Origin: an uncultured Gammaproteobacteria bacterium | Lineage (GTDB): Bacteria; Patescibacteriota; Microgenomatia; Levybacterales; UBA12049 | Direction of reading: 5' to 3' | DNA length: 64,000 bases | Assembly: GCA_964507055.1 (NCBI GenBank) | Contig: CAZDOJ010000003.1 | Coordinates: forward strand, 4,819 to 68,818 | In this document: piece after piece, positions 1 through 64,000 of the stretch | Layout: the number at the start of each line of letters is the position of its first letter | Position numbering within the stretch: the stretch's first letter is position 1 | Translations under genes and position numbers: made by a program | The notes under the pieces: model-generated | The model's input: the letters and a program-made list of their open reading frames with translations, nothing else | The model's database searches: none | What the model was told of the DNA's origin: nothing

Positions 1-3000
1 AAAGATCATCGGTGATATTCAATGGAGAGATAGTTCCCGCAATTCGCTGCCAATAATTGGTTCCTAATGTACTTGCATCAACCCATGTTGGTGCACCACC
101 TGCATTCGATTGAAGAACTTGTCCTGCAGTTCCTGCACCAGTCTGTCCAACAACACCGGAACCATTTGTATATAATAGTCCACCGTTGGTTGTATAGTTT
201 CCAAAGGTTAATGCACCTGACGCATTGATGGTACCGATATTGGACAAGTTACCATTGTTATCGATTCGTTGTGTTCCCGCTCCCGCTCCTGTATTGATCC
301 CTATAGTTCCATTTATAGTAGTACCTGTGATTATGTTTGTTGTTGCAATGGTTCCAAATCCTGATCCGATTGAACCTGAAGTTAATGCTCCAACTGTTGT
401 CAATGAAGATGCGGTAACCGTACTACCGAGAGTTGTAGAACTCAAAACTGTTGTGCCACCGATTTGATAGGCACCACCATTGAGATTTAAGTTACCTGTT
501 CGATCAAAGACAAAGCGCGTTGTACCAGATGCTGATCCTGTCAAAATGTCTTGATTACCTGTTTCATTGAAGATGACAAGTGCTTTACCTATGTTTGCTC
601 CATTGATATCCAATTTCCCTGTCGGAGTATCATTACCAATTCCTAATCGGTTGTTTGTCGCATCCCATGCAAATCCTGAAGATTCAGATGTCAAACTTCC
701 TGAGCCATTAAAGTATGCTATTTGCCCGGATGTTCCTGCCCCTGTCAATCCTCCACCAGAACCTGCACAATTACCGGTCGTCAAACAAATTGTGCCATCT
801 GCATCAGGTAATGTATACGTACGATTTGCGGTCGCCACTGATGTAAGTGTATTGAGGTAACTTGTATTACCTGCAAATTGTACATCACCGTTGTTTGCAA
901 GATTGAATTTGGTGACACCTGATGAACTTGCGGTAATGATATTCTGATTTCCTGTTTCATTGAATGAAACCAGAGCCTTTCCAACTCGATATCCACTCAC
1001 TTCAAATTGGAAATCTGTCGCGGTGTTACCACCAAGGACAACCTGATCGGTTGCGGTTAATGGTGCAAGAACCGTACCATTTCGCTGCCATTTTGAGGAA
1101 CTTGCTCCGCCAGAACAATTGGCTGCTTCCAAAATACAAACAGTTCCACCACCGTCAGGGAATGTAAATGTCCGATCTGCGGTGAGGTCTCCAACATCAA
1201 TTGTTCCAAAATATGTATTGCCAGCTGATTCCAAGATTCTCAATTCACTTGCAGCATTATTGAGGACGATATCAAATGCCCCGGTCTGATCCCAATTTGC
1301 TGTGAGTGCTCCGAGTGCAATTGTCGGAGTTGAACCTTCTCCAGTTGCAGTCGCAGAAATACCATTGCCAGATGTTAGGGTCGCAACATAATTTCCAGTT
1401 GTATCTGTACCGAGTGCAACTGCATCAGCACCGATAGTCAATGTACCATTTGCAGCCAATGTCGCATCACTTGAAAGTGTCACAAATGTCGGAACACCCG
1501 AACCATTTGCAACAAGCAGTTGTCCGGATGTTCCGGCAGCTGCTTGGGAAACAACACCTGAACCATTGGTGTACAGTAAACCATTATTTGTTGCCAATCC
1601 GCCAAAGGTGATTGTTCCGCCAGCGTTAAGATTATTGATGTTTACAAGATTGCCATTATTATCGATTCGTTGTGTTCCAGCTCCTGCTCCAGTATTAACT
1701 CCTGTTGTTCCATTCAATGTTGTACCAGTGATTGTATTGCCAGTTGTGATTGTTCCGAAACCATTTGCAATCGATCCACTTGCCAATGCTCCAACCGTGG
1801 TTAACGAAGATGTAATAACACTTGATCCAAGTGTACTTGCTGTCAAAACATTTGATCCGTTGATTTGTAATGCTTTACCTGATGCAAGGTTCAAATCTCC
1901 GGTGACATTAACGACACCATTGCCATTAAGTGGTGCAAGTGTAATATTCCCAGTCGTTGCTCCCCCGATGGTGAAAGATTGATTTGCTGTCGTCTGGATA
2001 GAACCCGGCGTATTGAAGGTCAAAGTACCTGATGTAGATGCATTCCCAGTCGTTCCTGAAATTTGGAATTTCGCTGATGATGTAGCAGTCCCACCGATAA
2101 GGAAATCGTCTGTGATGTTTAATGGAGAGATAGCACCATTTGCTCGCTGCCAGAAATTGACAAGTCCGCCAGCATCCGCCCAAACAGGTACTCCACCTGA
2201 AACAGTCAAAATTTGTCCATTTGTCCCAATCGCTCGTGCAGCTAATGTATTTGATCCAGATGCGTAAATGAGATCTCCAGCATTGAAACTGTTCAACCCA
2301 GTTCCTCCATTGGTTACGCCCAATGTTCCAGTAACATCAGCTGTATTTAATCCAACGGCACTTGAAGAAAGTACACCTGAGCTATTACTTTTAACGATGC
2401 CAGTCGATAGTCCACCAAATGTGATCGTTCCGGATGCAGATAAATTGGAAAGTCCTGTGATACTTTGGCTGTTTCCAGTGATTGCACCAGTTAATGTGGC
2501 TGCACCAAATTGAAGGACTCCAGATGATGCGGTTATGACGTGATTACCTGTGCCTGAGAAGCCAATTCCTGCTCCATTACCTGCTATAGTAATTCCTGTT
2601 GAACCTGTCGATGTAATATCGCCTCCTGAAATAGCATCTGCCCCAACATCAATTGAACCAAAGCCAGTGCCTATTGAACCTGCATTAAGTGTACTAACAC
2701 TTGTCAAAGAAGATGCTGTAACACTTGAACCAAGCGTGGTTGAGCTCAAGACATTTGCCCCTCCGATTTGATAGGCACCACCATTGATGTTAAGATTGCC
2801 TGCACGATCAAAGACAAAGCGAGTTGTACCAGATGCTGATCCAACTAAAATATTTTGATCACCTGTTTCGTTGAGGCTAACCAATGCTTGTCCAGCAGCA
2901 CCCCCAACAACGGAAAAAAGCCCTTCCGGGCTGGTTGTGCCTATACCGATCTTTGTTCCGGTATCGTAAATGAGCGAGTTGCCAATGTTGGTCGTGCTGG

Positions 3001-4900
3001 TAAATCGCGGGAGATAATTCGTGGTCCCCGAACCTCCAATATTTCCTCCTCCTCCTCCAGGACAATTTCCTATAGACAAACAAATTTCACCTGATGCATC
3101 GGGCAAGGTATATGTTCTTCCACTTGTTAGTGTTGCCATAGTTATTACCCCAGTATTCCCTGTTCCCAGAGTTAATTGATTTGTATTTGCAGTTAAACTC
3201 AATGATGAAAAGATTGGATTTGAAGTGGCTGCGATATCTTGTGGCAAAGAAAGAGTAATTGCTCCGGTGCTTCCCGATGTTGTGATTTGATTTGCTGTTC
3301 CAGTTATAGACAAAACGCCATTGTTGGTGAGACTGATTGTTCCTGACCCATTACTAACACCTATACCTGTTCCTGCTGTAAGAGTCGCAAGTGAATAACC
3401 GGATCCATTACCAATAAGCAGTTGCCCATTGGTTGGCGTTGCAGTCAAACCTGTTCCTCCTCGATTAAGTGAAAGAATTCCAGTCACATCTGCTGAAAGA
3501 TCAACTGCACCAAAGACAGGAGCACCAGCTGTTACACCCTTGAGGACTGTACCAGTTGAACCAGCAGTTGTACTTGATGCATTGTTAGGATCTGTTGCGT
3601 AGAGAACTCCATTTGTGGTGAGACCAGAGAGGGTTCCACTCGCATTACTCGTAATTGTAACAGTCTTACTTCCAGCATTTCCGCTTATAGTAATACCTGA
3701 TCCGGCTGCAAATGTGACTGAATCATTATTTGAATTTGCGTCTATAGTCGTTGATCCAGCGATAATACTCTTGAAGATATTTTGTGCTGAACCTGGATCG
3801 GTGTTATTGATTGTTGTGCCTGAAACAGTTACACCACTACCTCCAGTGAAGCTAACAGCACCAGTTTGGCCTTGCACAGAGAGTACACCAGTGTTGGTTA
3901 TAGTTAATCCATTCAAGCCAATACCTGAACCTTCTGCCAATGCAACTGCACCGGTAAGTCCTTGGAATGAAGCGACGCCCGTTGCTCCAGCTGAGATTGT
4001 AGGGTTCTGTGGATCACCTGTGATTGAGATATTTGTACCAGCAAGCAATGAATAGATTACATTTGATGCGGTCAATCTTCCAGTTCCCGCATTGATATCT
4101 GCATTATTTGTAACAATTCCCCCGCTCATTGTCGCTACCCCATCAACTGTCAGTCCTTTTCGGATTCCAACACTGTCGAGAAAGGTTGCTTGCTTACCAA
4201 AAACACTTGGCACGTTGATCTTAAGCACCACCACGGGAGTTCGATCTCCAGCAGCTAACACTGCCTTATTCTGTGCTGTGGTCACAGTATCTTTAGCATT
4301 CTGGGCATTTATAAGGCTCACTGTGAAGAGAAGCAAAAGTATGGCTACAGCACCAGCTAGAGCCATCGAATAACGAGGATGGGAAAAGAAGCCAAGAGAT
4401 TTTTTGATATCATTAGATTCGTTTGAGGAGTAGTTAGATACTCTCTCATTTTTCTCTTCAACAGCCTCATGAACAAAACCCAAACCAAAAGGTTGAGGTT
4501 TCTCCTGAGCTAAGGCAGGTTCGAGATCGACATTTACAGGCTGCACTTTTTCTTCAACTACCTCTTCATTTTTCTTCTCTTCAGGCTCAGGAGATTTCGT
4601 ATCGATAACTCCAGCGAACTGCATTGGTTCAGGAGTACTGCTGGGGTGTTGAGAAGCAACAGCATCCTGAGCAACTGAGACATGCGATGGAAATGGCGTT
4701 TCATTTACAGCTTCAGGTACTGCTGCTGTTGTCGATTTATTTTGTTGAAATGCTTGAAGTTCAGAAAGTGAGTAACGTCGCTGGTTACCGACTGTTCTTT
4801 CTGGCTTCAATCGGCCACTTGTATCCCAACGGCGTAAAGTCTTGGTAGCAACTCCAAGGAATTGTGCAGCTTCTTGTATTGTGAGTGTTTGATCTTTCAT
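1..4900 (-). CDS. Giant repetitive surface protein, paralog A (5' partial in window: ATG at 4900, C-terminus beyond position 1; at least 1633 aa). N-terminal excisionase/MerR-type HTH, low-complexity linker, single TM helix, Gly/Thr/Asn-rich repeat ectodomain
   Basis: Manual translation of the minus strand from ATG 4900 gives 'MKDQTLTIQEAAQFLGVATKTLRRWDTSGRLKPERTVGNQRRYS...', then the TM segment 'MALAGAVAILLLLFTVSLI'. The open frame continues uninterrupted to position 2. The modules are the same as in the 5604-13724 and 19070-35941 genes (NYWQR..., LTSVGAL.SGSI.NGFG..., GEICL..GNC.GGGGG). The ORF track shows only short Pro/Val-rich antisense ORFs on the + strand. Confidence 0.8.
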   Translation of the reverse strand, partial: MKDQTLTIQEAAQFLGVATKTLRRWDTSGRLKPERTVGNQRRYSLSELQAFQQNKSTTAAVPEAVNETPFPSHVSVAQDAVASQHPSSTPEPMQFAGVIDTKSPEPEEKKNEEVVEEKVQPVNVDLEPALAQEKPQPFGLGFVHEAVEEKNERVSNYSSNESNDIKKSLGFFSHPRYSMALAGAVAILLLLFTVSLINAQNAKDTVTTAQNKAVLAAGDRTPVVVLKINVPSVFGKQATFLDSVGIRKGLTVDGVATMSGGIVTNNADINAGTGRLTASNVIYSLLAGTNISITGDPQNPTISAGATGVASFQGLTGAVALAEGSGIGLNGLTITNTGVLSVQGQTGAVSFTGGSGVTVSGTTINNTDPGSAQNIFKSIIAGSTTIDANSNNDSVTFAAGSGITISGNAGSKTVTITSNASGTLSGLTTNGVLYATDPNNASSTTAGSTGTVLKGVTAGAPVFGAVDLSADVTGILSLNRGGTGLTATPTNGQLLIGNGSGYSLATLTAGTGIGVSNGSGTISLTNNGVLSITGTANQITTSGSTGAITLSLPQDIAATSNPIFSSLSLTANTNQLTLGTGNTGVITMATLTSGRTYTLPDASGEICLSIGNCPGGGGGNIGGSGTTNYLPRFTSTTNIGNSLIYDTGTKIGIGTTSPEGLFSVVGGAAGQALVSLNETGDQNILVGSASGTTRFVFDRAGNLNINGGAYQIGGANVLSSTTLGSSVTASSLTSVSTLNAGSIGTGFGSIDVGADAISGGDITSTGSTGITIAGNGAGIGFSGTGNHVITASSGVLQFGAATLTGAITGNSQSITGLSNLSASGTITFGGLSTGIVKSNSSGVLSSSAVGLNTADVTGTLGVTNGGTGLNSFNAGDLIYASGSNTLAARAIGTNGQILTVSGGVPVWADAGGLVNFWQRANGAISPLNITDDFLIGGTATSSAKFQISGTTGNASTSGTLTFNTPGSIQTTANQSFTIGGATTGNITLAPLNGNGVVNVTGDLNLASGKALQINGSNVLTASTLGSSVITSSLTTVGALASGSIANGFGTITTGNTITGTTLNGTTGVNTGAGAGTQRIDNNGNLVNINNLNAGGTITFGGLATNNGLLYTNGSGVVSQAAAGTSGQLLVANGSGVPTFVTLSSDATLAANGTLTIGADAVALGTDTTGNYVATLTSGNGISATATGEGSTPTIALGALTANWDQTGAFDIVLNNAASELRILESAGNTYFGTIDVGDLTADRTFTFPDGGGTVCILEAANCSGGASSSKWQRNGTVLAPLTATDQVVLGGNTATDFQFEVSGYRVGKALVSFNETGNQNIITASSSGVTKFNLANNGDVQFAGNTSYLNTLTSVATANRTYTLPDADGTICLTTGNCAGSGGGLTGAGTSGQIAYFNGSGSLTSESSGFAWDATNNRLGIGNDTPTGKLDINGANIGKALVIFNETGNQDILTGSASGTTRFVFDRTGNLNLNGGAYQIGGTTVLSSTTLGSTVTASSLTTVGALTSGSIGSGFGTIATTNIITGTTINGTIGINTGAGAGTQRIDNNGNLSNIGTINASGALTFGNYTTNGGLLYTNGSGVVGQTGAGTAGQVLQSNAGGAPTWVDASTLGTNYWQRIAGTISPLNITDDL

Positions 4901-4963
4901 TGGCAGGATTCTTTTTACTAACTTGGACATCCTGCCTGGTGTCCAACTTTTGCTAGTATATAT

Positions 4964-4994
4964 ATTACTACATATATTAATTAGGCATGTCAAG
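4964..4994 (-). promoter_or_regulatory. Conserved promoter/operator-like element upstream of giant gene A. Read on the minus strand it contains TTGACA (4994..4989) followed by an AT-rich -10 region (ATTAATATATGTAGTAAT).
   Basis: 'attactacatatattaat[2nt]aggc[1nt]tgtcaag' is nearly identical at 4964-4994, 13794-13823 and 36007-36037. Each copy lies about 65-95 bp upstream of a giant-gene ATG and is followed by a conserved 'aatcttatc' box. Confidence 0.45.
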
Positions 4995-5603
4995 CACAAA
5001 TTAATCTTATCATAATTACATCAAAAATAACCATTTAGCCTTAAAAAATGAGCTGTCCAACTTTCTGCGAAACTCTAGTTTTGTAAGAAAATAAGTTAAT
5101 TTTCACAGCTTCAAAACTCTTATTAATTTTCACAAAATTTCTTTACCCCTTTTGATGCTTAATGATATTTTTTGTATTACTTAAAGAATTTTTATATTTT
5201 CTCTTCCTTTTGTACATTTCTCTTGAATAAAAATCTCAGCCTTAGAAAAAAATAGAGAGAGAAATAACTCGTAAGTATAGATAAAATTGCAATATATTTA
5301 TGTGTATCAAAAGGTAAACCTATGCATCAATGATAAATTTACTAACGAGACATGACTCTCACATGCGATTCACACATCTACAAGTATTTATAAAAACTAC
5401 CACTGATAAAAACTAACGACACAAGAACAACCACAAAGAGTCACCAGAAGTTGGAGAAGTCGATCTAAAGACTCTCTGGTGGAAGAGAAAGAGTATCCTT
5501 TACGTCAAAGTCGAAGTTAATCTATATAGTAAAAAAATGAGTATGGAAAATAAACCTAATTGAACATATTGGATAAGTTTGAAGAATTGCTATAGCAAGT
5601 TAG

Positions 5604-8600
5604 TTAATTAACAATCCACCAACTCAACCTCACATCAGTGGACTCTGCAGATCGTACCCGAATTTCAAATGTGTCAGCTGCAGTCTTCTTAACCGCAGTA
5701 GTCACTGGAATTTCTTCTGCTTGGACAAAGATCTTTGATTTATCGGACAGAGCAGAAGTCTTAACAATAACTTTTGTTTGCCCTTCCTTTAAGACAACTT
5801 CTCCTAAGGATGCACTTGCAACTTCTTCAGTATCGATATTGACCTTCTTCGCCGTAATCTCCCCTTCAGACTTCATGTTACCTTTATTATCGATTGTTAT
5901 CTTACCGTTGAGGATATCAATTCCGTTAAGACCATTTGATTGCAGTCGTAATGCTCCGACAGATGTGTTGATGGCAGCAGAACCTTCGTTATCAAGTCCT
6001 TCGATGCTAAGAAGCCCAACATTCACCTTTCCTGTGATACCTACGTCTGCAAGCGTTGTACGCCCTACAACAGCCAATGTATCAGTGACTGTGACTTTGT
6101 TAACATCAAGCTTCTCTAGATCAAGTTCTGCTGCAGATGAAGCAGTAAATCCTCCAGGTGCACTTGTCATGAAAGCTGAACTGCTCGCAGAATCCTCGAG
6201 TGTTGAAACTCGCGTAGTTAATGCTGCAAGCATGTCTTGGAGAACATTGGTCTTGCTCTTTACAGTAGTCAAAGCTGATGAGGTCGCCGTTCGTGCATTG
6301 AATGAATCATCAGAGATATTAGTGTTCTGGTTTTGAGCAAGTTGTGGATTAAATGGTTTACCATCAACTGAAATATTTCCATCTGAACTTAACGTGGCAC
6401 GTGGGTCGTACCATGATGGATTAACCAATGCAACAACTTTACCCACTGCACGAGGATCAGGATTATTGTATGATTCAACAGCCTTTGCGATTGTAGTACC
6501 AGCTTGTGTAGCCTTCATAGCAACCCCCGGAATACTACTCGAAGTAAGGTAATCACCAGGTTTGATTGGACCATTTTCGGTACTAACCTTTGTAGGAATT
6601 CTTCCAGCAAGTGCAATTGGATACTTCTTATCATTACCAAATCGTCTCTCTTCATCACCGAATCCTCCCAAAAGGATACCTGGCTTTGTAGAAACGATAC
6701 CGAGGATACTTCCCTGATAAGAATTCTCTGAGCGTTTGACGTATTCTGTATTATTTGGATCAGCAATAACAAGATCTCCTGGCTCCAATGTATTGTCTTT
6801 TGATGGATAATTCTCAGCTAAATCGATTGCGGTAACTGTACTGGATTCTGCATAGATACGTCCTGCTAGTCGTGAAGCATCATCACAATTACTTCCTCCA
6901 TCATCAACACAAAGTGCACCATTACCGACATGAAGAGAACCATCTGGCAGATTTGTAAAATTATTTGTGCCCAAACCAAACGATGCCGCACCAGTAAGGG
7001 TTGCCAATGTTACCGTCGCAGCTCCATTATTTTCAAATACAAATCCCGCATTAGCATCATAGACTTTCAAATAAACATTCTCTGCAGTTCCAGCATTGTA
7101 TTGAGAGAATAAGATACCTCCACCAATATTTGCACCATATATATTTGGATTTTGGATATAATTTAATGAAGATATTCCTCGTACATCGAAATCATAATTA
7201 GGATCCGTAAGTCCAATACCAACTCTTCCGCCTCCTCGTTGTAAAATAAGATCATCGTAAACCCCACCAATAATGGATGCAATATCATTGTAACCTCCGC
7301 CTGTTCTGTTTGTGCCAAATGCCAGATAATTCAGTGAGCCAGGTCCATCAGTGAATAGTACAGAATCTCCACTTGTATTTCCTGCAACATACAAAGGATT
7401 TCCTGGATTGGTTACTCCCCCAATACCTACATTTCCGCTATTCGTAATCACGAATTTGGTAGCCCCACTCTTTGAGGCGGTAAAGAGATCTCCGACGCCA
7501 TTATTATCGACCATGAAAGCGGCTTTTGCAGTACTCGCTGATATCGAAGCTGCCGGAGCGGTTCCGCTAGTACCAAAGATACTCAATGCTCCATTTATTG
7601 TTTGTTCCCCGTTAACTGATAATCCATTCCACATTTGAGCATTTCCTGCGACAGTGAGACTGCCATTACTAAAGATATTTCCGGCAAAAACACTTCCGCC
7701 TACAGCTCCATTGCCAACCATACCTGAAGCTGATGCGATATTGCCTCCAGATAATCCGATGAGGTCAAGATTTGCGTTCATTGAAATTCTTGCTGTACTT
7801 GCATAGTAGACAGTGCTTTGAATACCACTAGTACCACTTGTGGTTGTAGAGCCTCCCACTACATACATATATCCGTTTTCGATAACACCATTCTTCGAGA
7901 TGTTCCCACGAACTCCAGGAATTAAGTATTGATTGGTTGCCCATGTTCCTACAGTTCCATTGTCATTCAATTTTGCAAAGAAAACTTCATCTTGAGCATT
8001 ACTTGTATCATCTCCTCCCATCGCATAGACATAACCATTTGCCACAACTGATGAATGACCTACTCTTGCGGCTGGCATTCCATTGGTTGAAGTCCATGAA
8101 CCGACAGAACCATCACCATTTAGCTTTGCAAAATAAACATTTGTTGTACCGCCACTTGCATTACCTCCGATCATGTAGACATATCCATTAGCGACAACTG
8201 ATGTATGACCTCGAGTTGCTGCTGGAAGGTTGGTACCATTGGTCGTCCATGCTCCAATTGATCCATCTGAATTAATCTTTGCATAGTAAATGCTATTGAT
8301 ATTGTTATTGATAACATTGTTTGATCCTCCAAGCATATACAAGTATCCATTGGCGACAACTGAAGATTGGGATTGAATAGCCTGAGGCAAGTTGGTTGCA
8401 GTCTGCCATGATCCAAGTGTTCCATCAGTATTAAGTCGTGCATAGTACACTTTATTTTGAAGCGTAATAGAAACCTGTCCACCAGCAACATACACATAGC
8501 CGTTATAAACCACTGCAGTTGCATTACTCAAACTTGTTGGAAGCGAAGACGTGGTTCTCCAGTCTCCTACAGAACCATCTGCATTTAATGCCGCATAATA

Positions 8601-11600
8601 TGCTGTGGATTGTCCACCACCATTGTACCCACCTATTGAGTAAATATATCCATTCGCTGCGACAACACCATTAAAGGTTCTTCCTGCCGGTAGTGAATTA
8701 GCTGTCGAGAATGAACTTACTCCACCAAGTGTAGTCGCCATTCCTGTGACAGAGAATCGTGCGGATGCAGTTGCTGTCCCTCCGATCAAGAAGTCATTTG
8801 TACTGTTGGATGGAGACACTGCTCCGTTATTTGATTGCCAATAATTTGTTGCCCCAGCATCCGTTCCACAACTCAAAACACCACTGCCGTTTGTGTCAAT
8901 CGTGTCACAGTTCGTGAGCCCAGAAAGCGTCAATCCTGCAAAGGTCGGCGACGCTCCAGAGTGAATATTCTGCGGCAAACTCAATGTCACAGCACCAGTA
9001 CTTCCTGATGCGTTCACTTGATTTGTCGTTCCTGTAATTGAAGTTACTCCAGTGTTATTGATGGTAATTGCACCAGCACCATTTGAAATAGAAATTGCAG
9101 TGCCCTGCGTTAATCCTGCCAATGTATAACCTGAGCCGTTACCAATTAAGAGTTGTCCATTCGTTGCTGTCGAAGCTGTTCCTGTACCACCATTTCCAAT
9201 TGGCAATGTCCCTGTTATCAATGAAGCTCCTCCCGCCAAATTCAATGCAGAACTCGAAAGAACTCCTGATCCATTACTTTGTACAACTCCTGTTGTGAGA
9301 CCGCCAAAGGTGATTGTGCCAGTTGCACCCAAATTAGCTAAGCCAGTAAGATTTTGAGAGTTCCCGGTGATTGCCCCAGTCAAAGTTGCGGCTCCAAATC
9401 TAAGTGTTCCAAGCGATGCAGTAATATCATGATTTCCAGATCCTGAGAAAGTTAAACCAGCACCTACTCCAGAACCAGTAAATCCGGTTGTGCCGGATGC
9501 CGTAATATTGCTTCCTTGAATCGTATTTGCAGTCAAGATAGTGCCGAACCCTGAAGCAATCGATCCACTCGCCAATGCGCCAACTGTTGTGAGTGAAGAT
9601 GTCGTAACCCCCGACCCAAGTGTGTTATTGGTCAAAACATTGGTACTGTTAATCTGAAATGCATTTCCCGTCTGCAGATTAAGATTGCCTGCGACTGTTG
9701 TGTTGTCAGAAAGTGTAATTAAGCCAGATCCTGAATCAATGACAACATTGCCAGTTGTAGAACTTCCGAGCGTTAAGGTCTGGGCATTTGTTGTCCCAAG
9801 AACCCCCGTGCCATCAAGATATGCTGCGTTATTGCCTGAATTCGCGGAGATTGAAGCAGTTGGAGTACCTGAGTTTGTATTAATAAATCGGAATTTAGCT
9901 GAAGTTGTGCTCGTACCTCCGACTAATAAATCGAGTGTATTCGAGAATGGAGAAACCGTGCCATTGTTAGATTGCCATAGATTAGTACCACCCGCACAAG
10001 TACCCCATGTTGGAGTGCCTCCACCATTGGACATCAAACATTGCCCTAGACCACCCACCGAAGTTTGTGCAAGAATTCCTGATCCATTTGTGTACAAAAT
10101 GCCACCATTGCTTGTAAATCCTGACAGCGTTAAACCTGCAAAGGTTGGTGAAGCTCCTGAATGAATATTCTGCGGCAAACTCAATGTCACAGCACCTGTG
10201 CTTCCTGAAATATTAACTTGATTGGTTGTACCAGTAAGTGAAAGCACGCCACTGTTTGAGATCGTCACGGCACCAGTAGCACCACTTACGCCAATCCCTG
10301 ATCCTGCAACTGCGGATGTTACACCAGTGTTGTTAATCGTTATCGTTCCTGCTCCATTGGAAATTGAAATTGCTGTACCATTGGTCAGCCCAGCCAATGT
10401 ATACCCCGTTCCATTGCCAATCAGAAGTTGACCATTTGTTGGAGTGCTTGCTGTTCCTGTTCCACCGTTGCCTACTGCCAATGTTCCCGTGACATCACCT
10501 GTATTCAAACCTACTGCACTTGATGAAAGAACTCCAGAACCATTACTCTTCACAATACCTGTAGTTAAGCCACCCAATGTAATTGTGCCTGCTGCCGAAA
10601 AATTGTTCAAACCTGTAATACTTTGAGAATTTCCAGTAATTGCCCCAGTCAGTGTTGCTGCTCCAAATCTGAGTGTTCCAAGCGATGCAGTAACGTCATG
10701 ATTGCCCGAACCTGAGAAGGTCATCCCAGCACCTGCTCCCGAACCAGTAAATCCCGTCGTTCCTGAAGCTGTAATGTTACTTCCTTGAATCGTATTGGCA
10801 GTCAAGATAGTGCCAAAACCATTTGCGATCGATCCACTCGCCAATGCTCCAACTGAAGTCAATGAAGAAGCGGTCACACCTGATCCCAGCGTGGAAGCAT
10901 TAAGAACGGACGTTCCGTTAATCGAATATCCATTACCCAGTGAAAGATTGACTCCGCCATTCACTGTTGTTGCATCAGACAAAATAATTGAACCAGAACC
11001 TGCATCGATGACGACATTGCCAGTGGATGCACTTCCAACAGTGAGAGTTTGAGCATTGGTTGTGCCAAGCACACCATTGCCTGCCAGATATGCTGCATTG
11101 TTTCCTGAGTTAGCTGAGATACTTGCTGTTGGCGTTCCTCCACTGATGTTCGTAACTGCAAATTTCGCTGAACCCGTAGATGATCCGCCGAGGAGCAAAT
11201 CAAGTGACATATTTCCTGTGTAGATCGCACCGTTGTTGATCTCCCATTGTTCACTCCCCAACTGACATGTACCAAATCCTGTGACGATACCATTGGTCGT
11301 TGTCACACAACTTGCAGAACCTTGTGTGATACCAGAAATGCCATTTGATTGGTAAGCTCCTCCTGTGAGATTTAAATTGCCATTATTCGAAAGTGTCAAT
11401 CGTGTCGTCCCGGATGAGGAAGCACTGAAGATATCACCCGATGCATTTTGCTGATTGATGACTAATTTGCCATTGCCGATCGCGTTGGATCCGACACCAA
11501 GTCCATTGACTCCAGCAAAGAGTGTTGAGGACTGAGCAAACGATCCAGAGCCGTTTGCATACAGAAGTCCTCCATCAGTTACAAAACTTGCAAGTGTCAT

Positions 11601-13724
11601 CCCCGCAAAGGTTGGAGATGCACCAGTATGAATATCCTGTGGCAAACTTAGCGTCACTCCGCCTGTACTTCCTGAGACATTGACTTGATTGGTTGTGCCA
11701 GTCAATGAAGTAACGCCATTATTTGTGAATGTAACAGCACCAGTGGAAGCGTTGATACCGATCCCTGATCCTGCGACTGCAGATGTCACGCCATTGTTGG
11801 TAATCGTTATATCTCCAGTTGCTGCATTGATTTGAATTCCTGATCCAGCAGTCGCAGAAGTAACTCCAGCATTTTGGAGTGAAACCGATCCTCCCAAACT
11901 TACCACTCCTCCACCAGACAAACCTGTCCCTGCTGTCACGGTCACCGATGAATTTGCAAGGTTTGCATTGGTGATTCCTGCGGATCCTGAGAGGTTAGAA
12001 TTGGTCAAACCTGTTATCGTGTTGGATCCTGCAGCAATGGTTTTATTGGTCAAGGTATCATTGCTATTTCTGCCAACCAATGTGTCATTTGCAGATGGAA
12101 AAGTAAATGCAGTCCCGTCAGTTCCAGAAAGCGTGAGAGAACTATTAAGCGTGATTGTCTTTCCAGTAGCAATGTTTAACGTGTTTGAGCCATTTGCAGT
12201 CACCGTCAAACCATTCAATGTCGTAGCAGTTAGAGCTGTAAATGCACCTGTGTTTGGTGTTGATGAACCGATTGCACCTGGTGCAATCCATGTCGCATTT
12301 TGCAAAGACGAAGCATTAATCGTACCACTCCCTGTGAAACCCAAACTCGCACCAGTTCCAACGATCATATTGGCTGTCGTGTTTGTTCCATCGGTAAGAA
12401 AATCAAATGGCAAATACCCAAGTACTGTTCCTGGTGCAACCCATTCTGGTGGCGTCCCAGGTCCTGTGGATTTGAGGATGAAACCATTTGCACCAGCGTT
12501 TGTGGATGTGGCGGTTGTTGCTGAAGTTGCATAAAGAACTCCATTAGTGGTCAATCCAGATAAGACTCCAGCAGCATTACTTGTGATTGTCACAGTCTTA
12601 TTTCCAGAGTCAGGAGACAATGTAATTCCTGCTCCTGCGGAAATGGTGAAAGTGTCAGTATTTGAACCTGCAGAAATATCCGTTGAGCCAACTCGGATTG
12701 TACCGAAAATCTTCTGAGCTGAGCCAGGATCAGTATTGGTGATGGTCAAGCCGGACAAACCAATACCTGAGCCGGATGAAAATGCTACGTCGCCATTTTC
12801 ACCTTGCAGAGAAAGCACACCGGTATTGGCAATTTCCAAACCTTCCAAATCAATTCCATTTCCTGATGTGAAAGCGATTGTACCAGTCAAGCCCTGAACA
12901 GAATTAACTCCGCCAAGGGCTGCGATAACCGGATTCTGAGGATCGCCAGTGATTGAGATATTTGTACCGGCAAGTACTGAATAGACTATGTTTGATGCAA
13001 TTACTCGACCAGTTCCAGCGTCAATGTCTTTGTTATTTGTTTTAATTCCTCCAAACAAATTCGATGCTTCGTTAACCGTCAAACTATTCTTGATCTCAAA
13101 AGCATCGAGAAAGGTCACTTTCTTGGTAAACAGAGCTGGCACGCCGATCTGCAGTTGCATCGCAGAGATCCTATCTTCTGCGGCCAAGACACTTTGTCCA
13201 CCGACTTGCTCTACTTTTTCACCTGGTTTAAGAAACGAGATAAATGCTTGTCTTTTTTCATCAAGCCCTTGTGCATTGGAGAATCCTATAACTATTAATG
13301 TCGTCAGAAGAAGTAATGCTATCACTGCACCGAAGGTCATGACCGCTTGAGGCTTGTGAAGTTTTGGCTCAGGCTTTTGGGAATGATGCAGTGGAGCTGC
13401 TGAAGTTTCTGTATGAACCGGCGTTGATTGAATAGGCATTGGAGTTGGCTGGGAGATTGATGCTTTCTGAGGAACGTGCTGCGGTTGCGATTGGAATCCA
13501 AAAGGCTTTGCAGTAGAAGCAGGCTCTGAAACTTGGACATCAGCCTCATCATCTTTTACAGCAGCTCCAAGTAATTGAGATAATTGGGCTTTACTGTAAC
13601 GACGCTGATTACCGAAAGTCCTATGCGAAGTAAGATAACCCTTTTCCTCCCATCGACGAAGAGTCCTCGTCGAAACGCGGAAAAAAGTTGCAGCTTCTTG
13701 AATTGTTAGATACTCGTTGTTCAT
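5604..13724 (-). CDS. Giant repetitive surface protein, paralog B (2706 aa). N-terminal excisionase-type HTH, linker, TM, repeat ectodomain. Near the C-terminus is a roughly 120-aa domain homologous to the ectodomain of the 37333-38103 protein, then a 265-aa tail.
   Basis: Complete ORF in the track. N-terminus 'MNNEYLTIQEAATFFRVSTRTLRRWEEKGYLTSHRTFGNQRRYS', TM 'AVMTFGAVIALLLLTTLIVIGF'. Long internal repeats ('LTTVGALASGSIANGFGTILTANTIQGSNITASGTTGFTGSG...LPVGNGGTG') occur at least twice. The ATG at 13724 was checked in the sequence. Confidence 0.9.
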   Translation of the reverse strand: MNNEYLTIQEAATFFRVSTRTLRRWEEKGYLTSHRTFGNQRRYSKAQLSQLLGAAVKDDEADVQVSEPASTAKPFGFQSQPQHVPQKASISQPTPMPIQSTPVHTETSAAPLHHSQKPEPKLHKPQAVMTFGAVIALLLLTTLIVIGFSNAQGLDEKRQAFISFLKPGEKVEQVGGQSVLAAEDRISAMQLQIGVPALFTKKVTFLDAFEIKNSLTVNEASNLFGGIKTNNKDIDAGTGRVIASNIVYSVLAGTNISITGDPQNPVIAALGGVNSVQGLTGTIAFTSGNGIDLEGLEIANTGVLSLQGENGDVAFSSGSGIGLSGLTITNTDPGSAQKIFGTIRVGSTDISAGSNTDTFTISAGAGITLSPDSGNKTVTITSNAAGVLSGLTTNGVLYATSATTATSTNAGANGFILKSTGPGTPPEWVAPGTVLGYLPFDFLTDGTNTTANMIVGTGASLGFTGSGTINASSLQNATWIAPGAIGSSTPNTGAFTALTATTLNGLTVTANGSNTLNIATGKTITLNSSLTLSGTDGTAFTFPSANDTLVGRNSNDTLTNKTIAAGSNTITGLTNSNLSGSAGITNANLANSSVTVTAGTGLSGGGVVSLGGSVSLQNAGVTSATAGSGIQINAATGDITITNNGVTSAVAGSGIGINASTGAVTFTNNGVTSLTGTTNQVNVSGSTGGVTLSLPQDIHTGASPTFAGMTLASFVTDGGLLYANGSGSFAQSSTLFAGVNGLGVGSNAIGNGKLVINQQNASGDIFSASSSGTTRLTLSNNGNLNLTGGAYQSNGISGITQGSASCVTTTNGIVTGFGTCQLGSEQWEINNGAIYTGNMSLDLLLGGSSTGSAKFAVTNISGGTPTASISANSGNNAAYLAGNGVLGTTNAQTLTVGSASTGNVVIDAGSGSIILSDATTVNGGVNLSLGNGYSINGTSVLNASTLGSGVTASSLTSVGALASGSIANGFGTILTANTIQGSNITASGTTGFTGSGAGAGMTFSGSGNHDVTASLGTLRFGAATLTGAITGNSQSITGLNNFSAAGTITLGGLTTGIVKSNGSGVLSSSAVGLNTGDVTGTLAVGNGGTGTASTPTNGQLLIGNGTGYTLAGLTNGTAISISNGAGTITINNTGVTSAVAGSGIGVSGATGAVTISNSGVLSLTGTTNQVNISGSTGAVTLSLPQNIHSGASPTFAGLTLSGFTSNGGILYTNGSGILAQTSVGGLGQCLMSNGGGTPTWGTCAGGTNLWQSNNGTVSPFSNTLDLLVGGTSTTSAKFRFINTNSGTPTASISANSGNNAAYLDGTGVLGTTNAQTLTLGSSTTGNVVIDSGSGLITLSDNTTVAGNLNLQTGNAFQINSTNVLTNNTLGSGVTTSSLTTVGALASGSIASGFGTILTANTIQGSNITASGTTGFTGSGVGAGLTFSGSGNHDITASLGTLRFGAATLTGAITGNSQNLTGLANLGATGTITFGGLTTGVVQSNGSGVLSSSALNLAGGASLITGTLPIGNGGTGTASTATNGQLLIGNGSGYTLAGLTQGTAISISNGAGAITINNTGVTSITGTTNQVNASGSTGAVTLSLPQNIHSGASPTFAGLTLSGLTNCDTIDTNGSGVLSCGTDAGATNYWQSNNGAVSPSNSTNDFLIGGTATASARFSVTGMATTLGGVSSFSTANSLPAGRTFNGVVAANGYIYSIGGYNGGGQSTAYYAALNADGSVGDWRTTSSLPTSLSNATAVVYNGYVYVAGGQVSITLQNKVYYARLNTDGTLGSWQTATNLPQAIQSQSSVVANGYLYMLGGSNNVINNNINSIYYAKINSDGSIGAWTTNGTNLPAATRGHTSVVANGYVYMIGGNASGGTTNVYFAKLNGDGSVGSWTSTNGMPAARVGHSSVVANGYVYAMGGDDTSNAQDEVFFAKLNDNGTVGTWATNQYLIPGVRGNISKNGVIENGYMYVVGGSTTTSGTSGIQSTVYYASTARISMNANLDLIGLSGGNIASASGMVGNGAVGGSVFAGNIFSNGSLTVAGNAQMWNGLSVNGEQTINGALSIFGTSGTAPAASISASTAKAAFMVDNNGVGDLFTASKSGATKFVITNSGNVGIGGVTNPGNPLYVAGNTSGDSVLFTDGPGSLNYLAFGTNRTGGGYNDIASIIGGVYDDLILQRGGGRVGIGLTDPNYDFDVRGISSLNYIQNPNIYGANIGGGILFSQYNAGTAENVYLKVYDANAGFVFENNGAATVTLATLTGAASFGLGTNNFTNLPDGSLHVGNGALCVDDGGSNCDDASRLAGRIYAESSTVTAIDLAENYPSKDNTLEPGDLVIADPNNTEYVKRSENSYQGSILGIVSTKPGILLGGFGDEERRFGNDKKYPIALAGRIPTKVSTENGPIKPGDYLTSSSIPGVAMKATQAGTTIAKAVESYNNPDPRAVGKVVALVNPSWYDPRATLSSDGNISVDGKPFNPQLAQNQNTNISDDSFNARTATSSALTTVKSKTNVLQDMLAALTTRVSTLEDSASSSAFMTSAPGGFTASSAAELDLEKLDVNKVTVTDTLAVVGRTTLADVGITGKVNVGLLSIEGLDNEGSAAINTSVGALRLQSNGLNGIDILNGKITIDNKGNMKSEGEITAKKVNIDTEEVASASLGEVVLKEGQTKVIVKTSALSDKSKIFVQAEEIPVTTAVKKTAADTFEIRVRSAESTDVRLSWWIVN

Positions 13725-13793
13725 TGGGCAGTAATGAAATTGAGCTCAAATACTAGACTTTGTCACCTTTTGTCCAATATTTTCACATAATAT

Positions 13794-13823
13794 AATTACT
13801 ACATATATTAATAAGGCTGTCAA
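13794..13823 (-). promoter_or_regulatory. Conserved promoter/operator-like element upstream of giant gene B (same motif as 4964-4994 and 36007-36037)
   Basis: The sequence is 'attactacatatattaataaggctgtcaagg'. The reverse complement gives TTGACA plus an AT-rich -10 region oriented toward the ATG at 13724. Confidence 0.45.
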
Positions 13824-14123
13824 GGATGAGAATAATCTTATCGTATACTTATCATACTTTATCGATTGTGCTCGACAATTTCGTGAAAAGTTTCGGGGAA
13901 TTATTGATGAGAGAATCCAGTAAATTCTAATAATCTTATACGTGCGATTTTGGAGAATTTCATTAGTTGCAAAAACGTGTTTTTAGAAATTGAGTCAGTT
14001 TAAAAAAAGTCTTATAATAATCATTATCCGTCAGGGACAGAGATATATCCTTCCCTTTTTACGAAAAAATTAAAGATATCAATAGTTATATTAATGCATC
14101 AAAGTGGTGGTCTATTCTTTGTT

Positions 14124-14657
14124 CTATTGAGGAATTAATTTGTTAAGAGCATCTTGTTCTGCGGCTGCTGATGCAATCTCGATATCTGGTTCTGTAGAAG
14201 CTGATGTTGTCCCCGCAACTGCTGAGGATTCAAATGGAATTGATGTAGGCTCTAGATAATTGAGTTTGGACTTACTGATAATTTTTTTTAATGATGGTCT
14301 ATATAAATAGACTTCTTTACTCTTTTTGTAAAGGAGAATCTTATCTCCGTTCTCTGCCTTTTTAAAGAAAGGTTGTGTATCGAGTGATTGCTTATCTGAA
14401 ACTGTTGCCACAGTTGGGACTTCATCTTTTGGAAGTGCCAATTGTTTCTTTGCATTGCCCATCATCTCATTCCAATCTTCTTCGTATGTCTTTGCCTCTC
14501 TCTGAAACACTGCTTCAGGGCTATGAAAGTACTGCCAATAACGGAAACCACCATAACTGCCCACGAGAACTCCTGCAACAATTCCAACAGCAATGAGTGT
14601 CGATGCAACTGGATGATTCTTATGAAATGTTTTAATTTTTTGCATGGCACTTAGCAT
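14124..14657 (-). CDS. Hypothetical membrane-anchored protein (N-terminal TM helix, Lys-rich extracytoplasmic part)
   Basis: ORF of 177 aa with one hydrophobic helix ('VASTLIAVGIVAGVLVGSYGG') near the N-terminus. It sits 103 bp downstream of the M23 gene, on the same strand, inside the giant-gene cluster. Confidence 0.5.
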   Translation of the reverse strand: MLSAMQKIKTFHKNHPVASTLIAVGIVAGVLVGSYGGFRYWQYFHSPEAVFQREAKTYEEDWNEMMGNAKKQLALPKDEVPTVATVSDKQSLDTQPFFKKAENGDKILLYKKSKEVYLYRPSLKKIISKSKLNYLEPTSIPFESSAVAGTTSASTEPDIEIASAAAEQDALNKLIPQ

Positions 14658-14760
14658 AAAATAAAGCGAGTAAAATGTAAAGAAATCTCAATACTCATCT
14701 TTGCATAAAACCCTTTGCCATTTCGCATTTGATGACCTTTGGCGACATGTGTAAAAATGC

Positions 14761-17700
14761 TTAGAAAACAAATGGTTGTTCAGCAGCACGTCCATCAAAG
14801 AATTTCCCATGTCGCATTAATTCCTCATTTGTTGGAGCATAGATTTTCGTTTCTTCTGATCCCACGGATGAGAAAGTTCCTGGTGCTACTTGATTATTAT
14901 ATTCAGTCTCAATCCATGCAGCGGAACGCACGGTATTGGACATACGGACCTCATCAATCCTTCCGTCAAAGCACCACGCAAAATTAGAAGAACAAACTGC
15001 ATTGATATCTGCTTGCCCAATGGATGAAGCCTGTGTAGTGTAGTCTCGAGGGTTTCCGGTATAGGTGACACTATTTCTGAATATTCCATCAACGTAGAGA
15101 CTATTTACCTTAGTTGCTGTATTAACTGTCTGTACCACATATCTAAAGGCTCCTATTGCAAATGGTGTTGTACTTGCTCCAAAAGCTGTACCTCCGGTAT
15201 TATAGACCGTAGAGAACCATGTACTACTACTCGCGAAACGGATACCTGTATGCTGGCCCCTTTTCCCCACAACAAAGTAATCGTTATTTCCTGTAGCATT
15301 TGGGTTTGTATCAGGACTAGCCCATGCACTATAAGTGAAATTTGATTCAGTTATATCTTGCAGACTTGCTGAATTTGGGATAGTGACTTTATCATTTCCA
15401 GCTGTTCCCCCATCAAAGTTTTGTGAGTTACCTACCTGACCTGTATTTGTACTGAGGGTAAATCCACTGGCGGTTCCATTATTTGCATTAGACGTGGAGT
15501 CATTGACTGTCGTCCCTGAGGTTTCTGCCATATGATACACGGCTTTATAGTTGCTATCCCAAACGCTTGTTGCACTTTGCTGACTGGCGGCTGATGGATT
15601 GCCATAATACATATAGATCGTCGTGTCATTAACCGAAGACAAGCTTGGAATCTTAACCCACGCCACGAGCGTACCGGATGCATACGATTCGATTTGATGC
15701 GAGAGTTTGGTTCTGCCATCATTCGAGGTAAAGAGGATGTCATTACCATTTGCTAGTGCTTTCGTTGAAAGATCACTGTCACTCGTCCGTGTTATAACTA
15801 CAGGAAAATCAGTAAGGGCTGAGTCTGCAGACGTGTAAGCCATAATTACACCTGCCTCCAATAAGGATATAGTCGCGGTATTCGTACAGGATTGCATACC
15901 AATCGTAGCCGCATTGGACGGGTACGTCGAGCTCGTGGTAATTGGTGAGACATAAGTCTCTTCAAAATTACCTAGGGTGATTGTCGTATCTGTACCATTA
16001 AATGTAATTCTGGATCCGGTACATGAAGTTGCGTTCCTCCTTCCATAAATCCATCCCTGACTTGCAATAAGTCTTTGAGACGAAATATCAACATCGCCTG
16101 TAGCAGCATTTTCAATACCAAAATTCTCTCTTTGATTGGCCACGTTTCGACTCCAGCCGTTTGTCCCACTAACAGGACGCTCATTAATCTGAGGAGCATG
16201 TCCACTTCCATAGCCACTGCCCCCTGATCCAACTTGTGTTGTGAACTGGTTTGCTGCACCGTTTGCATTTGGACGCTTAGCTGTGACATGAACTTCTCCA
16301 GGATCGGAAAGATCGCTGCCATTGTCTATATAGATATCATCCATATGCTGTACCTTGTTTGCTCCATTCGCGTCAGCGATAAGCCCCATACGAATATAAT
16401 TAGAACCAGTAGCACTAAGGAATACATTGGAACTTGTGTATTCAAGATTTCCATTGAGATAAACTCTGAATTGATTCACAGATGTTGATGTAATAGTGTA
16501 TGCCATAGAAATTCGATACCAGACACCAGCCTGCAAAGCTGTACTGCCCTGATTACCGCTACCATCCTCCAATATATGCCCTGGTCCCATCGTCAGAGGA
16601 CTACCAATAAATGTAGAGTCATCACTCTGATAAAGTTCGATAATACCTTGTTCTCCACTATTGGTGAAGTTATCAAATTTCATATAGAAACTAATTCTTG
16701 TACCCGTATCACTCGCAACACCACCCTGGTGGAACATAGAATATGTCGCACCTGCACCGGTATTGAGTCGTAATGAACACGGGCCAGTCACGGAGGTAGT
16801 GCAATCAGAAGTTACGGTTGAGTCAGGATTTTCATAGAATTCTACGTTCTGAGTACTATCCGTTCCAGGTTCCATAAAGGTAACAGTTGGAGATGAAGTA
16901 ACCACTTCTGTATGGTCAATGGTAATCGGCTTACGATATATCCACGAATAGTCGTACCAATCTGTACCCACAGCATCGGCTGCAAGTTGCCACTTTCTTG
17001 TGTCGTCGTAGATCATCGTTTTGGAAGAGTCAAAGAGTTTTGCAGAACCTAATAAGTAAAACTGTGGACTTACTTGTGGAGCTCGATATGCATAACTCAA
17101 TGTTGTCTTCTCCCCTTTCTTCAATGAGACTTGCCATTTAATAACTTTCACCTTTTCAGTCACACTACTCTCAGAATCTGCAACTTCCGTTTGGATTTCC
17201 TGACTAAGGACGGTAAATGGCTGTGCTTTCACCGAATTCGTAGCAGCAGACGATGTTGCTACCGATGGCTGAGGCGTTTCAAGCGTAGGCTCAGGTTCTG
17301 TTGAAGGAACGGCTGATGAAGTGGCTGGATTTGCTTCGGATCCTCCAGGTGTATCATGCTGATGTTCTTCCGCAGCTGATGTCGTCGCAGAGAGAACTCC
17401 AGTTGAATTAATAGCATTCTCAAGTGCGGGCGGCATGATGCCATTACCTGCAAGGTTAAGATATGGCAGCGGATCAATCTTTCCTGCATAACCATTTTCC
17501 ATATCGGGATTCTCGGGTTTCATACCAAAATGCAAATGGGGTCCTGTCGATTCACCTGTATTACCTGAGTAGCCGATAAGCATACCTTTGGTGACATGCG
17601 TTTCTGTTGGGACATCTGTCTTACTCAGATGGCCGTAGTAACTCTTTCCCCACGCGTGTTGAATAATGATCGTAATACCATAATCCCCTGGCCCAGAAAA

Positions 17701-19002
17701 AACCACATTGCCTTCATCCACTGCATATAACGGAGTACCCATTGGCAGAGCAAAGTCTATCCCATCATGACCAGAAAGACCGTATTTGGAATAGAAATTT
17801 CGCAGTTCTCCATCGGTTAAGTAGCCACCAAAACCTTGTGAGATTGAGTAGCTTCCATCAAAAGGCATTTGGAGAGAAGCGGTACTTGCACCAAGCACTT
17901 TCGTTTCAGGATCTTGTCCATCTAAGTACACTGTCTTTACACCATCATACGAAGATTTTTCATCCGTTGGTGTAATGACAAAACTCTCAGGTACAGTTTC
18001 AGTAACAGTTCCTTCGAAATCCTGATTTGCTGTGACCTCAATATTCATCGGATACGTAAGCGGCGGATACAAACGTGTAGCACTAGTTCTTTTGATTTCA
18101 AATGGCGTTTGTGTTTTTACTTCAAATGAATCTGTGATTGAAAATTCTCCATTCAAACTTATCGCATGCAGTTCCATCGTATATGTTCCTTCGTCTGCAA
18201 CAGTATATTGTGCTTCGTAATCAGGTTTTAGAGTAAAGTTCTTTGATGAACATTCTTTATTCACTTTAATTTTGTTATTTGCAGTTGAGAGAATATCTGT
18301 AGTATTTGCTTTCACATTGGTGATCTTGAGAGAGACGCTTGCATCACAGACCATCTCTCCTTTTTCATCAAGAACTGCCATTGAAATTGCAGCTGTTTCT
18401 TTTGGCTTATATGTGGCTTTGTCAGTATTGATGGCAAGTACACCCCACGTGAAGTCTTGCTTAGAAATATTTCCTTTGGCATCTGTTACTTCAAGCGTAA
18501 ATTGGCCAGGAACGAATTGATTGGTCCCCGCCAGAAGTACTTCTGTTTGATTACCATGCTCAACAGTACGGGTTTCAACTGGAATTACCTCACCTTCCGA
18601 ATCAATAACTTTGGTCGTAAACGCATCTTTGTCGGGATTATTTACAGTCATGCTGACAACTTCATCTGCCTTAAAGTCATCTTTGGGAAGCTCTTGTACC
18701 GAAACCGGAATTGGTCTTTTGGCTGAAGTATTTGAAGCAGAATCATCTGCAAGAGTCAGCTTATTGATATCTTCAGCAACACCTACCATATTACGTTTGA
18801 TCACATCCGTATGTGGATCTGTAAGTGTTGGCTGCTCGACACGTACATCCTTAGCCCAAACCTGTGCAGGATAAGCAAGATGGCCCAAGCCGAGCGTAAG
18901 AATATTGATAATTGCGACAGTTCTTTTAAGATGAGTGAAATGCAATTTTCTGAAATGAGAAAAGGCAGTATGCATATATTTTGGGCCGTTTTTACTCGGC
19001 AA
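14761..19002 (-). CDS. Large secreted M23 (LytM-type) metallopeptidase with C-terminal LamG/concanavalin-A-like lectin modules (about 1400 aa). The start is uncertain: TTG at 19002 or ATG at 18975.
   Basis: Signal-peptide-like 'MHTAFSHFRKLHFTHLKRTVAIINILTLGLGHLAYPAQVWA'. M23 motifs 'SGHDGIDFALPMGTPLYA...GYSGNTGESTGPHLHFGM'. LamG-like signature near the C-terminus '...CFDGRIDEVRMSNTVRSAAWIETEY'. The track start codon is TTG (revcomp of 19000-19002 'caa'). Confidence 0.8.
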   Translation of the reverse strand: MPSKNGPKYMHTAFSHFRKLHFTHLKRTVAIINILTLGLGHLAYPAQVWAKDVRVEQPTLTDPHTDVIKRNMVGVAEDINKLTLADDSASNTSAKRPIPVSVQELPKDDFKADEVVSMTVNNPDKDAFTTKVIDSEGEVIPVETRTVEHGNQTEVLLAGTNQFVPGQFTLEVTDAKGNISKQDFTWGVLAINTDKATYKPKETAAISMAVLDEKGEMVCDASVSLKITNVKANTTDILSTANNKIKVNKECSSKNFTLKPDYEAQYTVADEGTYTMELHAISLNGEFSITDSFEVKTQTPFEIKRTSATRLYPPLTYPMNIEVTANQDFEGTVTETVPESFVITPTDEKSSYDGVKTVYLDGQDPETKVLGASTASLQMPFDGSYSISQGFGGYLTDGELRNFYSKYGLSGHDGIDFALPMGTPLYAVDEGNVVFSGPGDYGITIIIQHAWGKSYYGHLSKTDVPTETHVTKGMLIGYSGNTGESTGPHLHFGMKPENPDMENGYAGKIDPLPYLNLAGNGIMPPALENAINSTGVLSATTSAAEEHQHDTPGGSEANPATSSAVPSTEPEPTLETPQPSVATSSAATNSVKAQPFTVLSQEIQTEVADSESSVTEKVKVIKWQVSLKKGEKTTLSYAYRAPQVSPQFYLLGSAKLFDSSKTMIYDDTRKWQLAADAVGTDWYDYSWIYRKPITIDHTEVVTSSPTVTFMEPGTDSTQNVEFYENPDSTVTSDCTTSVTGPCSLRLNTGAGATYSMFHQGGVASDTGTRISFYMKFDNFTNSGEQGIIELYQSDDSTFIGSPLTMGPGHILEDGSGNQGSTALQAGVWYRISMAYTITSTSVNQFRVYLNGNLEYTSSNVFLSATGSNYIRMGLIADANGANKVQHMDDIYIDNGSDLSDPGEVHVTAKRPNANGAANQFTTQVGSGGSGYGSGHAPQINERPVSGTNGWSRNVANQRENFGIENAATGDVDISSQRLIASQGWIYGRRNATSCTGSRITFNGTDTTITLGNFEETYVSPITTSSTYPSNAATIGMQSCTNTATISLLEAGVIMAYTSADSALTDFPVVITRTSDSDLSTKALANGNDILFTSNDGRTKLSHQIESYASGTLVAWVKIPSLSSVNDTTIYMYYGNPSAASQQSATSVWDSNYKAVYHMAETSGTTVNDSTSNANNGTASGFTLSTNTGQVGNSQNFDGGTAGNDKVTIPNSASLQDITESNFTYSAWASPDTNPNATGNNDYFVVGKRGQHTGIRFASSSTWFSTVYNTGGTAFGASTTPFAIGAFRYVVQTVNTATKVNSLYVDGIFRNSVTYTGNPRDYTTQASSIGQADINAVCSSNFAWCFDGRIDEVRMSNTVRSAAWIETEYNNQVAPGTFSSVGSEETKIYAPTNEELMRHGKFFDGRAAEQPFVF

Positions 19003-19069
19003 CCCTCCTTATATTCATAGTAAATCAATTCCTGTACAGTTGCAAATTAGACGCTATACTCCCCTGGTA

Positions 19070-22000
19070 TTACTTATTGGATCTGTAATTGAGGACGATA
19101 TCTCCAACCTGAGTGTAGTTATTATCTTTGGAATATAGCTTCAAGTAGATGATAGCAGTCTCACCAGCGGCATCCAAATCTCGTGTATTACCGGCATCCA
19201 GTTCCGAGTCATCGATGCTTATGACGTTCCATTGTCGTTGGCTTGCAGACGTCTGATTGACTCTCATTGCTACTGGCGTCGAGGCTTGTGCAGCACTCAA
19301 ACTAATATCCGAATTATAGACTCTCACATCAAGCTTATTTCCAGTATTTGTAGTTAATTCTGTATTGTAATAAATCTGAAGGGCATTACTTGTTTCCCAT
19401 GCAGCAAAATCATCAGGTAATGTAACTCTTACTGCCACTGTGTAATCTTGTATTGCTGTCTGGCTTGAATTCCATTCATAGTAACTCATAAAGTTGGACA
19501 AATTCTGACTTGCTGAACTGGAAGCATCTGACGTCATAAATCCGTTGGTTGTACCTGAGTTAGAAGCAGTGAGTATAGCTCCTGGGTATTCAGCACTAAG
19601 CGTAACCTTTCTTACTGGTCTTGCTGTGCCGTAATACGTTGGTCCCGCTGCAGGATCAAATTGAATACCATTTGTGGTACTACCGATTGTAACAATTCCA
19701 TCCACTTCAAGTTCATCCTGGATATACAGATCATTATCACCATCAGCAGTATTGTTGTTGACCACAGAATCACCAATGACGTTGAATGCTGATCCTCCAC
19801 CATAGCCACCGACATTGAGTGTGTCGTTATCAGCAATGATGATATCTGAGCCAGCTGCATTGAGGGTGATATCACCTGATGAAGAGGTAAAGGTATTTCC
19901 AGTTACATTTCCTGTTAGATTACCTGTTACATTACCAAATATCGTGCCTAATGTTTGGAGATCCCCTTCTATAAAGAGATCATCATCTGATCCCATATTA
20001 CCGTTCGCTCCAGTAATCGTATCGCCAATAATGTTATATGCAACGTCCGAAGCATTTCCTCCAATGTTCAACGTCGTAGCATCATTAAAGATCACATCGC
20101 CACCATTTGGTGCAAGTGTGAGGTCCCCTGTTGTTGTATCTAAAGTATTGTTATCAAGTCGAAGATTATCCACTGTTAACTGTCCAAGTCCAGTAATACT
20201 TTGAGTATTTCCAGTTATAGTTCCGGTCAATGTTAATGCACCCAATCGAAGCACACCCACTGAGGCTGTAATGTCATGATTACCTGTACCTGAGAATGTT
20301 AAGCCGGCACCATTACCGGTAGATGCATATCCAGTGGTACCTGCTGCTGTAATATTACCTCCAGCAATATTATCTGATCCTACATCAATTGCCCCAAATC
20401 CAGTATTGATTGAACCTGAATTCAAGACACCCACTGTTGTGAGTGAAGATGTCACAACACTCGAACCAAGTGTCGAAGCACTCAAGATACTTGCTCCATT
20501 GATCTGGAATTCTTTACCTGAAGAAAGATTTAAGTTACCTGTTGAAGTAACAGTGCCTGAACCTGCTTGAGGTGATAAGGTAATATTTCCTGTGGTATTT
20601 CCACCAATGGTCAATGTATTATTTCGAAGTGATTGGATAACTGCGTCTCCACCAAGTGAAAGTCCGTTTCCTGTAGCTGTTGCTGAAACAGATGCTGTTG
20701 GCGTCCCTGAATTCATATTAAGTACTGCAAATTTTGCTGAACTTGAAGCTGTGCCTCCGATAAGGATATCCGCGGTACTGTTTACTGGAGAGAATGCTCC
20801 ATTAGCCAAGTTCCAGTAATTCGCTCCGCCACAAGAACCCCACGTTGGAGCCGCTGCACCATTCGATTTGAAACAATCACCGTTTGTGCCTGCTGACGTG
20901 AAGGCAAATGCTGTACCGGTACCGTACGCTACACCACCATTAGTCGGAGTTGCTGTTGAATTTGTACCACCGTTTGCAATTGGTAATGTACCTGTAATTT
21001 GCGTCGTCAAATCAACTGCTCCCCATGATGGCGTTGTTCCTGAGTGAAGGAGTTGGTTACCTGTACCTGCAGCCAATCGAGTCCAATCAGTTCCGTTGTA
21101 ATACATTAAATCTCCGGTCGCATCTGAACCTAACGCAATATCTGTACCATCAACAGAGTTGTCCGCAATTGTTGTTCCAAATGATCCTGTACCTGTTCCA
21201 GTTACATCACCTGTGAGTGTAATTGTCTGGTCCCCAGTGTTTGTACCCGAAGTTGAACCAGAGAAGTTCGATCCAGCCAAAGTTCCATTACATGCAAAGT
21301 TACCGTTAGAGTTGGTAACTGTACAGCCAGTCCCACCAAATCCGCCACCAAGAAGGACATTGCCTGTTCCTGTGCCATTCAATCGGAGTTCACCTGTTCC
21401 CTTTGCATCGATAGCAAATGGAATGTTAGAATCGCCACCTGTTGCTGCGAGTGTGACTGCACCAGCTGCGGCGGCATTGGTCAAGGTTAACTCATTAATA
21501 GCTGAAGCTGTTGTACCGAAGATGAGCTGTTCATTACCATTTGCATCAGCGATAAATCCACCATTTACAAATCGTGGAGCAGTAAGTGTCTTACCACTTA
21601 AGGTTTCAGTTCCTGCCAAAGTTGCCAATGTACCTGTTGTAGGCAAAGTCACATTCGTCGTACCTGTTGTTGTAAGCGTCAACGCATTTGCACCTGAGGT
21701 AGTAAAGTCACCAGCCAACGCAAGAGCACCAGTTGTCCATGTTGGAGCACCTGTGCCACCTGAAAGTAATGCTTGTCCAGATGTACCTTGAGCTGAAGCT
21801 GCAACTGGACTTGTTCCGTTTCCGTATAAGATACCACCTTGGGTCAATGTCGTTGCACCGGTACCACCGTTGCCTACTGGAAGTGTTCCGGTAACATCAG
21901 CTGTCGCCAAACCAATTGCTGAACTGGAAAGAACACCGGATGCGTTGGTCTTTACAACGCCAGCTGTGAATCCATTCAAGACAATGTTGCCAGTTGTATT

Positions 22001-25000
22001 GTTCCCCAAGGTCAAAGACTGTCGAGCGGTTGTACCGAGAACGCCTGTCGCAGTGAGTGATGCTCCACCAGCTGATCCTGCTGAGACTGATGCCGTTGGT
22101 GTACCTGAATTAACATTCAAGATTGCAAACTTTGCGGATGATGATGATGTGCCTCCAATGAGAAGATCGACAGTACTGTTTACTGGAGCCAATGTGCCTT
22201 GGTTAAGATTCCAGAAGTTTTGTACTCCACCACTTTCATCAGTTCCACAAGAGAGTACTCCATTTGCATCAGTATCAATCGTGTTACAGTTTGCCAAACC
22301 GGTAATTCGTGCTCCACCAACTACATGTAAATTAGTAGTAGGATCAAGCGTTCCGATACCCAAATTGCCACCATTTTCGAATACAAATTGTTGCGTACCT
22401 GATCCTCCAGTTCGGATAGCCAAACCACCTCCAAAACCTTCAATACGAGCATCGAAATCTTCAGCTGTTGAGGTCTTAAAGTCAATAAAGGCATCATCCG
22501 ATGTACGAGCAAGTTCAATACTTCCGGTATCTGTTAATAATGACTGTTGCGTACCGTTCAGTGCTTCAATATTTCCAGCAACTGTAAGGCGGTTAGTTGG
22601 AGTTGCTGTGCCGATACCTACAAAGTTATTGCCATCACTGTTCAACACGATATTGCCTGTTGTATTACCACCAAGGCTCAATGTTTGATTGACAGTGGTC
22701 TGTAATGCACCTGCTGCAGTTAAGTATGCCGCTCCAGCTGATCCAGCTGATACTGATGCTGTTGGGGTTCCTGAGTTGACGTTAAGGACTGCGAACTTTG
22801 CTGAATTACTTGCTTGTCCTCCGATCAAGAGATCAAGAGTATTGTTCACTGGTGAGAGTGATCCGTTTGCCAAGTTCCAGTAATTTGTTCCAAGAGCTGC
22901 CGCATTGGACCATGTCGGATTTTGTCCTGCTCCATTGGTAGTCAAAACATATCCTGCAGTTCCAGGAGCCAAAGCACTCATTACACCCGTAGCTGAGAAG
23001 TATGGAACTGCACCTTGATTAGCCGCTGAAAGATTTGCTCCAGTACCACCATTTGCGGAGCCAAGAACACCCGTAATATCAGCTGTAAGAGAAACTGCTC
23101 CCCATGATGGAGTCGTTCCTGAATGCAAAAGCTGTGTACTTGTACCAGCAGCCAATCGTACCCAATCAGTGCCGTTGTAGTACATCAAATCTCCTGTCGC
23201 ATCTGATCCAAGTGCAATGTCAGTTCCATCGACTGAGTTATCTGCAATTACTGTTGCGAATGATCCTGTACCTGATCCAGTAACATCACCTGTAAGGGTA
23301 ATTGTCTGGTCACCGGTATTGGTACCTGAAGTTGTTCCAGAGATGTTTGAACCAGTAACTGCACCATTACATGCAAATGCCCCAGTAGAGTTGGTAACTG
23401 TACAGCCAGTGCCACCGAAACCACCACCAAGGAGAACATTTCCTGTACCAGTGCCGTTCAATCGAAGCTCTCCAGTGCCTTTAGCATCGATAGCAAATGG
23501 AATATTAGAATCACCACCGGTTGCTGCAAGTGTGACCGTGCCGCCAGCAGCTGCATTGGTTAAAGTTAACTCATTAATAGCTGAAGCTGTTGTACCGAAG
23601 ATCAATTGCTCGTTACCATTTGCATCAGCGATGAAACCACCATTTACAAATCGTGGAGCTGTAAGTGTCTTGCCACTCAAGGTTTCAGTTCCAGCCAAGG
23701 TTGCAAGTGTTCCAGTTGTTGGCAAGGTGACGTTGGTTGCACCTGTTGTGGTTAAGGTCAATGCATTCGCCCCTGAGGTTGAGAAATTACCAGCCAACGC
23801 AAGTGTCCCCGTTGTCCAAGTTGGAGCACCTGTACCACCAGAGAGCAAAGCTTGCCCAGCTGTACCTTGAGCTGAAGCCGCAACTGGACTTGTTCCATTT
23901 CCATAGAGTACGCCACCTTGAGTCAATGTAGTTGCACCAGTACCACCGTTACCAACTGGGAGTGTTCCTGTCACATCAGCCGTTGCCAAACCAATTGCTG
24001 AGCTCGAGAGTACACCTGATGCATTTGTCTTTACAACACCAGCGGTAAATCCATTCAAGACAATATTTCCTGTGGTACTGTTCCCCAAAGTCAATGATTG
24101 ACGTGCTGTTGTACCAAGTACACCATCTGCAGTAAGTGACGCTCCACCAGCTGATCCTGCGGAGACTGATGCCGTTGGTGTACCTGAATTAACATTCAAG
24201 ATTGCAAACTTCGCTGAGGCTGAAGATTGACCACCCACGAGCAAATCAACAGTTGAATTCATAGCAGAGAGTGCTCCATTATTTTGATTCCAGTAATTAG
24301 CCAAAGATCCAGTACATGAACCCCAAGTTGGTGCTCCACCTGCATTGGATTGGAGACATTGGCCGGATGTTCCTTGTGCTGTTTGGGCTACGACTCCTGA
24401 TCCGTTGGTGTAAAGCAAACCGCCATCAGTTGTGAAGCTTCCAAAAGTAACTGTGCCTGTTGTGCCGAGATTCGCAACGCCAGTTATATTCTGGCTATTT
24501 CCGGTGATTGCACCTGTTAATGTGGTTGCACCCAATCGGAGTACCCCTGAAGATGCTGAGATGTCATGATTTCCTGTACCTGAGAATGCTAGACCAGCTC
24601 CGTTACCTGAAGCAGTAAATCCGGTTGTTCCAGTGGAAGTGATATTGCCTCCAGAGATTGCATCTGTACCTGTATCTATTGAACCAAAGCCCGAGGTAAT
24701 TGAACCTGCGTTCAATGCTCCGACGGTTGTAAGTGATGAGGTAACGACACTTGATCCAAGTGTTGTTGCATTCAAAACTGATGCTCCATTAATCTGGAAT
24801 TCTTTGCCACTTGCCAAGTTCAAACTTCCAGTCAAGTTGACAATTCCTGCACCAGCCAAAGGTGAGAGTGTAATGTTGCCAGTCGTATTGCCACCAATGG
24901 TAAGTGTTTGATTCGCTGTTGTCTGCAATGTACCTGCTGCAGTCAAGTATGCTGCACCTGCTGATCCTGCTGATACTGATGCCGTTGGTGTTCCAGTATT

Positions 25001-28000
25001 AACATTAAGTACTGCAAACTTTGCAGAGTTACTTGCTTGTCCTCCAACTAAGAAGTCAACGGTTGAATTCATTGGGGTGATAACACCATTTGCTTGGTTC
25101 CAGTAATTAGCTAAACCGCCAGTACAATTACCCCAAGTTGGTGCACCACCGCCATTGGACATCAAACATTGTCCCCCAGTTCCTGCAGCTGTTTGTGCGA
25201 CAACACCTGAGCCGTTGGTGTATAAGAGTCCGCCATCAGTTGTAAGACCACCAAAGGTGATTGAACCGGATGCTGCAAGATTTGCTAAGCCTGTGAGGTT
25301 TTGTCCATTACCGGTAATTGCTCCAGTTAATGTTGTTGCACCCAATCGGAGTACGCCACCTGAGGCGGAAATGTCATGATTTCCTGTACCTGAGAATGTT
25401 AATCCAGCACCATTTCCTGAACCTGTAAATCCTGTTGTGCCAGTTGCTGTGATGTTACCTCCGGAGATATTATCTGCACCTGTATCGATTGCACCAAAGC
25501 CTGAAGTGATCGAACCTGCATTCAAAGCACCGACGCTTGTCAGAGATGAATTGATGATACCCGAACCAAGCGTATTACTACTCAAAACACTTGTGCCACC
25601 AATCATATATGCACCACCAACGATATTCAAATCGCCATTACTACTTAACGTCAATCGTGTCGTACCAGAAGATGATGCTGTGAAGATATCACCTGTTCCC
25701 TGCTTGTTGACGATCAATGCGGAGTTACCACCAGCATTTGGAGCAACAACGACGCCACCTGTGCCAGCGTTGGTTCCAAGTGTCAGATTAAATCCACCCA
25801 ATGCTATCTGTGTTGCAGCATCAAGACTCAAACTGTCAGCAAGTTCTGTGAAGTTGATGACATCATCAGCGATTGAAACATTTGCTTCATTTGCAGGTGA
25901 AGCTGTTACTAAGAAGTCTGTTCCGAAATCAATCGTATCAACATCAGTACCGACACCACTATCGTTATTCTCAACATTTACGACACCTGCTGGTCCACCA
26001 GTACCGCCAGCATCAGATCCACACGCCCAGACTTTTGTTGTATCATTCCATTTAAGAATCTGTCCGTCATTACAACCTCGAAGGATCGACAAACCGTTTG
26101 CAGTACTGAACTCCAAGCCTGAATTGGAGGAAGTATTGACTGTATCTCCAGAAGAAGTCAATGCAATTGTAGCCACACCAGTATTGCTCAATGTTATGCC
26201 TCCTGAAATTGATGTAAAGGTTGGGACGCCTGAACCGTTACCCAAAAGGACTTGACCACCAGTTGGAGCTGATGTTACAGATAAGGCACTTCCTCCATTT
26301 CCATAAACAACGCCATTGGTTGTAAAGCTTGTTTGACCTGTACCACCATTTGCAACAGGTAATGTTCCGGTCACATCAGCTGTTGCCAAACCGATTGCTG
26401 AACTTGAAAGTACACCTGATGCATTTGTTTTAACGATGCCAGCTCCAAATCCGTTCAAGACAACATTACCGGTTGTACTATTACCAATAGTTAAGGATTG
26501 TCTGTCAGTTGTGCCGATTGTTCCATTTGCTGCAAGTGAAATACCACCCGTAGATCCTGCAGAAACGGATGCTATTGGTGTGCCTGAATTGACATTTAAG
26601 ACTGCAAACTTCGCAGAATTGGATGCTTGTCCACCAATCAAGAAGTCAACAGTTGAGTTCACTGGAGTTAACACGCCATTTGCCTGATTCCAATAGTTTG
26701 CGAGGCCACCCGCACATGAACCCCATGTTGGTGCACCACCACCATTAGAAATGAGACATTGGCCTGAGCCACCCGCTGTCGTCTGAGCTACAACGCCTGA
26801 TCCATCTGTATATAAGAGTCCACCATTATTGGTAAAGTTAGCAAAGGTAATCGAACCTGATGAAGACAAACCAGTCAATCCGGTCAATGTACCGGTCGCT
26901 GTCATATTTCCATTACTTGCAAGAGTAAATCGTGTGGTCCCAGCTGCACTTGCAGTAAAGATGTCACCTGTTCCCTGCTTGTTGATGATCAAAGCTGAAT
27001 TGCCTCCAGCATTTGGGGCAACGACGATACCACCTATACCAGAGTTCGTACCCAAAGTTAAATCAAAGTTCGATAATGCAATGCTTGTCGCTGCATCCAA
27101 TGTCAGCGAGTCTGCAATTTCAGTGAAATTGATGATGTCGTCCGCAATTGAAACATTTGCCTCTGTTGATGGTGAAGCTGTTACTAAGAAGTCAGAACTA
27201 AAGTCAATCGTGTCGACACTACTCCCAACAGGTGAATCATTGTTCTGGATATTCACAATACCAGCACCACCTCCGCCACCAGCATCACTTCCACAAATTA
27301 AATTACCACTTGCATCAGTATCGATGGAATCACAGTTAGCCAATCCATTAATTCGGACATTTCCACTACCGTTCAATGGATTCAAAACGATATTCCCCGT
27401 GGTATTACCTCCGAGAGTTAAGGTGTTGTTGTTTGTTGTCTGAATTACACCAAGTCCATTGAATGTCAAATTGCCTGAAGTAGTAGCATTTCCTGTACCA
27501 GAGAATACTTGGAACTTCGCTGAAGCAGTACTTGTCCCGCCAATCAACAAATCATCCGTAATACTTAATGGAGAAAGAGCTCCAGCAATTCTCTGCCAGT
27601 AATTTGTTCCTACACTTGCGGCATCAGTCCAACTTGGTGCTCCTGAACCATTTGATATGAGAACTTGACCATTACTGCCAACGCCTGTGAATGCATATGA
27701 TGAGCCATTTGAATAGGCAACTGAACCCGCAGATCCAACCGATGTTACACCTGTGCCACCATTACCTACAGCTAATGTTCCGGTAACATCACCTGAAGCC
27801 AAATCAATTGCACTTGATGAAAGGACACCTGAGCCATTGCTCTTGACGATTCCTGTAGAAAGTCCACTAAAGGTGATTGTCCCAGCGGCAGACAAATTAT
27901 TCAATCCAGTAATGTTTTGAGAATTACCTGTTATTGCACCAATCAATGTTGTCGCACCCAATTGTAATGTTCCTCCTGATGCTGTGATCGTATGATTACC

Positions 28001-31000
28001 TGTTCCAGAGAATGTTAAATCAGCATCATTTCCTGAAGCTGTAAATCCAGTTGCTCCAGAAGCAGTAATATCAGTACCTTGGATCGTACTACTTGTAAAG
28101 ATACTGCCAAAACCATTTGCGATTGATCCTGAAGCCAAAGCACCTACACTTGTCAAAGATGAATTGACGACACCAGCACCAAGTGTTGAGCCGGTGAGAA
28201 CACTTGTTCCATTGATCTGGAATTCTTTACCGGATGCCAAGTTAAGATGGCCTGTGGAAGTAACTGTACCAGCACCAGCCAATGGAGCAAGCAGGATATT
28301 TCCTGTGGTGTTGCCTCCGATTGTAAGTGTTTGATTATTCGTTGTCTGCAATGTACCTGCAGCTGTTAGATATGTTGCTCCGGTTGCACCAGCTGATACA
28401 GATGCTGTTGGTGTTCCCGAATTGACATTTAAGACTGCAAACTTTGCAGAATTACTTGCTGATCCTCCAATAAGGAAATCAACTGTCGAATTCATTGGAG
28501 AAAGTGCACCATTTGCTTGGTTCCAGTAATTGATAGAACCTGCAGCACATGATCCCCAAACCGGTGCTCCTCCGCCATTGGATTGGAGACATTGACCAGC
28601 TGTGCCTTGAGCTGTTTGTGCCACGACTCCTGATCCGTTGGTGTAAAGCAAACCTCCATCGGTTGTAAATCCTCCAAAGGTGACAGTTCCTGAAGCTGAA
28701 AGATTGCCCAAACCTGTGATATTTTGTCCGTTGCCGGTAATAGCTCCAGTAAGTGTTGCGGCACCAAGTTGGAGTGTGCCTGCTGAAGCTGAGATCAAGT
28801 GGTTACCAGTTCCTGAGAACAAGAGGTCCGCGTCATTGCCTGTAACAGCCAAACCGGTTGTTCCTGTAGAAGTAATATCTCCACCAGAAATAGCATCAGC
28901 TCCTGTATCGATTGCACCGAAACCTGAAGTAATTGAACCTGCATTCAATGCCCCAACTGTTGTCAAAGATGAATTTGTAACACCTGATCCGAGAGTGTTA
29001 CTACTTAAGACAGTTGTTCCACCAATTTGATAATTACCACCAGTAATATTCAAGTCGCCTGAGTTACTCAAGGTCAATCGAGTTGTACCTGATGCTGAAG
29101 CCGTGAAGATATCACCTGTCCCTTGCTTGTTGACGATCAATGCGGAATTACCTCCAGCGTTTGGTGAAACAACGACACCACCAGTTCCAGCATTTGTTCC
29201 AAGAGTTAAATTAAAGTTGGAAGTTGCGATACTTGTCGCTGCATCCAATGTCATGTTGTCGATGAACTCAGAGAAGTCCAAAATATCATCAGCGATTGAG
29301 ACATTTGCTTCATTGGATGGAGATGCTGTCACTGTGAAATCTGTACTGAAATCAACTGTATCTACGTTTGAACCGACTCCAATATCATTATTCTGGACAT
29401 TAATAGTACCTGCAGATCCAGATCCACCAGCATCGGTCGCACAAACCCAAGCCTTTGTTGAATCATTCCACTTAAGAATTTCATCATTTGCACAACCTCG
29501 AAGCAATGATAATCCATCAGTTGTATTGAACTCCAAACCAGAATTGGAACTTGTATTGGCTGTATCTCCAGATGAAGATAACGCAATTGTTGCAACTCCG
29601 GTATTACTAATGGTTACTCCACCTGAAATTGTCGTGAATGTTGGAACTCCAGAACCATTGCCCAAAAGCACTTGACCACCAGTTGGTGCGGAAGTTACAG
29701 ACAAAGCACTTGCACCATTGCCGTAGACAACACCATTGGTAGTAAAGCTTGTCTGTCCTGTACCACCGTTGCCAACTGGTAATGTACTCGTCACATCACC
29801 AGAACTCAAGTCAACTGCACTCGATGAAAGCACTCCAGATCCATTGCTCTTGACGATTCCTGTAGAAAGTCCACCAAATGTGATCGTTCCGGCAGCTGAT
29901 AAGTTGTTCAAACCAGTGATACTCTGGCTATTTCCAGTGATTGCACCAGTTAATGTGGCTGCACCGATTTGGAGTGTTCCAGATGATGCACTTACGATAT
30001 GATTACCCGAGCCTGAGAAGGTTAATCCTGCTCCAGTACCAGTCGCTGTAAATCCTGTAGTTCCAGATGCTGTAATATCTGATCCTTGAATCGTGCTTCC
30101 AGTTAAAATACTACCGAAGCCACTTGCGATTGAACCGGACGTCAATGCACCAACACTTGTCAAAGATGAATTGATAACACTTGAACCAAGCGTTGAAGCA
30201 CTCAAGATACTGACGCCATTGATCTGGAATTCATTTCCAGTTGTGAGATTCAAGTTGTCGTTCACTGTAAGTGTATTCTGTGATAGATCCGAAAGTTGGC
30301 CTTCGATTGCAAGATTTCCGTTTCGGCTAAGAACAAATTGTGTTGTTCCCGACGCTGAAGCCGTGATGATGTCTTGATTTCCGGTTTCATCGAAGACAGC
30401 CAATGCTTTTCCTGCTGCTGCACCAGAAACTGTCAATTTACCTGTTGGTGTATCTGTACCAATTCCGAGTTTTTTGGTGAGAGCATCCCATGAGAATCCT
30501 GAAGTTTCAGATGATAATGATCCTGTCCCATCGAAGAATGCAATTTGTCCCGCAGTACCTGATCCAACCAAGCCTCCACCTGATCCTGCACAATTACCAG
30601 AATCAAGACAAATCTCGCCGCTTTCATCAGGCAATGTATATGTTCGAGGTGCTGTAAGGTTTGCGATGGTTAACTGACCACGTCCATCTGTATCATAAAA
30701 GTACAAAGACGTTCCTTGTGTACCACCAGCAGTGAACGCTGCACCTGAGATGACATCACCAATCGCAGTGATGTCTCCTGCACCACCAACTGATGTCACA
30801 TTCTTCCAACTTAATCCGCCAGTACTATTAGTAGTCAAAACATAATCGCTCGAACCATCAGAACCTGGCCATGTGTATGTAACACCATTGAATTGTGTTG
30901 TTCCAATATTTACCAAATTACCATTTGTATCTACTCTTTGTGTTCCACTACCTGCTCCCGTGTTAAGACCTGTCGTTCCATTTATAGTAGTACCAGTAAT

Positions 31001-34000
31001 AGTACTCGTTGTAGCGATTGTTCCAAAACCATTTGCGATCGATCCTCCGGTCAATGCACCAACATTTGTCAAAGATGAATTAACAACGCCTGTTCCAAGG
31101 GTTGTCGCGGTGAGAACATTTATTCCGTTAATCTGGTAGTTATTCCCTGACGCAAGATTCATAGTACCGTTAACTAATACTGTCCCTGCACCATTTAATG
31201 GTGAGAAGATTATATTGCCAGTACTATTGCCACCAACTGTTAAGGTTTGATTATTTGTGGTTTGGATGTTGCCAGCTGCATTGAATGTGAGTGAACCTGA
31301 GGTTGAAGCATTGCCTGTATTACCAAAGATTTGGAACTTGGCTGAAGCTGTACTCGTACCACCAATTGCAAGATCATCGGCAATATTAAGAGGAGCAAGA
31401 AGTCCTGCGTTTCTCTGCCAATAGTTGGTACCGAGACTTGAAGGACTTGCCCAAGTTGGAGCACCGGAACCATTGGAAATAAGTACTTCTCCATTACTAC
31501 CAACACCTGTGAATGCAAATGTCGAACCGTTGGAGTAAGCGACCCCACCAGCAGAACCGACTGAAGTGATACCTGTTCCTCCATTGCCAGTTGCCAATGT
31601 TCCAGTAATATCACCTGAAGCCAAATTAACTGCACTTGATGAAAGGACGCCTGAGCCATTGCTCTTGACGATTCCAGTGGAAAGCCCACCAAAGGTAATT
31701 GTTCCTGATGCAGAGAGATTATTAACTCCGACAATACTTTGACTGTTTCCGGTTAAGTCACCAGTTAAAGTAGCTGCTCCTATCTGAAGTGTCCCAGATG
31801 ATGCACTTATGCTATGATTTCCTGAGCCTGAGAAGGTCAGTCCAGCTCCGTTTCCTGTTGCCGTAAATCCTGTTGTACCGGATGCAGTAATATCACTTCC
31901 CTGAATTGTATTTGACGTAAAGATACTTCCGAAGCCATTTGCGATCGATCCTGAAGTCAAAGCTCCAACACTGGTCAAAGATGAATTGATAACTCCTGAG
32001 CCAAGCGTTGATGCACTTAAGACACTTGTACCATTGATTTGGAACATGTTGCCTGAAATCAAATTCAAACTATCATTTACTGTTAATGCATTCTGGGTAA
32101 GATCTGAAAGCATGCCTTCGATTGCTAAGTCACCATTGCGTGCTAAGCGTAGTTGTGTGATACCGGATGCTGAAGCTGAGAAGATATCTTGATTACCAAG
32201 TTCATCAAAAATTGCTAATGCCTTGCCTGCTGCTGCACCAGAAACGCTCAGCTTACCTGTTGGAGTGTCTGTGCCTATGCCAAGTTTCTTGTTAATTGCA
32301 TCCCAGGCAAAGCCAGAAGTCTCGGATGAAATTGTGCCTGTATCTGTGAAGAATGCTAATTGACCAGCCGTACCCGTACCAACAATTCCACCACCAGCTC
32401 CAGCACAGTTACCAGAATCAAGACAAATTTCACCTGATGCATCTGGCAATGTGTATGTTCGAGGTGAAGTGAGGTTTGCTATAGTAAGTTGTCCTCGCCC
32501 ATCTGTATCATAAAAGTACAAAGAGGTTCCTTGTGTGCCACCAGCAGTAAATGCCGCACCAGAGATCACGTCTCCAATGGCAGTAATATCTCCAACTCCA
32601 GGAAGCGTTGCTGGATCATTCCAAGTCAAATCTCCACTGCCATCAGTTGTGAGGACGTAGTTATTCGAACCTGCAGAACCCGGCCAGCTATAAGTAATGC
32701 CATTGAACTGGGTTGTTCCGATGTTGGTTAGATTTCCGGTAGTGTCAATTCGTTGTGTGCCAGCCCCAGCACCCGTATTTACACCGATTGTACCGTTAAG
32801 GGTTGTACCAGTAATCGTATTGTTGTTATTAATCGTGCCAAAACCCATTGTGATGGAGCCAGCACTCAATGCTCCAACTGAAGTCAAAGATGAATTTGTA
32901 ACGCCTGATCCTAGTGTTGTTTCGGTCAAAACATTTGAACCATTAATCTGGTAAGCCTTACCTGAAACAAGGTTGAGATTACCAGTCGAAGTTACCGTCC
33001 CATTCCCATTTTGAGGAGAAAGTGTAATATTTCCAGTTGTTCCACCACCAATCGTTAATCCTTGATTATTGGTACTTTGGATTACGCCTGCGGTATTGAA
33101 CGTAAATGTACCTGAAGTACTCGCATTACCTGAGATACCAAAGACTTGGAACTTCGCTGAGTTTGTGGCAACTCCACCAACGAGTAAATCATCTGAGATG
33201 TTTAATGGAGCAAGCGTACCTGCACCTCGTTGCCAATAGTTAAGTGTGCCCGAAGATATCCATGTAGGTGTTCCTGCACCAGAGACCGCAAGCACTTGTC
33301 CTTCCGTCCCTATTGGAAGTGCAGCTAATGTATTACCAGCTGAAGCATAAACCAAATCACCTGTATTGAATGAGTTTAAGCCAGTACCGCCATTCGTCAC
33401 AGGAAGAACACCTGTTACATATGAAGTTCCTCCCGCAAGATTGAGTGCAGAACTTGAGAGGAGACCTGAGCCATTACTTTGAACTACACCAGTTCCAAGA
33501 GCACCAAATGTGACTGTGCCAGAAGCAGAAAGATTATTGAAACCTGTCGCGTTCTGACCATTTCCAGTCAAAGCCCCAGTCAAAGTAACTGCTCCCAATC
33601 GAAGGACACCCGATGACGCAGTCACATCATGATTACCTGTGCCTGAGAAGTTCAATCCGGCACCGTTACCTGTTGAAATAAAGCCAACTGAACCAGTGGA
33701 AGTAATATCCCCACCACTAATTGCATCGGCTCCAACATCAATATTCCCAAATCCAGAAGTGATAGAACCTGAATTAAGAGCACCAACTGAAGTAAGAGAT
33801 GAACTCACAACGCCAGAACCCAAACTAGTACTTGTGAGGACAGGCGTTCCACCAATCTGATAGGAACCACCGATGATGTTGAGATCTCCACTGCTATTGA
33901 GGGTAAGTCTTGTCGTCCCCGACGCGGATGCAGTCAAAATATTCTGACCAGATCCAGTGTAATTAAAGACAGCAAGAGCCTTACCTGCAGGACCCCCAGA

Positions 34001-35941
34001 AACAGTTAAAAGCCCTTCCGGGCTTGTGGTGCCTATACCAACTCTTCCATTGTCGTATATGCTCGAGTCAGATATCCCACTCGAACTCGTAAACTTGGCT
34101 ATGTAATTGGTGGTACCGGAACCGGAAATGCCTCCTCCTCCACCTCCACTACAATTTCCCGAAGTCAAACAAACAGTTCCACTTGCATCAGGGAAGGTAT
34201 ACGTTCGACCGGTTGTTAGTGGATCCATACTGATTGTTCCAGTCAAGCCAGATCCAAATACAATCTGATTCGCACTATTGGTCAAGTTCAAAGTTGCAAA
34301 AGTTGGTGAAGCTGCAGTATGAATATCCTGTGGTGTAGAGAATGTAATCGAACCAGCACCGTTGCTTATAGTAATTTGATTGACCGTACCTGTCAGGTTG
34401 CCCAATGTATAGTCAGTTCCATTTCCTATAAGAAGTTGGCCATTTGTAGGTATTGAGGCTAACCCTGTTCCTCCGTTTGCTACAGGGAGAACGCCAGTTA
34501 CTTCAAGAGCTCCGCCTGATAAGTTCAACGCACTTGTTGAGAGCAAACCATTACTGTCAGCCTTTACGATACCTGTACTCAAACCGGAAACAGTCAAACT
34601 ACCTGAGAATCTTCCATTACCTGTGACATCCAAAGTAGCACCAGGTGCTGTGTTTCCTATGCCTACATTACCGAGGTTGTAATATATATCGGATCCTGTA
34701 GTTGTCCACTGACTTGTGGCTGACCCATTCGCTGAAATAGTCAAAGTTTTGTCTGTAGTATTTGTGCTGAGCGTAATTCCGCTTCCAGCAGCGAAATTAA
34801 ATGTGTCTGTATTCGAACCAGCGGAGACTGGAGTGCCATCGATATTGAACGTGCTAAATATCTTTTGTCCTGAACCAGGATCGCTGTTGGTTATAGTAAG
34901 ATTATTAAGCGTAATTCCAGCTCCCTGAGTAAAGTTAAGAGCTCCTGTCTGACCCTGAAGCGAAAGTACACCAGTGTTGGTGATAGTTAATCCATCAAGT
35001 CCTATTCCTGATCCCTGAGCTAAAGCTACTTCGCCTGTTTGACCTTGGAATGATCTGACTAACCCACTACCCAAGTTAGCTGAGATTGTAGGATTCTGGG
35101 GATCACCCGTGACTGAAATGTTTGTACCAGCAAGAACAGAATAGACCACGTTTGATGCTGTCAATCGACCTGTGCCCGCATCAATATCAGAATTATTTGT
35201 AACGATGCCTCCACTTGTTGTGGCAATCCCATCAACAGTCAAGCCTTTGCGTATACCAACGCTATCAAGAAAAGTCGCCTGCTTCCCAAAGACAGAAGGG
35301 ATATTCACCCTGAGCACAAAGACCGGAGTATTATCATTTGCTGCTAATACCTCCCGAGCACTTGCACCTTCACGCAGTAATCCTTTCCCAAATCTATCTA
35401 AACTTTCTCCCCAGGTAGGAGCCAAATTCGCAACGAGGACAAATCCTACAAACAGAACTAAGACAGCAAACACGCCAGCCATGGGCGAAACATCTTTCAT
35501 ATCCCGAAGTCTTGATGGCATCTTATATCCACCAAATACATCTTGTCTCGGCTGACTAACTAGATCAGAAACTTGGACATTAGCTTCGGTTTGAGTTTGA
35601 GGCACGACTACGGGGTTAGTTGGAGTTTGTGGGGCTGTAAGCTTTTCGATTGAAGCCTCGGCCTCATGTGTTGGAGTAACAATTGGTTCCTCACTTTGAA
35701 CTGGCTCTGAAGCGACTACAACCGGTGCTGCAGGAGTTGTAGTTGAGCTTGCTGGGGCTGATTGAACAGGCTTGAATCCGTTTTGCTTGAAAGCAAGAAG
35801 TTGCTCCTTCGAATACCTTCGCTGGTTACCAGCGGTTCGATAAGGCAGAAGAACCTTTCGTTCCTCCCAGCGGCGAAGCGTTGTAGGAGAAACTCCTAAA
35901 AGCGTCGCTGCTTCTTGTATTGTGAGCAGTGATTCGTTCAT
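19070..35941 (-). CDS. Giant repetitive surface protein, paralog C (about 5623 aa; the track ORF extends to 35968, but the paralog-consistent ATG is at 35941). Excisionase-type HTH, linker, TM, then an ectodomain built from several long, internally duplicated repeat families.
   Basis: Complete 16.9-kb ORF. 'MNESLLTIQEAATLLGVSPTTLRRWEERKVLLPYRTAGNQRRYS' aligns with the A and B N-termini. TM 'MAGVFAVLVLFVGFVLVANLA'. The repeats include a roughly 693-aa unit duplicated in tandem, 3+ copies of a 'GC.ND.ILKWND..K.W.C..DAGG...' module, and 8+ copies of '..NYWN.ANG.LSP.NST.D.LIGG.ASNSAKFAVLNVNSGTPTASVSA'. Confidence 0.9.
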   Translation of the reverse strand: MNESLLTIQEAATLLGVSPTTLRRWEERKVLLPYRTAGNQRRYSKEQLLAFKQNGFKPVQSAPASSTTTPAAPVVVASEPVQSEEPIVTPTHEAEASIEKLTAPQTPTNPVVVPQTQTEANVQVSDLVSQPRQDVFGGYKMPSRLRDMKDVSPMAGVFAVLVLFVGFVLVANLAPTWGESLDRFGKGLLREGASAREVLAANDNTPVFVLRVNIPSVFGKQATFLDSVGIRKGLTVDGIATTSGGIVTNNSDIDAGTGRLTASNVVYSVLAGTNISVTGDPQNPTISANLGSGLVRSFQGQTGEVALAQGSGIGLDGLTITNTGVLSLQGQTGALNFTQGAGITLNNLTITNSDPGSGQKIFSTFNIDGTPVSAGSNTDTFNFAAGSGITLSTNTTDKTLTISANGSATSQWTTTGSDIYYNLGNVGIGNTAPGATLDVTGNGRFSGSLTVSGLSTGIVKADSNGLLSTSALNLSGGALEVTGVLPVANGGTGLASIPTNGQLLIGNGTDYTLGNLTGTVNQITISNGAGSITFSTPQDIHTAASPTFATLNLTNSANQIVFGSGLTGTISMDPLTTGRTYTFPDASGTVCLTSGNCSGGGGGGISGSGTTNYIAKFTSSSGISDSSIYDNGRVGIGTTSPEGLLTVSGGPAGKALAVFNYTGSGQNILTASASGTTRLTLNSSGDLNIIGGSYQIGGTPVLTSTSLGSGVVSSSLTSVGALNSGSITSGFGNIDVGADAISGGDITSTGSVGFISTGNGAGLNFSGTGNHDVTASSGVLRLGAVTLTGALTGNGQNATGFNNLSASGTVTFGALGTGVVQSNGSGLLSSSALNLAGGTSYVTGVLPVTNGGTGLNSFNTGDLVYASAGNTLAALPIGTEGQVLAVSGAGTPTWISSGTLNYWQRGAGTLAPLNISDDLLVGGVATNSAKFQVFGISGNASTSGTFTFNTAGVIQSTNNQGLTIGGGTTGNITLSPQNGNGTVTSTGNLNLVSGKAYQINGSNVLTETTLGSGVTNSSLTSVGALSAGSITMGFGTINNNNTITGTTLNGTIGVNTGAGAGTQRIDTTGNLTNIGTTQFNGITYSWPGSAGSNNYVLTTDGSGDLTWNDPATLPGVGDITAIGDVISGAAFTAGGTQGTSLYFYDTDGRGQLTIANLTSPRTYTLPDASGEICLDSGNCAGAGGGIVGTGTAGQLAFFTDTGTISSETSGFAWDAINKKLGIGTDTPTGKLSVSGAAAGKALAIFDELGNQDIFSASASGITQLRLARNGDLAIEGMLSDLTQNALTVNDSLNLISGNMFQINGTSVLSASTLGSGVINSSLTSVGALTSGSIANGFGSIFTSNTIQGSDITASGTTGFTATGNGAGLTFSGSGNHSISASSGTLQIGAATLTGDLTGNSQSIVGVNNLSASGTITFGGLSTGIVKSNGSGVLSSSAVNLASGDITGTLATGNGGTGITSVGSAGGVAYSNGSTFAFTGVGSNGEVLISNGSGAPTWASPSSLGTNYWQRNAGLLAPLNIADDLAIGGTSTASAKFQIFGNTGNASTSGSLTFNAAGNIQTTNNQTLTVGGNSTGNIIFSPLNGAGTVLVNGTMNLASGNNYQINGINVLTATTLGTGVVNSSLTNVGALTGGSIANGFGTIATTSTITGTTINGTTGLNTGAGSGTQRVDTNGNLVNIGTTQFNGVTYTWPGSDGSSDYVLTTNSTGGLSWKNVTSVGGAGDITAIGDVISGAAFTAGGTQGTSLYFYDTDGRGQLTIANLTAPRTYTLPDESGEICLDSGNCAGSGGGLVGSGTAGQIAFFDGTGSLSSETSGFSWDALTKKLGIGTDTPTGKLTVSGAAAGKALAVFDETGNQDIITASASGTTQFVLSRNGNLAIEGQLSDLSQNTLTVNDNLNLTTGNEFQINGVSILSASTLGSSVINSSLTSVGALTSGSIASGFGSILTGSTIQGSDITASGTTGFTATGTGAGLTFSGSGNHIVSASSGTLQIGAATLTGAITGNSQSITGLNNLSAAGTITFGGLSTGIVKSNGSGVLSSSAVDLSSGDVTSTLPVGNGGTGQTSFTTNGVVYGNGASALSVTSAPTGGQVLLGNGSGVPTFTTISGGVTISNTGVATIALSSSGDTANTSSNSGLEFNTTDGLSLLRGCANDEILKWNDSTKAWVCATDAGGSGSAGTINVQNNDIGVGSNVDTVDFSTDFTVTASPSNEANVSIADDILDFSEFIDNMTLDAATSIATSNFNLTLGTNAGTGGVVVSPNAGGNSALIVNKQGTGDIFTASASGTTRLTLSNSGDLNITGGNYQIGGTTVLSSNTLGSGVTNSSLTTVGALNAGSITSGFGAIDTGADAISGGDITSTGTTGLAVTGNDADLLFSGTGNHLISASAGTLQLGAATLTGAITGNGQNITGLGNLSASGTVTFGGFTTDGGLLYTNGSGVVAQTAQGTAGQCLQSNGGGAPVWGSCAAGSINYWNQANGALSPMNSTVDFLIGGSASNSAKFAVLNVNSGTPTASVSAGATGATYLTAAGTLQTTNNQTLTIGGNTTGNILLAPLAGAGTVTSTGHLNLASGKEFQINGTSVLTGSTLGAGVVNSSLTSVGALASGSIANGFGSIFTSSTIQGTDITASGATGFTASGNDADLTFSGTGNHTITASGGTLQLGATTLIGAITGNSQNITGLNNLSAAGTITFSGLSTGIVKSNGSGVLSSSAIDLASGDVTGTLAVGNGGTGVTSVGSAGSVAYSNGSSYAFTGVGSNGQVLISNGSGAPSWTDAASVGTNYWQRIAGALSPLSITDDLLIGGTSTASAKFQVFSGTGNATTSGNLTFNGLGVIQTTNNNTLTLGGNTTGNIVLNPLNGSGNVRINGLANCDSIDTDASGNLICGSDAGGGGGAGIVNIQNNDSPVGSSVDTIDFSSDFLVTASPSTEANVSIADDIINFTEIADSLTLDAATSIALSNFDLTLGTNSGIGGIVVAPNAGGNSALIINKQGTGDIFTASAAGTTRFTLASNGNMTATGTLTGLTGLSSSGSITFANFTNNGGLLYTDGSGVVAQTTAGGSGQCLISNGGGAPTWGSCAGGLANYWNQANGVLTPVNSTVDFLIGGQASNSAKFAVLNVNSGTPIASVSAGSTGGISLAANGTIGTTDRQSLTIGNSTTGNVVLNGFGAGIVKTNASGVLSSSAIGLATADVTGTLPVANGGTGQTSFTTNGVVYGNGGSALSVTSAPTGGQVLLGNGSGVPTFTSISGGITLSNTGVATIALTSSGDTVNTSSNSGLEFSTANGLSILRGCNDGQILKWNDTTKVWACGSDAGGTGGPAGVVNVENNDSGVGTDVDTIDFGTDFLVTASPANEANVSIADDVINFTELADSLSLDAATQIALGGFNLTLGTNAGTGGVVVAPNAGGNSALIVNKQGTGDIFTASSSGTTRLTLSSNGDLNIVGGAYMIGGTSVLSSNTLGSGIINSSLTSVGALNAGSITSGFGAIDTGADNISGGNITATGTTGFTGSGNGAGLTFSGTGNHDISASGGVLRLGATTLTGAITGNGQNLTGLANLAASGSITFGGLTTDGGLLYTNGSGVVAQTAAGTGGQCLMSNGGGAPTWGNCTGGLANYWNQANGVITPMNSTVDFLVGGQASNSAKFAVLNVNTGTPTASVSAGSAGAAYLTAAGTLQTTANQTLTIGGNTTGNITLSPLAGAGIVNLTGSLNLASGKEFQINGASVLNATTLGSSVVTSSLTTVGALNAGSITSGFGSIDTGTDAISGGNITSTGTTGFTASGNGAGLAFSGTGNHDISASSGVLRLGATTLTGAITGNSQNITGVANLGTTGTVTFGSFTTDGGLLYTNGSGVVAQTAQGTSGQCLQSNAGGAPTWGSCTGSLANYWNQNNGALSAMNSTVDLLVGGQSSASAKFAILNVNSGTPTASVSAGSAGGASLTADGVLGTTARQSLTLGNSTTGNIVLNGFTAGVVKTNASGVLSSSAIGLATADVTGTLPVGNGGTGATTLTQGGVLYGNGTSPVAASAQGTAGQALLSGGTGAPTWTTGTLALAGNFSTSGANALTLTTTGATNVTLPTTGTLATLAGTETLSGKTLTAPRFVNGGFIADANGNEQLIFGTTASAINELTLTNAAAGGTVTLAATGGDSNIPFAIDAKGTGELRLNGTGTGNVLLGGGFGGTGCTVTNSTGAFACNGAVTGSNISGTTSGTNTGDQTITLTGDVTGSGTGSFATVIADNSVDGTDIALGSDATGDLMYYNGTDWVRLAAGTSTQLLHSGTTPSWGAVSLTADITGVLGSANGGTGANLSAANQGAVPYFSATGVMSALAPGTAGYVLTTNGAGQNPTWSNAAALGTNYWNLANGSLSPVNNTLDLLIGGQASNSAKFAVLNVNSGTPTASVSAGSAGAAYLTAAGALQTTVNQTLSLGGNTTGNIVLNSDGNNFVGIGTATPTNRLTVAGNIEALNGTQQSLLTDTGSIELARTSDDAFIDFKTSTAEDFDARIEGFGGGLAIRTGGSGTQQFVFENGGNLGIGTLDPTTNLHVVGGARITGLANCNTIDTDANGVLSCGTDESGGVQNFWNLNQGTLAPVNSTVDLLIGGTSSSSAKFAILNVNSGTPTASVSAGSAGGASLTATGVLGTTARQSLTLGNNTTGNIVLNGFTAGVVKTNASGVLSSSAIGLATADVTGTLPVGNGGTGATTLTQGGILYGNGTSPVAASAQGTSGQALLSGGTGAPTWTTGALALAGDFTTSGANALTLTTTGTTNVTLPTTGTLATLAGTETLSGKTLTAPRFVNGGFIADANGNEQLIFGTTASAINELTLTNAAAAGAVTLAATGGDSNIPFAIDAKGTGELRLNGTGTGNVLLGGGFGGTGCTVTNSNGNFACNGTLAGSNFSGSTSGTNTGDQTITLTGDVTGTGTGSFGTTIADNSVDGTDIALGSDATGDLMYYNGTDWTRLAAGTGNQLLHSGTTPSWGAVDLTTQITGTLPIANGGTNSTATPTNGGVAYGTGTAFAFTSAGTNGDCFKSNGAAAPTWGSCGGANYWNLANGAFSPVNSTADILIGGTASSSAKFAVLNMNSGTPTASVSATATGNGLSLGGDAVIQSLRNNTLTIGGNTTGNITLSPQAGSGTVTSTGNLNLSSGKEFQINGASILSASTLGSSVVTSSLTTVGVLNSGSINTGFGAIDVGSDNIAGGNITAAGTTGYASTGNGAGLTFSGTGNHDITASVGVLRLGALTLTGTITGNTQSITGLGQLTVDNLRLDNNTLDTTTGDLTLAPNGGDVIFNDATTLNIGGNASDVAYNIIGDTITGANGNMGSDDDLFIEGDLQTLGTIFGNVTGNLTGNVTGNTFTSSSGDITLNAAGSDIIIADNDTLNVGGYGGGSAFNVIGDSVVNNNTADGDNDLYIQDELEVDGIVTIGSTTNGIQFDPAAGPTYYGTARPVRKVTLSAEYPGAILTASNSGTTNGFMTSDASSSASQNLSNFMSYYEWNSSQTAIQDYTVAVRVTLPDDFAAWETSNALQIYYNTELTTNTGNKLDVRVYNSDISLSAAQASTPVAMRVNQTSASQRQWNVISIDDSELDAGNTRDLDAAGETAIIYLKLYSKDNNYTQVGDIVLNYRSNK
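20350..24500. repeat. Intragenic tandem duplication inside giant gene C, period 2079 bp (693 aa), two copies about 85-90 % identical. Boundaries are approximate.
   Basis: The antisense shadow ORFs 21159-21791 and 23217-23870 are about 88 % identical and offset by exactly 2079 bp. The sense-strand protein shows 'NYWQRGAGTLAPLNISDDL...' to 'NYWQRNAGLLAPLNIADDL...' as repeated units. Confidence 0.7.
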
Positions 35942-35968
35942 TGGGCAGCACCGGTAAGTTTTAAGCAC

Positions 35969-35983
35969 AAATGGATAAGTTTG
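35969..35983. repeat. 15-bp direct repeat 'AAATGGATAAGTTTG', copy 1 (copy 2 at 36088-36102). The two copies flank the conserved promoter element of giant gene C.
   Basis: Exact 15/15 match read directly in the sequence at 35969-35983 and 36088-36102. Confidence 0.6.
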
Positions 35984-36006
35984 CTTAACTTTTCACCAGT
36001 ATATTA

Positions 36007-36037
36007 ATTACTACATATATTAATATAGCTTGTCAAG
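36007..36037 (-). promoter_or_regulatory. Conserved promoter/operator-like element upstream of giant gene C (third copy of the motif)
   Basis: The sequence is 'aattactacatatattaatatagcttgtcaagg', followed by 'tattatcttatcttaatcttatc'. It has the same orientation and a similar distance to the ATG as at the other two giant genes. Confidence 0.45.
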
Positions 36038-36087
36038 GCTGAGTATTATCTTATCTTAATCTTATCATAATTCATCCTCTAGAAGCT

Positions 36088-36102
36088 AAATGGATAAGTT
36101 TG
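36088..36102. repeat. 15-bp direct repeat 'AAATGGATAAGTTTG', copy 2
   Basis: Exact match to 35969-35983. Confidence 0.6.
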
Positions 36103-36268
36103 TCTTTAGAAAAAAATCTACTGAGAAAAGATCAATTTCATGACAAAAAAAGTCCTGTGAAAACATCAAAAAATCAACTAATGTAATCGATATCATACTG
36201 ATGCTTTAAAAAATCATTTGAAGTTCTGATACCTTGACGGCTTTTGCAGATTTTGGTACTTTTTGCTT

Positions 36269-37222
36269 ATGCTCGATATAGTCTACGCAATCTCACCATA
36301 CATGCTCCGGTTTCTGGAAAAAGCAGAAATTGCCAGAAAGCAGATACTCCTCTACCCTATGGAACCAAAGAAAGAACTGACAGTGCAGTTTGCAGCAACA
36401 ATGGATCGAATCTACTTTGGTCTTACCGAGACAGAAATTCCTGTTTTGAGGGAAAAAATAAAGTCAATTTTATCCAATCAAATTGTTTTTGCGATGCAAA
36501 AAAATCCGCAGAAAAGGGATCTGATACAAAATACTGTTTTAGGGTACAAACAGTCTCTTGACTATATCAAAAGAGATTGGACATTAAACCCTGAGACAGT
36601 ACAGGCTAAACATATCTTACAAATCTATGATTACATCGGCGGAGAGAAATCAGCAACAATAGAAAAGCATCTTCAGGAAATCACAACATATCTCCAAGTC
36701 AGTTCCGACAATCCATATGTCCAAGCAGCGATCGCAAAACTCCTCTACAGAAGCCTCTTGCCGCCAGGAACAAAGGCAGATATGTTCTCAACGCTTTGTA
36801 GCTATCTATTTCTCTACAAGGGAGGTATCGATTGCCGAGGACTTTTGGTTTTAGAGAAGCCATGGGCTGAAGAAAACAAGATTTTCTTGGGACATTACCA
36901 AACAGCTATCGCCAAGGCAAATGTCACAAGCTGGGTTGAATATTACGTCAAAACCCTTTCCCAAACTCTCGAGCTAACATATTCGCAACTTTCCCAAACA
37001 ACAAAATTGCCAGTACAAGATAACATCGGAAAGTTAAACGAACGACAGAAAACGATTATGACTCTTTTGGACGACCCAAAGACAGTTATAACAAATCGAA
37101 CAGTTCAAAAAATCTTCCACATTTCGCAAATCACTGCATCACGAGATCTTGCAAAATTAACATCATTGGGATTACTCTTCACTCAAGGCAAAGGGAGATC
37201 AGTTCGATATACTAGGATATAG
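36269..37222 (+). CDS. Fic/Doc-fold protein with a degenerate active site and a C-terminal winged-HTH (the track ORF starts at TTG 36263; the first ATG is at 36269)
   Basis: The segment 'NPYVQAAIAKLLYRSLLPPGTKADMFSTLCSYL...WVEYYVKTLSQ' aligns with the Fic core 'HPYV.AA..H..F..IHPF.DGNGR..R......W..FF...L'. The HPFx[DE]GNGR motif is replaced by 'LPPGTKADM'. The C-terminal 'TNRTVQKIFHISQITASRDLAKLTSLGLL' is wHTH-like. Confidence 0.55.
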   Translation: MLDIVYAISPYMLRFLEKAEIARKQILLYPMEPKKELTVQFAATMDRIYFGLTETEIPVLREKIKSILSNQIVFAMQKNPQKRDLIQNTVLGYKQSLDYIKRDWTLNPETVQAKHILQIYDYIGGEKSATIEKHLQEITTYLQVSSDNPYVQAAIAKLLYRSLLPPGTKADMFSTLCSYLFLYKGGIDCRGLLVLEKPWAEENKIFLGHYQTAIAKANVTSWVEYYVKTLSQTLELTYSQLSQTTKLPVQDNIGKLNERQKTIMTLLDDPKTVITNRTVQKIFHISQITASRDLAKLTSLGLLFTQGKGRSVRYTRI

Positions 37223-37286
37223 ATTGATATTTAAGTACTCGATTACGTTGTCGTTTAGTTGAACCATAAAGAACCGCTTCGTTACC

Positions 37287-37316
37287 TTGACATCCCTTCC
37301 AATTCCTGGGTACTAT
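37287..37316 (+). promoter_or_regulatory. Putative sigma70-like promoter for the atp operon: TTGACA (37287-37292), 18-nt spacer, TACTAT (37311-37316). An AGGAGG RBS lies 5 nt before the ATG at 37333.
   Basis: Read directly from the sequence: 'ccTTGACAtcccttccaattcctgggTACTATagaattAGGAGGaactATG'. Confidence 0.35.
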
Positions 37317-37332
37317 AGAATTAGGAGGAACT

Positions 37333-38103
37333 ATGCTTAGAAAAGGTATTCTTGCCACGATTGTAGGATTGCTGTTTGTGACAGCTATTTCCCCTGTGGC
37401 AGCATCAGATTTATCAAACGGAACTGCCATAGGTGTTACAGTCTCAGACAAAGACATTCAGGACGGTGATATTATTAGCTCAACGCAAGAAGGTTACAAA
37501 AGAACTGTTTCAGCGTATGATCCACAAATCTTTGGAGTCATCAGTAAAAGACCAGCGGTATATTTAAGTGACACAACTTCCCCAACAGATCTTCCTGTCA
37601 TCAGTGTCGGACAAGCTCGCGTCCGAGTTACTACACAAAATGGAAATATCCAGCGAGGAGATTTTATAACTTCTTCAACAATACCGGGCGTTGGTCAGAA
37701 AGCGAGAGATAACGGCTATGTTATAGGTACAGCAGATCAAGATTACAGTAACAATGACACGAAGAAAGTTGGGATAATTCTTGTAACACTCCATCCTCAT
37801 TTCGCAAAACTATCAAACGATATCACAAGGAATCTTTGGAATACAGCAACATTAGGATTTACGGCTGCACTTGAAACACCTCTTGGATTTGTGAGATATG
37901 TGGTTTCCGGTACGATCGCATTACTTTCATTCTTCTTTGGATTTAGATTCTTCGCAAGATCATCCAATCGAGGTGTTGAAGCAATTGGACGTAACCCTCT
38001 TGCAAAGCAAGCAATCCTCTTAAGTGTGTTCATCAACAGTATGGTTACTATTGCAATTATGTTCTTTGGTGTTGCTATCGCGTATTTGATTCTAGTACTA
38101 TAA
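37333..38103 (+). CDS. Fusion-like membrane protein: N-terminal signal/anchor, a roughly 120-aa extracytoplasmic domain homologous to a C-terminal domain of giant protein B, and a C-terminal 2-TM hairpin resembling ATP synthase subunit c (loop 'VEAIGRNP') but lacking the conserved carboxylate and Gly motif. First gene of the atp operon.
   Basis: Strong RBS. Ends 4 nt before atpF. The C-terminus 'SNRGVEAIGRNPLAKQAILLSVFINSMVTIAIMFFGVAIAYLILVL' resembles the c-subunit loop 'QGKAVEGIARQPE' followed by helix 2, but the E/D position holds Ile/Thr. The ectodomain 'GDIISSTQEGYKRT...NGNIQRGDFITSSTIPGVGQKA' matches giant B 'GDLVIADPNNTEYVKRS...[22 protein letters not shown]'. Confidence 0.6.
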   Translation: MLRKGILATIVGLLFVTAISPVAASDLSNGTAIGVTVSDKDIQDGDIISSTQEGYKRTVSAYDPQIFGVISKRPAVYLSDTTSPTDLPVISVGQARVRVTTQNGNIQRGDFITSSTIPGVGQKARDNGYVIGTADQDYSNNDTKKVGIILVTLHPHFAKLSNDITRNLWNTATLGFTAALETPLGFVRYVVSGTIALLSFFFGFRFFARSSNRGVEAIGRNPLAKQAILLSVFINSMVTIAIMFFGVAIAYLILVL

Positions 38104-38107
38104 AATC

Positions 38108-38821
38108 ATGGTTATCGAACCGATTACATTAATATTTCTTGCAGTTACAATAGCTGTCCTTGCGGCAGTACTTCTTGTCTTGGCTATTTCCTACACCAAA
38201 AATGGACAAAAATTGCATCAGACAGAAGAACTTAATAGGCATCTTCAAAACCAAATGTCTGAGAAACCAATCAAGCTTTTAGAAGAAGCACATGGAAAGG
38301 CACAAGAAATTATTGACCAAGCGAACAAACACGCCAATGATATCCTCGCAAGCAGCAAGGCGTATGAAGATAATTCTAATTCTGCCTTGAAAGAAAAGCT
38401 TGTACAGCTTGAGCAAGAACAAGCAGAAGTCTTTAATCAAGCCTCTGAAGAAATGAAAACAGCATATCAGGATATGATGACCCAGATCCAAGAGCAGGAC
38501 ATTAATTCTCTGAAGTCGATGACCAAAGATATCCAATCCGATGTACTGGCAGACTTTAAGGAGTTTAGAGAGACGCTTGAAAAGGAAACTATAAACAGTG
38601 AAAAAGTAGTGAAAGAGAAGATTGATGAAGAGTACTTGATGATTGAAAAGGAACTACAGGATTACAAGAAACAAAAGTATCAGAAAATGGATGAAGATAT
38701 TTACAAGATTCTATATAGAGTTTCTGAAATGGTACTTAGTCAAGGAATCACTTTTGATAAGCATAAGCAATTAGTTCTTGAAGCTCTTGAGACAGCGAAG
38801 AAAGAGCAAGTCTTTAAATAA
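38108..38821 (+). CDS. atpF: F0F1 ATP synthase subunit b
   Basis: Single N-terminal TM helix, then a long charged coiled coil. Operon position is immediately before the delta subunit. Confidence 0.8.
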   Translation: MVIEPITLIFLAVTIAVLAAVLLVLAISYTKNGQKLHQTEELNRHLQNQMSEKPIKLLEEAHGKAQEIIDQANKHANDILASSKAYEDNSNSALKEKLVQLEQEQAEVFNQASEEMKTAYQDMMTQIQEQDINSLKSMTKDIQSDVLADFKEFRETLEKETINSEKVVKEKIDEEYLMIEKELQDYKKQKYQKMDEDIYKILYRVSEMVLSQGITFDKHKQLVLEALETAKKEQVFK

Positions 38822-38838
38822 GACATCCTATCCATATT

Positions 38839-39342
38839 ATGTTAGACACTGCCCTATTTGAACAAATAATTAGCAAGCTTCGTTTAAAGTCAGAAATGAC
38901 TGCAGTCCTTATATGTCTTGATGAATTTTCAAATGACTTTTTCGCTCCTAAAGGTGATGAAGAAATACAAAGGGTTTTCGATAATCTCCCACCCGAGCTT
39001 GGACAAATCCTTAAAGATCATCTGCTCAAGCAAGAGATAACTCACGAAAACCATGGACTGATGACCAAAGCAATTGATGAACTGAAAGAAAGACTTCGGA
39101 CACTGAATGTTATCCAGCTTACGCTTGCCTTCCAACCAGATGAAGATGCCATTTCTATCTTTTCAGATTGGGTAAAAAAGAATGTCGGACCAACAGCAAT
39201 TATTGATTTACAGTTTGATAAGACAATCGTTGGTGGTGCACTCATTATTTCAAGCGGGCAATACAAAGATTATTCTGTACGCAAGAAATTAGGAGGACGG
39301 TTCCAGATTCAAAGAGAAGAAATCATGGGACTGCTAACATGA
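38839..39342 (+). CDS. atpH: F0F1 ATP synthase subunit delta (OSCP)
   Basis: Size of 167 aa. C-terminal 'KTIVGGALIISSGQYKDYSVRKKL' is typical of delta. ATGA overlap with atpA. Confidence 0.8.
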   Translation: MLDTALFEQIISKLRLKSEMTAVLICLDEFSNDFFAPKGDEEIQRVFDNLPPELGQILKDHLLKQEITHENHGLMTKAIDELKERLRTLNVIQLTLAFQPDEDAISIFSDWVKKNVGPTAIIDLQFDKTIVGGALIISSGQYKDYSVRKKLGGRFQIQREEIMGLLT

Positions 39343-40832
39343 AAAATTTCCAACATTATTTAAGCACAAGTGAAGAAGTGGGTTTTGTCGAAGCCTCGAA
39401 CCAATCTATCGTCTATGTCAACGGATTACCACAGGCGACACTGCAGGAAATTGTGATGTTTGAGACAGGTGAATTTGGCGTTGTGCTTTCGATGAGTAAA
39501 GACCAAGTAGAGATTTTGTTATTCTCAAAGTATTCAATCAAGGCTGGAACACGCGTGACAAGGACTGGCTCCAAGCAAGAAATGCCTGTAGGTTTTGAAT
39601 TACTTGGACAAACAGTTGATCCTTTTGGACATCCATTGGAAGTTGGTAAAACAATCGAAAAGCCCAAGGTTTCACGGCCGATTGATATTAATCCGAGTGG
39701 CATTAATACAAGAAAACGTATCGCCACACCACTCGAAACAGGCGTAACAATGGTCGATCTTCTTGTCCCGCTGGGTAAAGGCCAACGTCAGCTTGTCATC
39801 GGTAACCGTAAGACTGGTAAAACAAGTTTTCTTTACCAAACTATCTTGAAACAAGCACGTCTTGGAACGATTTGTATTTACGCAGGTATTGGACGAAAGA
39901 AGACTGATATTAAGAAGATTGAAACATACTTTAAGAACTCCGGAATCATTGATAATACCGTTATCATTGCCTCAAGTTCTGAAGATCCATCAGGCATTAC
40001 TTACCTTACTCCTTTTGCGGCAATGACACTCGCTGAATACTTCCGCGACGAAGGCCATGACGTACTTCTCGTACTTGACGATCTTTTCACTCATGCAAAA
40101 GTCTATCGCGAGATTATGCTTATTGGACGACGTTTCCCAGGACGTAATGCCTACCCTGCTGATATCTTCTATACACATGCACGGCTCCTTGAACGAGCGG
40201 GCAACTTTGTCTTGGCCAATGGAAGTGAGCATTCGATTACATGCCTTCCTGTTGTTGAATCAGTTGAAGGTGATATTGCGGGATTCATCCAAACCAATCT
40301 TATGTCTATGACTGACGGACACATTTACTTTGACGTTGAAATGTTCACCAAAGGAAATCGTCCAGCGATCAATCCGTTCCTTTCTGTAAGTCGTGTTGGC
40401 CGTCAAACGCAAACTCCGCTCCGTTTGAGTATCCACCGTGAGCTAATAAGTTTCTTGACGCTTCATCAACGCCTTGAGAACTTCAGCCACTTTACAGCAG
40501 AAGCTGGTGCAGGTATTAAGAAAACAATGGCTGTTGCAGATCGTATCTTTGCATACTTCACACAAGGTGCGACTGATGTAAAAAGCCTTGATCTACAGAT
40601 TGTGATCTTTGGACTTTTATGGATGGAATACTGGGAAGATCATGCCAAGATGGAACAAGATATCCAGACAATTACCCACACCTATGAGAACAATATCGAA
40701 GCACAAGCCTTGGTGAAAGAAATTATTACCAGTGCTCCAAACCTTAATGACATGTTACAAGATATCAGGAGACGTCAAGAAAAGCTTATGCATGTCTTCG
40801 GAGTCCAAAGGACACCACTCGTTAATATATAA
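39339..40832 (+). CDS. atpA: F0F1 ATP synthase subunit alpha
   Basis: Motifs 'ETGEFGVVL...', 'GRV.D..G.P.DG' and 'LETGVTMVDLLVPLGKGQRQLVIGNRKTGKTS' (P-loop). 497 aa. Confidence 0.95.
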   Translation: MKNFQHYLSTSEEVGFVEASNQSIVYVNGLPQATLQEIVMFETGEFGVVLSMSKDQVEILLFSKYSIKAGTRVTRTGSKQEMPVGFELLGQTVDPFGHPLEVGKTIEKPKVSRPIDINPSGINTRKRIATPLETGVTMVDLLVPLGKGQRQLVIGNRKTGKTSFLYQTILKQARLGTICIYAGIGRKKTDIKKIETYFKNSGIIDNTVIIASSSEDPSGITYLTPFAAMTLAEYFRDEGHDVLLVLDDLFTHAKVYREIMLIGRRFPGRNAYPADIFYTHARLLERAGNFVLANGSEHSITCLPVVESVEGDIAGFIQTNLMSMTDGHIYFDVEMFTKGNRPAINPFLSVSRVGRQTQTPLRLSIHRELISFLTLHQRLENFSHFTAEAGAGIKKTMAVADRIFAYFTQGATDVKSLDLQIVIFGLLWMEYWEDHAKMEQDIQTITHTYENNIEAQALVKEIITSAPNLNDMLQDIRRRQEKLMHVFGVQRTPLVNI

Positions 40833-40839
40833 AAATACC

Positions 40840-41730
40840 ATGAACTATATCAAAAATATCTTAATTCAAATTGAAGATCTTACTGGTATCAAAGAAATCG
40901 TAGGAGCATCCGAAGAAATCGCCAGTATGAAGATGCGTAGCATCCGTGGACAAGTGTTGGAAAGCCGAGACCTGAATGCAGAACTTGCTGACATCTACCG
41001 TGAAGTTACTATCTCCTACAAAAACCAGATTATGAACCTTGTAGCTGAGAAACATGGACTCCTTCCAGGATCTAAGCCGGCTGACTCTCTGTCCCTTAAA
41101 CGAGGTAATGGAAAAACCGCTTGTGTTTTCCTTTCCGCGAACTCAGGTTTCTTCAGTAAGATTTTGCAGAAAACATACAAAGAATTTGTAGCATATCTTG
41201 AGGAACATCCCGCAGAACCAATCATCATCGGTGAGTTTGGAAAGAAGCTTTTTACGGAAGAATTCCCAGGAAGACAATTTACATTCTATGCATTCTCCGA
41301 GAAAGAAGCTACTGAGCAAGGATTAGAGCAAGTTACAAAGGAACTTGTTAAGTATGAAAATGTCATTATCTTTTATCCTCGATTTGAGAGTCTTGCATCC
41401 CAAACAGTTGCATCACTGGATGTATCAGGACATGAAAAAGCACCAGCGGGAGAATCAGCTTTGATGGTGCATTATTTGTTTGAGCCATCATTGGAAAAAA
41501 TCCTTGCCTTCTTTGAGGGTGAAATCTTTGCCGGGATTATCCATCAAACAGTGACAGAATCGGAACTTGCACGATATGCTTCCCGTATTACCACTTTGGA
41601 TATCGCACGAGAAAATATCAGTAATAAGCTCAGAGCCATCAATCTGGAAAAGCGTTTCGCAACCCACAGAATGATGAATAAGAAACAAACAGAAGCATTA
41701 AATGGTTTGTCGCTTTGGAAGCTCGCTTAG
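40840..41730 (+). CDS. atpG: F0F1 ATP synthase subunit gamma (ATG at 40840; the track ORF begins earlier, inside atpA)
   Basis: 'MNYIKNILIQIEDLTGIKEIVGASEEIASMKMRSIRGQVLESR' is typical of a gamma N-terminus. The C-terminal helix is '...KRFATHRMMNKKQTEALNGLS'. Operon position is between alpha and beta. Confidence 0.9.
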   Translation: MNYIKNILIQIEDLTGIKEIVGASEEIASMKMRSIRGQVLESRDLNAELADIYREVTISYKNQIMNLVAEKHGLLPGSKPADSLSLKRGNGKTACVFLSANSGFFSKILQKTYKEFVAYLEEHPAEPIIIGEFGKKLFTEEFPGRQFTFYAFSEKEATEQGLEQVTKELVKYENVIIFYPRFESLASQTVASLDVSGHEKAPAGESALMVHYLFEPSLEKILAFFEGEIFAGIIHQTVTESELARYASRITTLDIARENISNKLRAINLEKRFATHRMMNKKQTEALNGLSLWKLA

Positions 41731-41787
41731 AATGATTGTCTCTGGCGTTTTTATACTCATTTCGACTAAACTGATAAAAGGAAATAA

Positions 41788-43182
<1,395 letters not shown>

Positions 43183-43185
43183 TGT

Positions 43186-43587
43186 ATGGAAGATCCAAAT
43201 CAACCACCACAACCAGCACCTGTGCAACCGACGCAAAGTAATACACCTCCGGAAGCTCCAGTGGAGCATGTCGCACTTGATAAAATTCACGTTATGATCC
43301 GTAATCGACGCCAGTTACTTTTTGATGATGACGTGAAAGCGGTAACTTCCAAGAATGACACAGGAATATTCGATGTGTTGCCAGAGCATTCTAACTTTAT
43401 TTCAGTTCTAAAAGAAGCAATCACACTACATAAGATTGATGGAACAGAAGAAGTTATTCCTTTGAAGAATGGTGTTATGAAAGTCAAAGACAGTGGTGTG
43501 AAGTGTTATATCGATCTTTTGACAACAGTGATTACTCCTGAAAATCAACCTACACAAGCTTCCCATCCAACTGAGCAAGCGAAGTAG
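43186..43587 (+). CDS. atpC: F0F1 ATP synthase subunit epsilon (with a Pro/Gln-rich N-terminal extension)
   Basis: Lies directly after atpD. The beta-sandwich region 'KIHVMIRNRRQLLFDDDVKAVTSKNDTGIFDVLPEH...' resembles epsilon. Confidence 0.75.
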   Translation: MEDPNQPPQPAPVQPTQSNTPPEAPVEHVALDKIHVMIRNRRQLLFDDDVKAVTSKNDTGIFDVLPEHSNFISVLKEAITLHKIDGTEEVIPLKNGVMKVKDSGVKCYIDLLTTVITPENQPTQASHPTEQAK

Positions 43588-43863
43588 TTATTGTCTACGA
43601 TTCCGAGATGCTGTAAAGACTGTTCGAGCTACAGAAACACCTGCCTCAAGTGTAGCTCCGCCTAAACGCTTTCCTAATTCAAAACTTCCTCTTGCAACGA
43701 TTGATGTGGCATAAACTGAACCGACAAATGATGTGCCGATTGGTCCTTTGGTAAGTTCTCTTGTGAATGAATCTGTTGCAGCACTCAAATGTCCTCGCAT
43801 AGAGATTCTTTCGATATCTTCTGTATGTGATGTTCGCTCTGTCATAAATAAAAACAACGACAA
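43588..43863 (-). CDS. Small hypothetical protein (91 aa) between the convergent atp and ndk units
   Basis: ORF with ordinary codon usage. No recognisable domain. Confidence 0.3.
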   Translation of the reverse strand: MSLFLFMTERTSHTEDIERISMRGHLSAATDSFTRELTKGPIGTSFVGSVYATSIVARGSFELGKRLGGATLEAGVSVARTVFTASRNRRQ

Positions 43864-43905
43864 CCACTAATAAGATTACTGGAATATAAACCAATAAGAG
43901 GAAGC

Positions 43906-44373
43906 CTACTTCTTACGCTCTTCTTCGAGGTAAACGTGGATGTTGTCTACTTTTTCCCAATCAAATATATCTGATGCATCAAACATGATTGCTCGTTCTC
44001 TTGCAGCTGCTTCAGGACTTTCTGATGCGTGAATGAGGTTGTATTGCTGACTCATTGCGAAATCTCCTCTGATTGTACCTGGAGCTGCTTCTCGAGCTTT
44101 GGTAATGCCAATCATTGTTCGGACTGTTGTTGCAGCGTCGATACCTTCCCAAAGCATTGCTACAACTGGGTAGGATTTCATATAAGATTTGAGACCTGGG
44201 AAGAAAGGCTTATCTTTGTGGTGAACGTACCATTCTTCAAGAAGAGAATCACTGAGTGAAATCATTTTAAGTGCAGAAAGTTTCAATCCTTTACGCTCAA
44301 AACGCTGGATGATTTCTCCGATAAGTCCTCTTTGGACGCCATCTGGTTTGACTAATACAACTGTTTGTTCCAT
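43906..44373 (-). CDS. ndk: Nucleoside diphosphate kinase
   Basis: 'MEQTVVLVKPDGVQRGLIGEIIQRFERKGLKL...' with the NDK active-site region 'NLIHASES'. 155 aa. Confidence 0.9.
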   Translation of the reverse strand: MEQTVVLVKPDGVQRGLIGEIIQRFERKGLKLSALKMISLSDSLLEEWYVHHKDKPFFPGLKSYMKSYPVVAMLWEGIDAATTVRTMIGITKAREAAPGTIRGDFAMSQQYNLIHASESPEAAARERAIMFDASDIFDWEKVDNIHVYLEEERKK

Positions 44374-44381
44374 AAGTTAGA

Positions 44382-45656
44382 TTATAATTTTAACAGAGCT
44401 TCGAGTTTCTGTCCATCTTCAAAATTTCCAATCAAAGCTAAATTTAACCTTTTCTCGACAAAGAATTCTTTTCCGACTGCTTCGATGTCTTCTTTGGTTA
44501 CTTTATCAATCTCTGTAATGACATCAGAAGGATTCTCGATATGATCTTCAAGTAGTTCTTGGTGGGCGTAGAATCCTGCTACAGAACGACTATCCTCCAA
44601 ATCCAGTACTAAGTGACCTTTCAAAAATTCCTTGGCTTTTACGAGCTCCTCATCTGTTAATCCCATTTCTCCACGAGAAACTTTTCCGTACTCAGCAACC
44701 ATGACTTCAACTGCTTCACTTACCCGCTTTGGATCGATTCCCGCTGTTGAGACAAATGACCCGACATCAGCATATTCATCTGAACTTGAACGTACGTAAT
44801 ACGCAAGCCCCCGCTTCTCGCGAACTTCATGGAAGAGGCGTGAAGACATACCTCCACCAAGGATTGCAGAAAGTACTGATAATGGATATCGCTTGTCTGA
44901 TTGGATTGAAACAGTACGGACGCCAAGTGCAATATGAATTTGCTCAGTTTGTTTTTGCTTGATCAGAACAGCCGGCTTATCTTGAGCATCAGAGACAGAA
45001 TCATACTTGATCGTTTCAAACTGCTTCATAACTCCAAAATACTTTTCTATCATTGCAAAAGTGTCATTTTCATCAATTCCTCCTGCCACGACAACTGTGA
45101 GGTTACTTGCACTATACAGTTCTCCCATATACTTGACGAAATCATCTCGAGTTACGGCTTTGATAACTTCTTTATTTCCAGCAATGTCCCATCCCATTGG
45201 CGTATCACCATAAAGAAGCTGCTCATAGATATCGCCAAGCTTTCGGGCTGGCATATCCTCATACAGGTTTATTTCTTCAGCAATAACACCTTTTTCCTTC
45301 TCGATCTCTGTTGGGTCAAATTTCGAATGCATCAACATATCTGAGAGTAAATCGATTGAGGTTTCGATCCTAGACTTTGCAGATTTGATGTAGTAGCCTG
45401 TGGTTTCTTTGCCGGTAAAAGCATTGAATTCGCCTCCCATACCATCAATCAATGATGATATTGCCATAGCATCAGGGCGTTTTTCTGTACCTTTAAAAGC
45501 CATATGCTCAAGGAAATGTGAGATGCCGCTATTTTTTGCTGTCTCATATCGTGAGCCTGCTCCGGCCATGACAAGCACTGTTGCACTTTCCATTGCTGGC
45601 ATTGGGATAAGGAGAACTCGAAGACCGTTTGGTAAAACTTTTCTGGTAAATTGCAT
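44382..45656 (-). CDS. M16-family (pitrilysin/insulinase-like) zinc peptidase
   Basis: Inverted zinc motif HxxEH in 'GISHFLEHMAFKGTEKR'. About 420 aa, typical of M16B. Confidence 0.85.
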   Translation of the reverse strand: MQFTRKVLPNGLRVLLIPMPAMESATVLVMAGAGSRYETAKNSGISHFLEHMAFKGTEKRPDAMAISSLIDGMGGEFNAFTGKETTGYYIKSAKSRIETSIDLLSDMLMHSKFDPTEIEKEKGVIAEEINLYEDMPARKLGDIYEQLLYGDTPMGWDIAGNKEVIKAVTRDDFVKYMGELYSASNLTVVVAGGIDENDTFAMIEKYFGVMKQFETIKYDSVSDAQDKPAVLIKQKQTEQIHIALGVRTVSIQSDKRYPLSVLSAILGGGMSSRLFHEVREKRGLAYYVRSSSDEYADVGSFVSTAGIDPKRVSEAVEVMVAEYGKVSRGEMGLTDEELVKAKEFLKGHLVLDLEDSRSVAGFYAHQELLEDHIENPSDVITEIDKVTKEDIEAVGKEFFVEKRLNLALIGNFEDGQKLEALLKL

Positions 45657-45715
45657 AACCTAGATAAAAAACTATTCTAGCACCTTCCCTTAAGATCACA
45701 AGACCTAGAAGAATC

Positions 45716-46078
45716 CTAATGCTTTAATGCTTCTGCTACAGCAGTCGCAGCATCAAAATTGACTGTATCATCAAGTGCTGTAGCTTCTGCTTGTGGTCCC
45801 ATGATGACTGGTTCAAGATGTCCTGGACTGGGTGCTTCCACTGGAGCTGCCGGTGGAACAAATTTACCAGGAGCTTCACTATGCCCTTGAAGCGATGCCA
45901 CACCAGTTAAGGCAACCATTATGCTTGAAATTGGTATAGGAGGTGTATCTGGATATCGTCTTATCGGAGGCTCCATGCGATGTCTACCTTGAGCGACTCG
46001 CCTTGGAACAGTGGCTAACTGATCATCATGTTCGACCAGTGCGTGCCTTCCGTATGAAGAATCAATAGATTCAGCCAT
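45716..46078 (-). CDS. Hypothetical Pro-rich protein
   Basis: ORF of 120 aa lying between the flanking genes. No recognised domain. Confidence 0.35.
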   Translation of the reverse strand: MAESIDSSYGRHALVEHDDQLATVPRRVAQGRHRMEPPIRRYPDTPPIPISSIMVALTGVASLQGHSEAPGKFVPPAAPVEAPSPGHLEPVIMGPQAEATALDDTVNFDAATAVAEALKH

Positions 46079-46084
46079 GGTATT

Positions 46085-56458: not shown

Positions 56459-57095
56459 TAATTTGATCTTTTATTTTTTCAAATGTTGCCTGTCCCACAG
56501 CCTTCTTTTCAACCAATTCTTCAGGCGAAGCATATGGCCGATTTTCGATAATCTTATTTGCAGTCACTTCACCAACTCCAGGAAGTGCATCCAATTCATC
56601 TTCGGTCACAGCATTGATATTAATGATTGCATTGGTAGCTGATTGGACAGATGGAGAACTGTTATTAGAACTACCACCAGATGTCACTATCTGCTCTCCA
56701 GCAACTGGAATATATAATTTGGCACCATCAGTGAGAGGTGCTGCTAAATTGAGGGTTTGAGCGACTTTTTGCTGATCAACTGACGATGACAAACCACCAG
56801 CTTTAACAATTGCATCCTGGACACGACTTTGTGCAGCAATCATATAAACCCCAGGCTTATTGACTGCACCAGAAACGTCCACCATAATCATTTTTTCTTC
56901 AACATTTTTTTGCTTGAGCGAAGTCGAAGGCTTAGCATTCGCAGTAAATGTAATTTCTTGCTTGGGAGAGCTTACATAATAAAAGCTGACAAAACCATAA
57001 ATAAGAAAAATTAAACCTGAGAAACCAATAAGCAGTGCTACAAAATGTTCTTTGCCAAATTCGAGCAACCATTCTTTGAATGAATCCATAAACAT
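56448..57095 (-). CDS. comEA: ComEA-like competence protein (N-terminal TM, C-terminal tandem helix-hairpin-helix DNA-binding domain)
   Basis: 'ININAVTEDELDALPGVGEVTANKIIENRPYASPEELVEKKAVGQATFEKIKDQI' is an HhH motif. Confidence 0.8.
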   Translation of the reverse strand: MFMDSFKEWLLEFGKEHFVALLIGFSGLIFLIYGFVSFYYVSSPKQEITFTANAKPSTSLKQKNVEEKMIMVDVSGAVNKPGVYMIAAQSRVQDAIVKAGGLSSSVDQQKVAQTLNLAAPLTDGAKLYIPVAGEQIVTSGGSSNNSSPSVQSATNAIININAVTEDELDALPGVGEVTANKIIENRPYASPEELVEKKAVGQATFEKIKDQISVY

Positions 57096-57144
57096 AGATT
57101 ACAAACTCTTTAGTAAAATGTAAAGAGATTAGTTTCTATTATTA

Positions 57145-59844
57145 CTAGATAACAAAGTTGAGGATTTTACCTGGCACGTAAATAACTTTTCTCACAGATC
57201 CTTGGAGGAATTTTGCAACTTCTTCTTTCTCGCGTGCTTGTGCTTCAATCATATCTTTTTTATCCTTATCCCCTGTTGCAATTTCAAGCGTACTACGCAA
57301 TTTTCCATTTACCTGAATGGCTACAGTCAACGTATCCCGCTTCAAATGCTTTTCATCAAAAGAAGGCCAAACACTCTTGTGAATTGAGAATGGATTACCC
57401 AATTCTTCCCACAACTCTTCCGTAAGATGCGGAGCAAATGGTGCGAACAATTGCAAATACGTAGCTAACTCTTCTTTGCTCACAATTTGCTGCTTTGATA
57501 AGAAGTTATACCACGTCATGAGCTTGGCAATTGCAGTATTAAACCGTAGTTCATGCAAGTCTTCAGTTACACCTTTGACAGCTTCATGCATGAACTTTAA
57601 TCCCTCGGCTGATGCTTCTCCACTTCCTTTGCCTTGCTCTTTGAACAAGTTCCAGACACGCTTAACGAATCGATTCATTCCTTCAATTCCCGTGTCACGG
57701 AAATCTCCTCCTTGATTGAACGGTCCAAGGAACAATAGATAGGTCCGTAAAGTGTCTGCACCATACTTGCCAATGTAGTCATCAGGATTGATGATATTGC
57801 CTTTACTCTTACTCATTTTTGCACCGTCTTTGATGATCAATCCATGGGCATAGAATCTCGTAAAAGGTTCCTCGAAATCAACATAGCCCATGTCATGTAA
57901 TGCCATTGTGACAAATCGTGCATAAAGCAAATGCAACACAGAATGTTCTGCACCACCGATATACATAGTCACTGGAAGCCAAGGTTTGCGTTTTACTGCC
58001 TCTAAGATTTCTTCTTTCGTTGCACCATCGAATTCTTTGGCCTTCTCTTCATTCATTGGAAATGGAATATGCTTCAAATCCGTAGCCAAATAGCGAAGGA
58101 AATACCACGCTGAGTCCAAAAATGTATCTGATACATCTGTCTCACGCTTTGCTGTACTACCACATTCTGGACAGGAAACCTCGTAGAAACTTGGATGATT
58201 TGCCAAAGGTGATTTGCCAGTACCCATTGGCTTGAAGTCTTTAATATATGGGAGTTCCACTGGTAGGCTTTCTTCAGGATACCACCCTCTCATTTCTTCA
58301 GCAGTTGTTGTTTTGCTTCTCTTCTTTCCTTCTGTCGTCGTAAACCATGACTTACCCTTTTTGGCACAATCTTCGCAGTAAATCATTGGAATTGGCGGGC
58401 CCCAATATCGTTGTCGAGAGATTAACCAGTCTCGCAAATGATACGTTGTTTCAACCTTTCCGACTTGTTCTGCTTCTATTAGTTGTTCAAGCTTCTTCTT
58501 TGCTTCTGAGCTTGAAAGGCCATCGAACTTTCCTGAATTAACCATTTCAGAGTCATTTTTGAACAATGTCTTAATTTCCTTATATTCCCAAAAACCATCT
58601 TTTTCGACATGTGCATCTTTCGTACCCGATTTAGGTTTTACAACCGGTTTTATTTTCAATTTATATTTTTTAGCAAATGCATAATCCCTCGCATCATGTC
58701 CCGGGACTCCCATCACAGCACCAGTACCATATCCCATCAAGACATAATCAGCAATCCATAATGGAACCTTATCGCCATTCAATGGATTTATTACATAAAT
58801 TCCACTAAAGACTCCAGATTTAGCCTTACCTTCTCCTGTACGCTCTACTTCAGATTTATGTTGTGCTTCTTTAATATAAGCTTGGATCTCATCTCGTTTA
58901 ACCTTATCCTTAGTACTTTCTAGGATATTTTTTACTAAAGAGTGCTCTGGAGAGATGACCATAAAGGTCACGCCAAATACAGTATCAATAGCCGTGGTAA
59001 ATACGGGTATTGTATCCTTGTACGCTGGCAAACATTCTACTTTGAACTCCAAACGAACACCTTCACTTTTGCCTATCCAATTCCTTTGAGCAATTCTGAC
59101 CTTATCAGTCCAATCAAGATCTTCTATGTTATTGAGTAATCTTTCTGCATAATCTGTAATTTTAAAGAACCATTGCTCCAATTCTTTCTTTTCAACTACT
59201 GATCCACACCGTTCACAGGCTCCATCGATAACTTGTTCATCAGATAAGACAGTCATACACGAAGGACAAAAATTAACCGCAGAACTTTTCCTATAAGCCA
59301 AACCTGATTTAAATAGTTGCACAAAAATCCACTGCGTCCAGCGATAATATTCAGGATTGTAGGTTTCAACTTTATTATCCCACGCATAAGAGTTACCAAT
59401 TGCATGCAATTGACGATAGAAATTTTCTTCAGTCCTCTTTGCGTGATCTACAGGATGTGACTTAGTTTTAATAGCATGATTCTCAGAATGGATACCATAC
59501 CCATCTAATCCAATTGGCTCGAAAACTTCATACCCCATCATTCGCTTAAATCGACCATAAACATCCACTCCACCAAAAGTATAGATACTTCCGACGTGCA
59601 AACCCTCGGCTGAAGGATACGGAAACATCATCAAGTTATAAAATGGCGTCCCTATAGCAGGACGTGAGGCTAAATCCTCTTTATTATTTGAGGCTAATTT
59701 GTGGCTGGTTTGAGATTTAGCAGAACCCAATTGAGGCTGATAGACTTTCGCCTGTTGCCATTTAGATTGCCATTTCAATTCAATCGAATTTGGGCTATAT
59801 TTATTATTCTCTGATTTAGTTATTTTAGCTTCAGTTTTACTCAT
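57145..59844 (-). CDS. leuS: Leucine--tRNA ligase
   Basis: 'PYPSAEGLHVGSIYTFGGVDVYGRFKRMMGYEV', 'KMSKSKGN' ('GAKMSKSKGNII'), and a CP1 editing region. 899 aa. The ATG at 59844 was checked in the sequence. Confidence 0.95.
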   Translation of the reverse strand: MSKTEAKITKSENNKYSPNSIELKWQSKWQQAKVYQPQLGSAKSQTSHKLASNNKEDLASRPAIGTPFYNLMMFPYPSAEGLHVGSIYTFGGVDVYGRFKRMMGYEVFEPIGLDGYGIHSENHAIKTKSHPVDHAKRTEENFYRQLHAIGNSYAWDNKVETYNPEYYRWTQWIFVQLFKSGLAYRKSSAVNFCPSCMTVLSDEQVIDGACERCGSVVEKKELEQWFFKITDYAERLLNNIEDLDWTDKVRIAQRNWIGKSEGVRLEFKVECLPAYKDTIPVFTTAIDTVFGVTFMVISPEHSLVKNILESTKDKVKRDEIQAYIKEAQHKSEVERTGEGKAKSGVFSGIYVINPLNGDKVPLWIADYVLMGYGTGAVMGVPGHDARDYAFAKKYKLKIKPVVKPKSGTKDAHVEKDGFWEYKEIKTLFKNDSEMVNSGKFDGLSSSEAKKKLEQLIEAEQVGKVETTYHLRDWLISRQRYWGPPIPMIYCEDCAKKGKSWFTTTEGKKRSKTTTAEEMRGWYPEESLPVELPYIKDFKPMGTGKSPLANHPSFYEVSCPECGSTAKRETDVSDTFLDSAWYFLRYLATDLKHIPFPMNEEKAKEFDGATKEEILEAVKRKPWLPVTMYIGGAEHSVLHLLYARFVTMALHDMGYVDFEEPFTRFYAHGLIIKDGAKMSKSKGNIINPDDYIGKYGADTLRTYLLFLGPFNQGGDFRDTGIEGMNRFVKRVWNLFKEQGKGSGEASAEGLKFMHEAVKGVTEDLHELRFNTAIAKLMTWYNFLSKQQIVSKEELATYLQLFAPFAPHLTEELWEELGNPFSIHKSVWPSFDEKHLKRDTLTVAIQVNGKLRSTLEIATGDKDKKDMIEAQAREKEEVAKFLQGSVRKVIYVPGKILNFVI

Positions 59845-59985
59845 ACCCTGGAGTATAACATAGATATTTAAAGCAGAAAAGTGGAAGGTAAAGTTATCAA
59901 ATTACTATAACAAAATACTATCCTCTACAACACATGTAGCCTTAAAACCTTCAACAATTGTCTTTTAACAATAAATGGATTACGA

Positions 59986-60762
59986 TTGAGGTACATGTTA
60001 TCTAAAAAATTAATGCCACAAACTAAAAAAAGATATTTTATGCCTGTCGTAGTTATATTTGCTTCGGTTTTAGCCTTAAGTTGCCCTATTTCTCCTGTTT
60101 ACGCTGCGGTTTCATCAAGTGGAGACTATTCAATTGAGTTTGAAGAAATAGATACTGCAGTGCCTGAAGCAACAAAACCTCCACCGATAATTAAACCGAC
60201 ATCTTCATTACCGAATCTGCCTGTAGTTCCAAAAATTGTGCCTGAAACTACCCCAACCTACACAATAAAAGGAAGTAATGATTATTTCAGCTTTGCAATT
60301 TCTCAAAATGCTATCGACTTTGGAGCACTCACGGCCACAAACCCCGTCATAAGAACTTCCGATTTAGCATTTACGTCCCCACTTTATGGTGGCCAAATAT
60401 TTGCATACGAAAATCATCCGTTTCTTAATACAGAGAATACATTTCTTCCAGATACAACCTGCGATAATGGGACATGCACTCAAACAATTCCAGCAAATTG
60501 GGAGAATTCACTAACATATGGGTTTGGTTTTCGATGCGATAGTGAGGCTACAGAAGTCTGTGGAAGCGATTTTTCAAACACAAATAGCTTCAAGCAGTTC
60601 TCTGACATCTCTGCCAAGGAAACTTTACAGTCAATTATATTAAATCAACAAGCTAAACCAGAAACAAAAATGAAGATTACTTATAAGGTAAATATTTCTG
60701 GCACTCAGCCTGTCAGTGGCTATAGTAATACTATAACATTTATAGCTATTCCTAACTTTTAA
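59986..60762 (+). CDS. Hypothetical secreted protein (N-terminal signal/anchor)
   Basis: 'KKRYFMPVVVIFASVLALSCPISPVYA' is signal-peptide-like. No recognised domain. Confidence 0.55.
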   Translation: MRYMLSKKLMPQTKKRYFMPVVVIFASVLALSCPISPVYAAVSSSGDYSIEFEEIDTAVPEATKPPPIIKPTSSLPNLPVVPKIVPETTPTYTIKGSNDYFSFAISQNAIDFGALTATNPVIRTSDLAFTSPLYGGQIFAYENHPFLNTENTFLPDTTCDNGTCTQTIPANWENSLTYGFGFRCDSEATEVCGSDFSNTNSFKQFSDISAKETLQSIILNQQAKPETKMKITYKVNISGTQPVSGYSNTITFIAIPNF

Positions 60763-60764
60763 TT

Positions 60765-61787
60765 ATGACTCAAATAAGACTTACTACATCATATAAAAAA
60801 ATACTTGTTCTATCTCTTAGTACAGTTTCATTAATATCCAGTTCAATATTCCCTTTCCAGGCACACGCCGAAGGAATTGGATTAAAAATCACCCCATCAA
60901 CAATCAAAATAAAGGCTCAAACTCCATCCGACCTGAGAGCTCCTTTTGTGCTAGAGAACCAAAGCGACCAATCGATTAGGCTCAAACTTGCCTACAAATT
61001 ATTTGATCCGGCAATGTCCCAAGAAGGAAAAGTAACTTTCCTGGATAATCCAGCTTCAGCAAATGACATTTTTAGCTATGTTTATGTTATCGATACAGAC
61101 AATACAAGAGTTACAACGCTTGATTTAGGGCCAAAACAACAGAAGCAACTACAGCTCCGTGTACAATTGCCTCAAAATCAAACCGCAAGAGACTACTACT
61201 TTTCCCTTATTTTCTTTCACGATCTAACACCTCAAACAGATCAAAACAGCACAATACGTGACAAAAAAGATCAACATTCAATTACAACTATACAAGGAGG
61301 ACTTGGGACAAATGTCCTTTTATCAGTTGGTACTCCTGAAACCGCTCAAGGATATATTGAGGAATTCTCCACTCCTTGGTATAAGCAATCGGGTCCCGTT
61401 CCATTCAGTGTGAAGGTTAAAAATACTGGAATTCATTACATAGCCCCTAAAGGCAATATTCTCATAAAAAATGTCTTTGGTCAGGCAGTCGGTAGAGTCG
61501 ATATTCCTGAAACTCCGATCCTAGCTGGAACAACCCGCTCGCTCTTTGATGAATCTCAGATAGCTCGAACTATTCAAGAGACTACTGAACCAAAAGTTGA
61601 ATGGAAAGAAAAATTCTTGCTTGGCATCTATAGTGCACAGATCAATCTCGCAATGTCAGACGAGGGACCGATTAATACTCAGACAATAAGATTTATGGTA
61701 TTTCCTACGCACTTACTTCTGGGTTTCATATTCCTACTAGCCTTAGTATTCTTTATCTATAAGCGAGTCAAAAAGAAACTTAGTTAA
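60765..61787 (+). CDS. Hypothetical cell-surface protein with a signal peptide and a C-terminal TM anchor plus basic tail (architecture reminiscent of DUF916/DUF3324-type surface proteins)
   Basis: N-terminal 'ILVLSLSTVSLISSSIFPFQAHA', C-terminal 'LLLGFIFLLALVFFIYKRVKKKLS'. A 2-nt gap to the preceding gene suggests an operon. Confidence 0.55.
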   Translation: MTQIRLTTSYKKILVLSLSTVSLISSSIFPFQAHAEGIGLKITPSTIKIKAQTPSDLRAPFVLENQSDQSIRLKLAYKLFDPAMSQEGKVTFLDNPASANDIFSYVYVIDTDNTRVTTLDLGPKQQKQLQLRVQLPQNQTARDYYFSLIFFHDLTPQTDQNSTIRDKKDQHSITTIQGGLGTNVLLSVGTPETAQGYIEEFSTPWYKQSGPVPFSVKVKNTGIHYIAPKGNILIKNVFGQAVGRVDIPETPILAGTTRSLFDESQIARTIQETTEPKVEWKEKFLLGIYSAQINLAMSDEGPINTQTIRFMVFPTHLLLGFIFLLALVFFIYKRVKKKLS

Positions 61788-63449
61788 AAAAGATATCAAA
61801 AGACATCATTAAGAGTCATACGTCGTGGTAAAGAAAATGGATAGTCACACAGAACCTTTCTTTACCATGCCTTAAAACGCAACTGAGAGAGTTCAATTTT
61901 GTAAATTTCTTCAATCAGGCATTTAGACTGTCTACTCAATCTAACTGAATCATGTCACTCTATCCATATGTCTGCTAACTTCCTGTTCCTATAGTTTTCT
62001 ATTCTTGCAGTGAAGATTTACTATTATGAAATTAGCGGTTATAGATTTAAACTGACAAGCAGATAGCTAAGATGACTCTTCACTTTACTCTCACTTGAGA
62101 ACGGCTTACGACACTAGTATGGCCAATGCAAGTAAAATATTTTATAGAGTTATAGTCCTAACACTATAAATATTTATATTTTTAGCCTTACTACTATTAC
62201 ATCGTAAGATATACTATTGGATCAATTTATGTCTTATAATTTTAAGTGCTTAAAATGTATCCAATAACAATATCACTCTAAGACTCTACTATGCATTAGA
62301 TATTACATACTATAGAACATATGTACGATATTAGCCTTATTTTTAACTATTTACTGCATCTTCGTGGATAAGCCTACTTATGAAATTAAAGTTGTAATAG
62401 GATGACAAATTATACGTCTCAAATATTTCGTCTGCCTTCTAGCGGATTTGAGAGCCTTGCTATTGCAAGGCTAAATTTTGAAATATTTCCATACTATAAA
62501 ATGTCATTATTAATATTGAAGTATCCCCTTATACATATAAGATATATAAATATAACCATTTAGGTATCGTTTATTAAAACTATATACACAGGATTAAATC
62601 AAACAATCTCTTAGTGCCAATATTTTAACCATTTAGTACTAATCCATATGAAAAGTTGTTTTCATATGACAATTAGCCTCAGAATGCACAGTTACTAATA
62701 TCCGATATTCCTTTACAAATGTCTCAGACGTACTGTTAACTCAATGAATAAGTCTACAGAATAGCGAATATATAGTAATATATTACCGATATTTCTATAA
62801 GGGTTTTCAATAATTAATATCAATCTATTATTTCCTAGACATATGTTGCTGATCATATCAGAAAGCTATCTATCATTTTCGGTAAATATAAACTTTATAC
62901 TGATATATCAATATAAATAACTATTTATGAAAGCTATCACTATGCCTTATCTTCTGCTAGAAATGTTATTATTCTCCGAAATAATAAGATAACGTGATTA
63001 AAACGATTACTATTAAAGCAATTTACTTAAATTTAAATCGTTAATAAAAAAGTCCCATATTAAATGCTGTTTTTGACGTTTTTTGGGTTTTTGAGGATGG
63101 ATTCTTAAGATATCTTTTCAATTTTAGCAGTCAGCGACTTCGAGGCTAAATAGCCTTATCATAACTATAAAAGTACGAAATTTATTCGTATTTTACCTAT
63201 TTTTAACAATTTCTGATAGTCTACTTGTTCAAAATCTGAATAAAGCCTAGTAATCTCAAAGAGAACTATAACAAATACCATCTAAGGACATCAATATTAT
63301 TGAGATCTATTGACATCCAAATAACATTTTATATATCCTAGTTTAAGAACTCATTTTTACACAGGATAATCGGTATAATCAGTATAATTTCGTAGCTAAA
63401 CACCAAATTTCGTATTTTATTAAATAATAAGTTTTCACAATAAACTGCC
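61788..63449. other. 1.66-kb AT-rich non-coding stretch (no ORF of 60 codons or more, no recognisable RNA gene) between the surface-protein pair and a tyrosine recombinase gene
   Basis: No ORFs appear in the track. The base composition is visibly AT-rich, with short hairpins. Confidence 0.6.
62453..62480 (+). terminator. Perfect 8-bp stem / 4-nt loop hairpin 'AGCCTTGC-TATT-GCAAGGCT' followed by 'AAATTTTG'. Weak terminator-like element, or a structured site within the AT-rich region.
   Basis: Read directly from the sequence. The T-tract is only 4 nt. Confidence 0.2.
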
Positions 63450-64000
63450 ATGGATATAGTAAACAATTTTAAATCTCACCTTTTCACAGACAGAAATAAA
63501 CCTAGTAAGGTTACCGTGAAAAACTACATCTCTGACGTAAGGAAGTTTATTCAGTGGTTTGAAAGGACTGAGAAAGTAACCTTTTCTCCTTCCGGCCTTA
63601 CAACTGAGGTAGTCAAGAGATATAAAGATAGCCTTTATGAAAACACTCAAGGATCTCCTATTGCTACTCGTTCTGCAAAAAGGTATATTTCATCACTGAG
63701 AAAATTTTGTCGCTTCCTACGCGATTCTGGAGCGATTGAGGCAAATCCGTTTGATGGAATAATTACCGATTTACCTAAGATAGAAGCAGACCCTTGGCAA
63801 ATAAAATCATACAAGAATTCACTTGTCTCCTCTGGTGCTAGCAAATTAACGATCAAGAATTATTTGCACGACATACAACAATTCTTATTATGGTTTGAGA
63901 AGGTTACAGTTAGTGATGTAACATCAAGGAGTGATCGCTTCATAAAAATAGATACATCTACGGTCGAACATTACAAAGAACGACTTATGGGTGATTCGAA
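63450..64000 (+). CDS. Tyrosine recombinase (XerC/D / phage-integrase family), 5' part only (runs off the window end). Two tandem N-terminal SAM-like core-binding domains.
   Basis: Manual translation from ATG 63450: 'MDIVNNFKSHLFTDRNKPSKVTVKNYISDVRKFIQWFERTEKV...ATRSAKRYISSLRKFCRFLRDSGAIEANPF...LTIKNYLHDIQQFLLWFEKVT...VEHYKERLMG'. This is not in the ORF track because there is no stop in the window. The duplicated 'KNY..D...F..WFE' motif is characteristic of the integrase N-terminal SAM-like domain. Confidence 0.65.
   Translation, partial: MDIVNNFKSHLFTDRNKPSKVTVKNYISDVRKFIQWFERTEKVTFSPSGLTTEVVKRYKDSLYENTQGSPIATRSAKRYISSLRKFCRFLRDSGAIEANPFDGIITDLPKIEADPWQIKSYKNSLVSSGASKLTIKNYLHDIQQFLLWFEKVTVSDVTSRSDRFIKIDTSTVEHYKERLMGDS

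What the first reader, a model, noticed from the sequence alone, without database searches (positions are those of the whole stretch)
1..35941. Tandem trio of giant membrane proteins pairing a cytoplasmic excisionase-type HTH with a 1600 to 5600-aa extracellular repeat domain
Three same-strand paralogs (A at least 1633 aa, B 2706 aa, C about 5623 aa) take up more than half the window. Each begins with a cytoplasmic HTH_17/MerR-excisionase-like DNA-binding motif ('LTIQEAA..LGVS..TLRRWE......GNQRRYS'). A 100-170-aa Pro/Ser/Gln-rich linker and one TM helix follow (N-in/C-out topology predicted). The ectodomain is enormous, beta-rich and Gly/Thr/Asn-rich, with phage-tail-fibre-like 'LP[VI].NGGTG' motifs and paired Cys ('GEICL.SGNCAG', 'GQCL.SNGGGAP.WGSC'). 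A DNA-binding domain tethered to the membrane by a giant adhesin-like fibre is ToxR/CadC-like in logic but at a completely different scale. It could couple surface (host-cell?) contact to transcription, or the HTH may have been co-opted for something else. I am not aware of this being a described system. Together with the size variation among paralogs and the internal repeats, it looks like a rapidly evolving contact/attachment apparatus.
Basis: partly seen in the sequence, partly recalled or inferred. Interest (0 to 1): 0.92.

Follow-up and report, generated by a model that had tools for sequence, protein, structure and literature searches.

The report
Giant surface fibres with DNA-binding tails
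Three huge genes of an ultra-small (CPR, Levybacteria-like) bacterium encode membrane-anchored surface fibres built from phage-tail-fibre-like modules, and the inner end of each fibre carries a small DNA-binding domain that probably sits on repeated sites in front of its own gene; I found no paper describing this widespread way of wiring a surface structure to gene control.

Summary
A (2-4900, cut by the window edge), B (5604-13724) and C (19070-35941) are diverged minus-strand paralogs (27-48% identity), not a collapsed repeat. Each has a MerR/excisionase-type winged HTH above Pfam cut-offs, folding like BldC (pLDDT 92-96). A disordered linker, one N-in TM anchor and a 1,400-5,400-aa modular ectodomain follow. 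The ectodomain shares repeats with phage tail fibres. The family is large: 401 representatives at E<=1e-30, members up to 5,762 aa, in over 100 species-level MAGs, mostly Levybacteria and other Microgenomates.

New here is a conserved cis-architecture upstream of these genes: a TTGACA/extended -10 promoter, then AAA[C/G]TT[G/A]GACA sites, often as 10-bp-phased direct repeats plus an inverted copy. The sites are 50-100x enriched there. They occur in 75/81 HTH-bearing loci and 0/6 HTH-less homologs, show no RNA-stem covariation, and covary with the HTH wing residue.

Best reading: a transmembrane transcription regulator whose ectodomain is a giant fibre and whose BldC-like domain binds its own leader, giving autoregulation or tethering. 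Contact sensing is untested. I rate it a new variant of a known kind; no publication was found.

The parts
2..4900 (-). Paralog A, 1633 aa visible; its C-terminus lies beyond the window start. HTH 4736-4888, TM 4295-4375, fibre-like ectodomain for the rest.
4901..5014 (-). Promoter and leader of A. From upstream to downstream: GATAAGAT 5004-5011; -35 TTGACA 4988-4993; an 18-nt spacer/extended -10 block 4964-4981; site AAAGTTGGACA with core 4940-4946; inverted copy TGTCCAA 4923-4929; CTGCC 4902-4906 just before the ATG.
5604..13724 (-). Paralog B, 2706 aa. HTH 13569-13712 and TM 13269-13352. Kelch beta-propeller at residues 1659-1960 (7845-8750). C-terminal domain at about residues 2300-2450 (6375-6827), homologous to the N-domain of the protein encoded at 37333-38103.
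13725..13842 (-). Promoter and leader of B. GATAAGAT 13835-13842; -35 13818-13823; identical 18-nt block 13795-13812; TTGGACA 13771-13777 with a degenerate 10-bp-phased second copy GGTGACA 13761-13767; CTGCC 13727-13731.
14124..14657 (-). E: a 177-aa single-TM protein with no family hit. It lies downstream of D on the same strand; whether it belongs to the system is uncertain.
14761..19002 (-). D: a secreted protein of about 1400 aa with Peptidase_M23 + DUF2341 + Laminin_G_3. It starts 67 nt after the C stop codon and is probably co-transcribed with C. DUF2341/LamG giants also follow fibre genes in L082 and L083.
19070..35941 (-). Paralog C, 5623 aa. HTH 35780-35929 and TM 35408-35494. The ectodomain is a mosaic of roughly 270-, 300- and 605-aa modules, with recent internal duplications.
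35942..36100 (-). Promoter and leader of C. GATAAGAT x2 at 36048-36066; -35 36031-36036; identical 18-nt block 36007-36024. The leader carries variant sites AAAGTTAAGCA / AAACTTATCCA (35972-35981) instead of TTGGACA. CTGCC 35944-35948. A further AACTTATCCA lies at 36091-36100.
36263..37222 (+). Divergent neighbour: a 319-aa protein with a C-terminal winged HTH (weak DeoR/ArsR hits). A similarly placed divergent neighbour in L088 carries a weak Fic hit. The same neighbour recurs in L032, L039 and L052. It is a possible alternative binder of the upstream repeats.
37333..38103 (+). Conserved neighbour and first gene of the ATP-synthase cluster. It has a signal peptide, a beta domain homologous to the C-terminal domain of B, and a C-terminal hairpin resembling ATP-synthase subunit c. 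In many other genomes the TTRGACA clusters lie in the intergenic region shared with this gene.

Best explanation
A, B and C are paralogous members of a large Microgenomates (CPR) family of type-II (N-in, C-out) single-pass membrane proteins.

Shown:
- Each has an N-terminal winged HTH of the MerR/excisionase type, closest to BldC. It lacks the MerR dimerisation helix.
- A 25-180-aa disordered linker, one TM anchor and a giant modular ectodomain follow. The ectodomain repeats are shared with phage-type tail fibres.
- The genes carry a conserved promoter. It is followed by 10-bp-phased AAA[C/G]TT[G/A]GACA direct repeats plus an inverted copy, between the promoter and the start codon.

Inferred:
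- The ectodomain is exported through Sec and forms a long fibre, probably trimeric, of very roughly 100-300 nm. It would serve attachment to a host or substrate, helped by the co-encoded M23 peptidase/LamG protein D.
- The HTHs stay in the cytoplasm on flexible tethers. They bind the phased repeats in their own leader head-to-tail, as BldC does on AATTNNNN(C) repeats.
- Because the sites lie downstream of the promoter, the likely effect is negative autoregulation of a very costly protein. A side effect would be tethering of the gene to the membrane site of co-translational export.

In short, it works like a transmembrane transcription regulator (ToxR/CadC logic) whose extracytoplasmic part is a giant fibre. 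Whether the state of the fibre (contact, load, loss) modulates DNA binding is unknown.
For: HTH identity:
- Pfam and TIGR01764 hits are above cut-offs.
- The AF2 model has pLDDT 92-96 for residues 1-55.
- The best structural matches are BldC-DNA complexes (TMt 0.7-0.8, 36-42% identity), then RacA-DNA, SoxR, CarH and Xis. The best PDB sequence hit is BldC.
- Equivalents of BldC DNA-contact residues T27, R30, W31, R47 and R48 are invariant in the family as T21, R24, W25, R41 and R42.

Topology:
- There is a single TM.
- K+R averages 2.97 on the N-side against 1.79 on the C-side, with N>C in 120 and N<C in 26 of 177 members.
- Cysteines occur only as pairs in the ectodomain.
- HTH-less homologs start directly with the TM anchor.

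Fibre:
- Repeat modules are shared with proteins ending in the Peptidase_S74 tail-fibre chaperone and with an Mtd_N protein.
- HTH-less family members carry S74.

Cis element:
- The 18-nt block is identical upstream of A, B and C and occurs nowhere else in the window.
- TTRGACA reaches 13 per kb at -100..-50 against 0.10 per kb in the far flanks across 76 loci.
- 75/81 leaders have at least one exact site, against about 0.05 expected by chance.
- The modal direct spacing is 10 nt.
- Clusters are almost confined to these genes and their divergent neighbour.
- HTH-less homologs have 0/6 with a site, Fisher p=1.8e-6.
- There is no pairing covariation between direct and inverted copies, so this is a DNA site and not an RNA stem.
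- Site features covary with the wing residue. Q-wing members have phased repeats in 21/57 leaders and a C/G flank in 90% of sites. H-wing members have 0/23 and 47% (p=4e-4 and 1e-9).
- Homologs with 2-8 tandem HTHs exist, and a two-HTH homolog has three perfect 10-nt-phased AAACTTACCCA repeats in its leader.
- The site fits the BldC scheme of an AT-rich element, 4 bp, then C (PMC5859096).
Against: - No binding experiment exists. The link between HTH and repeats is correlative and confounded by phylogeny: HTH-less and H-wing members may simply be other clades.
- The HTH scores far below the NCBIfam BldC cut-off (35-42 bits against 77).
- Another regulator could own the repeats, for example the conserved divergent wHTH protein at 36263-37222. 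A second repeat type (GATAAGATTA x2 upstream of -35, in 30/81 loci) is unassigned.
- In this window only the leader of A is canonical. B has one good site and C has only variant sites.
- The ectodomain fold could not be modelled (pLDDT 55; no significant Foldseek match). Trimeric fibre geometry and length are therefore extrapolated from homology.
- Cleavage after the TM (A and B have ...NAQ... just after it) was not testable.
- A motif-only scan of metagenomes mostly hit unrelated DNA (2 of 122 matches followed by an HTH gene). This is as expected from chance in so large a collection, so genome-wide specificity is shown only within about 1 Mb of family flanks.
Confidence: 0.55

Rival explanations
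1. Architectural tether, not a regulator. The HTH anchors DNA (its own locus or the nucleoid) to the membrane at the base of the fibre. This would resemble RacA anchoring the chromosome to the pole, or transertion-type coupling during the long synthesis and export of a giant protein. Transcriptional control would not be its purpose.
For: - RacA-DNA is the second-best structural match.
- BldC, Xis and RacA are all architectural binders that distort DNA (PMC5859096).
- Homologs with 2, 3 or 8 tandem HTHs ahead of the TM look like DNA-organising arrays.
- The HTH is the first part of the protein to be made, and the sites lie in cis on the same gene.
Against: The sites sit precisely between the promoter and the start codon of the gene itself, so occupancy would affect transcription anyway. 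HTH-less paralogs make comparable giants without it, so it is not needed for biogenesis.
Confidence: 0.15
2. Contact- or load-gated signalling. Engagement or loss of the fibre changes HTH activity, for example through regulated proteolysis that releases the HTH (RIP or Notch-like) or through clustering. Host contact would then reprogramme transcription beyond the gene itself.
For: - The architecture matches transmembrane one-component regulators.
- The linkers are long and disordered (median 71 aa) and could be protease substrates.
- The locus encodes other host-interaction proteins (M23/LamG protein D).
Against: No site-2 or rhomboid protease, and no partner protein, is conserved next to the genes in the contexts seen. 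Site clusters were found only at the genes themselves and their neighbour. No data bear on gating.
Confidence: 0.12
3. The HTH no longer binds DNA. Instead it is a protein-interaction or topology module, as in RodZ, whose cytoplasmic HTH binds MreB. It would simply fix the N-in orientation or dock the fibre base to a cytoplasmic partner. The upstream repeats would belong to another regulator.
For: RodZ sets a precedent for the HTH-TM-extracytoplasmic layout (my own knowledge, not tested here). A conserved wHTH protein is encoded divergently. A second unassigned repeat type exists.
Against: Every BldC DNA-contact position is invariant across a family whose other cytoplasmic parts are unconserved. 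Presence of the sites tracks presence of the HTH, and the site flank tracks the wing residue.
Confidence: 0.1
4. Artefact or mobile-element remnant. Either a phage tail-fibre gene was fused by misassembly or miscalling to an excisionase gene, or the three genes are products of a collapsed repeat.
For: Both halves have phage-type relatives: excisionase/IS607-type HTHs (and P0034) and tail-fibre repeats.
Against: - The ORFs are continuous, with the same architecture in dozens of independent MAGs, and 141 stretches encode a relative in the species-level genome set.
- The genes are chromosomal, next to the ATP-synthase operon and tRNA synthetases, with no integrase or phage genes nearby.
- The paralogs are only 27-48% identical, and DNA repeats are at most 79% identical.
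Confidence: 0.02

Closest known systems
BldC (Streptomyces developmental regulator; PDB 6AMA/6AMK)
   Same: It is a MerR-like winged HTH without a coiled-coil dimerisation helix. It gives the best sequence and structure match. The DNA-contact residues are conserved. BldC binds phased direct repeats head-to-tail (AATTNNNN(C)), and phased direct repeats of compatible form lie in the leaders here.
   Different: BldC is a free 68-aa cytoplasmic protein. Here the domain is the N-terminus of a 1,600-5,700-aa membrane protein. The NCBIfam BldC score is well below its cut-off. DNA binding was not tested.
ToxR/CadC/TcpP-type transmembrane transcription regulators (TTRs; survey PMC10269533)
   Same: An N-terminal cytoplasmic DNA-binding domain, a linker, a single TM and a C-terminal extracytoplasmic part in one polypeptide, with the presumption of acting on DNA from the membrane.
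   Different: ToxR-like proteins use an OmpR/PhoB-type wHTH and a small periplasmic sensor of about 100-250 aa. Here the wHTH is MerR/BldC-type and the outside part is a giant repetitive fibre. The survey text read here names neither MerR-type nor CPR examples.
Phage tail fibres and tailspikes with a C-terminal Peptidase_S74 intramolecular chaperone
   Same: Shared repeat modules, for example Y.INGT.VL.ATTLGSGVVNSSLTSVG and LP..NGGTG. HTH-less members of the same cellular family keep the S74 domain.
   Different: These proteins are anchored in the cell's own membrane by an N-terminal TM rather than attached to a virion. B and C have no S74 domain. They are far longer than typical tail fibres.
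RacA (Bacillus subtilis chromosome anchor)
   Same: A MerR-like wHTH used to fasten DNA to the cell envelope. It is the second-best structural match.
   Different: RacA is soluble, dimerises through a coiled coil, reaches the membrane via DivIVA and binds GC-rich palindromic sites. It has no TM and no ectodomain.
RodZ
   Same: The same order of parts: cytoplasmic HTH, single TM, extracytoplasmic domain (my own knowledge).
   Different: RodZ has an XRE-type HTH that binds MreB rather than DNA, and a small periplasmic domain. No sequence relationship was seen in any search.
Giant surface proteins of uncultivated bacteria (e.g. Omnitrophota giant genes, bioRxiv 10.1101/2023.11.21.568195)
   Same: Multi-thousand-residue, repeat-rich, largely extracellular proteins implicated in attachment to other cells.
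   Different: Those have signal peptides, C39/S8 peptidase N-termini or many TM segments. The paper does not mention an HTH (0 occurrences).

Membership tests
HTH_17 / excisionase-family DNA-binding domain (PF12728, TIGR01764) | Profile score above the curated cut-off | tested here: met
   PF12728 scores 42.4, 32.3 and 41.1 bits for A, B and C against a cut-off of 27. TIGR01764 scores 29.5 and 31.6 bits for A and B against a cut-off of 28.8.
HTH_17 / excisionase-family DNA-binding domain (PF12728, TIGR01764) | Functional context of a recombination directionality factor, i.e. an adjacent integrase or recombinase on a mobile element | tested here: not met
   No integrase, recombinase or phage gene appears among the window genes scanned. 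The neighbours are ATP synthase, aminoacyl-tRNA synthetases and ComEC/ComEA.
Classical MerR-family regulators (PF00376/PF13411) | N-terminal wHTH matching the MerR profiles | tested here: met
   PF00376 scores 40-43 bits (cut-off 28.2) and PF13411 scores 29-38 bits (cut-off 21.6).
Classical MerR-family regulators (PF00376/PF13411) | Long coiled-coil dimerisation helix and C-terminal effector-binding domain | tested here: not met
   In the AF2 model the last helix ends at residue 54, and residues 60-150 are disordered (pLDDT about 50). The MerR_1 match covers only profile positions 2-47 of 69.
BldC family (NF033787) | NCBIfam score above cut-off, and a small stand-alone protein | tested here: not met
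   35.5 and 42.5 bits against a cut-off of 77. The domain is the N-terminus of giant membrane proteins.
BldC family (NF033787) | wHTH-only fold with conserved DNA-contact residues (T27, R30, W31, R47, R48) | tested here: met
   Foldseek best hits are 6AMA/6AMK, TMt 0.71-0.81. Alignment gives the equivalents T21, R24, W25, R41 and R42, which are invariant in 14 family members.
BldC family (NF033787) | Head-to-tail multimer binding to phased direct repeats | not testable with these tools
   Only indirect evidence: 10-bp-phased direct repeats lie in the leaders, and homologs with tandem HTHs exist.
Transmembrane transcription regulators (TTR, broad sense of PMC10269533) | A recognised DNA-binding domain and at least one TM segment in one polypeptide | tested here: met
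Transmembrane transcription regulators (TTR, broad sense of PMC10269533) | Regulates transcription while membrane-bound | not testable with these tools
   Operator-like sites in the protein's own leader are the only evidence.
ToxR-like receptors (narrow sense) | OmpR/PhoB-type winged helix DNA-binding domain | tested here: not met
   No Trans_reg_C hit; the domain is MerR-type.
Phage-type tail fibres with intramolecular chaperone | Fibre repeat modules homologous to those of S74-bearing proteins | tested here: met
   A 606-aa unit of C hits P0043 and P0056 (E 3e-47 and 2e-22), which end in Peptidase_S74.
Phage-type tail fibres with intramolecular chaperone | C-terminal Peptidase_S74 domain | tested here: not met
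   No PF13884 hit in B or in the last 799 aa of C, even at E<=1. The C-terminus of A lies outside the window.
Phage-type tail fibres with intramolecular chaperone | Trimeric fibre fold | tested here: inconclusive
   The monomer AF2 model of one unit has mean pLDDT 55. There is no Foldseek match with E<=0.001 in BFVD.

The most novel reading that the evidence does not exclude
These proteins are contact- or load-sensing devices of episymbiotic CPR bacteria. A phage-tail-fibre-derived filament hundreds of nanometres long would be directly wired, through one TM helix and a flexible tether, to BldC-like DNA-binding heads. Engagement, tension or shedding of the fibre would then change occupancy of phased operators. 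This would be a prokaryotic analogue of Notch-type juxtacrine signalling, or alternatively a cis-acting 'one gene, one fibre' counting mechanism that tethers the gene to its export site.
Probability: 0.13. Interest if true: 0.9.

Novelty: new variant of a known kind. Interest (0 to 1): 0.72.

Why it matters
CPR/Patescibacteria are a large part of bacterial diversity, and how they attach to and sense partners is poorly understood. This family is widespread in Levybacteria and other Microgenomates and is often present in several copies. Its members occupy nearly half of the 64-kb window examined here, so it is likely to be central to the biology of these organisms.

It joins three things not previously seen together: a BldC-type architectural DNA binder, a membrane anchor, and a giant tail-fibre-like filament. 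It also comes with a well-defined candidate operator, which makes the hypothesis directly testable in vitro without culturing the organism.

If confirmed, it would extend transmembrane transcription regulators to a new DNA-binding fold and to a completely different scale of extracellular domain. It would also give a handle (promoter, operator, regulator) for genetics in CPR bacteria. In addition, it shows that the automatic name 'MerR family transcriptional regulator, partial' hides a family of giant surface proteins.

Tried and rejected
- RNA element in the leader: rejected. Rfam found nothing in the window. The direct and inverted TTRGACA copies vary independently (G/A against C/T counts 20, 9, 8, 2). 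The adjacent variable base is pairable in only 10/37 cases against 13.4 expected.
- Missing Shine-Dalgarno as a special feature of the giants: rejected. Only 3 of 18 other genes in the window have an SD-like motif. The CTGCC(C) just before the ATG (63/81 loci) remains unexplained.
- Ectodomain fold: no useful result. The AF2 model of C residues 1136-1500 with 19 aligned units is poor. Foldseek against BFVD gave nothing significant. A profile search of PDB sequences found nothing. PHROGs and Pfam recognise only the HTH and the Kelch propeller in B.
- Motif-only scan of metagenome contigs for two phased sites: uninformative. My own estimate is several hundred chance matches in a collection of that size.
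- Homolog search with the 51-aa consensus HTH, to look for soluble paralogs: only one candidate passed the word filter. It is an 81-aa call at a contig end, probably a truncated giant.
- 'HTH-less' P0186: rejected as an example. Its HTH is encoded in frame just upstream of a miscalled start.
- Collapsed-repeat or assembly artefact, and prophage remnant: rejected.
- tRNA scan: none found.
- Literature searches for a description of the family: none found in the held library.
Full report
WHAT IS THERE. The first 36 kb of the window carry five minus-strand genes:
- A: window edge to ATG 4900, with 1633 aa visible.
- B: 5604-13724, 2706 aa.
- E: 14124-14657, a 177-aa single-TM protein.
- D: 14761-19002, about 1400 aa, with Peptidase_M23 + DUF2341 + Laminin_G_3.
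- C: 19070-35941, 5623 aa.

The trio is interrupted by D and E, and it covers 46.7% of the window rather than more than half.

The rest of the window is ordinary chromosome. It holds an ATP-synthase cluster, NDK, an M16 peptidase, two dockerin proteins, ArgRS, a response regulator and histidine kinase, ComEC, ComEA and LeuRS. There are no tRNAs and no Rfam hits. The closest relatives of A, B and C come from MAGs labelled Levybacteria/Levyibacteriota and other Microgenomates. I therefore treat the source as a Levybacteria-like CPR bacterium; this is an inference from record titles.

THE PROTEINS: CYTOPLASMIC END AND ANCHOR. Residues ~5-55 of each protein match HTH_17, MerR and MerR_1 above Pfam gathering scores, and TIGR01764 above its cut-off.

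An AlphaFold model of C 1-260, built on a 14-sequence alignment, has three parts:
- a beta-helix-turn-helix-wing-helix unit with pLDDT 92-96 up to residue 55;
- a disordered stretch (pLDDT ~50) to residue ~150;
- one long helix, 153-186.

Foldseek against the PDB puts BldC-DNA complexes first (6AMA/6AMK; TM 0.71-0.81 on the target; 36-42% identity). RacA-DNA, SoxR, CarH and a mycobacteriophage Xis follow. BldC is also the best PDB sequence hit.

There is one hydrophobic helix per protein. Across 177 family members the 15 residues before the TM carry more K+R than the 15 after it (2.97 against 1.79; N>C in 120, N<C in 26). All cysteines lie in the ectodomain and come in close pairs. Both features fit an N-in/C-out orientation. 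A signal-peptidase cut after the TM could not be examined.

THE PROTEINS: ECTODOMAIN. The ectodomains are Gly/Thr/Ser/Asn-rich. They are mosaics of modules with ~270-, ~300- and ~605-aa periodicities. Some unit pairs in C are still 85-90% identical at protein level. At DNA level, copies are no more than 79% identical over 300 nt, with in-frame spacings.

A, B and C are 27-48% identical to each other. A related complete MAG chromosome has the same B-like then A-like arrangement. Its gene ends are ~78-80% identical in nucleotides, while the repeat core cannot be aligned. The genes are therefore real, diverged and fast-evolving, not a collapsed repeat.

WHAT THE ECTODOMAIN RESEMBLES. Pfam, NCBIfam, PHROGs and PDB sequence searches see nothing in it apart from a Kelch propeller in B.

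A 606-aa unit of C does find homologs. These include proteins that end in the Peptidase_S74 intramolecular chaperone typical of phage tail fibres and tailspikes, and one with the Mtd N-terminal domain. HTH-less members of the same family carry S74 themselves. I therefore read the ectodomain as tail-fibre-like and probably trimeric.

That remains an inference. B and C lack S74. A monomer AlphaFold model of one unit was poor (pLDDT 55). Foldseek found nothing significant.

A conserved partner exists: DUF2341/LamG giants directly follow fibre genes in L082 and L083. In this window the equivalent is D, which adds an M23 peptidoglycan peptidase.

THE FAMILY.
- A degenerate-pattern scan of one genome per species (185,579 species) found 141 stretches that encode a relative. 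The 80 loci kept are almost all labelled Levybacteria, Microgenomates, Shapiro-, Woese- or Amesbacteria, or carry evidently generic placeholder titles.
- In essentially every locus with enough sequence, the HTH is followed by one TM at residues ~75-230 and then a long ORF. Most of these ORFs are cut by a contig end.
- An exhaustive profile search of 1.84 billion representatives gave 401 proteins at E<=1e-30 and 2,995 at E<=1e-10. Members with the same N-terminus reach 4,679-5,762 aa.
- Of the 133 newly retrieved representatives, 76 have the HTH. Several have two, three or even eight tandem HTHs before the TM. Others start directly with the TM anchor. The HTH is thus an add-on to a fibre family, not a requirement for making the fibre.

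THE CIS ELEMENT (main new result). Upstream of A, B and C there is an identical 18-nt block, ATTAATATATGTAGTAAT. It spans the spacer and an extended -10, sits 5-6 nt after a TTGACA -35 hexamer, and occurs nowhere else in the window.

The upstream regions of the 79 related loci show a shared layout:
- GATAAGATTA x2 upstream of -35, in 30/81 loci;
- TTGACA, in 79/81;
- an extended -10;
- copies of AAA[C/G]TT[G/A]GACA;
- CTG[C/T]CC immediately before the ATG, in 63/81.

The evidence on the TTRGACA sites is as follows.
- Enrichment: the core reaches 13 per kb at -100..-50 and ~9-10 per kb on both strands at -50..0. In the far flanks it is 0.10-0.15 per kb, which is the chance level.
- Prevalence: 75 of 81 non-redundant leaders have at least one exact core, where ~0.05 is expected by chance.
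- Spacing: direct copies are most often exactly 10 nt apart (18 of 38 spacings), and the inverted copy lies nearest the start codon.
- Location: clusters of two or more sites in ~1 Mb of loci are almost confined to these genes and to a conserved divergent neighbour.
- DNA site, not RNA stem: the G/A choice in the direct copy and the C/T choice in the inverted copy are independent, including nine A-C combinations. The adjacent variable base is pairable in 10/37 cases against 13.4 expected.
- Association with the HTH: six homologs that truly lack the HTH have no site within 300 nt of their start (0/6 against 75/81, Fisher p=1.8e-6).
- Covariation with the wing: proteins whose wing reads G-x-Q-R-R-Y have 10-bp-phased repeats in 21/57 leaders and a C/G base 5' of the core in 90% of sites. 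Those with G-x-H-R-R-Y have 0/23 and 47% (p=4e-4 and 1e-9).
- Tandem-HTH homologs: one two-HTH homolog has three perfect phased AAACTTACCCA repeats in its leader, and another has four direct sites.

All these associations may be inflated by shared ancestry. Sites and loci are not independent samples.

HOW THIS FITS BldC. According to Schumacher et al. (PMC5859096), BldC lacks the MerR dimerisation helix. It binds direct repeats of the form AATTNNNN(C) as head-to-tail multimers. The wing (H46, R47, R48) reads the AT-rich minor groove, and R30 reads a pyrimidine-G step.

Using the alignment, the equivalents here are Q/H40, R41, R42 and R24, together with T21 and W25. Apart from the Q/H position, which is nearly invariant as Q, all are invariant in the family alignment. 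The linker, by contrast, is unconserved.

The site AA[C/G]T-TGGA-C-A fits the same scheme: an AT-rich part, four bases, then a C whose partner G follows a T on the other strand. This is a resemblance, not a test.

In this window A has a canonical pair of sites. B has one good site plus a degenerate phased copy. C has only variant sites (AAACTTATCCA), and uniquely it has Thr where BldC has the base-contacting K26. That is an n=1 coincidence worth testing.

MECHANISM PROPOSED.
Shown:
- the domain order;
- a BldC-like fold with conserved contact residues;
- an N-in bias;
- tail-fibre-type repeats;
- a positionally conserved, family-specific, DNA-level repeat element downstream of a strong promoter.

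Inferred:
- The fibre is exported and displayed. By analogy with phage long tail fibres I estimate very roughly 100-300 nm; this is my own estimate.
- The HTHs remain inside on 25-180-aa tethers and occupy the phased sites in their own leader.
- Given the position of the sites, the result is most simply negative feedback on a very expensive product.
- The locus would also be tethered to the membrane.

Whether the outside state of the fibre is transmitted inward is unknown.

RIVALS.
- A purely architectural DNA-membrane tether in the manner of RacA (confidence 0.15).
- Contact- or proteolysis-gated signalling (0.12).
- A RodZ-like HTH that does not bind DNA, with the repeats owned by another regulator such as the conserved divergent wHTH protein at 36263-37222 (0.10).
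- An artefact or mobile-element remnant (0.02).

COMPARISON AND NOVELTY. The domain is a member of HTH_17/MerR by profile score. It is not a classical MerR, because it has no dimerisation or effector part. It is not a BldC-family member by NCBIfam's criterion either (35-42 bits against a cut-off of 77).

In the broad sense of Demey et al. (PMC10269533) the proteins qualify as transmembrane transcription regulators. They are not ToxR-like in the narrow sense, because the wHTH is of a different type. They share modules with S74-type tail fibres but lack the defining chaperone domain.

I found no paper describing the family in the held library. Database names are automatic, for example 'MerR family DNA-binding transcriptional regulator, partial'. 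I rate it a new variant of a known kind: known parts and known logic, in a new combination and at a new scale, with a newly recognised candidate operator.

LIMITS.
- There is no experiment, no reliable ectodomain structure, and no topology or cleavage predictor.
- Specificity of the motif was assessed only in family-flanking DNA. A motif-only metagenome scan was swamped by what I take to be chance matches.
- Several statistics ignore phylogeny.

Noticed in passing
window 37333-38103 (+): A 256-aa protein heads the ATP-synthase gene cluster. It has a signal peptide, a beta domain 32% identical (E 3e-18) to the C-terminal domain of B, and a C-terminal two-helix hairpin weakly resembling ATP-synthase subunit c. 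Homologs are the divergent neighbour of HTH-fibre genes in many genomes, and the TTRGACA clusters lie in the shared intergenic region.
   Followed up: partly
window 36263-37222 (+): A 319-aa protein is transcribed divergently from C. It has a C-terminal winged HTH (weak DeoR/ArsR hits). The similarly placed divergent neighbour in L088 has a weak Fic hit. The same neighbour recurs in L032, L039 and L052, and it could be a second regulator of the locus.
   Followed up: partly
window 14761-19002 (-); L082 14484-15942; L083 9054-10530: Giant DUF2341/Laminin_G_3 proteins directly follow fibre genes in unrelated contigs. In this window the equivalent protein also carries an M23 peptidoglycan peptidase. 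This looks like a conserved fibre plus lectin/hydrolase pairing.
   Followed up: partly
window 4902-4906, 13727-13731, 35944-35948, and 63/81 related leaders: A CTG[C/T]CC motif lies 0-3 nt before the start codon of the HTH-fibre genes. The variable spacing shows it is not coding. Its function is unknown. It resembles a degenerate inverted half-site (TGTCCAA against TGCCCAA). In a few leaders it is complementary to a GGCAG in the loop between the sites.
   Followed up: partly
window 5004-5011, 13835-13842, 36048-36066, and 30/81 related loci: A second repeat type, (T)GATAAGATTA, usually occurs as two copies 11 nt apart just upstream of the -35 hexamer. The position is activator-like and no binder has been assigned.
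   Followed up: partly
window 5570-5579, 35972-35981, 36091-36100 (-): The 10-mer AACTTATCCA occurs three times, twice around the C promoter and once just after the B stop codon. It resembles the AAACTTACCCA variant sites seen in other leaders (L022, L038, L071, L090).
   Followed up: partly
L089 1201-3072 (protein P0125): A 623-aa protein has eight tandem MerR-like HTH domains of two alternating types, then a single TM and a short outside part. This is an extreme membrane-tethered HTH array. Its upstream region has a long palindrome instead of TTGGACA sites.
   Followed up: no
L154 ~1120-1250; L102, L107, L159, L160, L188, L201: Unrelated metagenome contigs carry arrays of 10-bp-phased AA(G/C)TT(G/A)GACA repeats. 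One has about 14 copies. A gut-metagenome element has 5-6 copies just upstream of a promoter. No HTH-fibre gene is nearby, so some other system uses a similar iteron-like array.
   Followed up: partly
window 46085-48319 and 48431-49609 (-): Two secreted proteins end in type I dockerin domains, and one also has CBM_4_9 modules. No cohesin partner was looked for. A dockerin-bearing lipase also neighbours a family member in L088.
   Followed up: no
window 61788-64000: The last ~2.2 kb have no long ORF, and G+C drops to 30% from ~40% elsewhere. There is no Rfam or tRNA hit. The region contains copies of the TTAGCCTC/GAGGCTAA motif that also recurs upstream of family promoters.
   Followed up: no
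proteins P0033/P0034: A 206-aa IS607-like serine recombinase has an N-terminal HTH 63% identical to that of C, including the same 'VSPTTLRRWE' recognition helix. This hints at where the HTH module of the fibre family came from.
   Followed up: no

What the first reader, a model, noticed from the sequence alone, without database searches (positions are those of the whole stretch)
4964..36037. Near-identical roughly 45-bp promoter/operator element upstream of all three giant genes
The motif 'AATTACTACATATATTAAT..AGGC.TGTCAAGG' plus a downstream 'AATCTTATC' box recurs at 4964-4994, 13794-13823 and 36007-36037. Each copy sits at a similar distance upstream of a giant-gene start. On the coding (minus) strand it reads CTTGACA, then about 17 nt, then an AT-rich -10. 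This conservation contrasts with the otherwise divergent AT-rich spacers. It is consistent with a shared strong promoter and possibly an operator bound by the proteins' own HTH domains (autoregulation).
Basis: seen in the sequence. Interest (0 to 1): 0.7.

Follow-up and report, generated by a model that had tools for sequence, protein, structure and literature searches.

The report
Conserved promoter-operator of giant surface-protein genes
The repeated 45-bp motif is real: it is the core of a deeply conserved control region found only in front of giant membrane-anchored surface-protein genes of uncultured Microgenomates (CPR) bacteria, and each of those proteins starts with a BldC-like DNA-binding domain that probably binds the repeat arrays flanking its own promoter.

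Summary
Observation confirmed. The 18-mer ATTAATATATGTAGTAAT (coding strand) occurs exactly three times in the window. Each copy lies 5-6 nt after CTTGACA and 63-70 nt before the ATG of a giant gene.

It is not a generic promoter. In a metagenome-wide scan, 11 of 12 hits precede a homologous gene; the twelfth contig ends first. The motif is absent elsewhere in about 1 Mb of related genomes.

Selection is strong. Across 21 distinct loci, four-fold degenerate sites are saturated (37% identity), yet TTGACA and the 18-mer are invariant.

The element is the centre of a larger module:
- 2-3 GATAAGATTA repeats with an 11-bp period, upstream of the -35.
- CTTGACA, then N12/13, TRTG, N3, TAAT. TTGACA to TAAT is always 19-20 bp.
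- AAnTTGGACA direct repeats with a 10-bp period, from about the transcription start to +30.
- CTGCC(C) abutting the ATG, with no Shine-Dalgarno.

The proteins' N-terminus is a BldC-like winged helix (47% identity, rmsd 1.8 A). A disordered linker and a single transmembrane helix follow. BldC binds direct repeats head-to-tail.

Verdict: a factor-dependent promoter with operators. Autoregulation by the proteins' own HTH is plausible (about 0.5) but unproven, and the likelier HTH targets are the flanking repeat arrays. "Strong promoter" is not supported, because the -10 is non-canonical in either register.

The parts
4964..4981 (-). Copy 1: invariant 18-mer ATTAATATATGTAGTAAT (promoter spacer plus TAAT of the -10 region)
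   Evidence: invariant in 21 distinct loci
4988..4994 (-). Copy 1: CTTGACA, -35 element
   Evidence: CTTGACA present in 62/76 family loci
5002..5022 (-).
   Evidence: 11-bp spacing in 21/22 adjacent pairs family-wide
5054..5062 (-). Copy 1: upstream AGTTGGACA box (about 60 nt upstream of the -35); AGGCTAA box at 5035-5041
4920..4948 (-). Copy 1 leader: AGTTGGACA direct box, loop CCAGGCAGGA, TGTCCAAGTT inverted box. The loop GGCAGGAT (4936-4929) can pair with ATCCTGCC (4909-4902) next to the ATG
4898..4906 (-). Copy 1: CTGCCAATG, start-proximal CTGCC motif plus the start codon of giant gene 1 (the gene runs off the left end of the window)
13795..13812 (-). Copy 2: invariant 18-mer
13818..13824 (-). 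Copy 2: CTTGACA, -35 element
13833..13863 (-). Copy 2: three GATAAG-type direct repeats (10-11-bp period)
13771..13786 (-). Copy 2 leader: GTGAAAA followed by a TATTGGACA box
13722..13731 (-). Copy 2: CTGCCCAATG, start-proximal motif plus the start codon of giant gene 2 (13724-5604, 2706 aa)
36007..36024 (-). Copy 3: invariant 18-mer
36031..36037 (-). Copy 3: CTTGACA, -35 element
36046..36076 (-). Copy 3: three GATAAG-type direct repeats (10-11-bp period)
35972..35990 (-). Copy 3 leader: variant boxes AGTTAAGCA and ACTTATCCA in place of TTGGACA. The same ACTTATCCA recurs upstream at 36091-36099
35939..35948 (-). Copy 3: CTGCCCAATG, start-proximal motif plus the start codon of giant gene 3 (35941-19070, about 5620 aa)
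13560..13724 (-). BldC-like MerR-type winged HTH (aa 1-55) of giant 2. Equivalent domains are at 4736-4900 (giant 1) and 35777-35941 (giant 3)
   Evidence: Pfam MerR/HTH_17; BldC best PDB hit by sequence and by fold
13287..13343 (-). Single transmembrane helix of giant 2 (aa 128-146). Equivalents are at 4310-4366 (giant 1, aa 179-197) and 35420-35476 (giant 3, aa 156-174)
   Evidence: hydropathy scan

Best explanation
The roughly 45-bp element is the core of a family-specific, factor-dependent sigma-70-type promoter. It drives genes for giant surface proteins of Levybacteria/Microgenomates (CPR). These proteins have the architecture BldC-like wHTH, disordered linker, one TM helix, giant ectodomain.

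Anatomy (shown):
- CTTGACA as the -35.
- A fixed spacing to TRTG-N3-TAAT. This gives 19-20 bp to TAATnn, or 17-18 bp to a TGn-NNTAAT hexamer that lacks A at -11.
- The core sits between two helically phased direct-repeat arrays: GATAAGATTA x2-3 (11-bp period, immediately upstream of the -35) and AAnTTGGACA x2-6 (10-bp period, from about the transcription start to +30). Extra boxes lie 60-90 bp upstream, and often an inverted box follows downstream.

Mechanism (inferred): the cytoplasmic N-terminal domain of the encoded protein, still tethered to the membrane or released from it, binds these direct repeats as head-to-tail multimers, as BldC does. Binding bends the DNA and controls initiation at its own intrinsically sub-optimal promoter. 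The invariant spacer (the 18-mer in the Levybacteria clade) is an additional operator read by the same domain or by another factor.

Confidence by layer:
- Family-specific promoter plus operator module: about 0.85.
- Autoregulation by the gene's own HTH: about 0.5.
- Sign of regulation (repression by boxes over the start site, or MerR-like activation through a long spacer): undetermined.
For: (1) Specificity.
- There are 3/3 copies in the window.
- All 12 metagenome hits to TTGACA-N6-9-TTAATATATGTAGTAAT are in homologous loci. In 11, a homologous HTH gene starts 42-73 nt downstream. The twelfth contig (L015) ends 34 nt after the motif but has the same divergent neighbour gene.
- Four loci found by protein homology alone all carry the motif.
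- There are no copies in front of other genes in 1.02 Mb of related loci, and none in viral contigs.

(2) Selection. Across 21 distinct loci, 4-fold-site identity is 0.37, yet TTGACA and the 18-mer are 100% identical. The 5-6 nt between them vary freely.

(3) Geometry. In 46/46 unique loci TTGACA to TAAT is 19 or 20 bp. The -11 base is never A in the 17/18-bp register.

(4) Internal control. The divergent promoter in the same loci is canonical (TTGACT-17-TGn-TAnnGT) and has a variable spacer.

(5) Flanking motifs. In the 250 nt upstream of HTH genes, TTGGACA is 32x enriched, GATAWGAT 40x and CTGCCC-ATG 72x. There are no clusters elsewhere. Positions are fixed. Periods are 10 bp (39 pairs) and 11 bp (21/22).

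(6) DNA-binding domain.
- Pfam MerR/HTH_17 hits are above threshold in all three proteins.
- The best PDB hit by sequence is BldC (E 1.7e-5).
- The AF2 model's top seven fold hits are BldC chains (47% identity, rmsd 1.8 A).
- No long coiled coil follows the wing.
- BldC binds direct repeats head-to-tail with consensus AATTXXXX(C) (PMC5859096). AAGT-TGGA-C and AATC-TTAT-C both fit that consensus.

(7) Topology. Each protein has one TM helix after a 70-120-aa P/S/E/Q-rich linker, which predicts a cytoplasmic HTH.

(8) Co-inheritance and co-variation. Boxes travel with the HTH gene even where TTGACA or the 18-mer are lost (L023, L030, L045). The only two recognition-helix variants among 76 loci (window copy 3 SPT, L008 SIK..TLHRW) are both among the 3 loci without canonical boxes.
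Against: - There is no transcription-start, binding or expression data.
- The AATTXXXX(C) consensus is so loose that fits in AT-rich DNA are expected by chance.
- The co-variation signal rests on two loci and post-hoc categories.
- The -10 register is unresolved.
- The 18-mer does not change in window copy 3, whose HTH and boxes do change. The 18-mer may therefore be read by something other than the HTH.
- A conserved divergent 317-aa protein with a C-terminal wHTH is an alternative regulator in many loci.
- A membrane-tethered HTH at the end of a 5600-aa protein may serve another purpose, such as tethering DNA to the membrane.
- Part of the downstream conservation could act at the RNA level.
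Confidence: 0.6

Rival explanations
1. The region is the same promoter/operator module, but the conserved elements are read by a separate trans-acting regulator. Candidates are the conserved divergent 317-319-aa protein with a C-terminal winged helix, a small stand-alone BldC-like protein, or a response regulator acting on the phased repeats. Under this view the giant proteins' HTH has a different job, such as anchoring the nucleoid to the envelope.
For: - The divergent 317-aa gene is syntenic in more than 10 loci, in the classical regulator-target arrangement.
- It has weak ArsR/DeoR-type wHTH hits.
- The 18-mer and the GATAAG repeats are unchanged in window copy 3, although its HTH and TTGGACA boxes changed.
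- Direct repeats with a 10-11-bp period are also typical of OmpR/PhoB-type regulators (discussed in PMC5859096).
Against: - Copies 1 and 2, and their orthologues, have no adjacent regulator gene.
- The motifs are found only with the HTH genes. That is what a cis-element plus its own factor predicts, and it would be unusual for a general regulator.
- The wHTH hits of the 317-aa protein are far below family thresholds.
Confidence: 0.25
2. The conservation downstream of the 18-mer (TTGGACA/TGTCCAA, CTGCCC) reflects a cis-regulatory 5'-leader RNA, and the DNA-level operator reading is wrong for that part. The leader would form a hairpin or pseudoknot that hides the start region, or would bind an RNA-binding protein through its repeated GGA motifs.
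For: - The leaders fold better than shuffles (z -2.8 and -2.5 for copies 1 and 3).
- In the copy-1-type clade the hairpin loop GGCAGG pairs with CCUGCC next to the AUG. Two of 8 pairs covary in 6 sequences.
- Window copy 3 keeps a hairpin through compensated arm changes.
Against: - Boxes also occur upstream of the -35, in either orientation.
- Orthologous positions switch between direct (AGACA) and inverted (TGTCA) boxes, which destroys the hairpin in L003, L010, L016 and L020.
- The strict 10-bp periodicity of direct repeats is a DNA-helix property.
- No Rfam family matches.
- This reading does not explain the 18-mer or TTGACA.
Confidence: 0.1
3. The promoter is an invertible (phase-variable) segment flanked by TTGGACA/TGTCCAA inverted repeats, like fimS or the Bacteroides capsule promoters. 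Inversion would switch giant surface proteins on and off.
For: - Inverted box pairs bracket the promoter in some loci: window copy 1 (5054-5062 versus 4920-4929), and L064, L070 and L086.
- Surface-protein genes are classic phase-variation targets (general knowledge).
Against: - All of about 90 loci from independent assemblies have the promoter pointing at the gene, and no inverted copy was found.
- Many loci have only direct repeats.
- No recombinase gene is seen next to the loci.
Confidence: 0.03
4. The conserved core is a promoter for the opposite (+) strand. The + strand reads TTCACA/TTGCTA/TTCACC, then 16-18 nt, then TATATT, and would fire away from the giant genes (antisense or small RNA).
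For: The consensus scan scores these + strand sites at 9-10 of 12 matches in all three window copies.
Against: - The + strand -35-like hexamers are not conserved in related loci (there they read TGTCCA and similar).
- No conserved feature lies downstream on that strand for copies 1 and 2.
- The divergent gene in copy-3-type loci has its own canonical promoter about 100 nt away.
- The total number of promoter-like sites found by the scan is at the level seen in shuffled sequence.
Confidence: 0.02

Closest known systems
BldC family (Streptomyces BldC; PDB 6AMA/6AMK; PMC5859096)
   Same: - The N-terminal 55 aa is a MerR-like winged HTH. It is 46-48% identical to BldC and superposes at rmsd 1.8 A.
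- No coiled-coil dimerisation helix follows.
- Base-contacting Lys26 and Arg30 equivalents are conserved (K/R in 75/76 loci, R in 76/76).
- The gene's own control region carries head-to-tail direct repeats with 10-11-bp periods that fit AATTXXXX(C).
   Different: - BldC is a free 68-aa protein with a developmental regulon. Here the domain is fused through a disordered linker and a TM helix to ectodomains of 1,600 to more than 5,600 aa.
- The wing residue His46 is Gln here.
- DNA binding was not tested.
MerR-type promoters (merT, copA, zntA, bmr, soxS: 19-20-bp spacers activated by DNA distortion)
   Same: - The -35 is consensus, with a fixed 19-20 bp to the conserved TAAT.
- The regulator-type domain belongs to the MerR superfamily.
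- The spacer sequence is conserved, as an operator would be.
   Different: - No coiled-coil MerR dimer is present.
- No centred dyad is conserved across clades (the 18-mer is only a 7/9 pseudo-palindrome and sits off-centre).
- The -7 position is usually A.
- An alternative 17/18-bp register with TGn exists.
Membrane-bound one-component transcription factors (ToxR, TcpP, CadC)
   Same: A cytoplasmic N-terminal winged-helix DNA-binding domain, a single TM helix and an extracytoplasmic C-terminal part. Such factors can regulate from the membrane.
   Different: - ToxR-like proteins use OmpR-type wHTH domains and small periplasmic sensor domains.
- Here the domain is BldC/MerR-type and the ectodomain is a giant repetitive surface filament.
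- The only predicted target is the gene's own promoter.
Excisionase/RDF winged-helix proteins (lambda Xis, Tn916 Xis, Pukovnik Xis, RdfS)
   Same: The fold superfamily is the same (Pfam HTH_17; Pukovnik Xis is fold hit 9). These proteins also polymerise cooperatively on phased direct repeats.
   Different: No integrase or attachment-site context is present. The loci are chromosomal, syntenic and next to the ATP-synthase operon.

Membership tests
Sigma-70-type promoter | -35 hexamer close to TTGACA | tested here: met
   TTGACA is exact in all 3 window copies and CTTGACA is present in 62/76 family loci.
Sigma-70-type promoter | -10 hexamer TAnnnT with A at -11 and T at -7, 17 +/- 1 bp from the -35 | tested here: not met
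   At 17/18 bp the hexamer is (A/C)(G/T/C)TAAT and is never A at -11. TAATnn lies at 19/20 bp, with A at -7 in about 70% of loci.
Sigma-70-type promoter | Experimentally mapped transcription start | not testable with these tools
   No transcript data are available. The predicted starts are about 4954-4958, 13785-13789 and 35997-36001.
MerR-type (long-spacer) promoter | 19-20-bp spacer between the -35 and -10 | tested here: inconclusive
   The spacer is 19 bp (30 loci) or 20 bp (16 loci) if the -10 is TAATnn. The register is not established.
MerR-type (long-spacer) promoter | Dyad-symmetric operator centred in the spacer, bound by a coiled-coil MerR dimer | tested here: not met
   The 18-mer is only 7/9 self-complementary and off-centre. 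Other clades carry GTGAAA.TATGTCG instead. No coiled coil follows the wing.
BldC family | MerR-like wHTH fold with closest similarity to BldC | tested here: met
   phmmer E 1.7e-5 to 6AMA/6AMK. The Foldseek top 7 hits are BldC chains, 47% identity, rmsd 1.8 A.
BldC family | Lacks the coiled-coil dimerisation and effector domains of classical MerR proteins | tested here: met
   The AF2 model shows a 13-residue helix (aa 45-57) followed by low-confidence disorder. The linker is P/S/E/Q-rich.
BldC family | Small stand-alone protein (about 68 aa) | tested here: not met
   The domain is fused to a linker, a TM helix and a giant ectodomain (2706 and about 5620 aa).
BldC family | Binds DNA direct repeats as head-to-tail multimers | not testable with these tools
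   The data are only consistent with this. There are 10-bp and 11-bp phased direct-repeat arrays at the gene's own promoter.
ToxR/CadC-like membrane-bound transcription factors | Cytoplasmic N-terminal DNA-binding domain plus a single TM helix plus an extracytoplasmic domain | tested here: met
   There is one hydrophobic segment per protein after the HTH and linker, with slightly positive N-side flanks. The topology is predicted, not shown.
ToxR/CadC-like membrane-bound transcription factors | OmpR-type winged-helix DNA-binding domain | tested here: not met
   The domain is MerR/HTH_17 (BldC-like), not Trans_reg_C.
Invertible promoter switch (fimS-like) | Both orientations are found in populations, with a recombinase nearby | tested here: not met
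   Zero inverted copies in about 90 loci. No recombinase is seen in the flanks examined. Read-level data were not available.
Known RNA families (Rfam 15) | Match at the gathering threshold | tested here: not met
   There are no hits in the whole window at gathering thresholds. Only chance-level hits (E above 1) occur around copies 1 and 3.

The most novel reading that the evidence does not exclude
Giant surface proteins of Microgenomates would be membrane-tethered BldC-type transcription factors.
- The N-terminal domain emerges first from the ribosome, while the 8-17-kb gene is still being transcribed.
- It polymerises in cis on the direct repeats of its own promoter. This throttles re-initiation and tethers the locus to the membrane for co-translational export.
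- Alternatively, it is released or repositioned when the extracellular filament engages a host cell. That would give a Notch-like surface-to-gene signalling route in ultra-small episymbiotic bacteria.
Probability: 0.25. Interest if true: 0.85.

Novelty: new variant of a known kind. Interest (0 to 1): 0.62.

Why it matters
Almost nothing is known about promoters, operators or gene regulation in CPR/Patescibacteria, because most of these bacteria are uncultured. This study delivers three things.
- A precisely delimited cis-regulatory module under very strong purifying selection.
- Its exclusive association with one gene family.
- A concrete candidate DNA-binding domain, 60 aa long and easy to express, with a solved homologue.

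The hypothesis can therefore be tested in vitro without culturing the organism.

If the giant envelope proteins (probable host-attachment or cell-wall-active filaments) do regulate their own genes through a cytoplasmic BldC-like head, that would be a new architecture for bacterial transmembrane signalling. It would also extend the BldC family beyond small soluble regulators.

Tried and rejected
- Generic promoter or chance: rejected.
- Known RNA family: no Rfam hit.
- Phage or mobile origin: no hit in viral contigs, and the loci are syntenic next to the atp operon.
- Invertible switch: no inverted copies found.
- + strand promoter: its -35 is not conserved outside the window.
- General start-region pairing: a partner for CTGCCC was sought in all leaders. 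Convincing pairing was found only in the copy-1-type clade.
- Classical MerR dyad: a dyad in the spacer would be needed. The 18-mer is a 7/9 pseudo-palindrome (chance about 0.03 by my own estimate) and is not conserved in other clades, so this was not pursued.
- BldC consensus as a discriminator: matching AATTXXXX(C) to the GATAAG array, the TTGGACA array and the 18-mer gives fits everywhere, so the consensus is too loose to discriminate.
- Literature: four searches found no description of this family or motif. The first was wasted because the term 'merr' matched 'Merritt'.
Full report
**1. Observation**

The three claimed copies exist exactly where stated. The + strand 18-mer ATTACTACATATATTAAT occurs at 4964, 13795 and 36007 and nowhere else, even with three mismatches allowed (0.11 matches expected).

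Read on the minus strand, which is the coding strand of the three giant genes, each copy has the same order of parts. First come GATAAGATTA-type repeats, then CTTGACA, then 5-6 variable nt, then ATTAATATATGTAGTAAT. The start codons follow at 4900, 13724 and 35941, which is 63-70 nt after the 18-mer.

**2. The genes and the organism**

All three ORFs begin with a MerR/HTH_17 helix-turn-helix that scores above the Pfam thresholds. A 70-120-aa linker rich in P, S, E and Q follows. Next comes the only strongly hydrophobic segment of the protein (aa 179-197, 128-146 and 156-174). After it come thousands of residues of internally repetitive sequence, with Kelch repeats in giant 2.

The neighbouring genes include an F-type ATP synthase, ArgRS, LeuRS and dockerin proteins. 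Homologues come from Levybacteria, Woesebacteria, Shapirobacteria and Amesbacteria, so this is a Microgenomates (CPR) genome. L057 (OZ246394.1) appears to be a close relative.

**3. Is it a generic promoter? No**

- A scan of the metagenome collection for TTGACA-N6-9-TTAATATATGTAGTAAT returned 12 loci. In 11, a homologous HTH gene begins 42-73 nt downstream. The twelfth contig (L015) ends 34 nt after the motif, but it carries the same divergent neighbour gene.
- Four loci retrieved purely by protein similarity (33-41% identity over 300 aa) all carry the exact 18-mer.
- In 1.02 Mb around 80 HTH genes from GTDB species representatives, the 18-mer (up to 3 mismatches) occurs 13 times. Ten hits precede an HTH gene directly. 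An eleventh (L083) precedes one across an inserted 128-aa ORF. The other two are 3-mismatch hits away from any HTH gene start.
- There is no match in viral contigs.

**4. Strength of selection**

Among 21 distinct loci with the exact 18-mer, identity at four-fold degenerate sites of the adjacent HTH codons is 0.37, which is saturated. The 5-6 nt between TTGACA and the 18-mer differ freely. Yet all 24 nt of TTGACA plus the 18-mer are identical in all 21 loci.

An internal control sits in the same loci. The divergently oriented promoter of the conserved 317-aa neighbour gene is a textbook TTGACT-17-TGn-TAnnGT promoter, and about half of its spacer positions are variable. The host polymerase therefore uses canonical promoters, and canonical spacers drift. 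The giant-gene spacer does not drift, which means something reads it sequence-specifically. It is an operator in the broad sense.

**5. Promoter geometry**

Across 46 unique loci from several clades the invariant skeleton is TTGACA, N12/13, TRTG, N3, TAAT. The distance from TTGACA to TAAT is 19 bp in 30 loci and 20 bp in 16 loci. Two registers are possible.

- Register (i): a 17/18-bp spacer with a correctly placed TGn and the hexamer NNTAAT. This has canonical geometry, but A is never found at -11, the most critical -10 base.
- Register (ii): a 19/20-bp spacer and the hexamer TAATnn. T-12 and A-11 are invariant, but the spacer is over-long and -7 is mostly A. This is the hallmark geometry of MerR-type promoters.

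In either register the promoter is intrinsically sub-optimal, and this sub-optimality is itself conserved. 'Strong promoter' is therefore not supported, and 'factor-dependent promoter' is the better description.

The exact 18-mer is specific to the Levybacteria-like clade. Other clades have GTGAAA(A)TATGTCGTAAT or TTTTCACATATATGTAGTAAT at the same place.

**6. The element is the centre of a larger module**

Unbiased 7-mer enrichment in the 260 nt upstream of 76 unique HTH gene starts recovers several motifs. These are CTTGACA (62 loci), TTGGACA (52 loci, 81 copies), GATAAGA, GTGAAAA/TTTTCAC, GAGGCTA and TGTCCAA. Relative to the rest of 1.18 Mb, TTGGACA-type boxes are 32-fold enriched, GATAWGAT 40-fold and CTGCCC-N0-3-ATG 72-fold. 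No clusters lie away from HTH genes.

Anchored on TTGACA, positions are fixed:
- GATAWGA at -40 to -11.
- GAGGCTA at -70 to -30.
- Direct boxes at +30 to +59, which is about the start site to +25, and again at -90 to -70.
- An inverted box at +60 to +69.
- CTGCC and the ATG at +80 to +100.

Adjacent direct boxes are 10 bp apart in 39 pairs and 12 bp apart in 10 pairs. GATAWGA units are 11 bp apart in 21 of 22 pairs. Some lineages carry 5-6 boxes in tandem (L019, L023, L030, L041, L045). One-helical-turn periodicity, occurrence on both sides of the promoter, and occurrence in either orientation all point to protein-DNA recognition.

**7. The DNA-binding domain**

The best solved relative of the N-terminal 60 aa is Streptomyces BldC (6AMA/6AMK, E 1.7e-5). 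It ranks ahead of CarH, SoxR and TnrA. An AlphaFold model has pLDDT of about 90 over residues 10-50. It shows strand-helix-helix-wing, then a 13-residue helix, then disorder. Its seven best PDB fold matches are BldC chains at 46-48% identity and rmsd 1.8 A. SoxR and the mycobacteriophage Pukovnik Xis follow.

BldC is a MerR-like wHTH without a coiled coil. It binds direct repeats as cooperative head-to-tail multimers, bends DNA strongly and recognises AATTXXXX(C) through Lys26, Arg30 and a wing His46 (PMC5859096). In the giant proteins the Lys26 equivalent is K or R in 75 of 76 loci. The Arg30 equivalent is invariant, and His46 is Gln.

The boxes AAGT-TGGA-C, the copy-3 variants AAGT-TAAG-C and AACT-TATC-C, and the complement of the GATAAG repeat (AATC-TTAT-C) all fit the BldC consensus. 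That consensus is loose, so the fits are weak evidence.

**8. Link between the HTH and the boxes**

- Boxes and HTH gene are co-inherited as a unit, even where the TTGACA/18-mer core is not recognisable.
- Only two of 76 loci vary in the recognition helix. Window copy 3 has SPT instead of S-T-K/R, and L008 has SIK..TLHRW. Both are among the three loci with no canonical box. Copy 3 has AGTTAAGCA/ACTTATCCA and L008 has AACCTAGACA-type boxes (P about 0.001, but the categories are post hoc).
- In copy 3 the new box also replaced the upstream box (36091-36099), so the two sides changed together.
- The 18-mer and GATAAG repeats of copy 3 did not change. The 18-mer may therefore be read by another factor, or by polymerase plus factor.

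**9. Mechanism proposed**

Shown: a conserved, family-specific promoter-like core with an operator-grade spacer. Phased direct repeats flank it, and it sits in front of genes whose products start with a BldC-like domain predicted to be cytoplasmic.

Inferred: that domain polymerises on the repeats and controls initiation at its own promoter. Boxes covering the start site suggest repression, and the long spacer suggests distortion-dependent activation. The sign cannot be decided here.

Because the domain is the first part translated from an 8-17-kb gene, binding in cis to the gene's own promoter during coupled transcription-translation is conceivable. This is speculative.

**10. Rivals**

- A separate regulator, for example the syntenic divergent 317-aa protein with a weak C-terminal wHTH, cannot be excluded (0.25).
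- An RNA-level role exists for part of the leader. In the copy-1-type clade the hairpin loop GGCAGG pairs with CCUGCC beside the AUG, with some covariation. Hairpins are not conserved across orthologues, however.
- Inversion switch, opposite-strand promoter, generic promoter and mobile-element end are each contradicted.

**11. Comparison with known systems and novelty**

The domain passes the fold and 'no coiled coil' criteria of the BldC family. It fails 'small stand-alone protein', and its DNA-binding mode is untested.

The promoter resembles MerR-type promoters in spacer length only. The overall protein logic resembles ToxR/CadC, but with a different DNA-binding fold and an enormous ectodomain.

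No paper in the searchable library describes the family or the motif.

I classify it as a new variant of known kinds: operator-controlled promoter, BldC-type binding and membrane-tethered regulator. Interest is 0.62.

Noticed in passing
window 4898-4906, 13722-13731, 35939-35948; most of L001-L096 at the HTH gene start: CTGCC(C) sits 0-3 nt before the ATG of nearly every gene of the family, in variable frame, with no Shine-Dalgarno. It is 72-fold enriched and occurs in the window only at these starts. Its partner is unknown. In the copy-1-type clade a leader hairpin loop (GGCAGG) pairs with it, as if it were a ribosome-binding signal being sequestered.
   Followed up: partly
window 36263-37222 (+); L003 37-990 and equivalents in L005-L016: A conserved 317-319-aa protein is transcribed divergently from copy-3-type giant genes and is followed by the ATP-synthase operon. 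It has only weak C-terminal ArsR/DeoR-like wHTH hits and no solved relative. Its promoter is a canonical TTGACT-17-TGn-TAnnGT.
   Followed up: partly
L083 9456-9997: A 128-aa ORF (MTKLVYPELSYKLRGILFDVHGELG...) is inserted between the promoter/boxes and the CTGCCC-ATG of the HTH gene, splitting the leader. The boxes stayed with the promoter and CTGCCC stayed with the start codon.
   Followed up: partly
window 14669-14683 and 57112-57126 (minus strand): An identical 15-mer TCTTTACATTTTACT lies 12-17 nt upstream of the ATGs of two unrelated ORFs, 14657-14124 and 57095-56448. Only 0.3 matches are expected by chance. It may be another shared promoter or leaderless-start signal.
   Followed up: no
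window 5100-5106, 5127-5133, 13883-13889, 36157-36163; spacers of L028, L029, L031, L039, L081 etc.: GTGAAAA/TTTTCAC boxes recur 60-170 nt upstream of the -35 in the window. In other clades they lie inside the promoter spacer, in either orientation.
   Followed up: partly
L003 1221-2024 and 2388-5024; L004 2600-3712 and 3720-6712: In some genomes the HTH-linker-TM module is a separate 267-370-aa ORF followed by a large ORF. This is either a real split or an assembly frameshift.
   Followed up: no
window 4995-5603 and 13825-14123: AT-rich non-coding stretches of 610 bp and 300 bp lie upstream of copies 1 and 2, without credible ORFs. The copy-1 orthologue L001 also has about 1.1 kb without ORFs of 70 aa or more upstream of its promoter.
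   Followed up: no
window 14761-19002 (-), 46085-48319 (-), 48431-49609 (-): A 1413-aa M23-peptidase/DUF2341/LamG protein lies directly downstream of giant 3. Two dockerin-bearing proteins, one with CBM_4_9, also occur in this CPR-like genome.
   Followed up: no
L019-L090 record titles: Many GTDB records carrying this Microgenomates-type locus are titled 'uncultured Gammaproteobacteria', 'Pseudomonadales', 'Nitrososphaera' or 'Acidiferrales'. These are apparently mislabelled or mis-binned MAGs.
   Followed up: no

Follow-up and report, generated by a model that had tools for sequence, protein, structure and literature searches.

A predicted secreted M23 peptidase encoded beside a giant surface protein gene in a Microgenomates-like bacterium

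The giant-gene cluster and its M23 gene

The window analyzed here (64,000 nt of contig CAZDOJ010000003.1) is part of a cellular genome; it encodes tRNA synthetases and carries an ATP synthase operon. As the sequence-only reading had it, the M23 gene lies within a cluster of giant genes: the minus strand carries it as well as giants A, B, and C. Giant B has 2706 codons and giant A, which runs off the window, at least 1630. The genes and elements are as follows:

14124..14657, minus strand: 177-aa protein (173 aa if the second ATG, 14645, is the start), with an N-terminal transmembrane (TM) segment and a conserved extracytoplasmic domain of ~60 aa
14761..18975, minus strand: M23 peptidase gene, encoding 1404 aa when read from the conserved ATG; its ORF reaches TTG 19002
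19070..35968, minus strand: giant gene C, an ORF of 5632 codons, likely start ATG 35941
19073..19717, minus strand: C-terminal ~215-aa domain of giant C (CTD), found upstream of the M23 gene as its conserved partner
36005..36037, minus strand: giant-gene promoter motif upstream of C (motif scan)
13793..13825 and about 4962..4995: the other copies of this motif, upstream of B and A, respectively (motif scan)

Giant C begins with a MerR/HTH_17 helix-turn-helix, followed by a linker, a TM segment (aa 162-180), ~5400 extracellular residues, and the CTD. The CTD opens with the strongly conserved GTARPxKKITLSPEYxGAxLTASGSA..MTSDAS and had no match in Pfam, among PDB sequences or to the LamG profile. 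Exactly three copies of the promoter motif, TTGACA-N7/8-(T/A)ATTAATATATGTAGTAAT, were counted, one before each of A, B, and C; the number expected by chance is 0.

Read from the TTG, the M23 ORF (14761..19002, minus strand) has 1413 codons. We take ATG 18975 (context ATGCATACTGCC) as the start because the database copy (P0001; 100% identity, 1404 aa) begins there and because it is the first in-frame start in a 68%-identical relative; residue numbers below count from this ATG. The secreted protein of about 1400 aa proposed earlier thus keeps its size and its predicted export, with the start moved from TTG 19002 to ATG 18975. An AAGGAGG Shine-Dalgarno sequence lies at 19004..19010, 28 nt from the conserved ATG. 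The 177-aa protein, which in some relatives carries an added LytR_C domain, is better described as a general, putative giant-gene accessory than as a partner of the M23 protein.

Domains of the M23 protein and its nearest known enzymes

The M23 protein divides into the following parts, from the N-terminus:

18853..18975, minus strand: signal peptide, aa 1-41 (positive charges, a 17-residue hydrophobic stretch, then VWA|KD; sequence features)
17926..18708, minus strand: tandem macroglobulin (MG)-like beta domains, aa ~90-350 (AF2 pLDDT >90; Foldseek)
17512..17772, minus strand: Peptidase_M23 catalytic domain, aa 402-488 (H403, D407, H449, H480, H482; Pfam, alignments, structure match)
17206..17448, minus strand: Ser/Thr/Pro-rich disordered linker, aa ~510-590 (sequence, AF2)
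16975..17163, minus strand: beta-sandwich domain, aa ~605-667, conserved in all members of this protein family, with no Pfam match
16327..16716, minus strand: divergent LamG/ConA-like jelly roll, aa ~754-883 (hhalign; missed by Pfam)
15781..16278, minus strand: second beta domain of a repeatable middle module, aa ~900-1065 (comparison with relatives)
15502..15750, minus strand: DUF2341 domain (Pfam, 48.6 bits)
14911..15399, minus strand: Laminin_G_3 (ConA-like lectin/glucanase) domain, containing CFDGRIDEVRMSNT (Pfam, 68.4 bits)
14764..14853, minus strand: conserved, family-specific extreme C-terminal tail, ...APTxxxLMRHGxFF..G..QPFxF-COOH, predicted to be disordered

The N-terminus is a predicted Sec-type signal peptide, making this a putatively secreted protein: its sequence holds no Cys lipobox and no TM segment beyond the N-terminal hydrophobic stretch, the equivalent signal peptides of relatives end in YAQ, FAQ, or LAQ, and the AF2 model has a helix at 5-33 followed by disorder at 34-83. 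The model of the N-terminal half has pLDDT 78 overall and >90 in the domains; that of the C-terminal half is poor (pLDDT 57). Foldseek matched the tandem beta domains, within which a Cys pair (C210/C242) is invariant, to MG domains of C3, alpha2-macroglobulin, and TEP1; Pfam MG2 stayed sub-threshold on this protein (20 against a cut-off of 32.8).

The catalytic core passes its profile threshold (Pfam Peptidase_M23, 86.4 bits with the cut-off at 28.7; E 1.6e-24), and the full catalytic set, HxxxD (H403, D407), H449, and HxH (H480, H482), is invariant in alignments of 55 and 70 sequences. Of the two LamG domains previously proposed, one is the Pfam Laminin_G_3 match, within which the stretch quoted for it falls, and the other is supported by profile-profile comparison only (hhalign of residues ~754-883 to the Laminin_G_3 region, 95.7% probability, E 8.8e-9), its ConA-like fold matches coming from a low-confidence AF2 model. 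The middle module to which it belongs (aa ~700-1075, ~380 aa) is absent in the 68%-identical relative, occurs in one to three copies in others, and in some cases forms a gene by itself. The catalytic and stalk core is 45-60% identical across the protein family.

By sequence, the best solved relative of the catalytic domain is zoocin A of Streptococcus equi subsp. zooepidemicus (its catalytic domain, PDB 5kvp; 101 bits at E 6e-28, with identity near 42%), which shares with the window enzyme the C-terminal extension P(E/A)NP..NG..G(K/R)IDP as well as the general plan of a secreted enzyme with a catalytic domain and a separate targeting part. Zoocin A, however, is small and has two domains, one of them its own target-recognition domain, whereas the window protein, at 1404 aa, adds the MG-like stalk, the beta-sandwich, the DUF2341 and LamG modules, and the conserved tail, and its gene appears to share an operon with a giant surface protein gene. 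Zoocin A comes with a FemABX-type immunity gene; no FemABX-like gene was seen among the scanned window ORFs. The AF2 catalytic domain superposes on lysostaphin and StM23 (TM ~0.8, rmsd ~3 A), and the fold and the Zn/catalytic residues are those of the staphylococcal glycyl-glycine endopeptidases lysostaphin, LytM, and StM23, but those enzymes use SH3b rather than ConA-like targeting and lack both the MG-like stalk and the giant-gene partner.

The M23 DD-endopeptidases with N-terminal regulatory domains (MepM, ShyA, Csd3, NMB0315) are likewise multi-domain, and this type tops the Foldseek results for the whole N-terminal half because it combines beta domains with M23, but the global superposition is poor (TM 0.15-0.3). 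Housekeeping ShyA, Csd3, and their relatives scored 42-67 bits against the M23 domain, and the NCBIfam housekeeping M23 equivalogs, with MepM, Pgp3, and ShyA the top names, all fell far under their cut-offs (MepM, for example, 62 against 341). The M23 domain also matches PHROG families of the virion-lysin kind and PDB 9m7n (Gp16). Phage virion-associated M23 lysins (tape-measure and tail proteins, endolysins) carry M23 on very large structural or fiber-associated proteins and cut a foreign wall from outside, but the match is limited to the M23 domain, and the window enzyme, unlike the fiber-borne lysins, is a separate secreted protein. Taken together, the gene product is best read as a secreted peptidoglycan endopeptidase of the lysostaphin/zoocin type, with predicted activity.

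Conserved linkage and transcription

What is new here is the conserved linkage of the M23 gene to giant genes ending in the CTD. At 11 of 14 independent genome or assembly loci and at 34 of 44 evaluable metagenome loci, the ORF immediately preceding the M23 gene ends in the CTD, four more of the metagenome loci being second copies in a tandem pair; the partner is missing at three and six loci, respectively. The adjacency, kept in about 78-86% of the family's loci, was found in none of 24 MG-domain relatives without M23, against the 34 of 44 metagenome loci (Fisher p ~2e-10). Often the M23 gene is followed by the 177-aa homologue and then by an HTH-headed giant; with a CTD-giant in front, this whole arrangement recurs at L002, L098, L100, L113, and L153. 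The linkage to giant genes, a check that the sequence-only reading called for, extends well beyond close relatives. An apparent co-occurrence of the CTD with the C-terminal tail of the M23 protein was gone once proteins without M23 were removed (19/8 against 4/0, p 0.55). The lineage hosting the linked pair is best read as Microgenomates-like CPR bacteria, which are tiny and uncultured. The linkage of the two genes suggests that the peptidase and the giant surface protein would act jointly at the surface of the cell.

In 23 of 34 loci, no more than 50 nt separate the M23 gene from the gene before it, 10 of these gaps being between -1 and +2 nt, with a TAATG stop/start overlap in L013 and a 1-nt gap in L010. 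These near-contiguous or overlapping genes in most relatives are the strongest sign of likely co-transcription that sequence alone offers. In the window, the two gaps flanking the M23 gene hold the following:

18976..19069, minus strand: C-to-M23 intergenic region (sequence scan)
19017..19045, minus strand: weak sigma-70-like TTGCAA-17-TACTAT in the C-to-M23 gap (8/12 matches, under the scanner's threshold)
14653..14681, minus strand: promoter-like TTTACA-17-TATGCT between the M23 and 177-aa genes, 7 nt ahead of ATG 14645

The gap between C and M23 measures 94 nt with the ATG as start and 67 nt with the TTG, and the gap between M23 and the 177-aa gene 103 nt, rising to 115 nt if that gene starts at its second ATG; the 67 and 103 nt given before are right when counted to TTG 19002 and to the first ATG. 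The giant-gene promoter motif is indeed missing from both gaps, and neither contains a terminator-like site or a significantly stable hairpin, a small GCCG/CGGC hairpin lying between the Shine-Dalgarno and the ATG in the C-to-M23 gap. Internal promoters in the gaps are possible, as is a leaderless start at ATG 14645, 7 nt past the TATGCT. The proposed operon of C, M23, and membrane protein is accordingly supported by gene order and by the lack of terminators, and qualified by the promoter-like elements in both gaps; against an M23 gene with its own promoter and an unconserved neighborhood stands the conserved linkage, although the promoter-like elements are there.

A regulatory variant, compatible with our preferred explanation and possible though on the doubtful side, is that internal promoters of their own mainly drive the M23 and 177-aa genes here, without coupling to giant C. 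The gap is wider here (94 nt) and in a close relative (134 nt) than in most relatives (≤50 nt), the TTTACA-17-TATGCT element has leaderless-transcript spacing, and both elements are kept between the window and L002/L003, including the 68%-identical relative; this last point means little because the genomes are close. Further, the upstream element is a poor match to consensus, promoter-like matches in the region are not in excess (18 against 15.8 +/- 4.5 in shuffled sequence), and the genes have no terminator separating them.

Proposed role and alternatives

Our reading, which we regard as probable from the sequence and comparative evidence, takes the gene product to be a Sec-exported M23 zinc endopeptidase, putatively catalytically competent, and gives it the role of conserved operon partner to a giant surface protein anchored in the membrane. 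Transcription would start at the conserved promoter before giant C and read on through the terminator-free gap into M23, with a weak internal promoter possibly adding to it. The giant protein would be held by its N-terminal TM, a topology that would place the CTD at the far end. The peptidase, its signal peptide presumably cleaved after about A41, would carry its catalytic domain on a rigid stalk of macroglobulin-like domains (the folds themselves are seen in the model), and the variable ConA/LamG-DUF2341 modules may choose the cutting site by binding glycans of the wall or surface. Peptide cross-links of peptidoglycan would then be cut extracellularly and the wall opened locally where the giant fiber acts, the 177-aa membrane protein, as a general giant-gene accessory, probably coming next in the operon.

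Whose wall would be cut is a matter of lean. We tentatively favor, at somewhat under an even chance, the wall of another cell touched by the fiber: the catalytic domain is nearest to zoocin A, the housekeeping equivalogs are all far sub-threshold, and the lectin region is modular with fast turnover, the M23 gene itself being tandemly duplicated in several loci. Flagella and secretion systems use specialized lytic enzymes as space-makers in the wall, and a similar role here, in which the producer's own peptidoglycan is opened locally to let the giant protein or its structure cross or insert, is a minority prospect that we still take seriously. The tight, often translational, coupling of the upstream and M23 genes fits assembly on the producer's wall no worse than attack, the catalytic and stalk core is well conserved, and relatives of the 177-aa protein are fused to LytR_C, a cell-envelope domain. 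However, the closest enzyme is a bacteriolytic exoenzyme and not a housekeeping one, lectin modules that vary in number and type together with tandem duplication are unexpected for one invariant self wall, and no M23 gene accompanies giants B and A in the window.

M23 domains are common among housekeeping enzymes, and with promoter-like elements in both gaps and MepM, Pgp3, and ShyA as the best (if far sub-threshold) NCBIfam names, one might see here an endopeptidase of growth, division, or shape (like MepM, ShyA, or DipM), independently transcribed and a neighbor by chance. The low equivalog scores, the adjacency to CTD genes and its absence from relatives without M23, the size of the protein with its stalk and lectin modules, and a small LysM-M23 gene that a related genome (L004) carries separately make this very improbable. 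LasA-type M23 enzymes cleave proteins, so that the domain might instead cut the giant, or some other protein of the surface, to mature or release it, Gly/Ala-rich sites close to where the CTD starts being one example of a target; the M23 gene does pair strictly with the CTD rather than with giant bodies generally, and the CTD does begin with a strongly conserved segment. We consider such processing unlikely, since sequence and fold are nearest to peptidoglycan endopeptidases and the ConA-like lectin modules point to a glycan-bearing target.

A parallel to the proposed joint action of peptidase and giant protein is found in the Omnitrophota, a different phylum, whose giant genes have been implicated in cell-wall degradation, with a proposed action on the envelopes of other cells (bioRxiv 10.1101/2023.11.21.568195). 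That paper gives no description of an N-terminal HTH with TM anchor (neither "helix-turn-helix" nor "M23" occurs in it). In both cases, ultra-small, host-dependent bacteria have giant surface proteins tied to peptidase or hydrolase functions, but the hydrolytic domains of the Omnitrophota lie inside the giant protein, whereas in the window the peptidase has a gene to itself, one coupled to the 3' end of the giant gene.

The peptidase and its domains

We found that this gene encodes an active-type M23 peptidase carried on a macroglobulin (MG)-like stalk and provided with concanavalin A (ConA)-like modules, and that it lies in a conserved and mostly tight predicted operon with a gene for a surface protein ending in one particular C-terminal domain (the CTD). 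The open reading frame runs without interruption over 14761..19002 of the minus strand (1413 codons counted from TTG), and the identical protein held in public assemblies (P0001) has 1404 aa and starts at ATG 18975, in the context ATGCATACTGCC. Because this ATG is the first in-frame start in a 68%-identical orthologue as well as the start of the database copy, we have taken it as the start codon; residues are numbered from it, and numbers counted from the TTG are higher by nine. The sole good Shine-Dalgarno sequence (AAGGAGG) within 18976..19010 (-) is only 1 nt away from the in-frame TTG but 28 nt upstream of the conserved ATG, and a 4-bp hairpin (GCCG-N8-CGGC) sits between it and the ATG; in the 68%-identical relative (L002) a hairpin occurs at the same place but pairs with the Shine-Dalgarno sequence, and conservation of the hairpin is not convincing. 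This arrangement may represent translational control or may merely reflect an uncertain start codon.

Pfam recognized the catalytic domain as Peptidase_M23 (PF01551; lysostaphin-type) at 86.4 bits against a cut-off of 28.7 (E 1.6e-24). H403, D407, H449, H480 and H482, that is, the zinc ligands of HxxxD and HxH together with the catalytic His, are invariant in alignments of 55 and of 70 homologues, so that the HxxxD...HxH core picked out in the sequence-only reading passes the profile threshold with its residue set complete. On this sequence evidence, the domain appears to be of the active type rather than a degenerate LytM-type activator. In an AlphaFold2 model of residues 1-700 (70 sequences; pLDDT 78, pTM 0.71) it occupies residues 370-500 with pLDDT above 90, and Foldseek matched it in the PDB to lysostaphin, StM23 and the LytM domain of DipM (TM 0.79-0.80, rmsd 3.1-3.5 A). 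The top PDB match by sequence was the catalytic domain of zoocin A (E 6e-28, 101 bits), with Csd1, ShyA, lysostaphin and LytM clearly behind at 42-67 bits, and whole-protein scores against the NCBIfam housekeeping M23 equivalogs (MepM, ShyA, ShyC, DipM, ActS and EnvC) all fell far below their cut-offs, the best being MepM at 62 against 341. Taken together, sequence and model predict a peptidoglycan endopeptidase of the lysostaphin/zoocin type. Zoocin A-type systems are marked by an adjacent FemABX-type immunity gene; no FemABX-type immunity domain was found in the neighboring or other window ORFs scanned.

The protein carries a predicted export signal, in which charged residues are followed by 17 hydrophobic ones and VWA|KD, and the equivalent signal peptides of relatives end in YAQ, FAQ or LAQ; it has no lipobox Cys and no transmembrane (TM) segment beyond the N-terminal hydrophobic stretch. 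In the model, a helix at the N-terminus gives way to disorder and then to beta domains (residues 90-350, pLDDT above 90) that match the macroglobulin domains of C3, alpha2-macroglobulin and TEP1 (Foldseek, PDB); the likeness is one of fold only, with MG2 (PF01835) at 20 bits against a cut-off of 32.8. A disordered Ser/Thr/Pro-rich linker (510-590) and a conserved beta-sandwich (605-667) lie beyond the catalytic domain, and DUF2341 (PF10102) scored 48.6 bits against 23.4.

Two LamG domains had also been proposed. One is confirmed by Pfam (Laminin_G_3, 68.4 bits against 27.6, residues 1202-1364 in TTG numbering) and spans the stretch CFDGRIDEVRMSNT quoted with the proposal. The other, which is putative, has no Pfam match, even with segments scanned separately, but is seen by hhalign: residues ~700-1075 form a two-part module, present in 0 to 3 copies in relatives, whose first part aligns with the Laminin_G_3 region at 95.7% probability (E 8.8e-9). 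BLASTP detected no self-similarity between the two C-terminal halves, so that profile comparison was needed. An AlphaFold2 model of the C-terminal half, built from 11 sequences, is poor (pLDDT 57); the folds that it resembles most (trans-sialidase lectin domain, clostridial toxin receptor-binding domains, laminin G and Cip1) are without exception ConA-like jelly rolls, which weakly supports the putative ConA-like modules.

The C-terminal tail, ...APTxxxLMRHGxFF..G..QPFxF, is nearly invariant among the peptidase family. It is absent elsewhere in the window, and on other kinds of protein it was found neither in a search of 1.84 billion representatives nor in 1.3 Mb of related loci, save on a split-off C-terminal module; a general sorting signal was therefore rejected, the tail having been found only on M23-family proteins or their split-off C-terminal modules. 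In two loci of relatives (L013, 4009..5406; L089, 14809..15678) the lectin-plus-tail module is a gene of its own directly after a tail-less M23 gene, which is a natural split of the peptidase.

Proposed operon structure and linkage to the CTD

The cluster consists of five minus-strand genes: giant C (5632 codons) comes first, then the M23 gene and the 177-aa gene, then giant B (2706 codons), and last giant A, which has at least 1630 codons and continues past the window start. The sequence-only reading had taken gaps of 67 nt (giant C to M23) and 103 nt (M23 to the 177-aa membrane protein), and the absence from both of a promoter motif conserved among the giants, as signs of a single operon. 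The distances are as claimed, and become 94 nt (from the giant C stop at 19070-19072 to the M23 ATG rather than the TTG) and 115 nt (to the second ATG of the 177-aa gene) when counted to ATG starts. The motif is real as well: TTGACA-N7/8-(T/A)ATTAATATATGTAGTAAT occurs three times on the minus strand, upstream of A, B and C, with 0 occurrences expected by chance, and was found in neither gap. The near-identical copies of this promoter element, each ~33 nt long, are:

36005..36037, minus strand, giant-gene promoter element of giant C
13793..13825, minus strand, giant-gene promoter element of giant B
4962..4995, minus strand, giant-gene promoter element of giant A

No terminator-like sites were found on the minus strand in either gap, and both gaps fold no better than shuffled sequence (z -0.17 to -1.7). 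Two weak sigma-70-like elements are present, TTGCAA-17-TACTAT at 19017..19045 (-), followed by AAGGAGG, and TTTACA-17-TATGCT at 14653..14681 (-), which the second ATG of the 177-aa gene follows after 7 nt. L002 and L003 have kept both elements, and since these two loci are close to the window and promoter-like matches in the region are no commoner than in shuffles, we treat the elements as a caveat only. With giant C, the M23 gene and the 177-aa gene on one strand, separated by short, terminator-free gaps and kept in this order in distant relatives, the proposed operon holds up as a prediction, and transcription from the C promoter would probably read through into the M23 gene.

The conserved leader that follows the giant promoter element ends in CTGCCCAATGAAC in B and C, and the B copy of the element is identical in L002 despite diverged intergenic DNA around it.

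The peptidase family comprises 386 scored matches (the best 120 of the 386 all above 430 bits) from sources whose names include Amesbacteria and Levybacteria, some of them labeled “M23 family metallopeptidase,” and the genome matches include, among those listed, Gottesmanbacteria and Microgenomates OLB23. The organism of the window is itself probably a Microgenomates-like CPR bacterium. In the closest relative, the 1.61-Mb chromosome OZ246394.1, a giant with a MerR helix-turn-helix (HTH) head, the M23 gene, a gene for a 175-aa protein and a giant with MerR HTH and Kelch follow one another exactly as in the window. The CTD itself was located as follows:

19073..19717, minus strand, CTD of ~215 aa, C-terminus of giant C
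9320..9916 of locus L088, CTD

This domain ends the ORF directly upstream of M23 in 11 of 14 independent loci (L002, L004, L006, L009-L014, L088 and L089), at 40-72% identity. A profile scan of genome contigs returned, among the matches listed, mostly generic M23; the metagenome scan used a family-specific N-terminal alignment and yielded 79 further loci, scored with HMMs from our own alignments. There, a CTD-ending ORF stands directly upstream in 34 of the 44 ORFs that combine MG and M23 and have enough upstream sequence, and four more of the 44 follow such an ORF as the second member of a tandem M23 pair, while none of the 24 evaluable MG-domain relatives without M23 has the CTD upstream (Fisher p ~2e-10). 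The linkage to giant genes is thus borne out beyond the window, with a refinement: ORFs that bear the CTD may be as short as about 150 aa or longer than 3200 aa, several with an HTH head, and it is the CTD, rather than giantness, that appears to be the constant partner of the M23 gene.

The stop of the CTD ORF lies 50 nt or less from the first Met of the M23 ORF in 23 of the 34 loci, and at -1 to +2 nt in ten, distances that are approximate because start codons were not curated. Gaps checked by hand include a TAATG overlap (L013) and spacings of 1 nt (L010), 5 nt (L008), 9 nt (L014), 19 nt (L012) and 33 nt (L004). Mostly tight gaps of this kind point to an operon that is old and in many cases translationally coupled, the 94-134-nt gap of the window lineage being the derived state.

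Docking of the peptidase tail on the CTD had been suggested by their co-occurrence (p 5e-4) and was rejected as a conclusion from it: the “no CTD” class consisted mostly of MG-only proteins without M23, and among true M23 members the association has p 0.55. With the association gone after this correction, we lowered the probability of the docking model.

An MG-like N-terminal module without M23 was seen on 31 metagenome ORFs (within L124-L170, e.g., L147 at 5728..18489, L133 and L161) of 388-4254 aa, some cut by the contig end and none with a CTD-ending gene upstream, suggesting that other large surface proteins make use of the stalk module too. The M23 locus seems to attract mobile and addiction elements: a toxin-antitoxin-like cassette (YafQ_toxin) lies between the giant gene and a tandem M23 pair in L006 (5236..6106), a MazE/PIN pair just downstream of the module in L089, and a Tn3/resolvase upstream of an M23 gene without CTD partner in L007.

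The giant proteins and the small membrane protein

The start of the CTD is strongly conserved (GTARPxKKITLSPEYxGAxLTASGSA..MTSDAS). Pfam assigned it to no family, the best score, for DUF6801, being 21 bits against a threshold of 26; it also matched no PDB sequence and no PHROG, and showed no likeness to the LamG profile. Some loci have it at the end of an ORF of no more than about 150-350 aa, so that it can exist almost alone. At the opposite end, the giants of the window begin with a MerR/HTH_17-type HTH of about 45 aa:

35800..35941, minus strand, N-terminal HTH of giant C
13580..13724, minus strand, N-terminal HTH of giant B
about 4750..4900, minus strand, N-terminal HTH of giant A

In all three the HTH comes first and is followed by a low-complexity linker and a single TM segment (residues 128-146 in B and 162-180 in C). 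This order suggests a surface protein, thousands of residues long, with a DNA-binding head tethered at its cytoplasmic face; since B and C have one TM segment after the cytoplasmic head and linker, the CTD would be the far end of a membrane-anchored protein. The head could feed back on the promoter that the giants share.

The same HTH head is found on giants in L002, L006, L008, L097, L102 and L106. The conserved region at the C-terminus of giant B is another one (5604..7000, minus strand), which also ends the ORF upstream of M23 in L008 (8460..9737) and a 3191-aa giant in L090 (387..9962) that is followed by a 177-aa-type gene; in a related locus, a giant with a Peptidase_S74 (tail-fiber chaperone) domain occupies the same position.

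The 177-aa protein combines a TM segment with a conserved domain of ~60 aa (LPxDExPTVATVxDK..QPFF..AENGDK...LYRPS), to which some relatives add a LytR_C domain. Of 22 CTD-type loci, 9 have a homologue no more than 400 nt downstream of M23 and 13 have one within 8 kb, and an HTH-headed giant follows in L098, L100, L113, L122 and L153. Homologues also stand directly behind giants without M23, in L090 and in the P0151 locus, one such giant carrying Peptidase_S74, which argues for an accessory of the giant genes rather than a partner specific to M23. An M23-specific immunity protein or inhibitor was rejected as the primary reading, since homologues follow giants with no M23 nearby.

Possible roles and setting of the module

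CPR/Patescibacteria are thought to live attached to other cells; to our knowledge, the molecules that establish this contact and make use of it have been identified in no more than a few cultured Saccharibacteria, and Microgenomates are almost a blank in this respect. After cleavage of its signal peptide, the enzyme would cut peptidoglycan cross-links, guided by glycans, and may cooperate with the giant fiber. The sequence-only reading had left it between the producer's wall and that of a partner. We lean tentatively, at a little under an even chance, toward the wall of another cell, because of the affinity to zoocin A and the failure of all housekeeping models, and because the lectin region turns over fast in modules and the gene has been repeatedly duplicated in tandem. 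Translational coupling fits equally well with a peptidase that opens the producer's own wall for the giant protein, and this we regard as a serious rival, if a somewhat less probable one. A role in protein processing, or an unrelated housekeeping role, is less likely still.

A more elaborate form of action on a foreign wall, which we consider quite improbable, is a contact apparatus of Microgenomates in which the M23 enzyme is a cutting tool made together with the fiber, held by the CTD at its far end and breaching the host wall on contact. The membrane-anchored fiber, thousands of residues long, would then carry the zoocin-like enzyme to the host surface, and the CTD would hold it possibly by the RHGxFF...QPFxF tail or by the conserved beta-sandwich of the enzyme.

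The family to which the enzyme belongs is well known, and its relatives are already named M23 metallopeptidases in public annotation. We found no description in the literature of the architecture (MG-like stalk, M23, beta-sandwich, repeatable ConA-like modules and conserved tail), nor of a module made up of a CTD-ending, often giant and HTH-anchored surface protein, a peptidase and a small membrane protein. Closest among published ideas is that of giant Omnitrophota genes with hydrolase domains, which have been implicated in the degradation of cell walls (10.1101/2023.11.21.568195); there the enzymes are inside the giant protein, whereas here the enzyme is a separate, coupled gene.

This is no stray gene: a large enzyme, predicted to be secreted and to cut the wall, is the fixed partner of one giant-protein end-domain across many lineages, at 40-55% identity. 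The giant protein (HTH, TM anchor, long body and CTD), the secreted M23 peptidase and the small membrane protein form a testable module, and its soluble pieces, namely the M23 domain, the CTD and the lectin modules, can be expressed with no need to grow the organism, making it possible to ask whose wall is cut and what the fiber binds. Should the enzyme target other bacteria, host range could be read from the lectin modules; should the target be the wall of its producer, the module would show by what means a minimal cell passes a protein of 5000 residues through its envelope.

Elsewhere the window encodes tRNA synthetases, ComEC/ComEA, dockerin/CBM proteins and an F-type ATP synthase operon; scans of it for tRNA genes and Rfam families returned nothing. 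Two secreted-looking Dockerin_1 proteins (46085..49609, minus strand), one of them also with CBM_4_9 and a sub-threshold MG2, are probably further surface or carbohydrate-binding equipment. Genes for DNA uptake, ComEC (Competence domain) and a ComEA-like protein (SLBB plus HHH), lie at 55196..57095 (minus strand), about 36 kb from the M23 gene; they are unlinked to the module and relevant to a lifestyle of harvesting material from other cells.

What the first reader, a model, noticed from the sequence alone, without database searches (positions are those of the whole stretch)
20350..33000. Giant gene C is a mosaic of long, highly similar internal repeats (2079-bp tandem duplication and at least three other families)
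Antisense shadow ORFs reveal an exact 2079-bp offset between two copies at about 88 % identity (about 21159 vs 23217). The 'GC.ND.ILKWND' module recurs at about 25.7, 27.0 and 29.1 kb. 'NYWN.ANG.LSP.NST.D.LIGG' units recur many times. Repeats of this length can promote RecA-dependent expansion/contraction (size-variable surface fibre, antigenic or host-range variation). They are also classic sources of assembly collapse, so the true gene may be even longer.
Basis: seen in the sequence. Interest (0 to 1): 0.5.

Follow-up and report, generated by a model that had tools for sequence, protein, structure and literature searches.

The report
Giant membrane-anchored fibre with old repeats
The repeats are real, but they are old, diverged protein modules resembling phage tail fibres that build a roughly 5,600-residue surface fibre in a small-genome bacterium, so this is not a hot spot of ongoing rearrangement or an assembly error.

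Summary
Window 19070-35968 (- strand) is one uninterrupted ORF of 5,632 codons (5,623 from the ATG at 35941).

**Architecture.** About 85-90% of it is a mosaic of roughly nine module types, each 40-220 aa and present in 2-20 copies. From the N terminus: a cytoplasmic MerR-type HTH, one TM helix, about 5,400 Gly/Thr/Ser/Asn-rich residues, and a C-terminal beta-sandwich with a carbohydrate-binding-module fold. Several modules are homologous to phage tail-fibre shafts.

**The flagged repeat.** The 2079-bp offset is confirmed. It is a 1.16-kb segment (1.37 kb at protein level) at 82.8% nucleotide identity, not 88%, and not a 2079-bp tandem unit. All other families are 66-76% identical.

**Age of the copies.**
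- The best pair is 93% identical in protein, with dS 0.83 and dN/dS 0.06.
- The longest exact match in the whole gene is 50 bp.
- The copies are therefore old and under purifying selection.

**Comparison with a relative.** A syntenic ortholog in a closed 1.61-Mb genome carries the same duplication. It lacks two in-frame module blocks (611 and 270 aa) and shows patchy old gene conversion. Recombination between repeats has therefore reshaped the gene slowly.

**Verdict.** Rapid RecA-driven size variation and assembly collapse are not supported. The repeat finding is ordinary for a giant adhesin. The HTH-TM-fibre architecture is the more unusual part.

The parts
19070..35968 (-). Giant gene C: one ORF, 5,632 codons from GTG 35968; the likely true start is ATG 35941 (MNESLL), giving 5,623 aa
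   Evidence: ORF list and translation. An independent gene call on the Logan contig, and the ortholog, both start at MNESLL.
35780..35929 (-). N-terminal MerR/excisionase-type helix-turn-helix (aa 14-63), predicted cytoplasmic
   Evidence: Pfam HTH_17 42 bits, MerR 41 bits, MerR_1 38.5 bits, all above the curated cut-offs. NCBIfam 'excise' domain 32.3 bits.
35486..35779 (-). Low-complexity linker (aa 64-161) rich in Pro, Val, Thr, Ser and Ala
   Evidence: Composition count. It aligns poorly between paralogs.
35411..35485 (-). The only hydrophobic helix (aa ~162-186): a signal-anchor, N-in
   Evidence: Kyte-Doolittle 19-residue windows above 1.6 occur only at aa 157-169, with a peak of 2.63. 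The N-side flank is K/R-rich.
34595..35410 (-). Conserved membrane-proximal 'base' (aa 187-458), shared with paralogs A and B and with about 2,100 database proteins
   Evidence: 42% identity to gene B over 430 columns, E 2e-87. 2,145 representatives at E <= 1e-3.
20165..34594 (-). Repeat mosaic (aa 459-5268). Module order: C-E'-K-B-C-A-B-E-K-B-C-A-B-E-K-B-C-D-K-B-C2-A-B-C-A-D2K-C2-A-C-D-K-B-C2-A-B-C2-A-C-F-C-A-G-A-C-F-C-A-B
   Evidence: jackhmmer module map, tile blast, motif anchors.
22934..24298 (-). Copy 1 of the block flagged at the 2079-bp offset (A-C1C2-F-C2C1'C2, aa 3891-4345); blastn core 23093-24253
20855..22219 (-). Copy 2 of the same block (aa 4584-5038); blastn core 21014-22174
   Evidence: 82.8% nucleotide identity over 1,161 bp. 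Over aa 3900-4260 the pair is 93% identical in protein, dS 0.83, dN/dS 0.067.
22220..22885 (-). Spacer between the two F blocks: module A plus the single-copy module G (a 'VGIGTxxP' tail-fibre-like unit)
   Evidence: G matches PHROG 9942, tail fiber protein, E 1.2e-7.
29757..33241 (-). Pair of B-E-K-B super-modules at an 1815-bp offset (29757-31426 vs 31572-33241, 72.8%)
   Evidence: The E copies are closer to their positional orthologs than to each other. Window 29936-35968, which holds most of this pair, is identical in an independent assembly.
24480..29860 (-). Pair at a 3426-bp offset (24480-26440 vs 27906-29860, 72.9%), containing the D modules
   Evidence: D1D2K lies at 29039-29647 and 25616-26227; D2K only at 26891-27262.
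24494..25303 (-). 270-aa block (B-C2-A) absent from the ortholog; it is one copy of an 810-bp tandem unit (24127-24763 vs 24937-25573, 75.5%)
26765..28597 (-). 611-aa block (aa 2458-3068) absent from the ortholog; both breakpoints lie in homologous C2/A junctions (GQCL.SNGGGAP.WGSC...NYWNQANG)
   Evidence: sequence read.
19652..20164 (-). Pre-terminal region H (aa 5269-5439), the part least conserved with the ortholog, which has about 500 extra residues here
19073..19651 (-). C-terminal domain T (aa 5440-5632): a beta-sandwich with a carbohydrate-binding-module-like fold, the presumed distal tip
36007..36036 (-). Conserved promoter-like element TTGACA-N-ATTAATATATGTAGTAAT with an AT-rich palindrome; the TTGAC lies 95 nt upstream of the ATG
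   Evidence: Alignment of five upstream regions. The pattern occurs only at 36007-36036 and 4964-4993, with 0 expected by chance; a one-gap copy lies at 13795-13823.
14761..19002 (-). Downstream co-directional gene: M23 peptidase + DUF2341 + LamG, 1,413 aa
   Evidence: Pfam. The same neighbour is present in the ortholog locus and next to a T-domain ORF in JGI contig L015.

Best explanation
Gene C encodes a giant cell-surface fibre, most likely a host-attachment adhesin of a small-genome, probably patescibacterial (CPR) organism.

**Topology.** A MerR-type HTH sits in the cytoplasm. A single N-in signal-anchor helix holds the protein in the membrane. About 5,400 residues project outward.

**The stalk.** It is a concatenation of about nine kinds of beta-rich Gly/Thr/Ser/Asn modules. 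Several (B, C, F, G) are homologous to phage tail-fibre shaft repeats. They act as length-adding structural units.

**The tip.** The C terminus is a beta-sandwich with a carbohydrate-binding-module fold that probably binds a glycan on the partner cell. The conserved downstream M23 peptidoglycan endopeptidase suggests attachment coupled to cell-wall attack.

**The repeats.** They are old duplications kept similar in protein by purifying selection but diverged at synonymous sites. On long time scales, unequal recombination and gene conversion between modules add, remove and partly homogenise blocks, so fibre length and composition differ between species.

**Shown:** ORF, domains, module map, divergence statistics, ortholog comparison, fold of the tip.
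**Inferred:** surface location, fibre shape, possible trimer state, glycan binding, role in host attachment.
For: - One ORF with a single hydrophobic helix, and 14 Cys pairs spaced 6-17 residues apart, all distal to it.
- Pfam MerR/HTH_17 at aa 14-63.
- Composition of the outer part: G 17%, T 15%, S 11%, A 10%, N 9%.
- Module map with 2-20 copies per module.
- Module B matches PHROG 6002 at E 1e-6, and G matches PHROG 9942 'tail fiber protein' at E 1.2e-7.
- About 100 database homologs of B/C are 350-530-aa proteins that hit tail-fibre PHROGs at 1e-20 to 1e-47, or carry Peptidase_S74 or Mtd_N.
- Homologs of F carry Gp53-like_C, T4_gp9_10_N and DUF5907.
- Purifying selection: dN/dS 0.06-0.14 between copies and 0.07 between orthologs.
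- Old age: dS 0.83-1.5 between copies; longest exact match 50 bp.
- The ortholog has the same duplication and block indels at homologous junctions.
- Patchy conversion signal of 78/38/17 site patterns.
- The fibre-M23-small ORF synteny is conserved in two other genomes.
- Chromosomal context: ATP synthase, ArgRS, LeuRS, ComEA/ComEC; no phage genes.
- In a cultured patescibacterium, surface proteins with lectin-like and dockerin domains are essential for epibiotic growth (PMC10633639).
Against: - There is no experimental or proteomic evidence of expression or localisation.
- The monomer AlphaFold2 model of an A-B-C unit is poor (pLDDT 68.7, mostly coil) and has no significant PDB fold match. 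The fibre shape and any trimeric state therefore rest on homology only.
- No Pfam or NCBIfam model matches the modules directly.
- The CBM-like fold is a common beta-sandwich at about 10% sequence identity, so glycan binding is not proven.
- The taxonomic assignment is indirect. The only closed relative is labelled 'uncultured Gammaproteobacteria' by its submitters, although AtpB-beta is equidistant from E. coli, Bacillus and mitochondria.
- The role of the HTH is unexplained by a pure adhesin model.
Confidence: 0.7

Rival explanations
1. One reading: a contingency locus whose long repeats drive frequent RecA-dependent expansion and contraction, giving rapid size or antigenic variation within a population.
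For: - Repeats of 0.4-2 kb are abundant.
- Block indels relative to the ortholog sit at homologous junctions.
- There is a gene-conversion signal.
- Family members vary widely in length.
Against: - The best pair is 82.8% identical, with dS 0.83. The others are 66-76% identical.
- There are only four exact matches of 30 bp or more, the longest 50 bp.
- From general knowledge, homologous recombination falls steeply with divergence and needs tens of identical bases.
- All contigs of this strain retrieved from six runs (SRR14271332/335/336/340/359/361) are identical to the window where they overlap it, which within gene C means only 29936-35968.
- Only about 3-4 block events separate genomes at dS of about 1.2.
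Confidence: 0.1
2. An assembly artefact: the gene is a mis-join or a collapsed version of a longer repeat array.
For: - Short-read assemblies fragment here. Logan contigs around the locus are 2-8 kb.
- The 45.6-kb contig ends at 29936, within about 100 bp of a 34-bp exact repeat.
Against: - The 16.9-kb reading frame is uninterrupted, with dN/dS far below 1 in every copy.
- The copies are too diverged to collapse.
- There are 0 mismatches with an independent contig over 29936-50832.
- The module order is collinear with a closed 1.61-Mb genome, whose gene is shorter.
Confidence: 0.03
3. A true phage or prophage tail-fibre gene, or a remnant of one, rather than a cellular surface protein.
For: Modules B, C, F and G are homologous to tail-fibre shafts. 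The tip resembles the beta-sandwiches of receptor-binding proteins.
Against: - The N terminus is an HTH plus a TM anchor, not a virion-attachment domain.
- The window has no capsid, terminase, tail or integrase genes.
- The flanks are ATP synthase and aminoacyl-tRNA synthetases.
- Synteny is conserved in a second genome.
- Three paralogs share the same anchor.
- There is no Peptidase_S74 chaperone domain.
Confidence: 0.03
4. Primarily a membrane-tethered transcription factor with a ToxR/CadC-like topology. The fibre would be a contact sensor, and the MerR-type HTH would regulate its own and its paralogs' promoters. This is not exclusive of the adhesin role.
For: - The HTH is strongly conserved in three paralogs and two orthologs.
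- 42 of 149 family representatives carry it.
- Every one of these genes is preceded by a nearly identical 60-bp element with TTGACA and an AT-rich palindrome, found nowhere else in 64 kb.
Against: - No binding was tested.
- 107 of 149 relatives lack the HTH yet keep the base and the fibre.
- The conserved element may simply be a strong promoter inherited by gene duplication.
- Only the HTH is present, without the MerR dimerisation helix or effector domain.
- A 5,400-residue sensor would be without precedent.
Confidence: 0.14

Closest known systems
Phage tail-fibre proteins (shaft repeats as in PHROG 6002, 30158, 9942 and 31660; fibres ending in Peptidase_S74 or starting with Mtd_N or T7-like adaptors)
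   Same: - The shaft modules are homologous.
- The composition is rich in Gly, Thr, Ser and Asn.
- The polarity is the same: anchored at the N terminus, with a beta-sandwich binding-type domain at the C terminus.
- The proteins are modular and have been shuffled.
   Different: - It is encoded on a chromosome among housekeeping genes.
- The N terminus is a cytoplasmic HTH plus a membrane helix instead of a virion adaptor.
- It is 5-15 times longer.
- There is no S74 chaperone domain.
- The trimeric state is untested.
Giant repetitive bacterial adhesins (RTX/T1SS adhesins such as LapA, SiiE and MpIBP; Ebh; trimeric autotransporters)
   Same: A very long extension built from tens of repeated modules, with a ligand-binding domain at the far end. 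It is presumed to hold cells to a surface or a partner.
   Different: - There are no RTX nonapeptides, no T1SS genes, no LPXTG at the C terminus and no YadA-type anchor.
- The modules are not BIg, FIVAR or Hep_Hag.
- The anchor is an N-terminal TM helix.
Giant1-5 gene cluster of Apilactobacillus kunkeei (PMC12863079)
   Same: Several consecutive genes for surface proteins of 3,000-8,000 aa occupy a few percent of a ~1.5-Mb genome. They have diversified by intragenic recombination.
   Different: The protein folds are unrelated (beta-solenoid heads in A. kunkeei). The organism and anchoring differ, and there is no HTH.
Membrane-tethered one-component regulators (ToxR, CadC, TcpP)
   Same: The topology is the same: an N-terminal cytoplasmic DNA-binding domain, one TM helix and an extracytoplasmic domain.
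   Different: The DNA-binding domain is of the MerR/excisionase type, not an OmpR-type winged helix. The outer part is about 5,400 aa of fibre. No regulatory function has been shown.

Membership tests
Phage tail-fibre proteins | Sequence homology to tail-fibre shaft repeats | tested here: met
   B matches PHROG 6002 at E 1e-6; G matches PHROG 9942 at E 1.2e-7. Homologs of B, C and F hit tail-fibre PHROGs and Pfam families.
Phage tail-fibre proteins | Encoded in a phage or prophage structural module and attached to a virion through an N-terminal adaptor | tested here: not met
   The window has no phage genes. The N terminus is an HTH plus a TM helix.
Phage tail-fibre proteins | Homotrimeric fibre | not testable with these tools
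   Only monomer AlphaFold2 was available. The model was poor, with pLDDT 68.7.
MerR-family transcription regulators | N-terminal winged HTH of the MerR type | tested here: met
   Pfam MerR 41 bits (cut-off 28.2), HTH_17 42 bits, MerR_1 38.5 bits.
MerR-family transcription regulators | Coiled-coil dimerisation helix and C-terminal effector-binding domain | tested here: not met
   The MerR_1 match covers only profile positions 2-47 of 69. A low-complexity linker and a TM helix follow.
MerR-family transcription regulators | Binds a dyad operator in a promoter spacer | not testable with these tools
   A conserved AT-rich palindrome follows TTGACA upstream of all paralogs. Binding was not tested.
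RTX / T1SS giant adhesins | GGxGxD nonapeptide repeats, a C-terminal T1SS signal and adjacent ABC/MFP genes | tested here: not met
   There are 0 GGxGxD motifs. The window has no T1SS genes.
Sortase-anchored (LPXTG) surface proteins | C-terminal LPXTG followed by a hydrophobic tail | tested here: not met
   The only LP.TG matches are internal, at aa 4082 and 4775 in module F. The only hydrophobic segment is at aa 162-186.
Trimeric autotransporter adhesins | C-terminal YadA-like beta-barrel anchor | tested here: not met
   There is no Pfam hit. The C terminus is a soluble beta-sandwich.
Contingency / phase-variable repeat loci | Near-identical repeats or simple-sequence tracts that rearrange at high frequency | tested here: not met
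   Maximum nucleotide identity is 82.8%. The longest exact match is 50 bp, and there are no homopolymers of 8 or more.
Contingency / phase-variable repeat loci | Length variants within one population | not testable with these tools
   Only short contigs of one clone were retrievable. No reads were available.
DGR (diversity-generating retroelement) targets | A nearby reverse transcriptase and a template/variable repeat pair with adenine-specific differences | tested here: not met
   Pfam scans found no reverse transcriptase. The window has no near-identical repeat pair.
Carbohydrate-binding modules (beta-sandwich CBMs) | Beta-jelly-roll fold | tested here: met
Carbohydrate-binding modules (beta-sandwich CBMs) | Demonstrated glycan binding, or sequence membership of a CAZy CBM family | tested here: not met
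   The domain has no Pfam or NCBIfam match. It is about 10% identical to its structural neighbours. Binding itself cannot be tested here.

The most novel reading that the evidence does not exclude
The HTH-TM-fibre proteins form an undescribed class of contact-sensing, membrane-tethered regulators. A phage-tail-fibre-derived fibre would touch the host cell, and the cytoplasmic MerR-type HTH would act on the conserved palindromic promoter element found upstream of every paralog. This would couple host contact directly to expression of the attachment and cell-wall-attack genes.
Probability: 0.12. Interest if true: 0.75.

Novelty: new variant of a known kind. Interest (0 to 1): 0.4.

Why it matters
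**For the finding as given.** Long internal repeats in a giant gene need not mean instability or mis-assembly. Here they are old, protein-level modules whose synonymous sites have drifted apart.

**For biology.** Small-genome, probably episymbiotic bacteria devote about 30 kb of this 64-kb window, and probably about 2% of the genome, to three paralogous fibres built from phage-tail-fibre parts. That would give a concrete candidate for how such cells reach and recognise their hosts. It would also be a clear case of cells re-using viral receptor-binding hardware. The family has more than 2,000 unannotated relatives. I found no description of it in the library I could search, and that search was limited.

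Tried and rejected
- **Family scans.** Pfam, NCBIfam and PHROG scans of the two halves of the protein matched only the HTH. Module-by-module PHROG scans gave weak but significant hits for B and G only.
- **PDB sequence search.** A search with 4,999 residues found nothing significant. The best hit was the phage S16 long tail fibre at E 0.078.
- **Structure of an A-B-C unit.** AlphaFold2 with 135 sequences gave pLDDT 68.7, mostly coil. Foldseek against the PDB found nothing; the best hit was the HFTV1 tail fibre at E 4.6.
- **Strain-level comparison.** The giant protein exceeds the 5,000-aa limit of the exact look-up. Neighbour-gene look-ups returned only 2-8-kb Logan contigs plus one 45.6-kb contig, all identical to the window. 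The metagenome scan with the single-copy G module found no relative above 47% identity over more than a short stretch.
- **Exact look-up of gene B.** It was not on record.
- **Literature.** Searches for CPR plus MerR, HTH, giant or tail fibre, and for the run and study accessions, found no description of this architecture.
- **DGR, shufflon or integrase explanations.** Rejected: no such genes and no near-identical repeat pairs.
- **RNA genes.** No tRNA and no Rfam family in the window.

Full report
**1. What is at the coordinates**

The finding lies inside one open reading frame on the - strand, window 19070..35968, 5,632 codons from a GTG. An independent gene call on a Logan contig and the ortholog both begin at the ATG at 35941 (MNESLL). 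The protein is therefore probably 5,623 aa. Residue numbers below count from the GTG. Residue p corresponds to nucleotide 35968-3(p-1).

**2. Checking the observation**

A self-comparison of the gene gives 48 direct matches with E <= 1e-10. Every offset listed (the top 47 of the 48) is a multiple of three, as expected for protein repeats.

The 2079-bp offset is exact: 21014-22174 vs 23093-24253, 1,161 bp. Identity is 82.8%. It is 82.6% over the '+'-strand shadow ORF 21159-21791, and the best 100-bp window reaches 90%. Identity at that offset is high only from about 21000 to 22200. This is therefore a 1.2-1.4-kb block repeated with a 2,079-bp period, not a 2,079-bp tandem unit.

Other long pairs are:
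- 24480-26440 vs 27906-29860 (72.9%)
- 29757-31426 vs 31572-33241 (72.8%)
- an 810-bp tandem pair, 24127-24763 vs 24937-25573 (75.5%)

The literal GC....ILKWND motif occurs only twice, at aa 2158 and 3298; the third copy has only the D2-K half. The NYW(N/Q) unit occurs 10 times.

**3. Anatomy of the protein**

Pfam finds only an N-terminal MerR/HTH_17 helix-turn-helix at aa 14-63. A low-complexity linker follows. Next comes the only hydrophobic helix in the protein, at aa ~162-186, with a K/R-rich N-side flank. Then comes a 270-aa membrane-proximal region conserved in the paralogs.

From aa 459 to 5268, seeded jackhmmer searches resolve a mosaic of modules (tile map):

| Module | Length (aa) | Copies |
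|---|---|---|
| A | ~92 | 10 |
| B | 125 | 10 |
| C1 | 40 | 9 full-length plus 2 partial |
| C2 | ~48 | ~20 |
| D1 | 69 | 2 |
| D2 | 72 | 3 |
| K | 52 | 7 |
| E | ~170 | 3 |
| F | 217 | 2 |
| G | — | 1 |

The outer part is 17% Gly, 15% Thr, 11% Ser, 10% Ala and 9% Asn. It contains 14 cysteine pairs spaced 6-17 residues apart.

**4. What the modules are related to**

No curated family covers them directly.

Searched singly, module B matches PHROG 6002 (E 1e-6). Module G matches PHROG 9942, 'tail fiber protein' (E 1.2e-7).

A database search with one A-B-C unit returns two groups:
- Close hits in patescibacterial MAGs: Candidatus Levybacteria at 66% identity and E 6e-76, and Saccharibacteria.
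- About a hundred 350-530-aa proteins from marine metagenomes. The sampled ones hit tail-fibre PHROGs at 1e-20 to 1e-47 and some carry Peptidase_S74 or Mtd_N; in the marine examples the matched segment lies within the stretch covered by the PHROG shaft matches.

Module F has 1,062 relatives. Some carry Gp53-like_C, T4_gp9_10_N, Phage_cement_2 or DUF5907.

The stalk is thus built from the same kit of parts as phage tail-fibre shafts. The polarity is also the same: attachment at the N terminus and a binding-type domain at the C terminus.

A monomer AlphaFold2 model of an A-B-C unit was poor (pLDDT 68.7, mostly coil) and matched nothing in the PDB. That is what one might expect of a chain that folds only as an oligomer, but it proves nothing. 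A PDB sequence search was also empty.

**5. Age and dynamics of the repeats**

For the best pair (aa 3900-4260 vs 4593-4953), protein identity is 93% and nucleotide identity 82%. dS is 0.83, dN 0.055 and dN/dS 0.067. Other pairs have dS 1.3-1.5 and dN/dS 0.09-0.12.

In the whole 16.9 kb only four exact repeats reach 30 bp: 50, 38, 34 and 32 bp. There are no homopolymers of 8 or more.

From general knowledge, RecA-mediated recombination needs tens of identical bases and falls by orders of magnitude at 15-30% divergence. These repeats are therefore poor substrates today.

**6. Comparison with a relative**

The T domain led to a closed 1.61-Mb MAG chromosome, OZ246394.1. It has the same gene order: giant HTH gene, M23/DUF2341/LamG peptidase, a 175-aa ORF, then another HTH giant. 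Its giant gene is annotated as 4,679 + 596 aa. The two ORFs overlap at an AAAAGG run, so this is most simply one ~5,263-aa gene with a frameshift.

The two proteins are 87% identical and collinear over aa 10-2457, with dS of about 1.2. The differences are:
- Ours has a 611-aa block, aa 2458-3068 (window 26765-28597), that the relative lacks. Both ends lie in homologous C2/A junctions.
- Ours has a 270-aa block (window 24494-25303), one copy of the 810-bp tandem unit.
- The relative has 44 extra residues in G and about 500 extra before T.

Both genomes carry the two F blocks, at offsets of 693 and 719 aa. That duplication therefore predates their split.

The two copies within each genome are nevertheless slightly more alike (82.5% and 80.3%) than copies between genomes (77-78%). 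Four-sequence site patterns over 1,371 nt are 78 'copies of one genome together', 38 'positional orthologs together' and 17 for the third grouping. They cluster in alternating stretches of about 150-450 nt. That is the signature of old, patchy gene conversion. The E and D copies, by contrast, are closest to their positional orthologs.

Recombination between modules has therefore happened, but rarely.

**7. Assembly quality**

A Logan contig from run SRR14271340, reported in four samples, equals window 29936-50832 with no mismatch in 20,897 bp. It thus covers the first 6 kb of the gene, which holds one copy and most of the other of the 1815-bp-offset pair. Other short contigs from five further runs also match exactly.

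The contig ends within about 100 bp of a 34-bp exact repeat. That fits a k-mer assembler breaking at a repeat, not a mis-join.

The rest of the gene (19070-29935) is supported by three observations:
- the intact frame
- dN/dS far below 1 in the repeat pairs tested
- collinearity with the closed genome

Read depth could not be examined.

**8. Context**

All genes from the left end of the window to 35968 are on the - strand:
- Gene A (ATG at 4900, runs off the left end, at least 1,633 aa) has the same HTH-TM-base and the same C-E-K-B-C-A-B-E order as the first third of gene C.
- Gene B (5604-13724, 2,706 aa) has the HTH-TM-base, a few A/B modules and a Kelch propeller.
- A 177-aa ORF and the M23 peptidase gene follow, and then gene C.

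The second giant in the relative is the ortholog of gene A (75% identity), not of gene B. Gene B is therefore an extra paralog here.

A T-domain ORF followed by an M23 peptidase and a small ORF also occurs at the end of a JGI contig.

The rest of the window is housekeeping: the F-type ATP synthase operon, NDK, an M16 peptidase, two dockerin proteins, ArgRS, a two-component system, ComEC/ComEA and LeuRS. There are no phage, recombinase or reverse-transcriptase genes, no tRNA and no Rfam hit.

**9. The family**

The membrane-proximal region (aa 151-460) has 2,145 relatives at E <= 1e-3 among 1.84 billion representatives, and 377 at E <= 1e-10. The top 149 are 144-4,679 aa long (median 971). Of these, 42 begin with the same type of HTH.

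**10. The organism**

The closest named relatives of the modules are patescibacterial. ATP synthase beta scores 345-408 bits against Bacillus, mitochondrial and E. coli enzymes alike, with E. coli at 360-364 bits. That is not what a gammaproteobacterium would give.

I therefore treat the submitters' label on OZ246394.1 as doubtful and the CPR assignment as probable but unproven. The window itself is part of an 80.4-kb NCBI contig.

**11. Interpretation**

The best-supported reading is a membrane-anchored giant surface fibre that ends in a glycan-binding-type tip. It is encoded next to a peptidoglycan endopeptidase, in a small-genome organism that probably lives attached to other cells. In the cultured patescibacterium Southlakia epibionticum, surface proteins with lectin-like, dockerin and Fn3 domains are essential for epibiotic growth (PMC10633639). 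Clusters of consecutive giant surface-protein genes shaped by intragenic recombination are known in another 1.5-Mb genome (PMC12863079).

If the stalk packs like the T4 long tail fibre, it would be a few hundred nm long. That rests on roughly 0.05-0.06 nm per residue, which is my recollection and not a computed value.

The repeats are the modules of that stalk. Their number changes by rare unequal recombination. They are neither a current instability hot spot nor an assembly problem.

**12. What remains odd**

The cytoplasmic MerR-type HTH is strongly conserved. Each of the five genes examined (A, B and C here, two in the relative) is preceded by a nearly identical ~60-bp element. It consists of GATAAGAT repeats, TTGAC(A), and ATTAATATATGTAGTAAT containing a TATTAATA palindrome. 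The TTGAC lies 89-99 nt before the ATG, and the element occurs nowhere else in the window.

This non-coding block is better conserved than the adjacent coding sequence of paralogs that are only 43-48% identical in protein. It could be simply a strong promoter kept after duplication, or it could be the operator of the tethered HTH. That is the basis of the 'novel case', which I rate as unlikely but not excluded.

Noticed in passing
window 1-4900 (-), 5604-13724 (-), 19070-35968 (-): Three paralogous giant genes lie in a row. Each has the same MerR-type HTH, TM helix and 270-aa base, 43-45% identical to one another. Gene A runs off the left end and repeats the module order of the first third of gene C. 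Gene B carries a Kelch propeller. Together they fill about 30 kb of the window.
   Followed up: partly
window 36007-36036, 13795-13823, 4964-4993 (- strand); L005 and L006 just upstream of position 10001: A nearly identical ~60-bp upstream element precedes all five HTH-giant genes, with its TTGAC 89-99 nt before the ATG, and occurs nowhere else in the window. It consists of GATAAGAT repeats, TTGAC(A), and ATTAATATATGTAGTAAT with a TATTAATA palindrome. It is better conserved than the adjacent coding sequence and may be a promoter plus an operator for the tethered HTH.
   Followed up: partly
window 35944-36006, 13727-13794, 4903-4963 (- strand leaders): Each 62-73-nt leader between the conserved element and the ATG folds into a hairpin of -11 to -17 kcal/mol. 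The stem sequences differ (for example TTAAGCA/TGCTTAA in gene C and TTGGACA/TGTCCAA in gene A), which may be covariation. No obvious Shine-Dalgarno sequence precedes the conserved CTGCC(C)AATG.
   Followed up: partly
window 14761-19002 and 14124-14657 (-); L002 11926-15684; L015 3632-7597: An M23 peptidase gene (here with DUF2341 and LamG) and a small ~175-216-aa ORF of unknown function follow the T-domain end of the fibre gene in three different genomes. This suggests a conserved unit for attachment plus cell-wall hydrolysis.
   Followed up: partly
L002 about 9990-10040 (OZ246394.1): The ortholog is annotated as two overlapping ORFs (4,679 and 596 aa) that join in frame across an AAAAGG run. 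This is likely a homopolymer sequencing error or a real frameshift in that genome.
   Followed up: partly
L005/L006 (OZ246394.1); window 41791-43182: The related closed 1.61-Mb MAG is labelled 'uncultured Gammaproteobacteria'. ATP synthase beta of this lineage is no closer to E. coli (360-364 bits) than to Bacillus or mitochondria (372-408 bits), so the label looks wrong. Module homologs point to Patescibacteria.
   Followed up: partly
L006 vs window 1-4900 and 5604-13724: The relative's second giant (2,855 aa, with Kelch) is the ortholog of gene A (75% identity over 500 aa), not of the Kelch-bearing gene B (44%). Gene B is an additional paralog inserted in this genome.
   Followed up: partly
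window 46083-46600 vs 48429-48946: Two adjacent dockerin-bearing genes (46085-48319 with CBM_4_9, and 48431-49609) share a 520-bp 3' segment at 72.8% identity, which is the dockerin-containing C terminus.
   Followed up: no
window 9040-9870 vs 10315-11139; 8920-9076 vs 10120-10276: Gene B has its own internal repeats, about 830 bp at 72% identity.
   Followed up: no
window 29936; exact repeat 27834-27867 / 29841-29874: The independent 45.6-kb short-read contig ends inside the giant gene, within about 100 bp of one of the four exact repeats of 30 bp or more. Other short-read contigs around the locus are only 2-8 kb.
   Followed up: no
window 54339-57095 (-): The ComEC region is split into a Competence-domain ORF (55196-56458) and a separate metallo-beta-lactamase ORF (54339-55199), next to ComEA (56448-57095).
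   Followed up: no
window 62001-64000: G+C drops to 30%, against 38-47% in the rest of the window.
   Followed up: no
gene C, aa 600-5046: All 28 cysteines outside the N-terminal leader form 14 pairs spaced 6-17 residues apart at fixed places in modules C2, D1, E, F and G. They are likely disulfide-closed loops.
   Followed up: no
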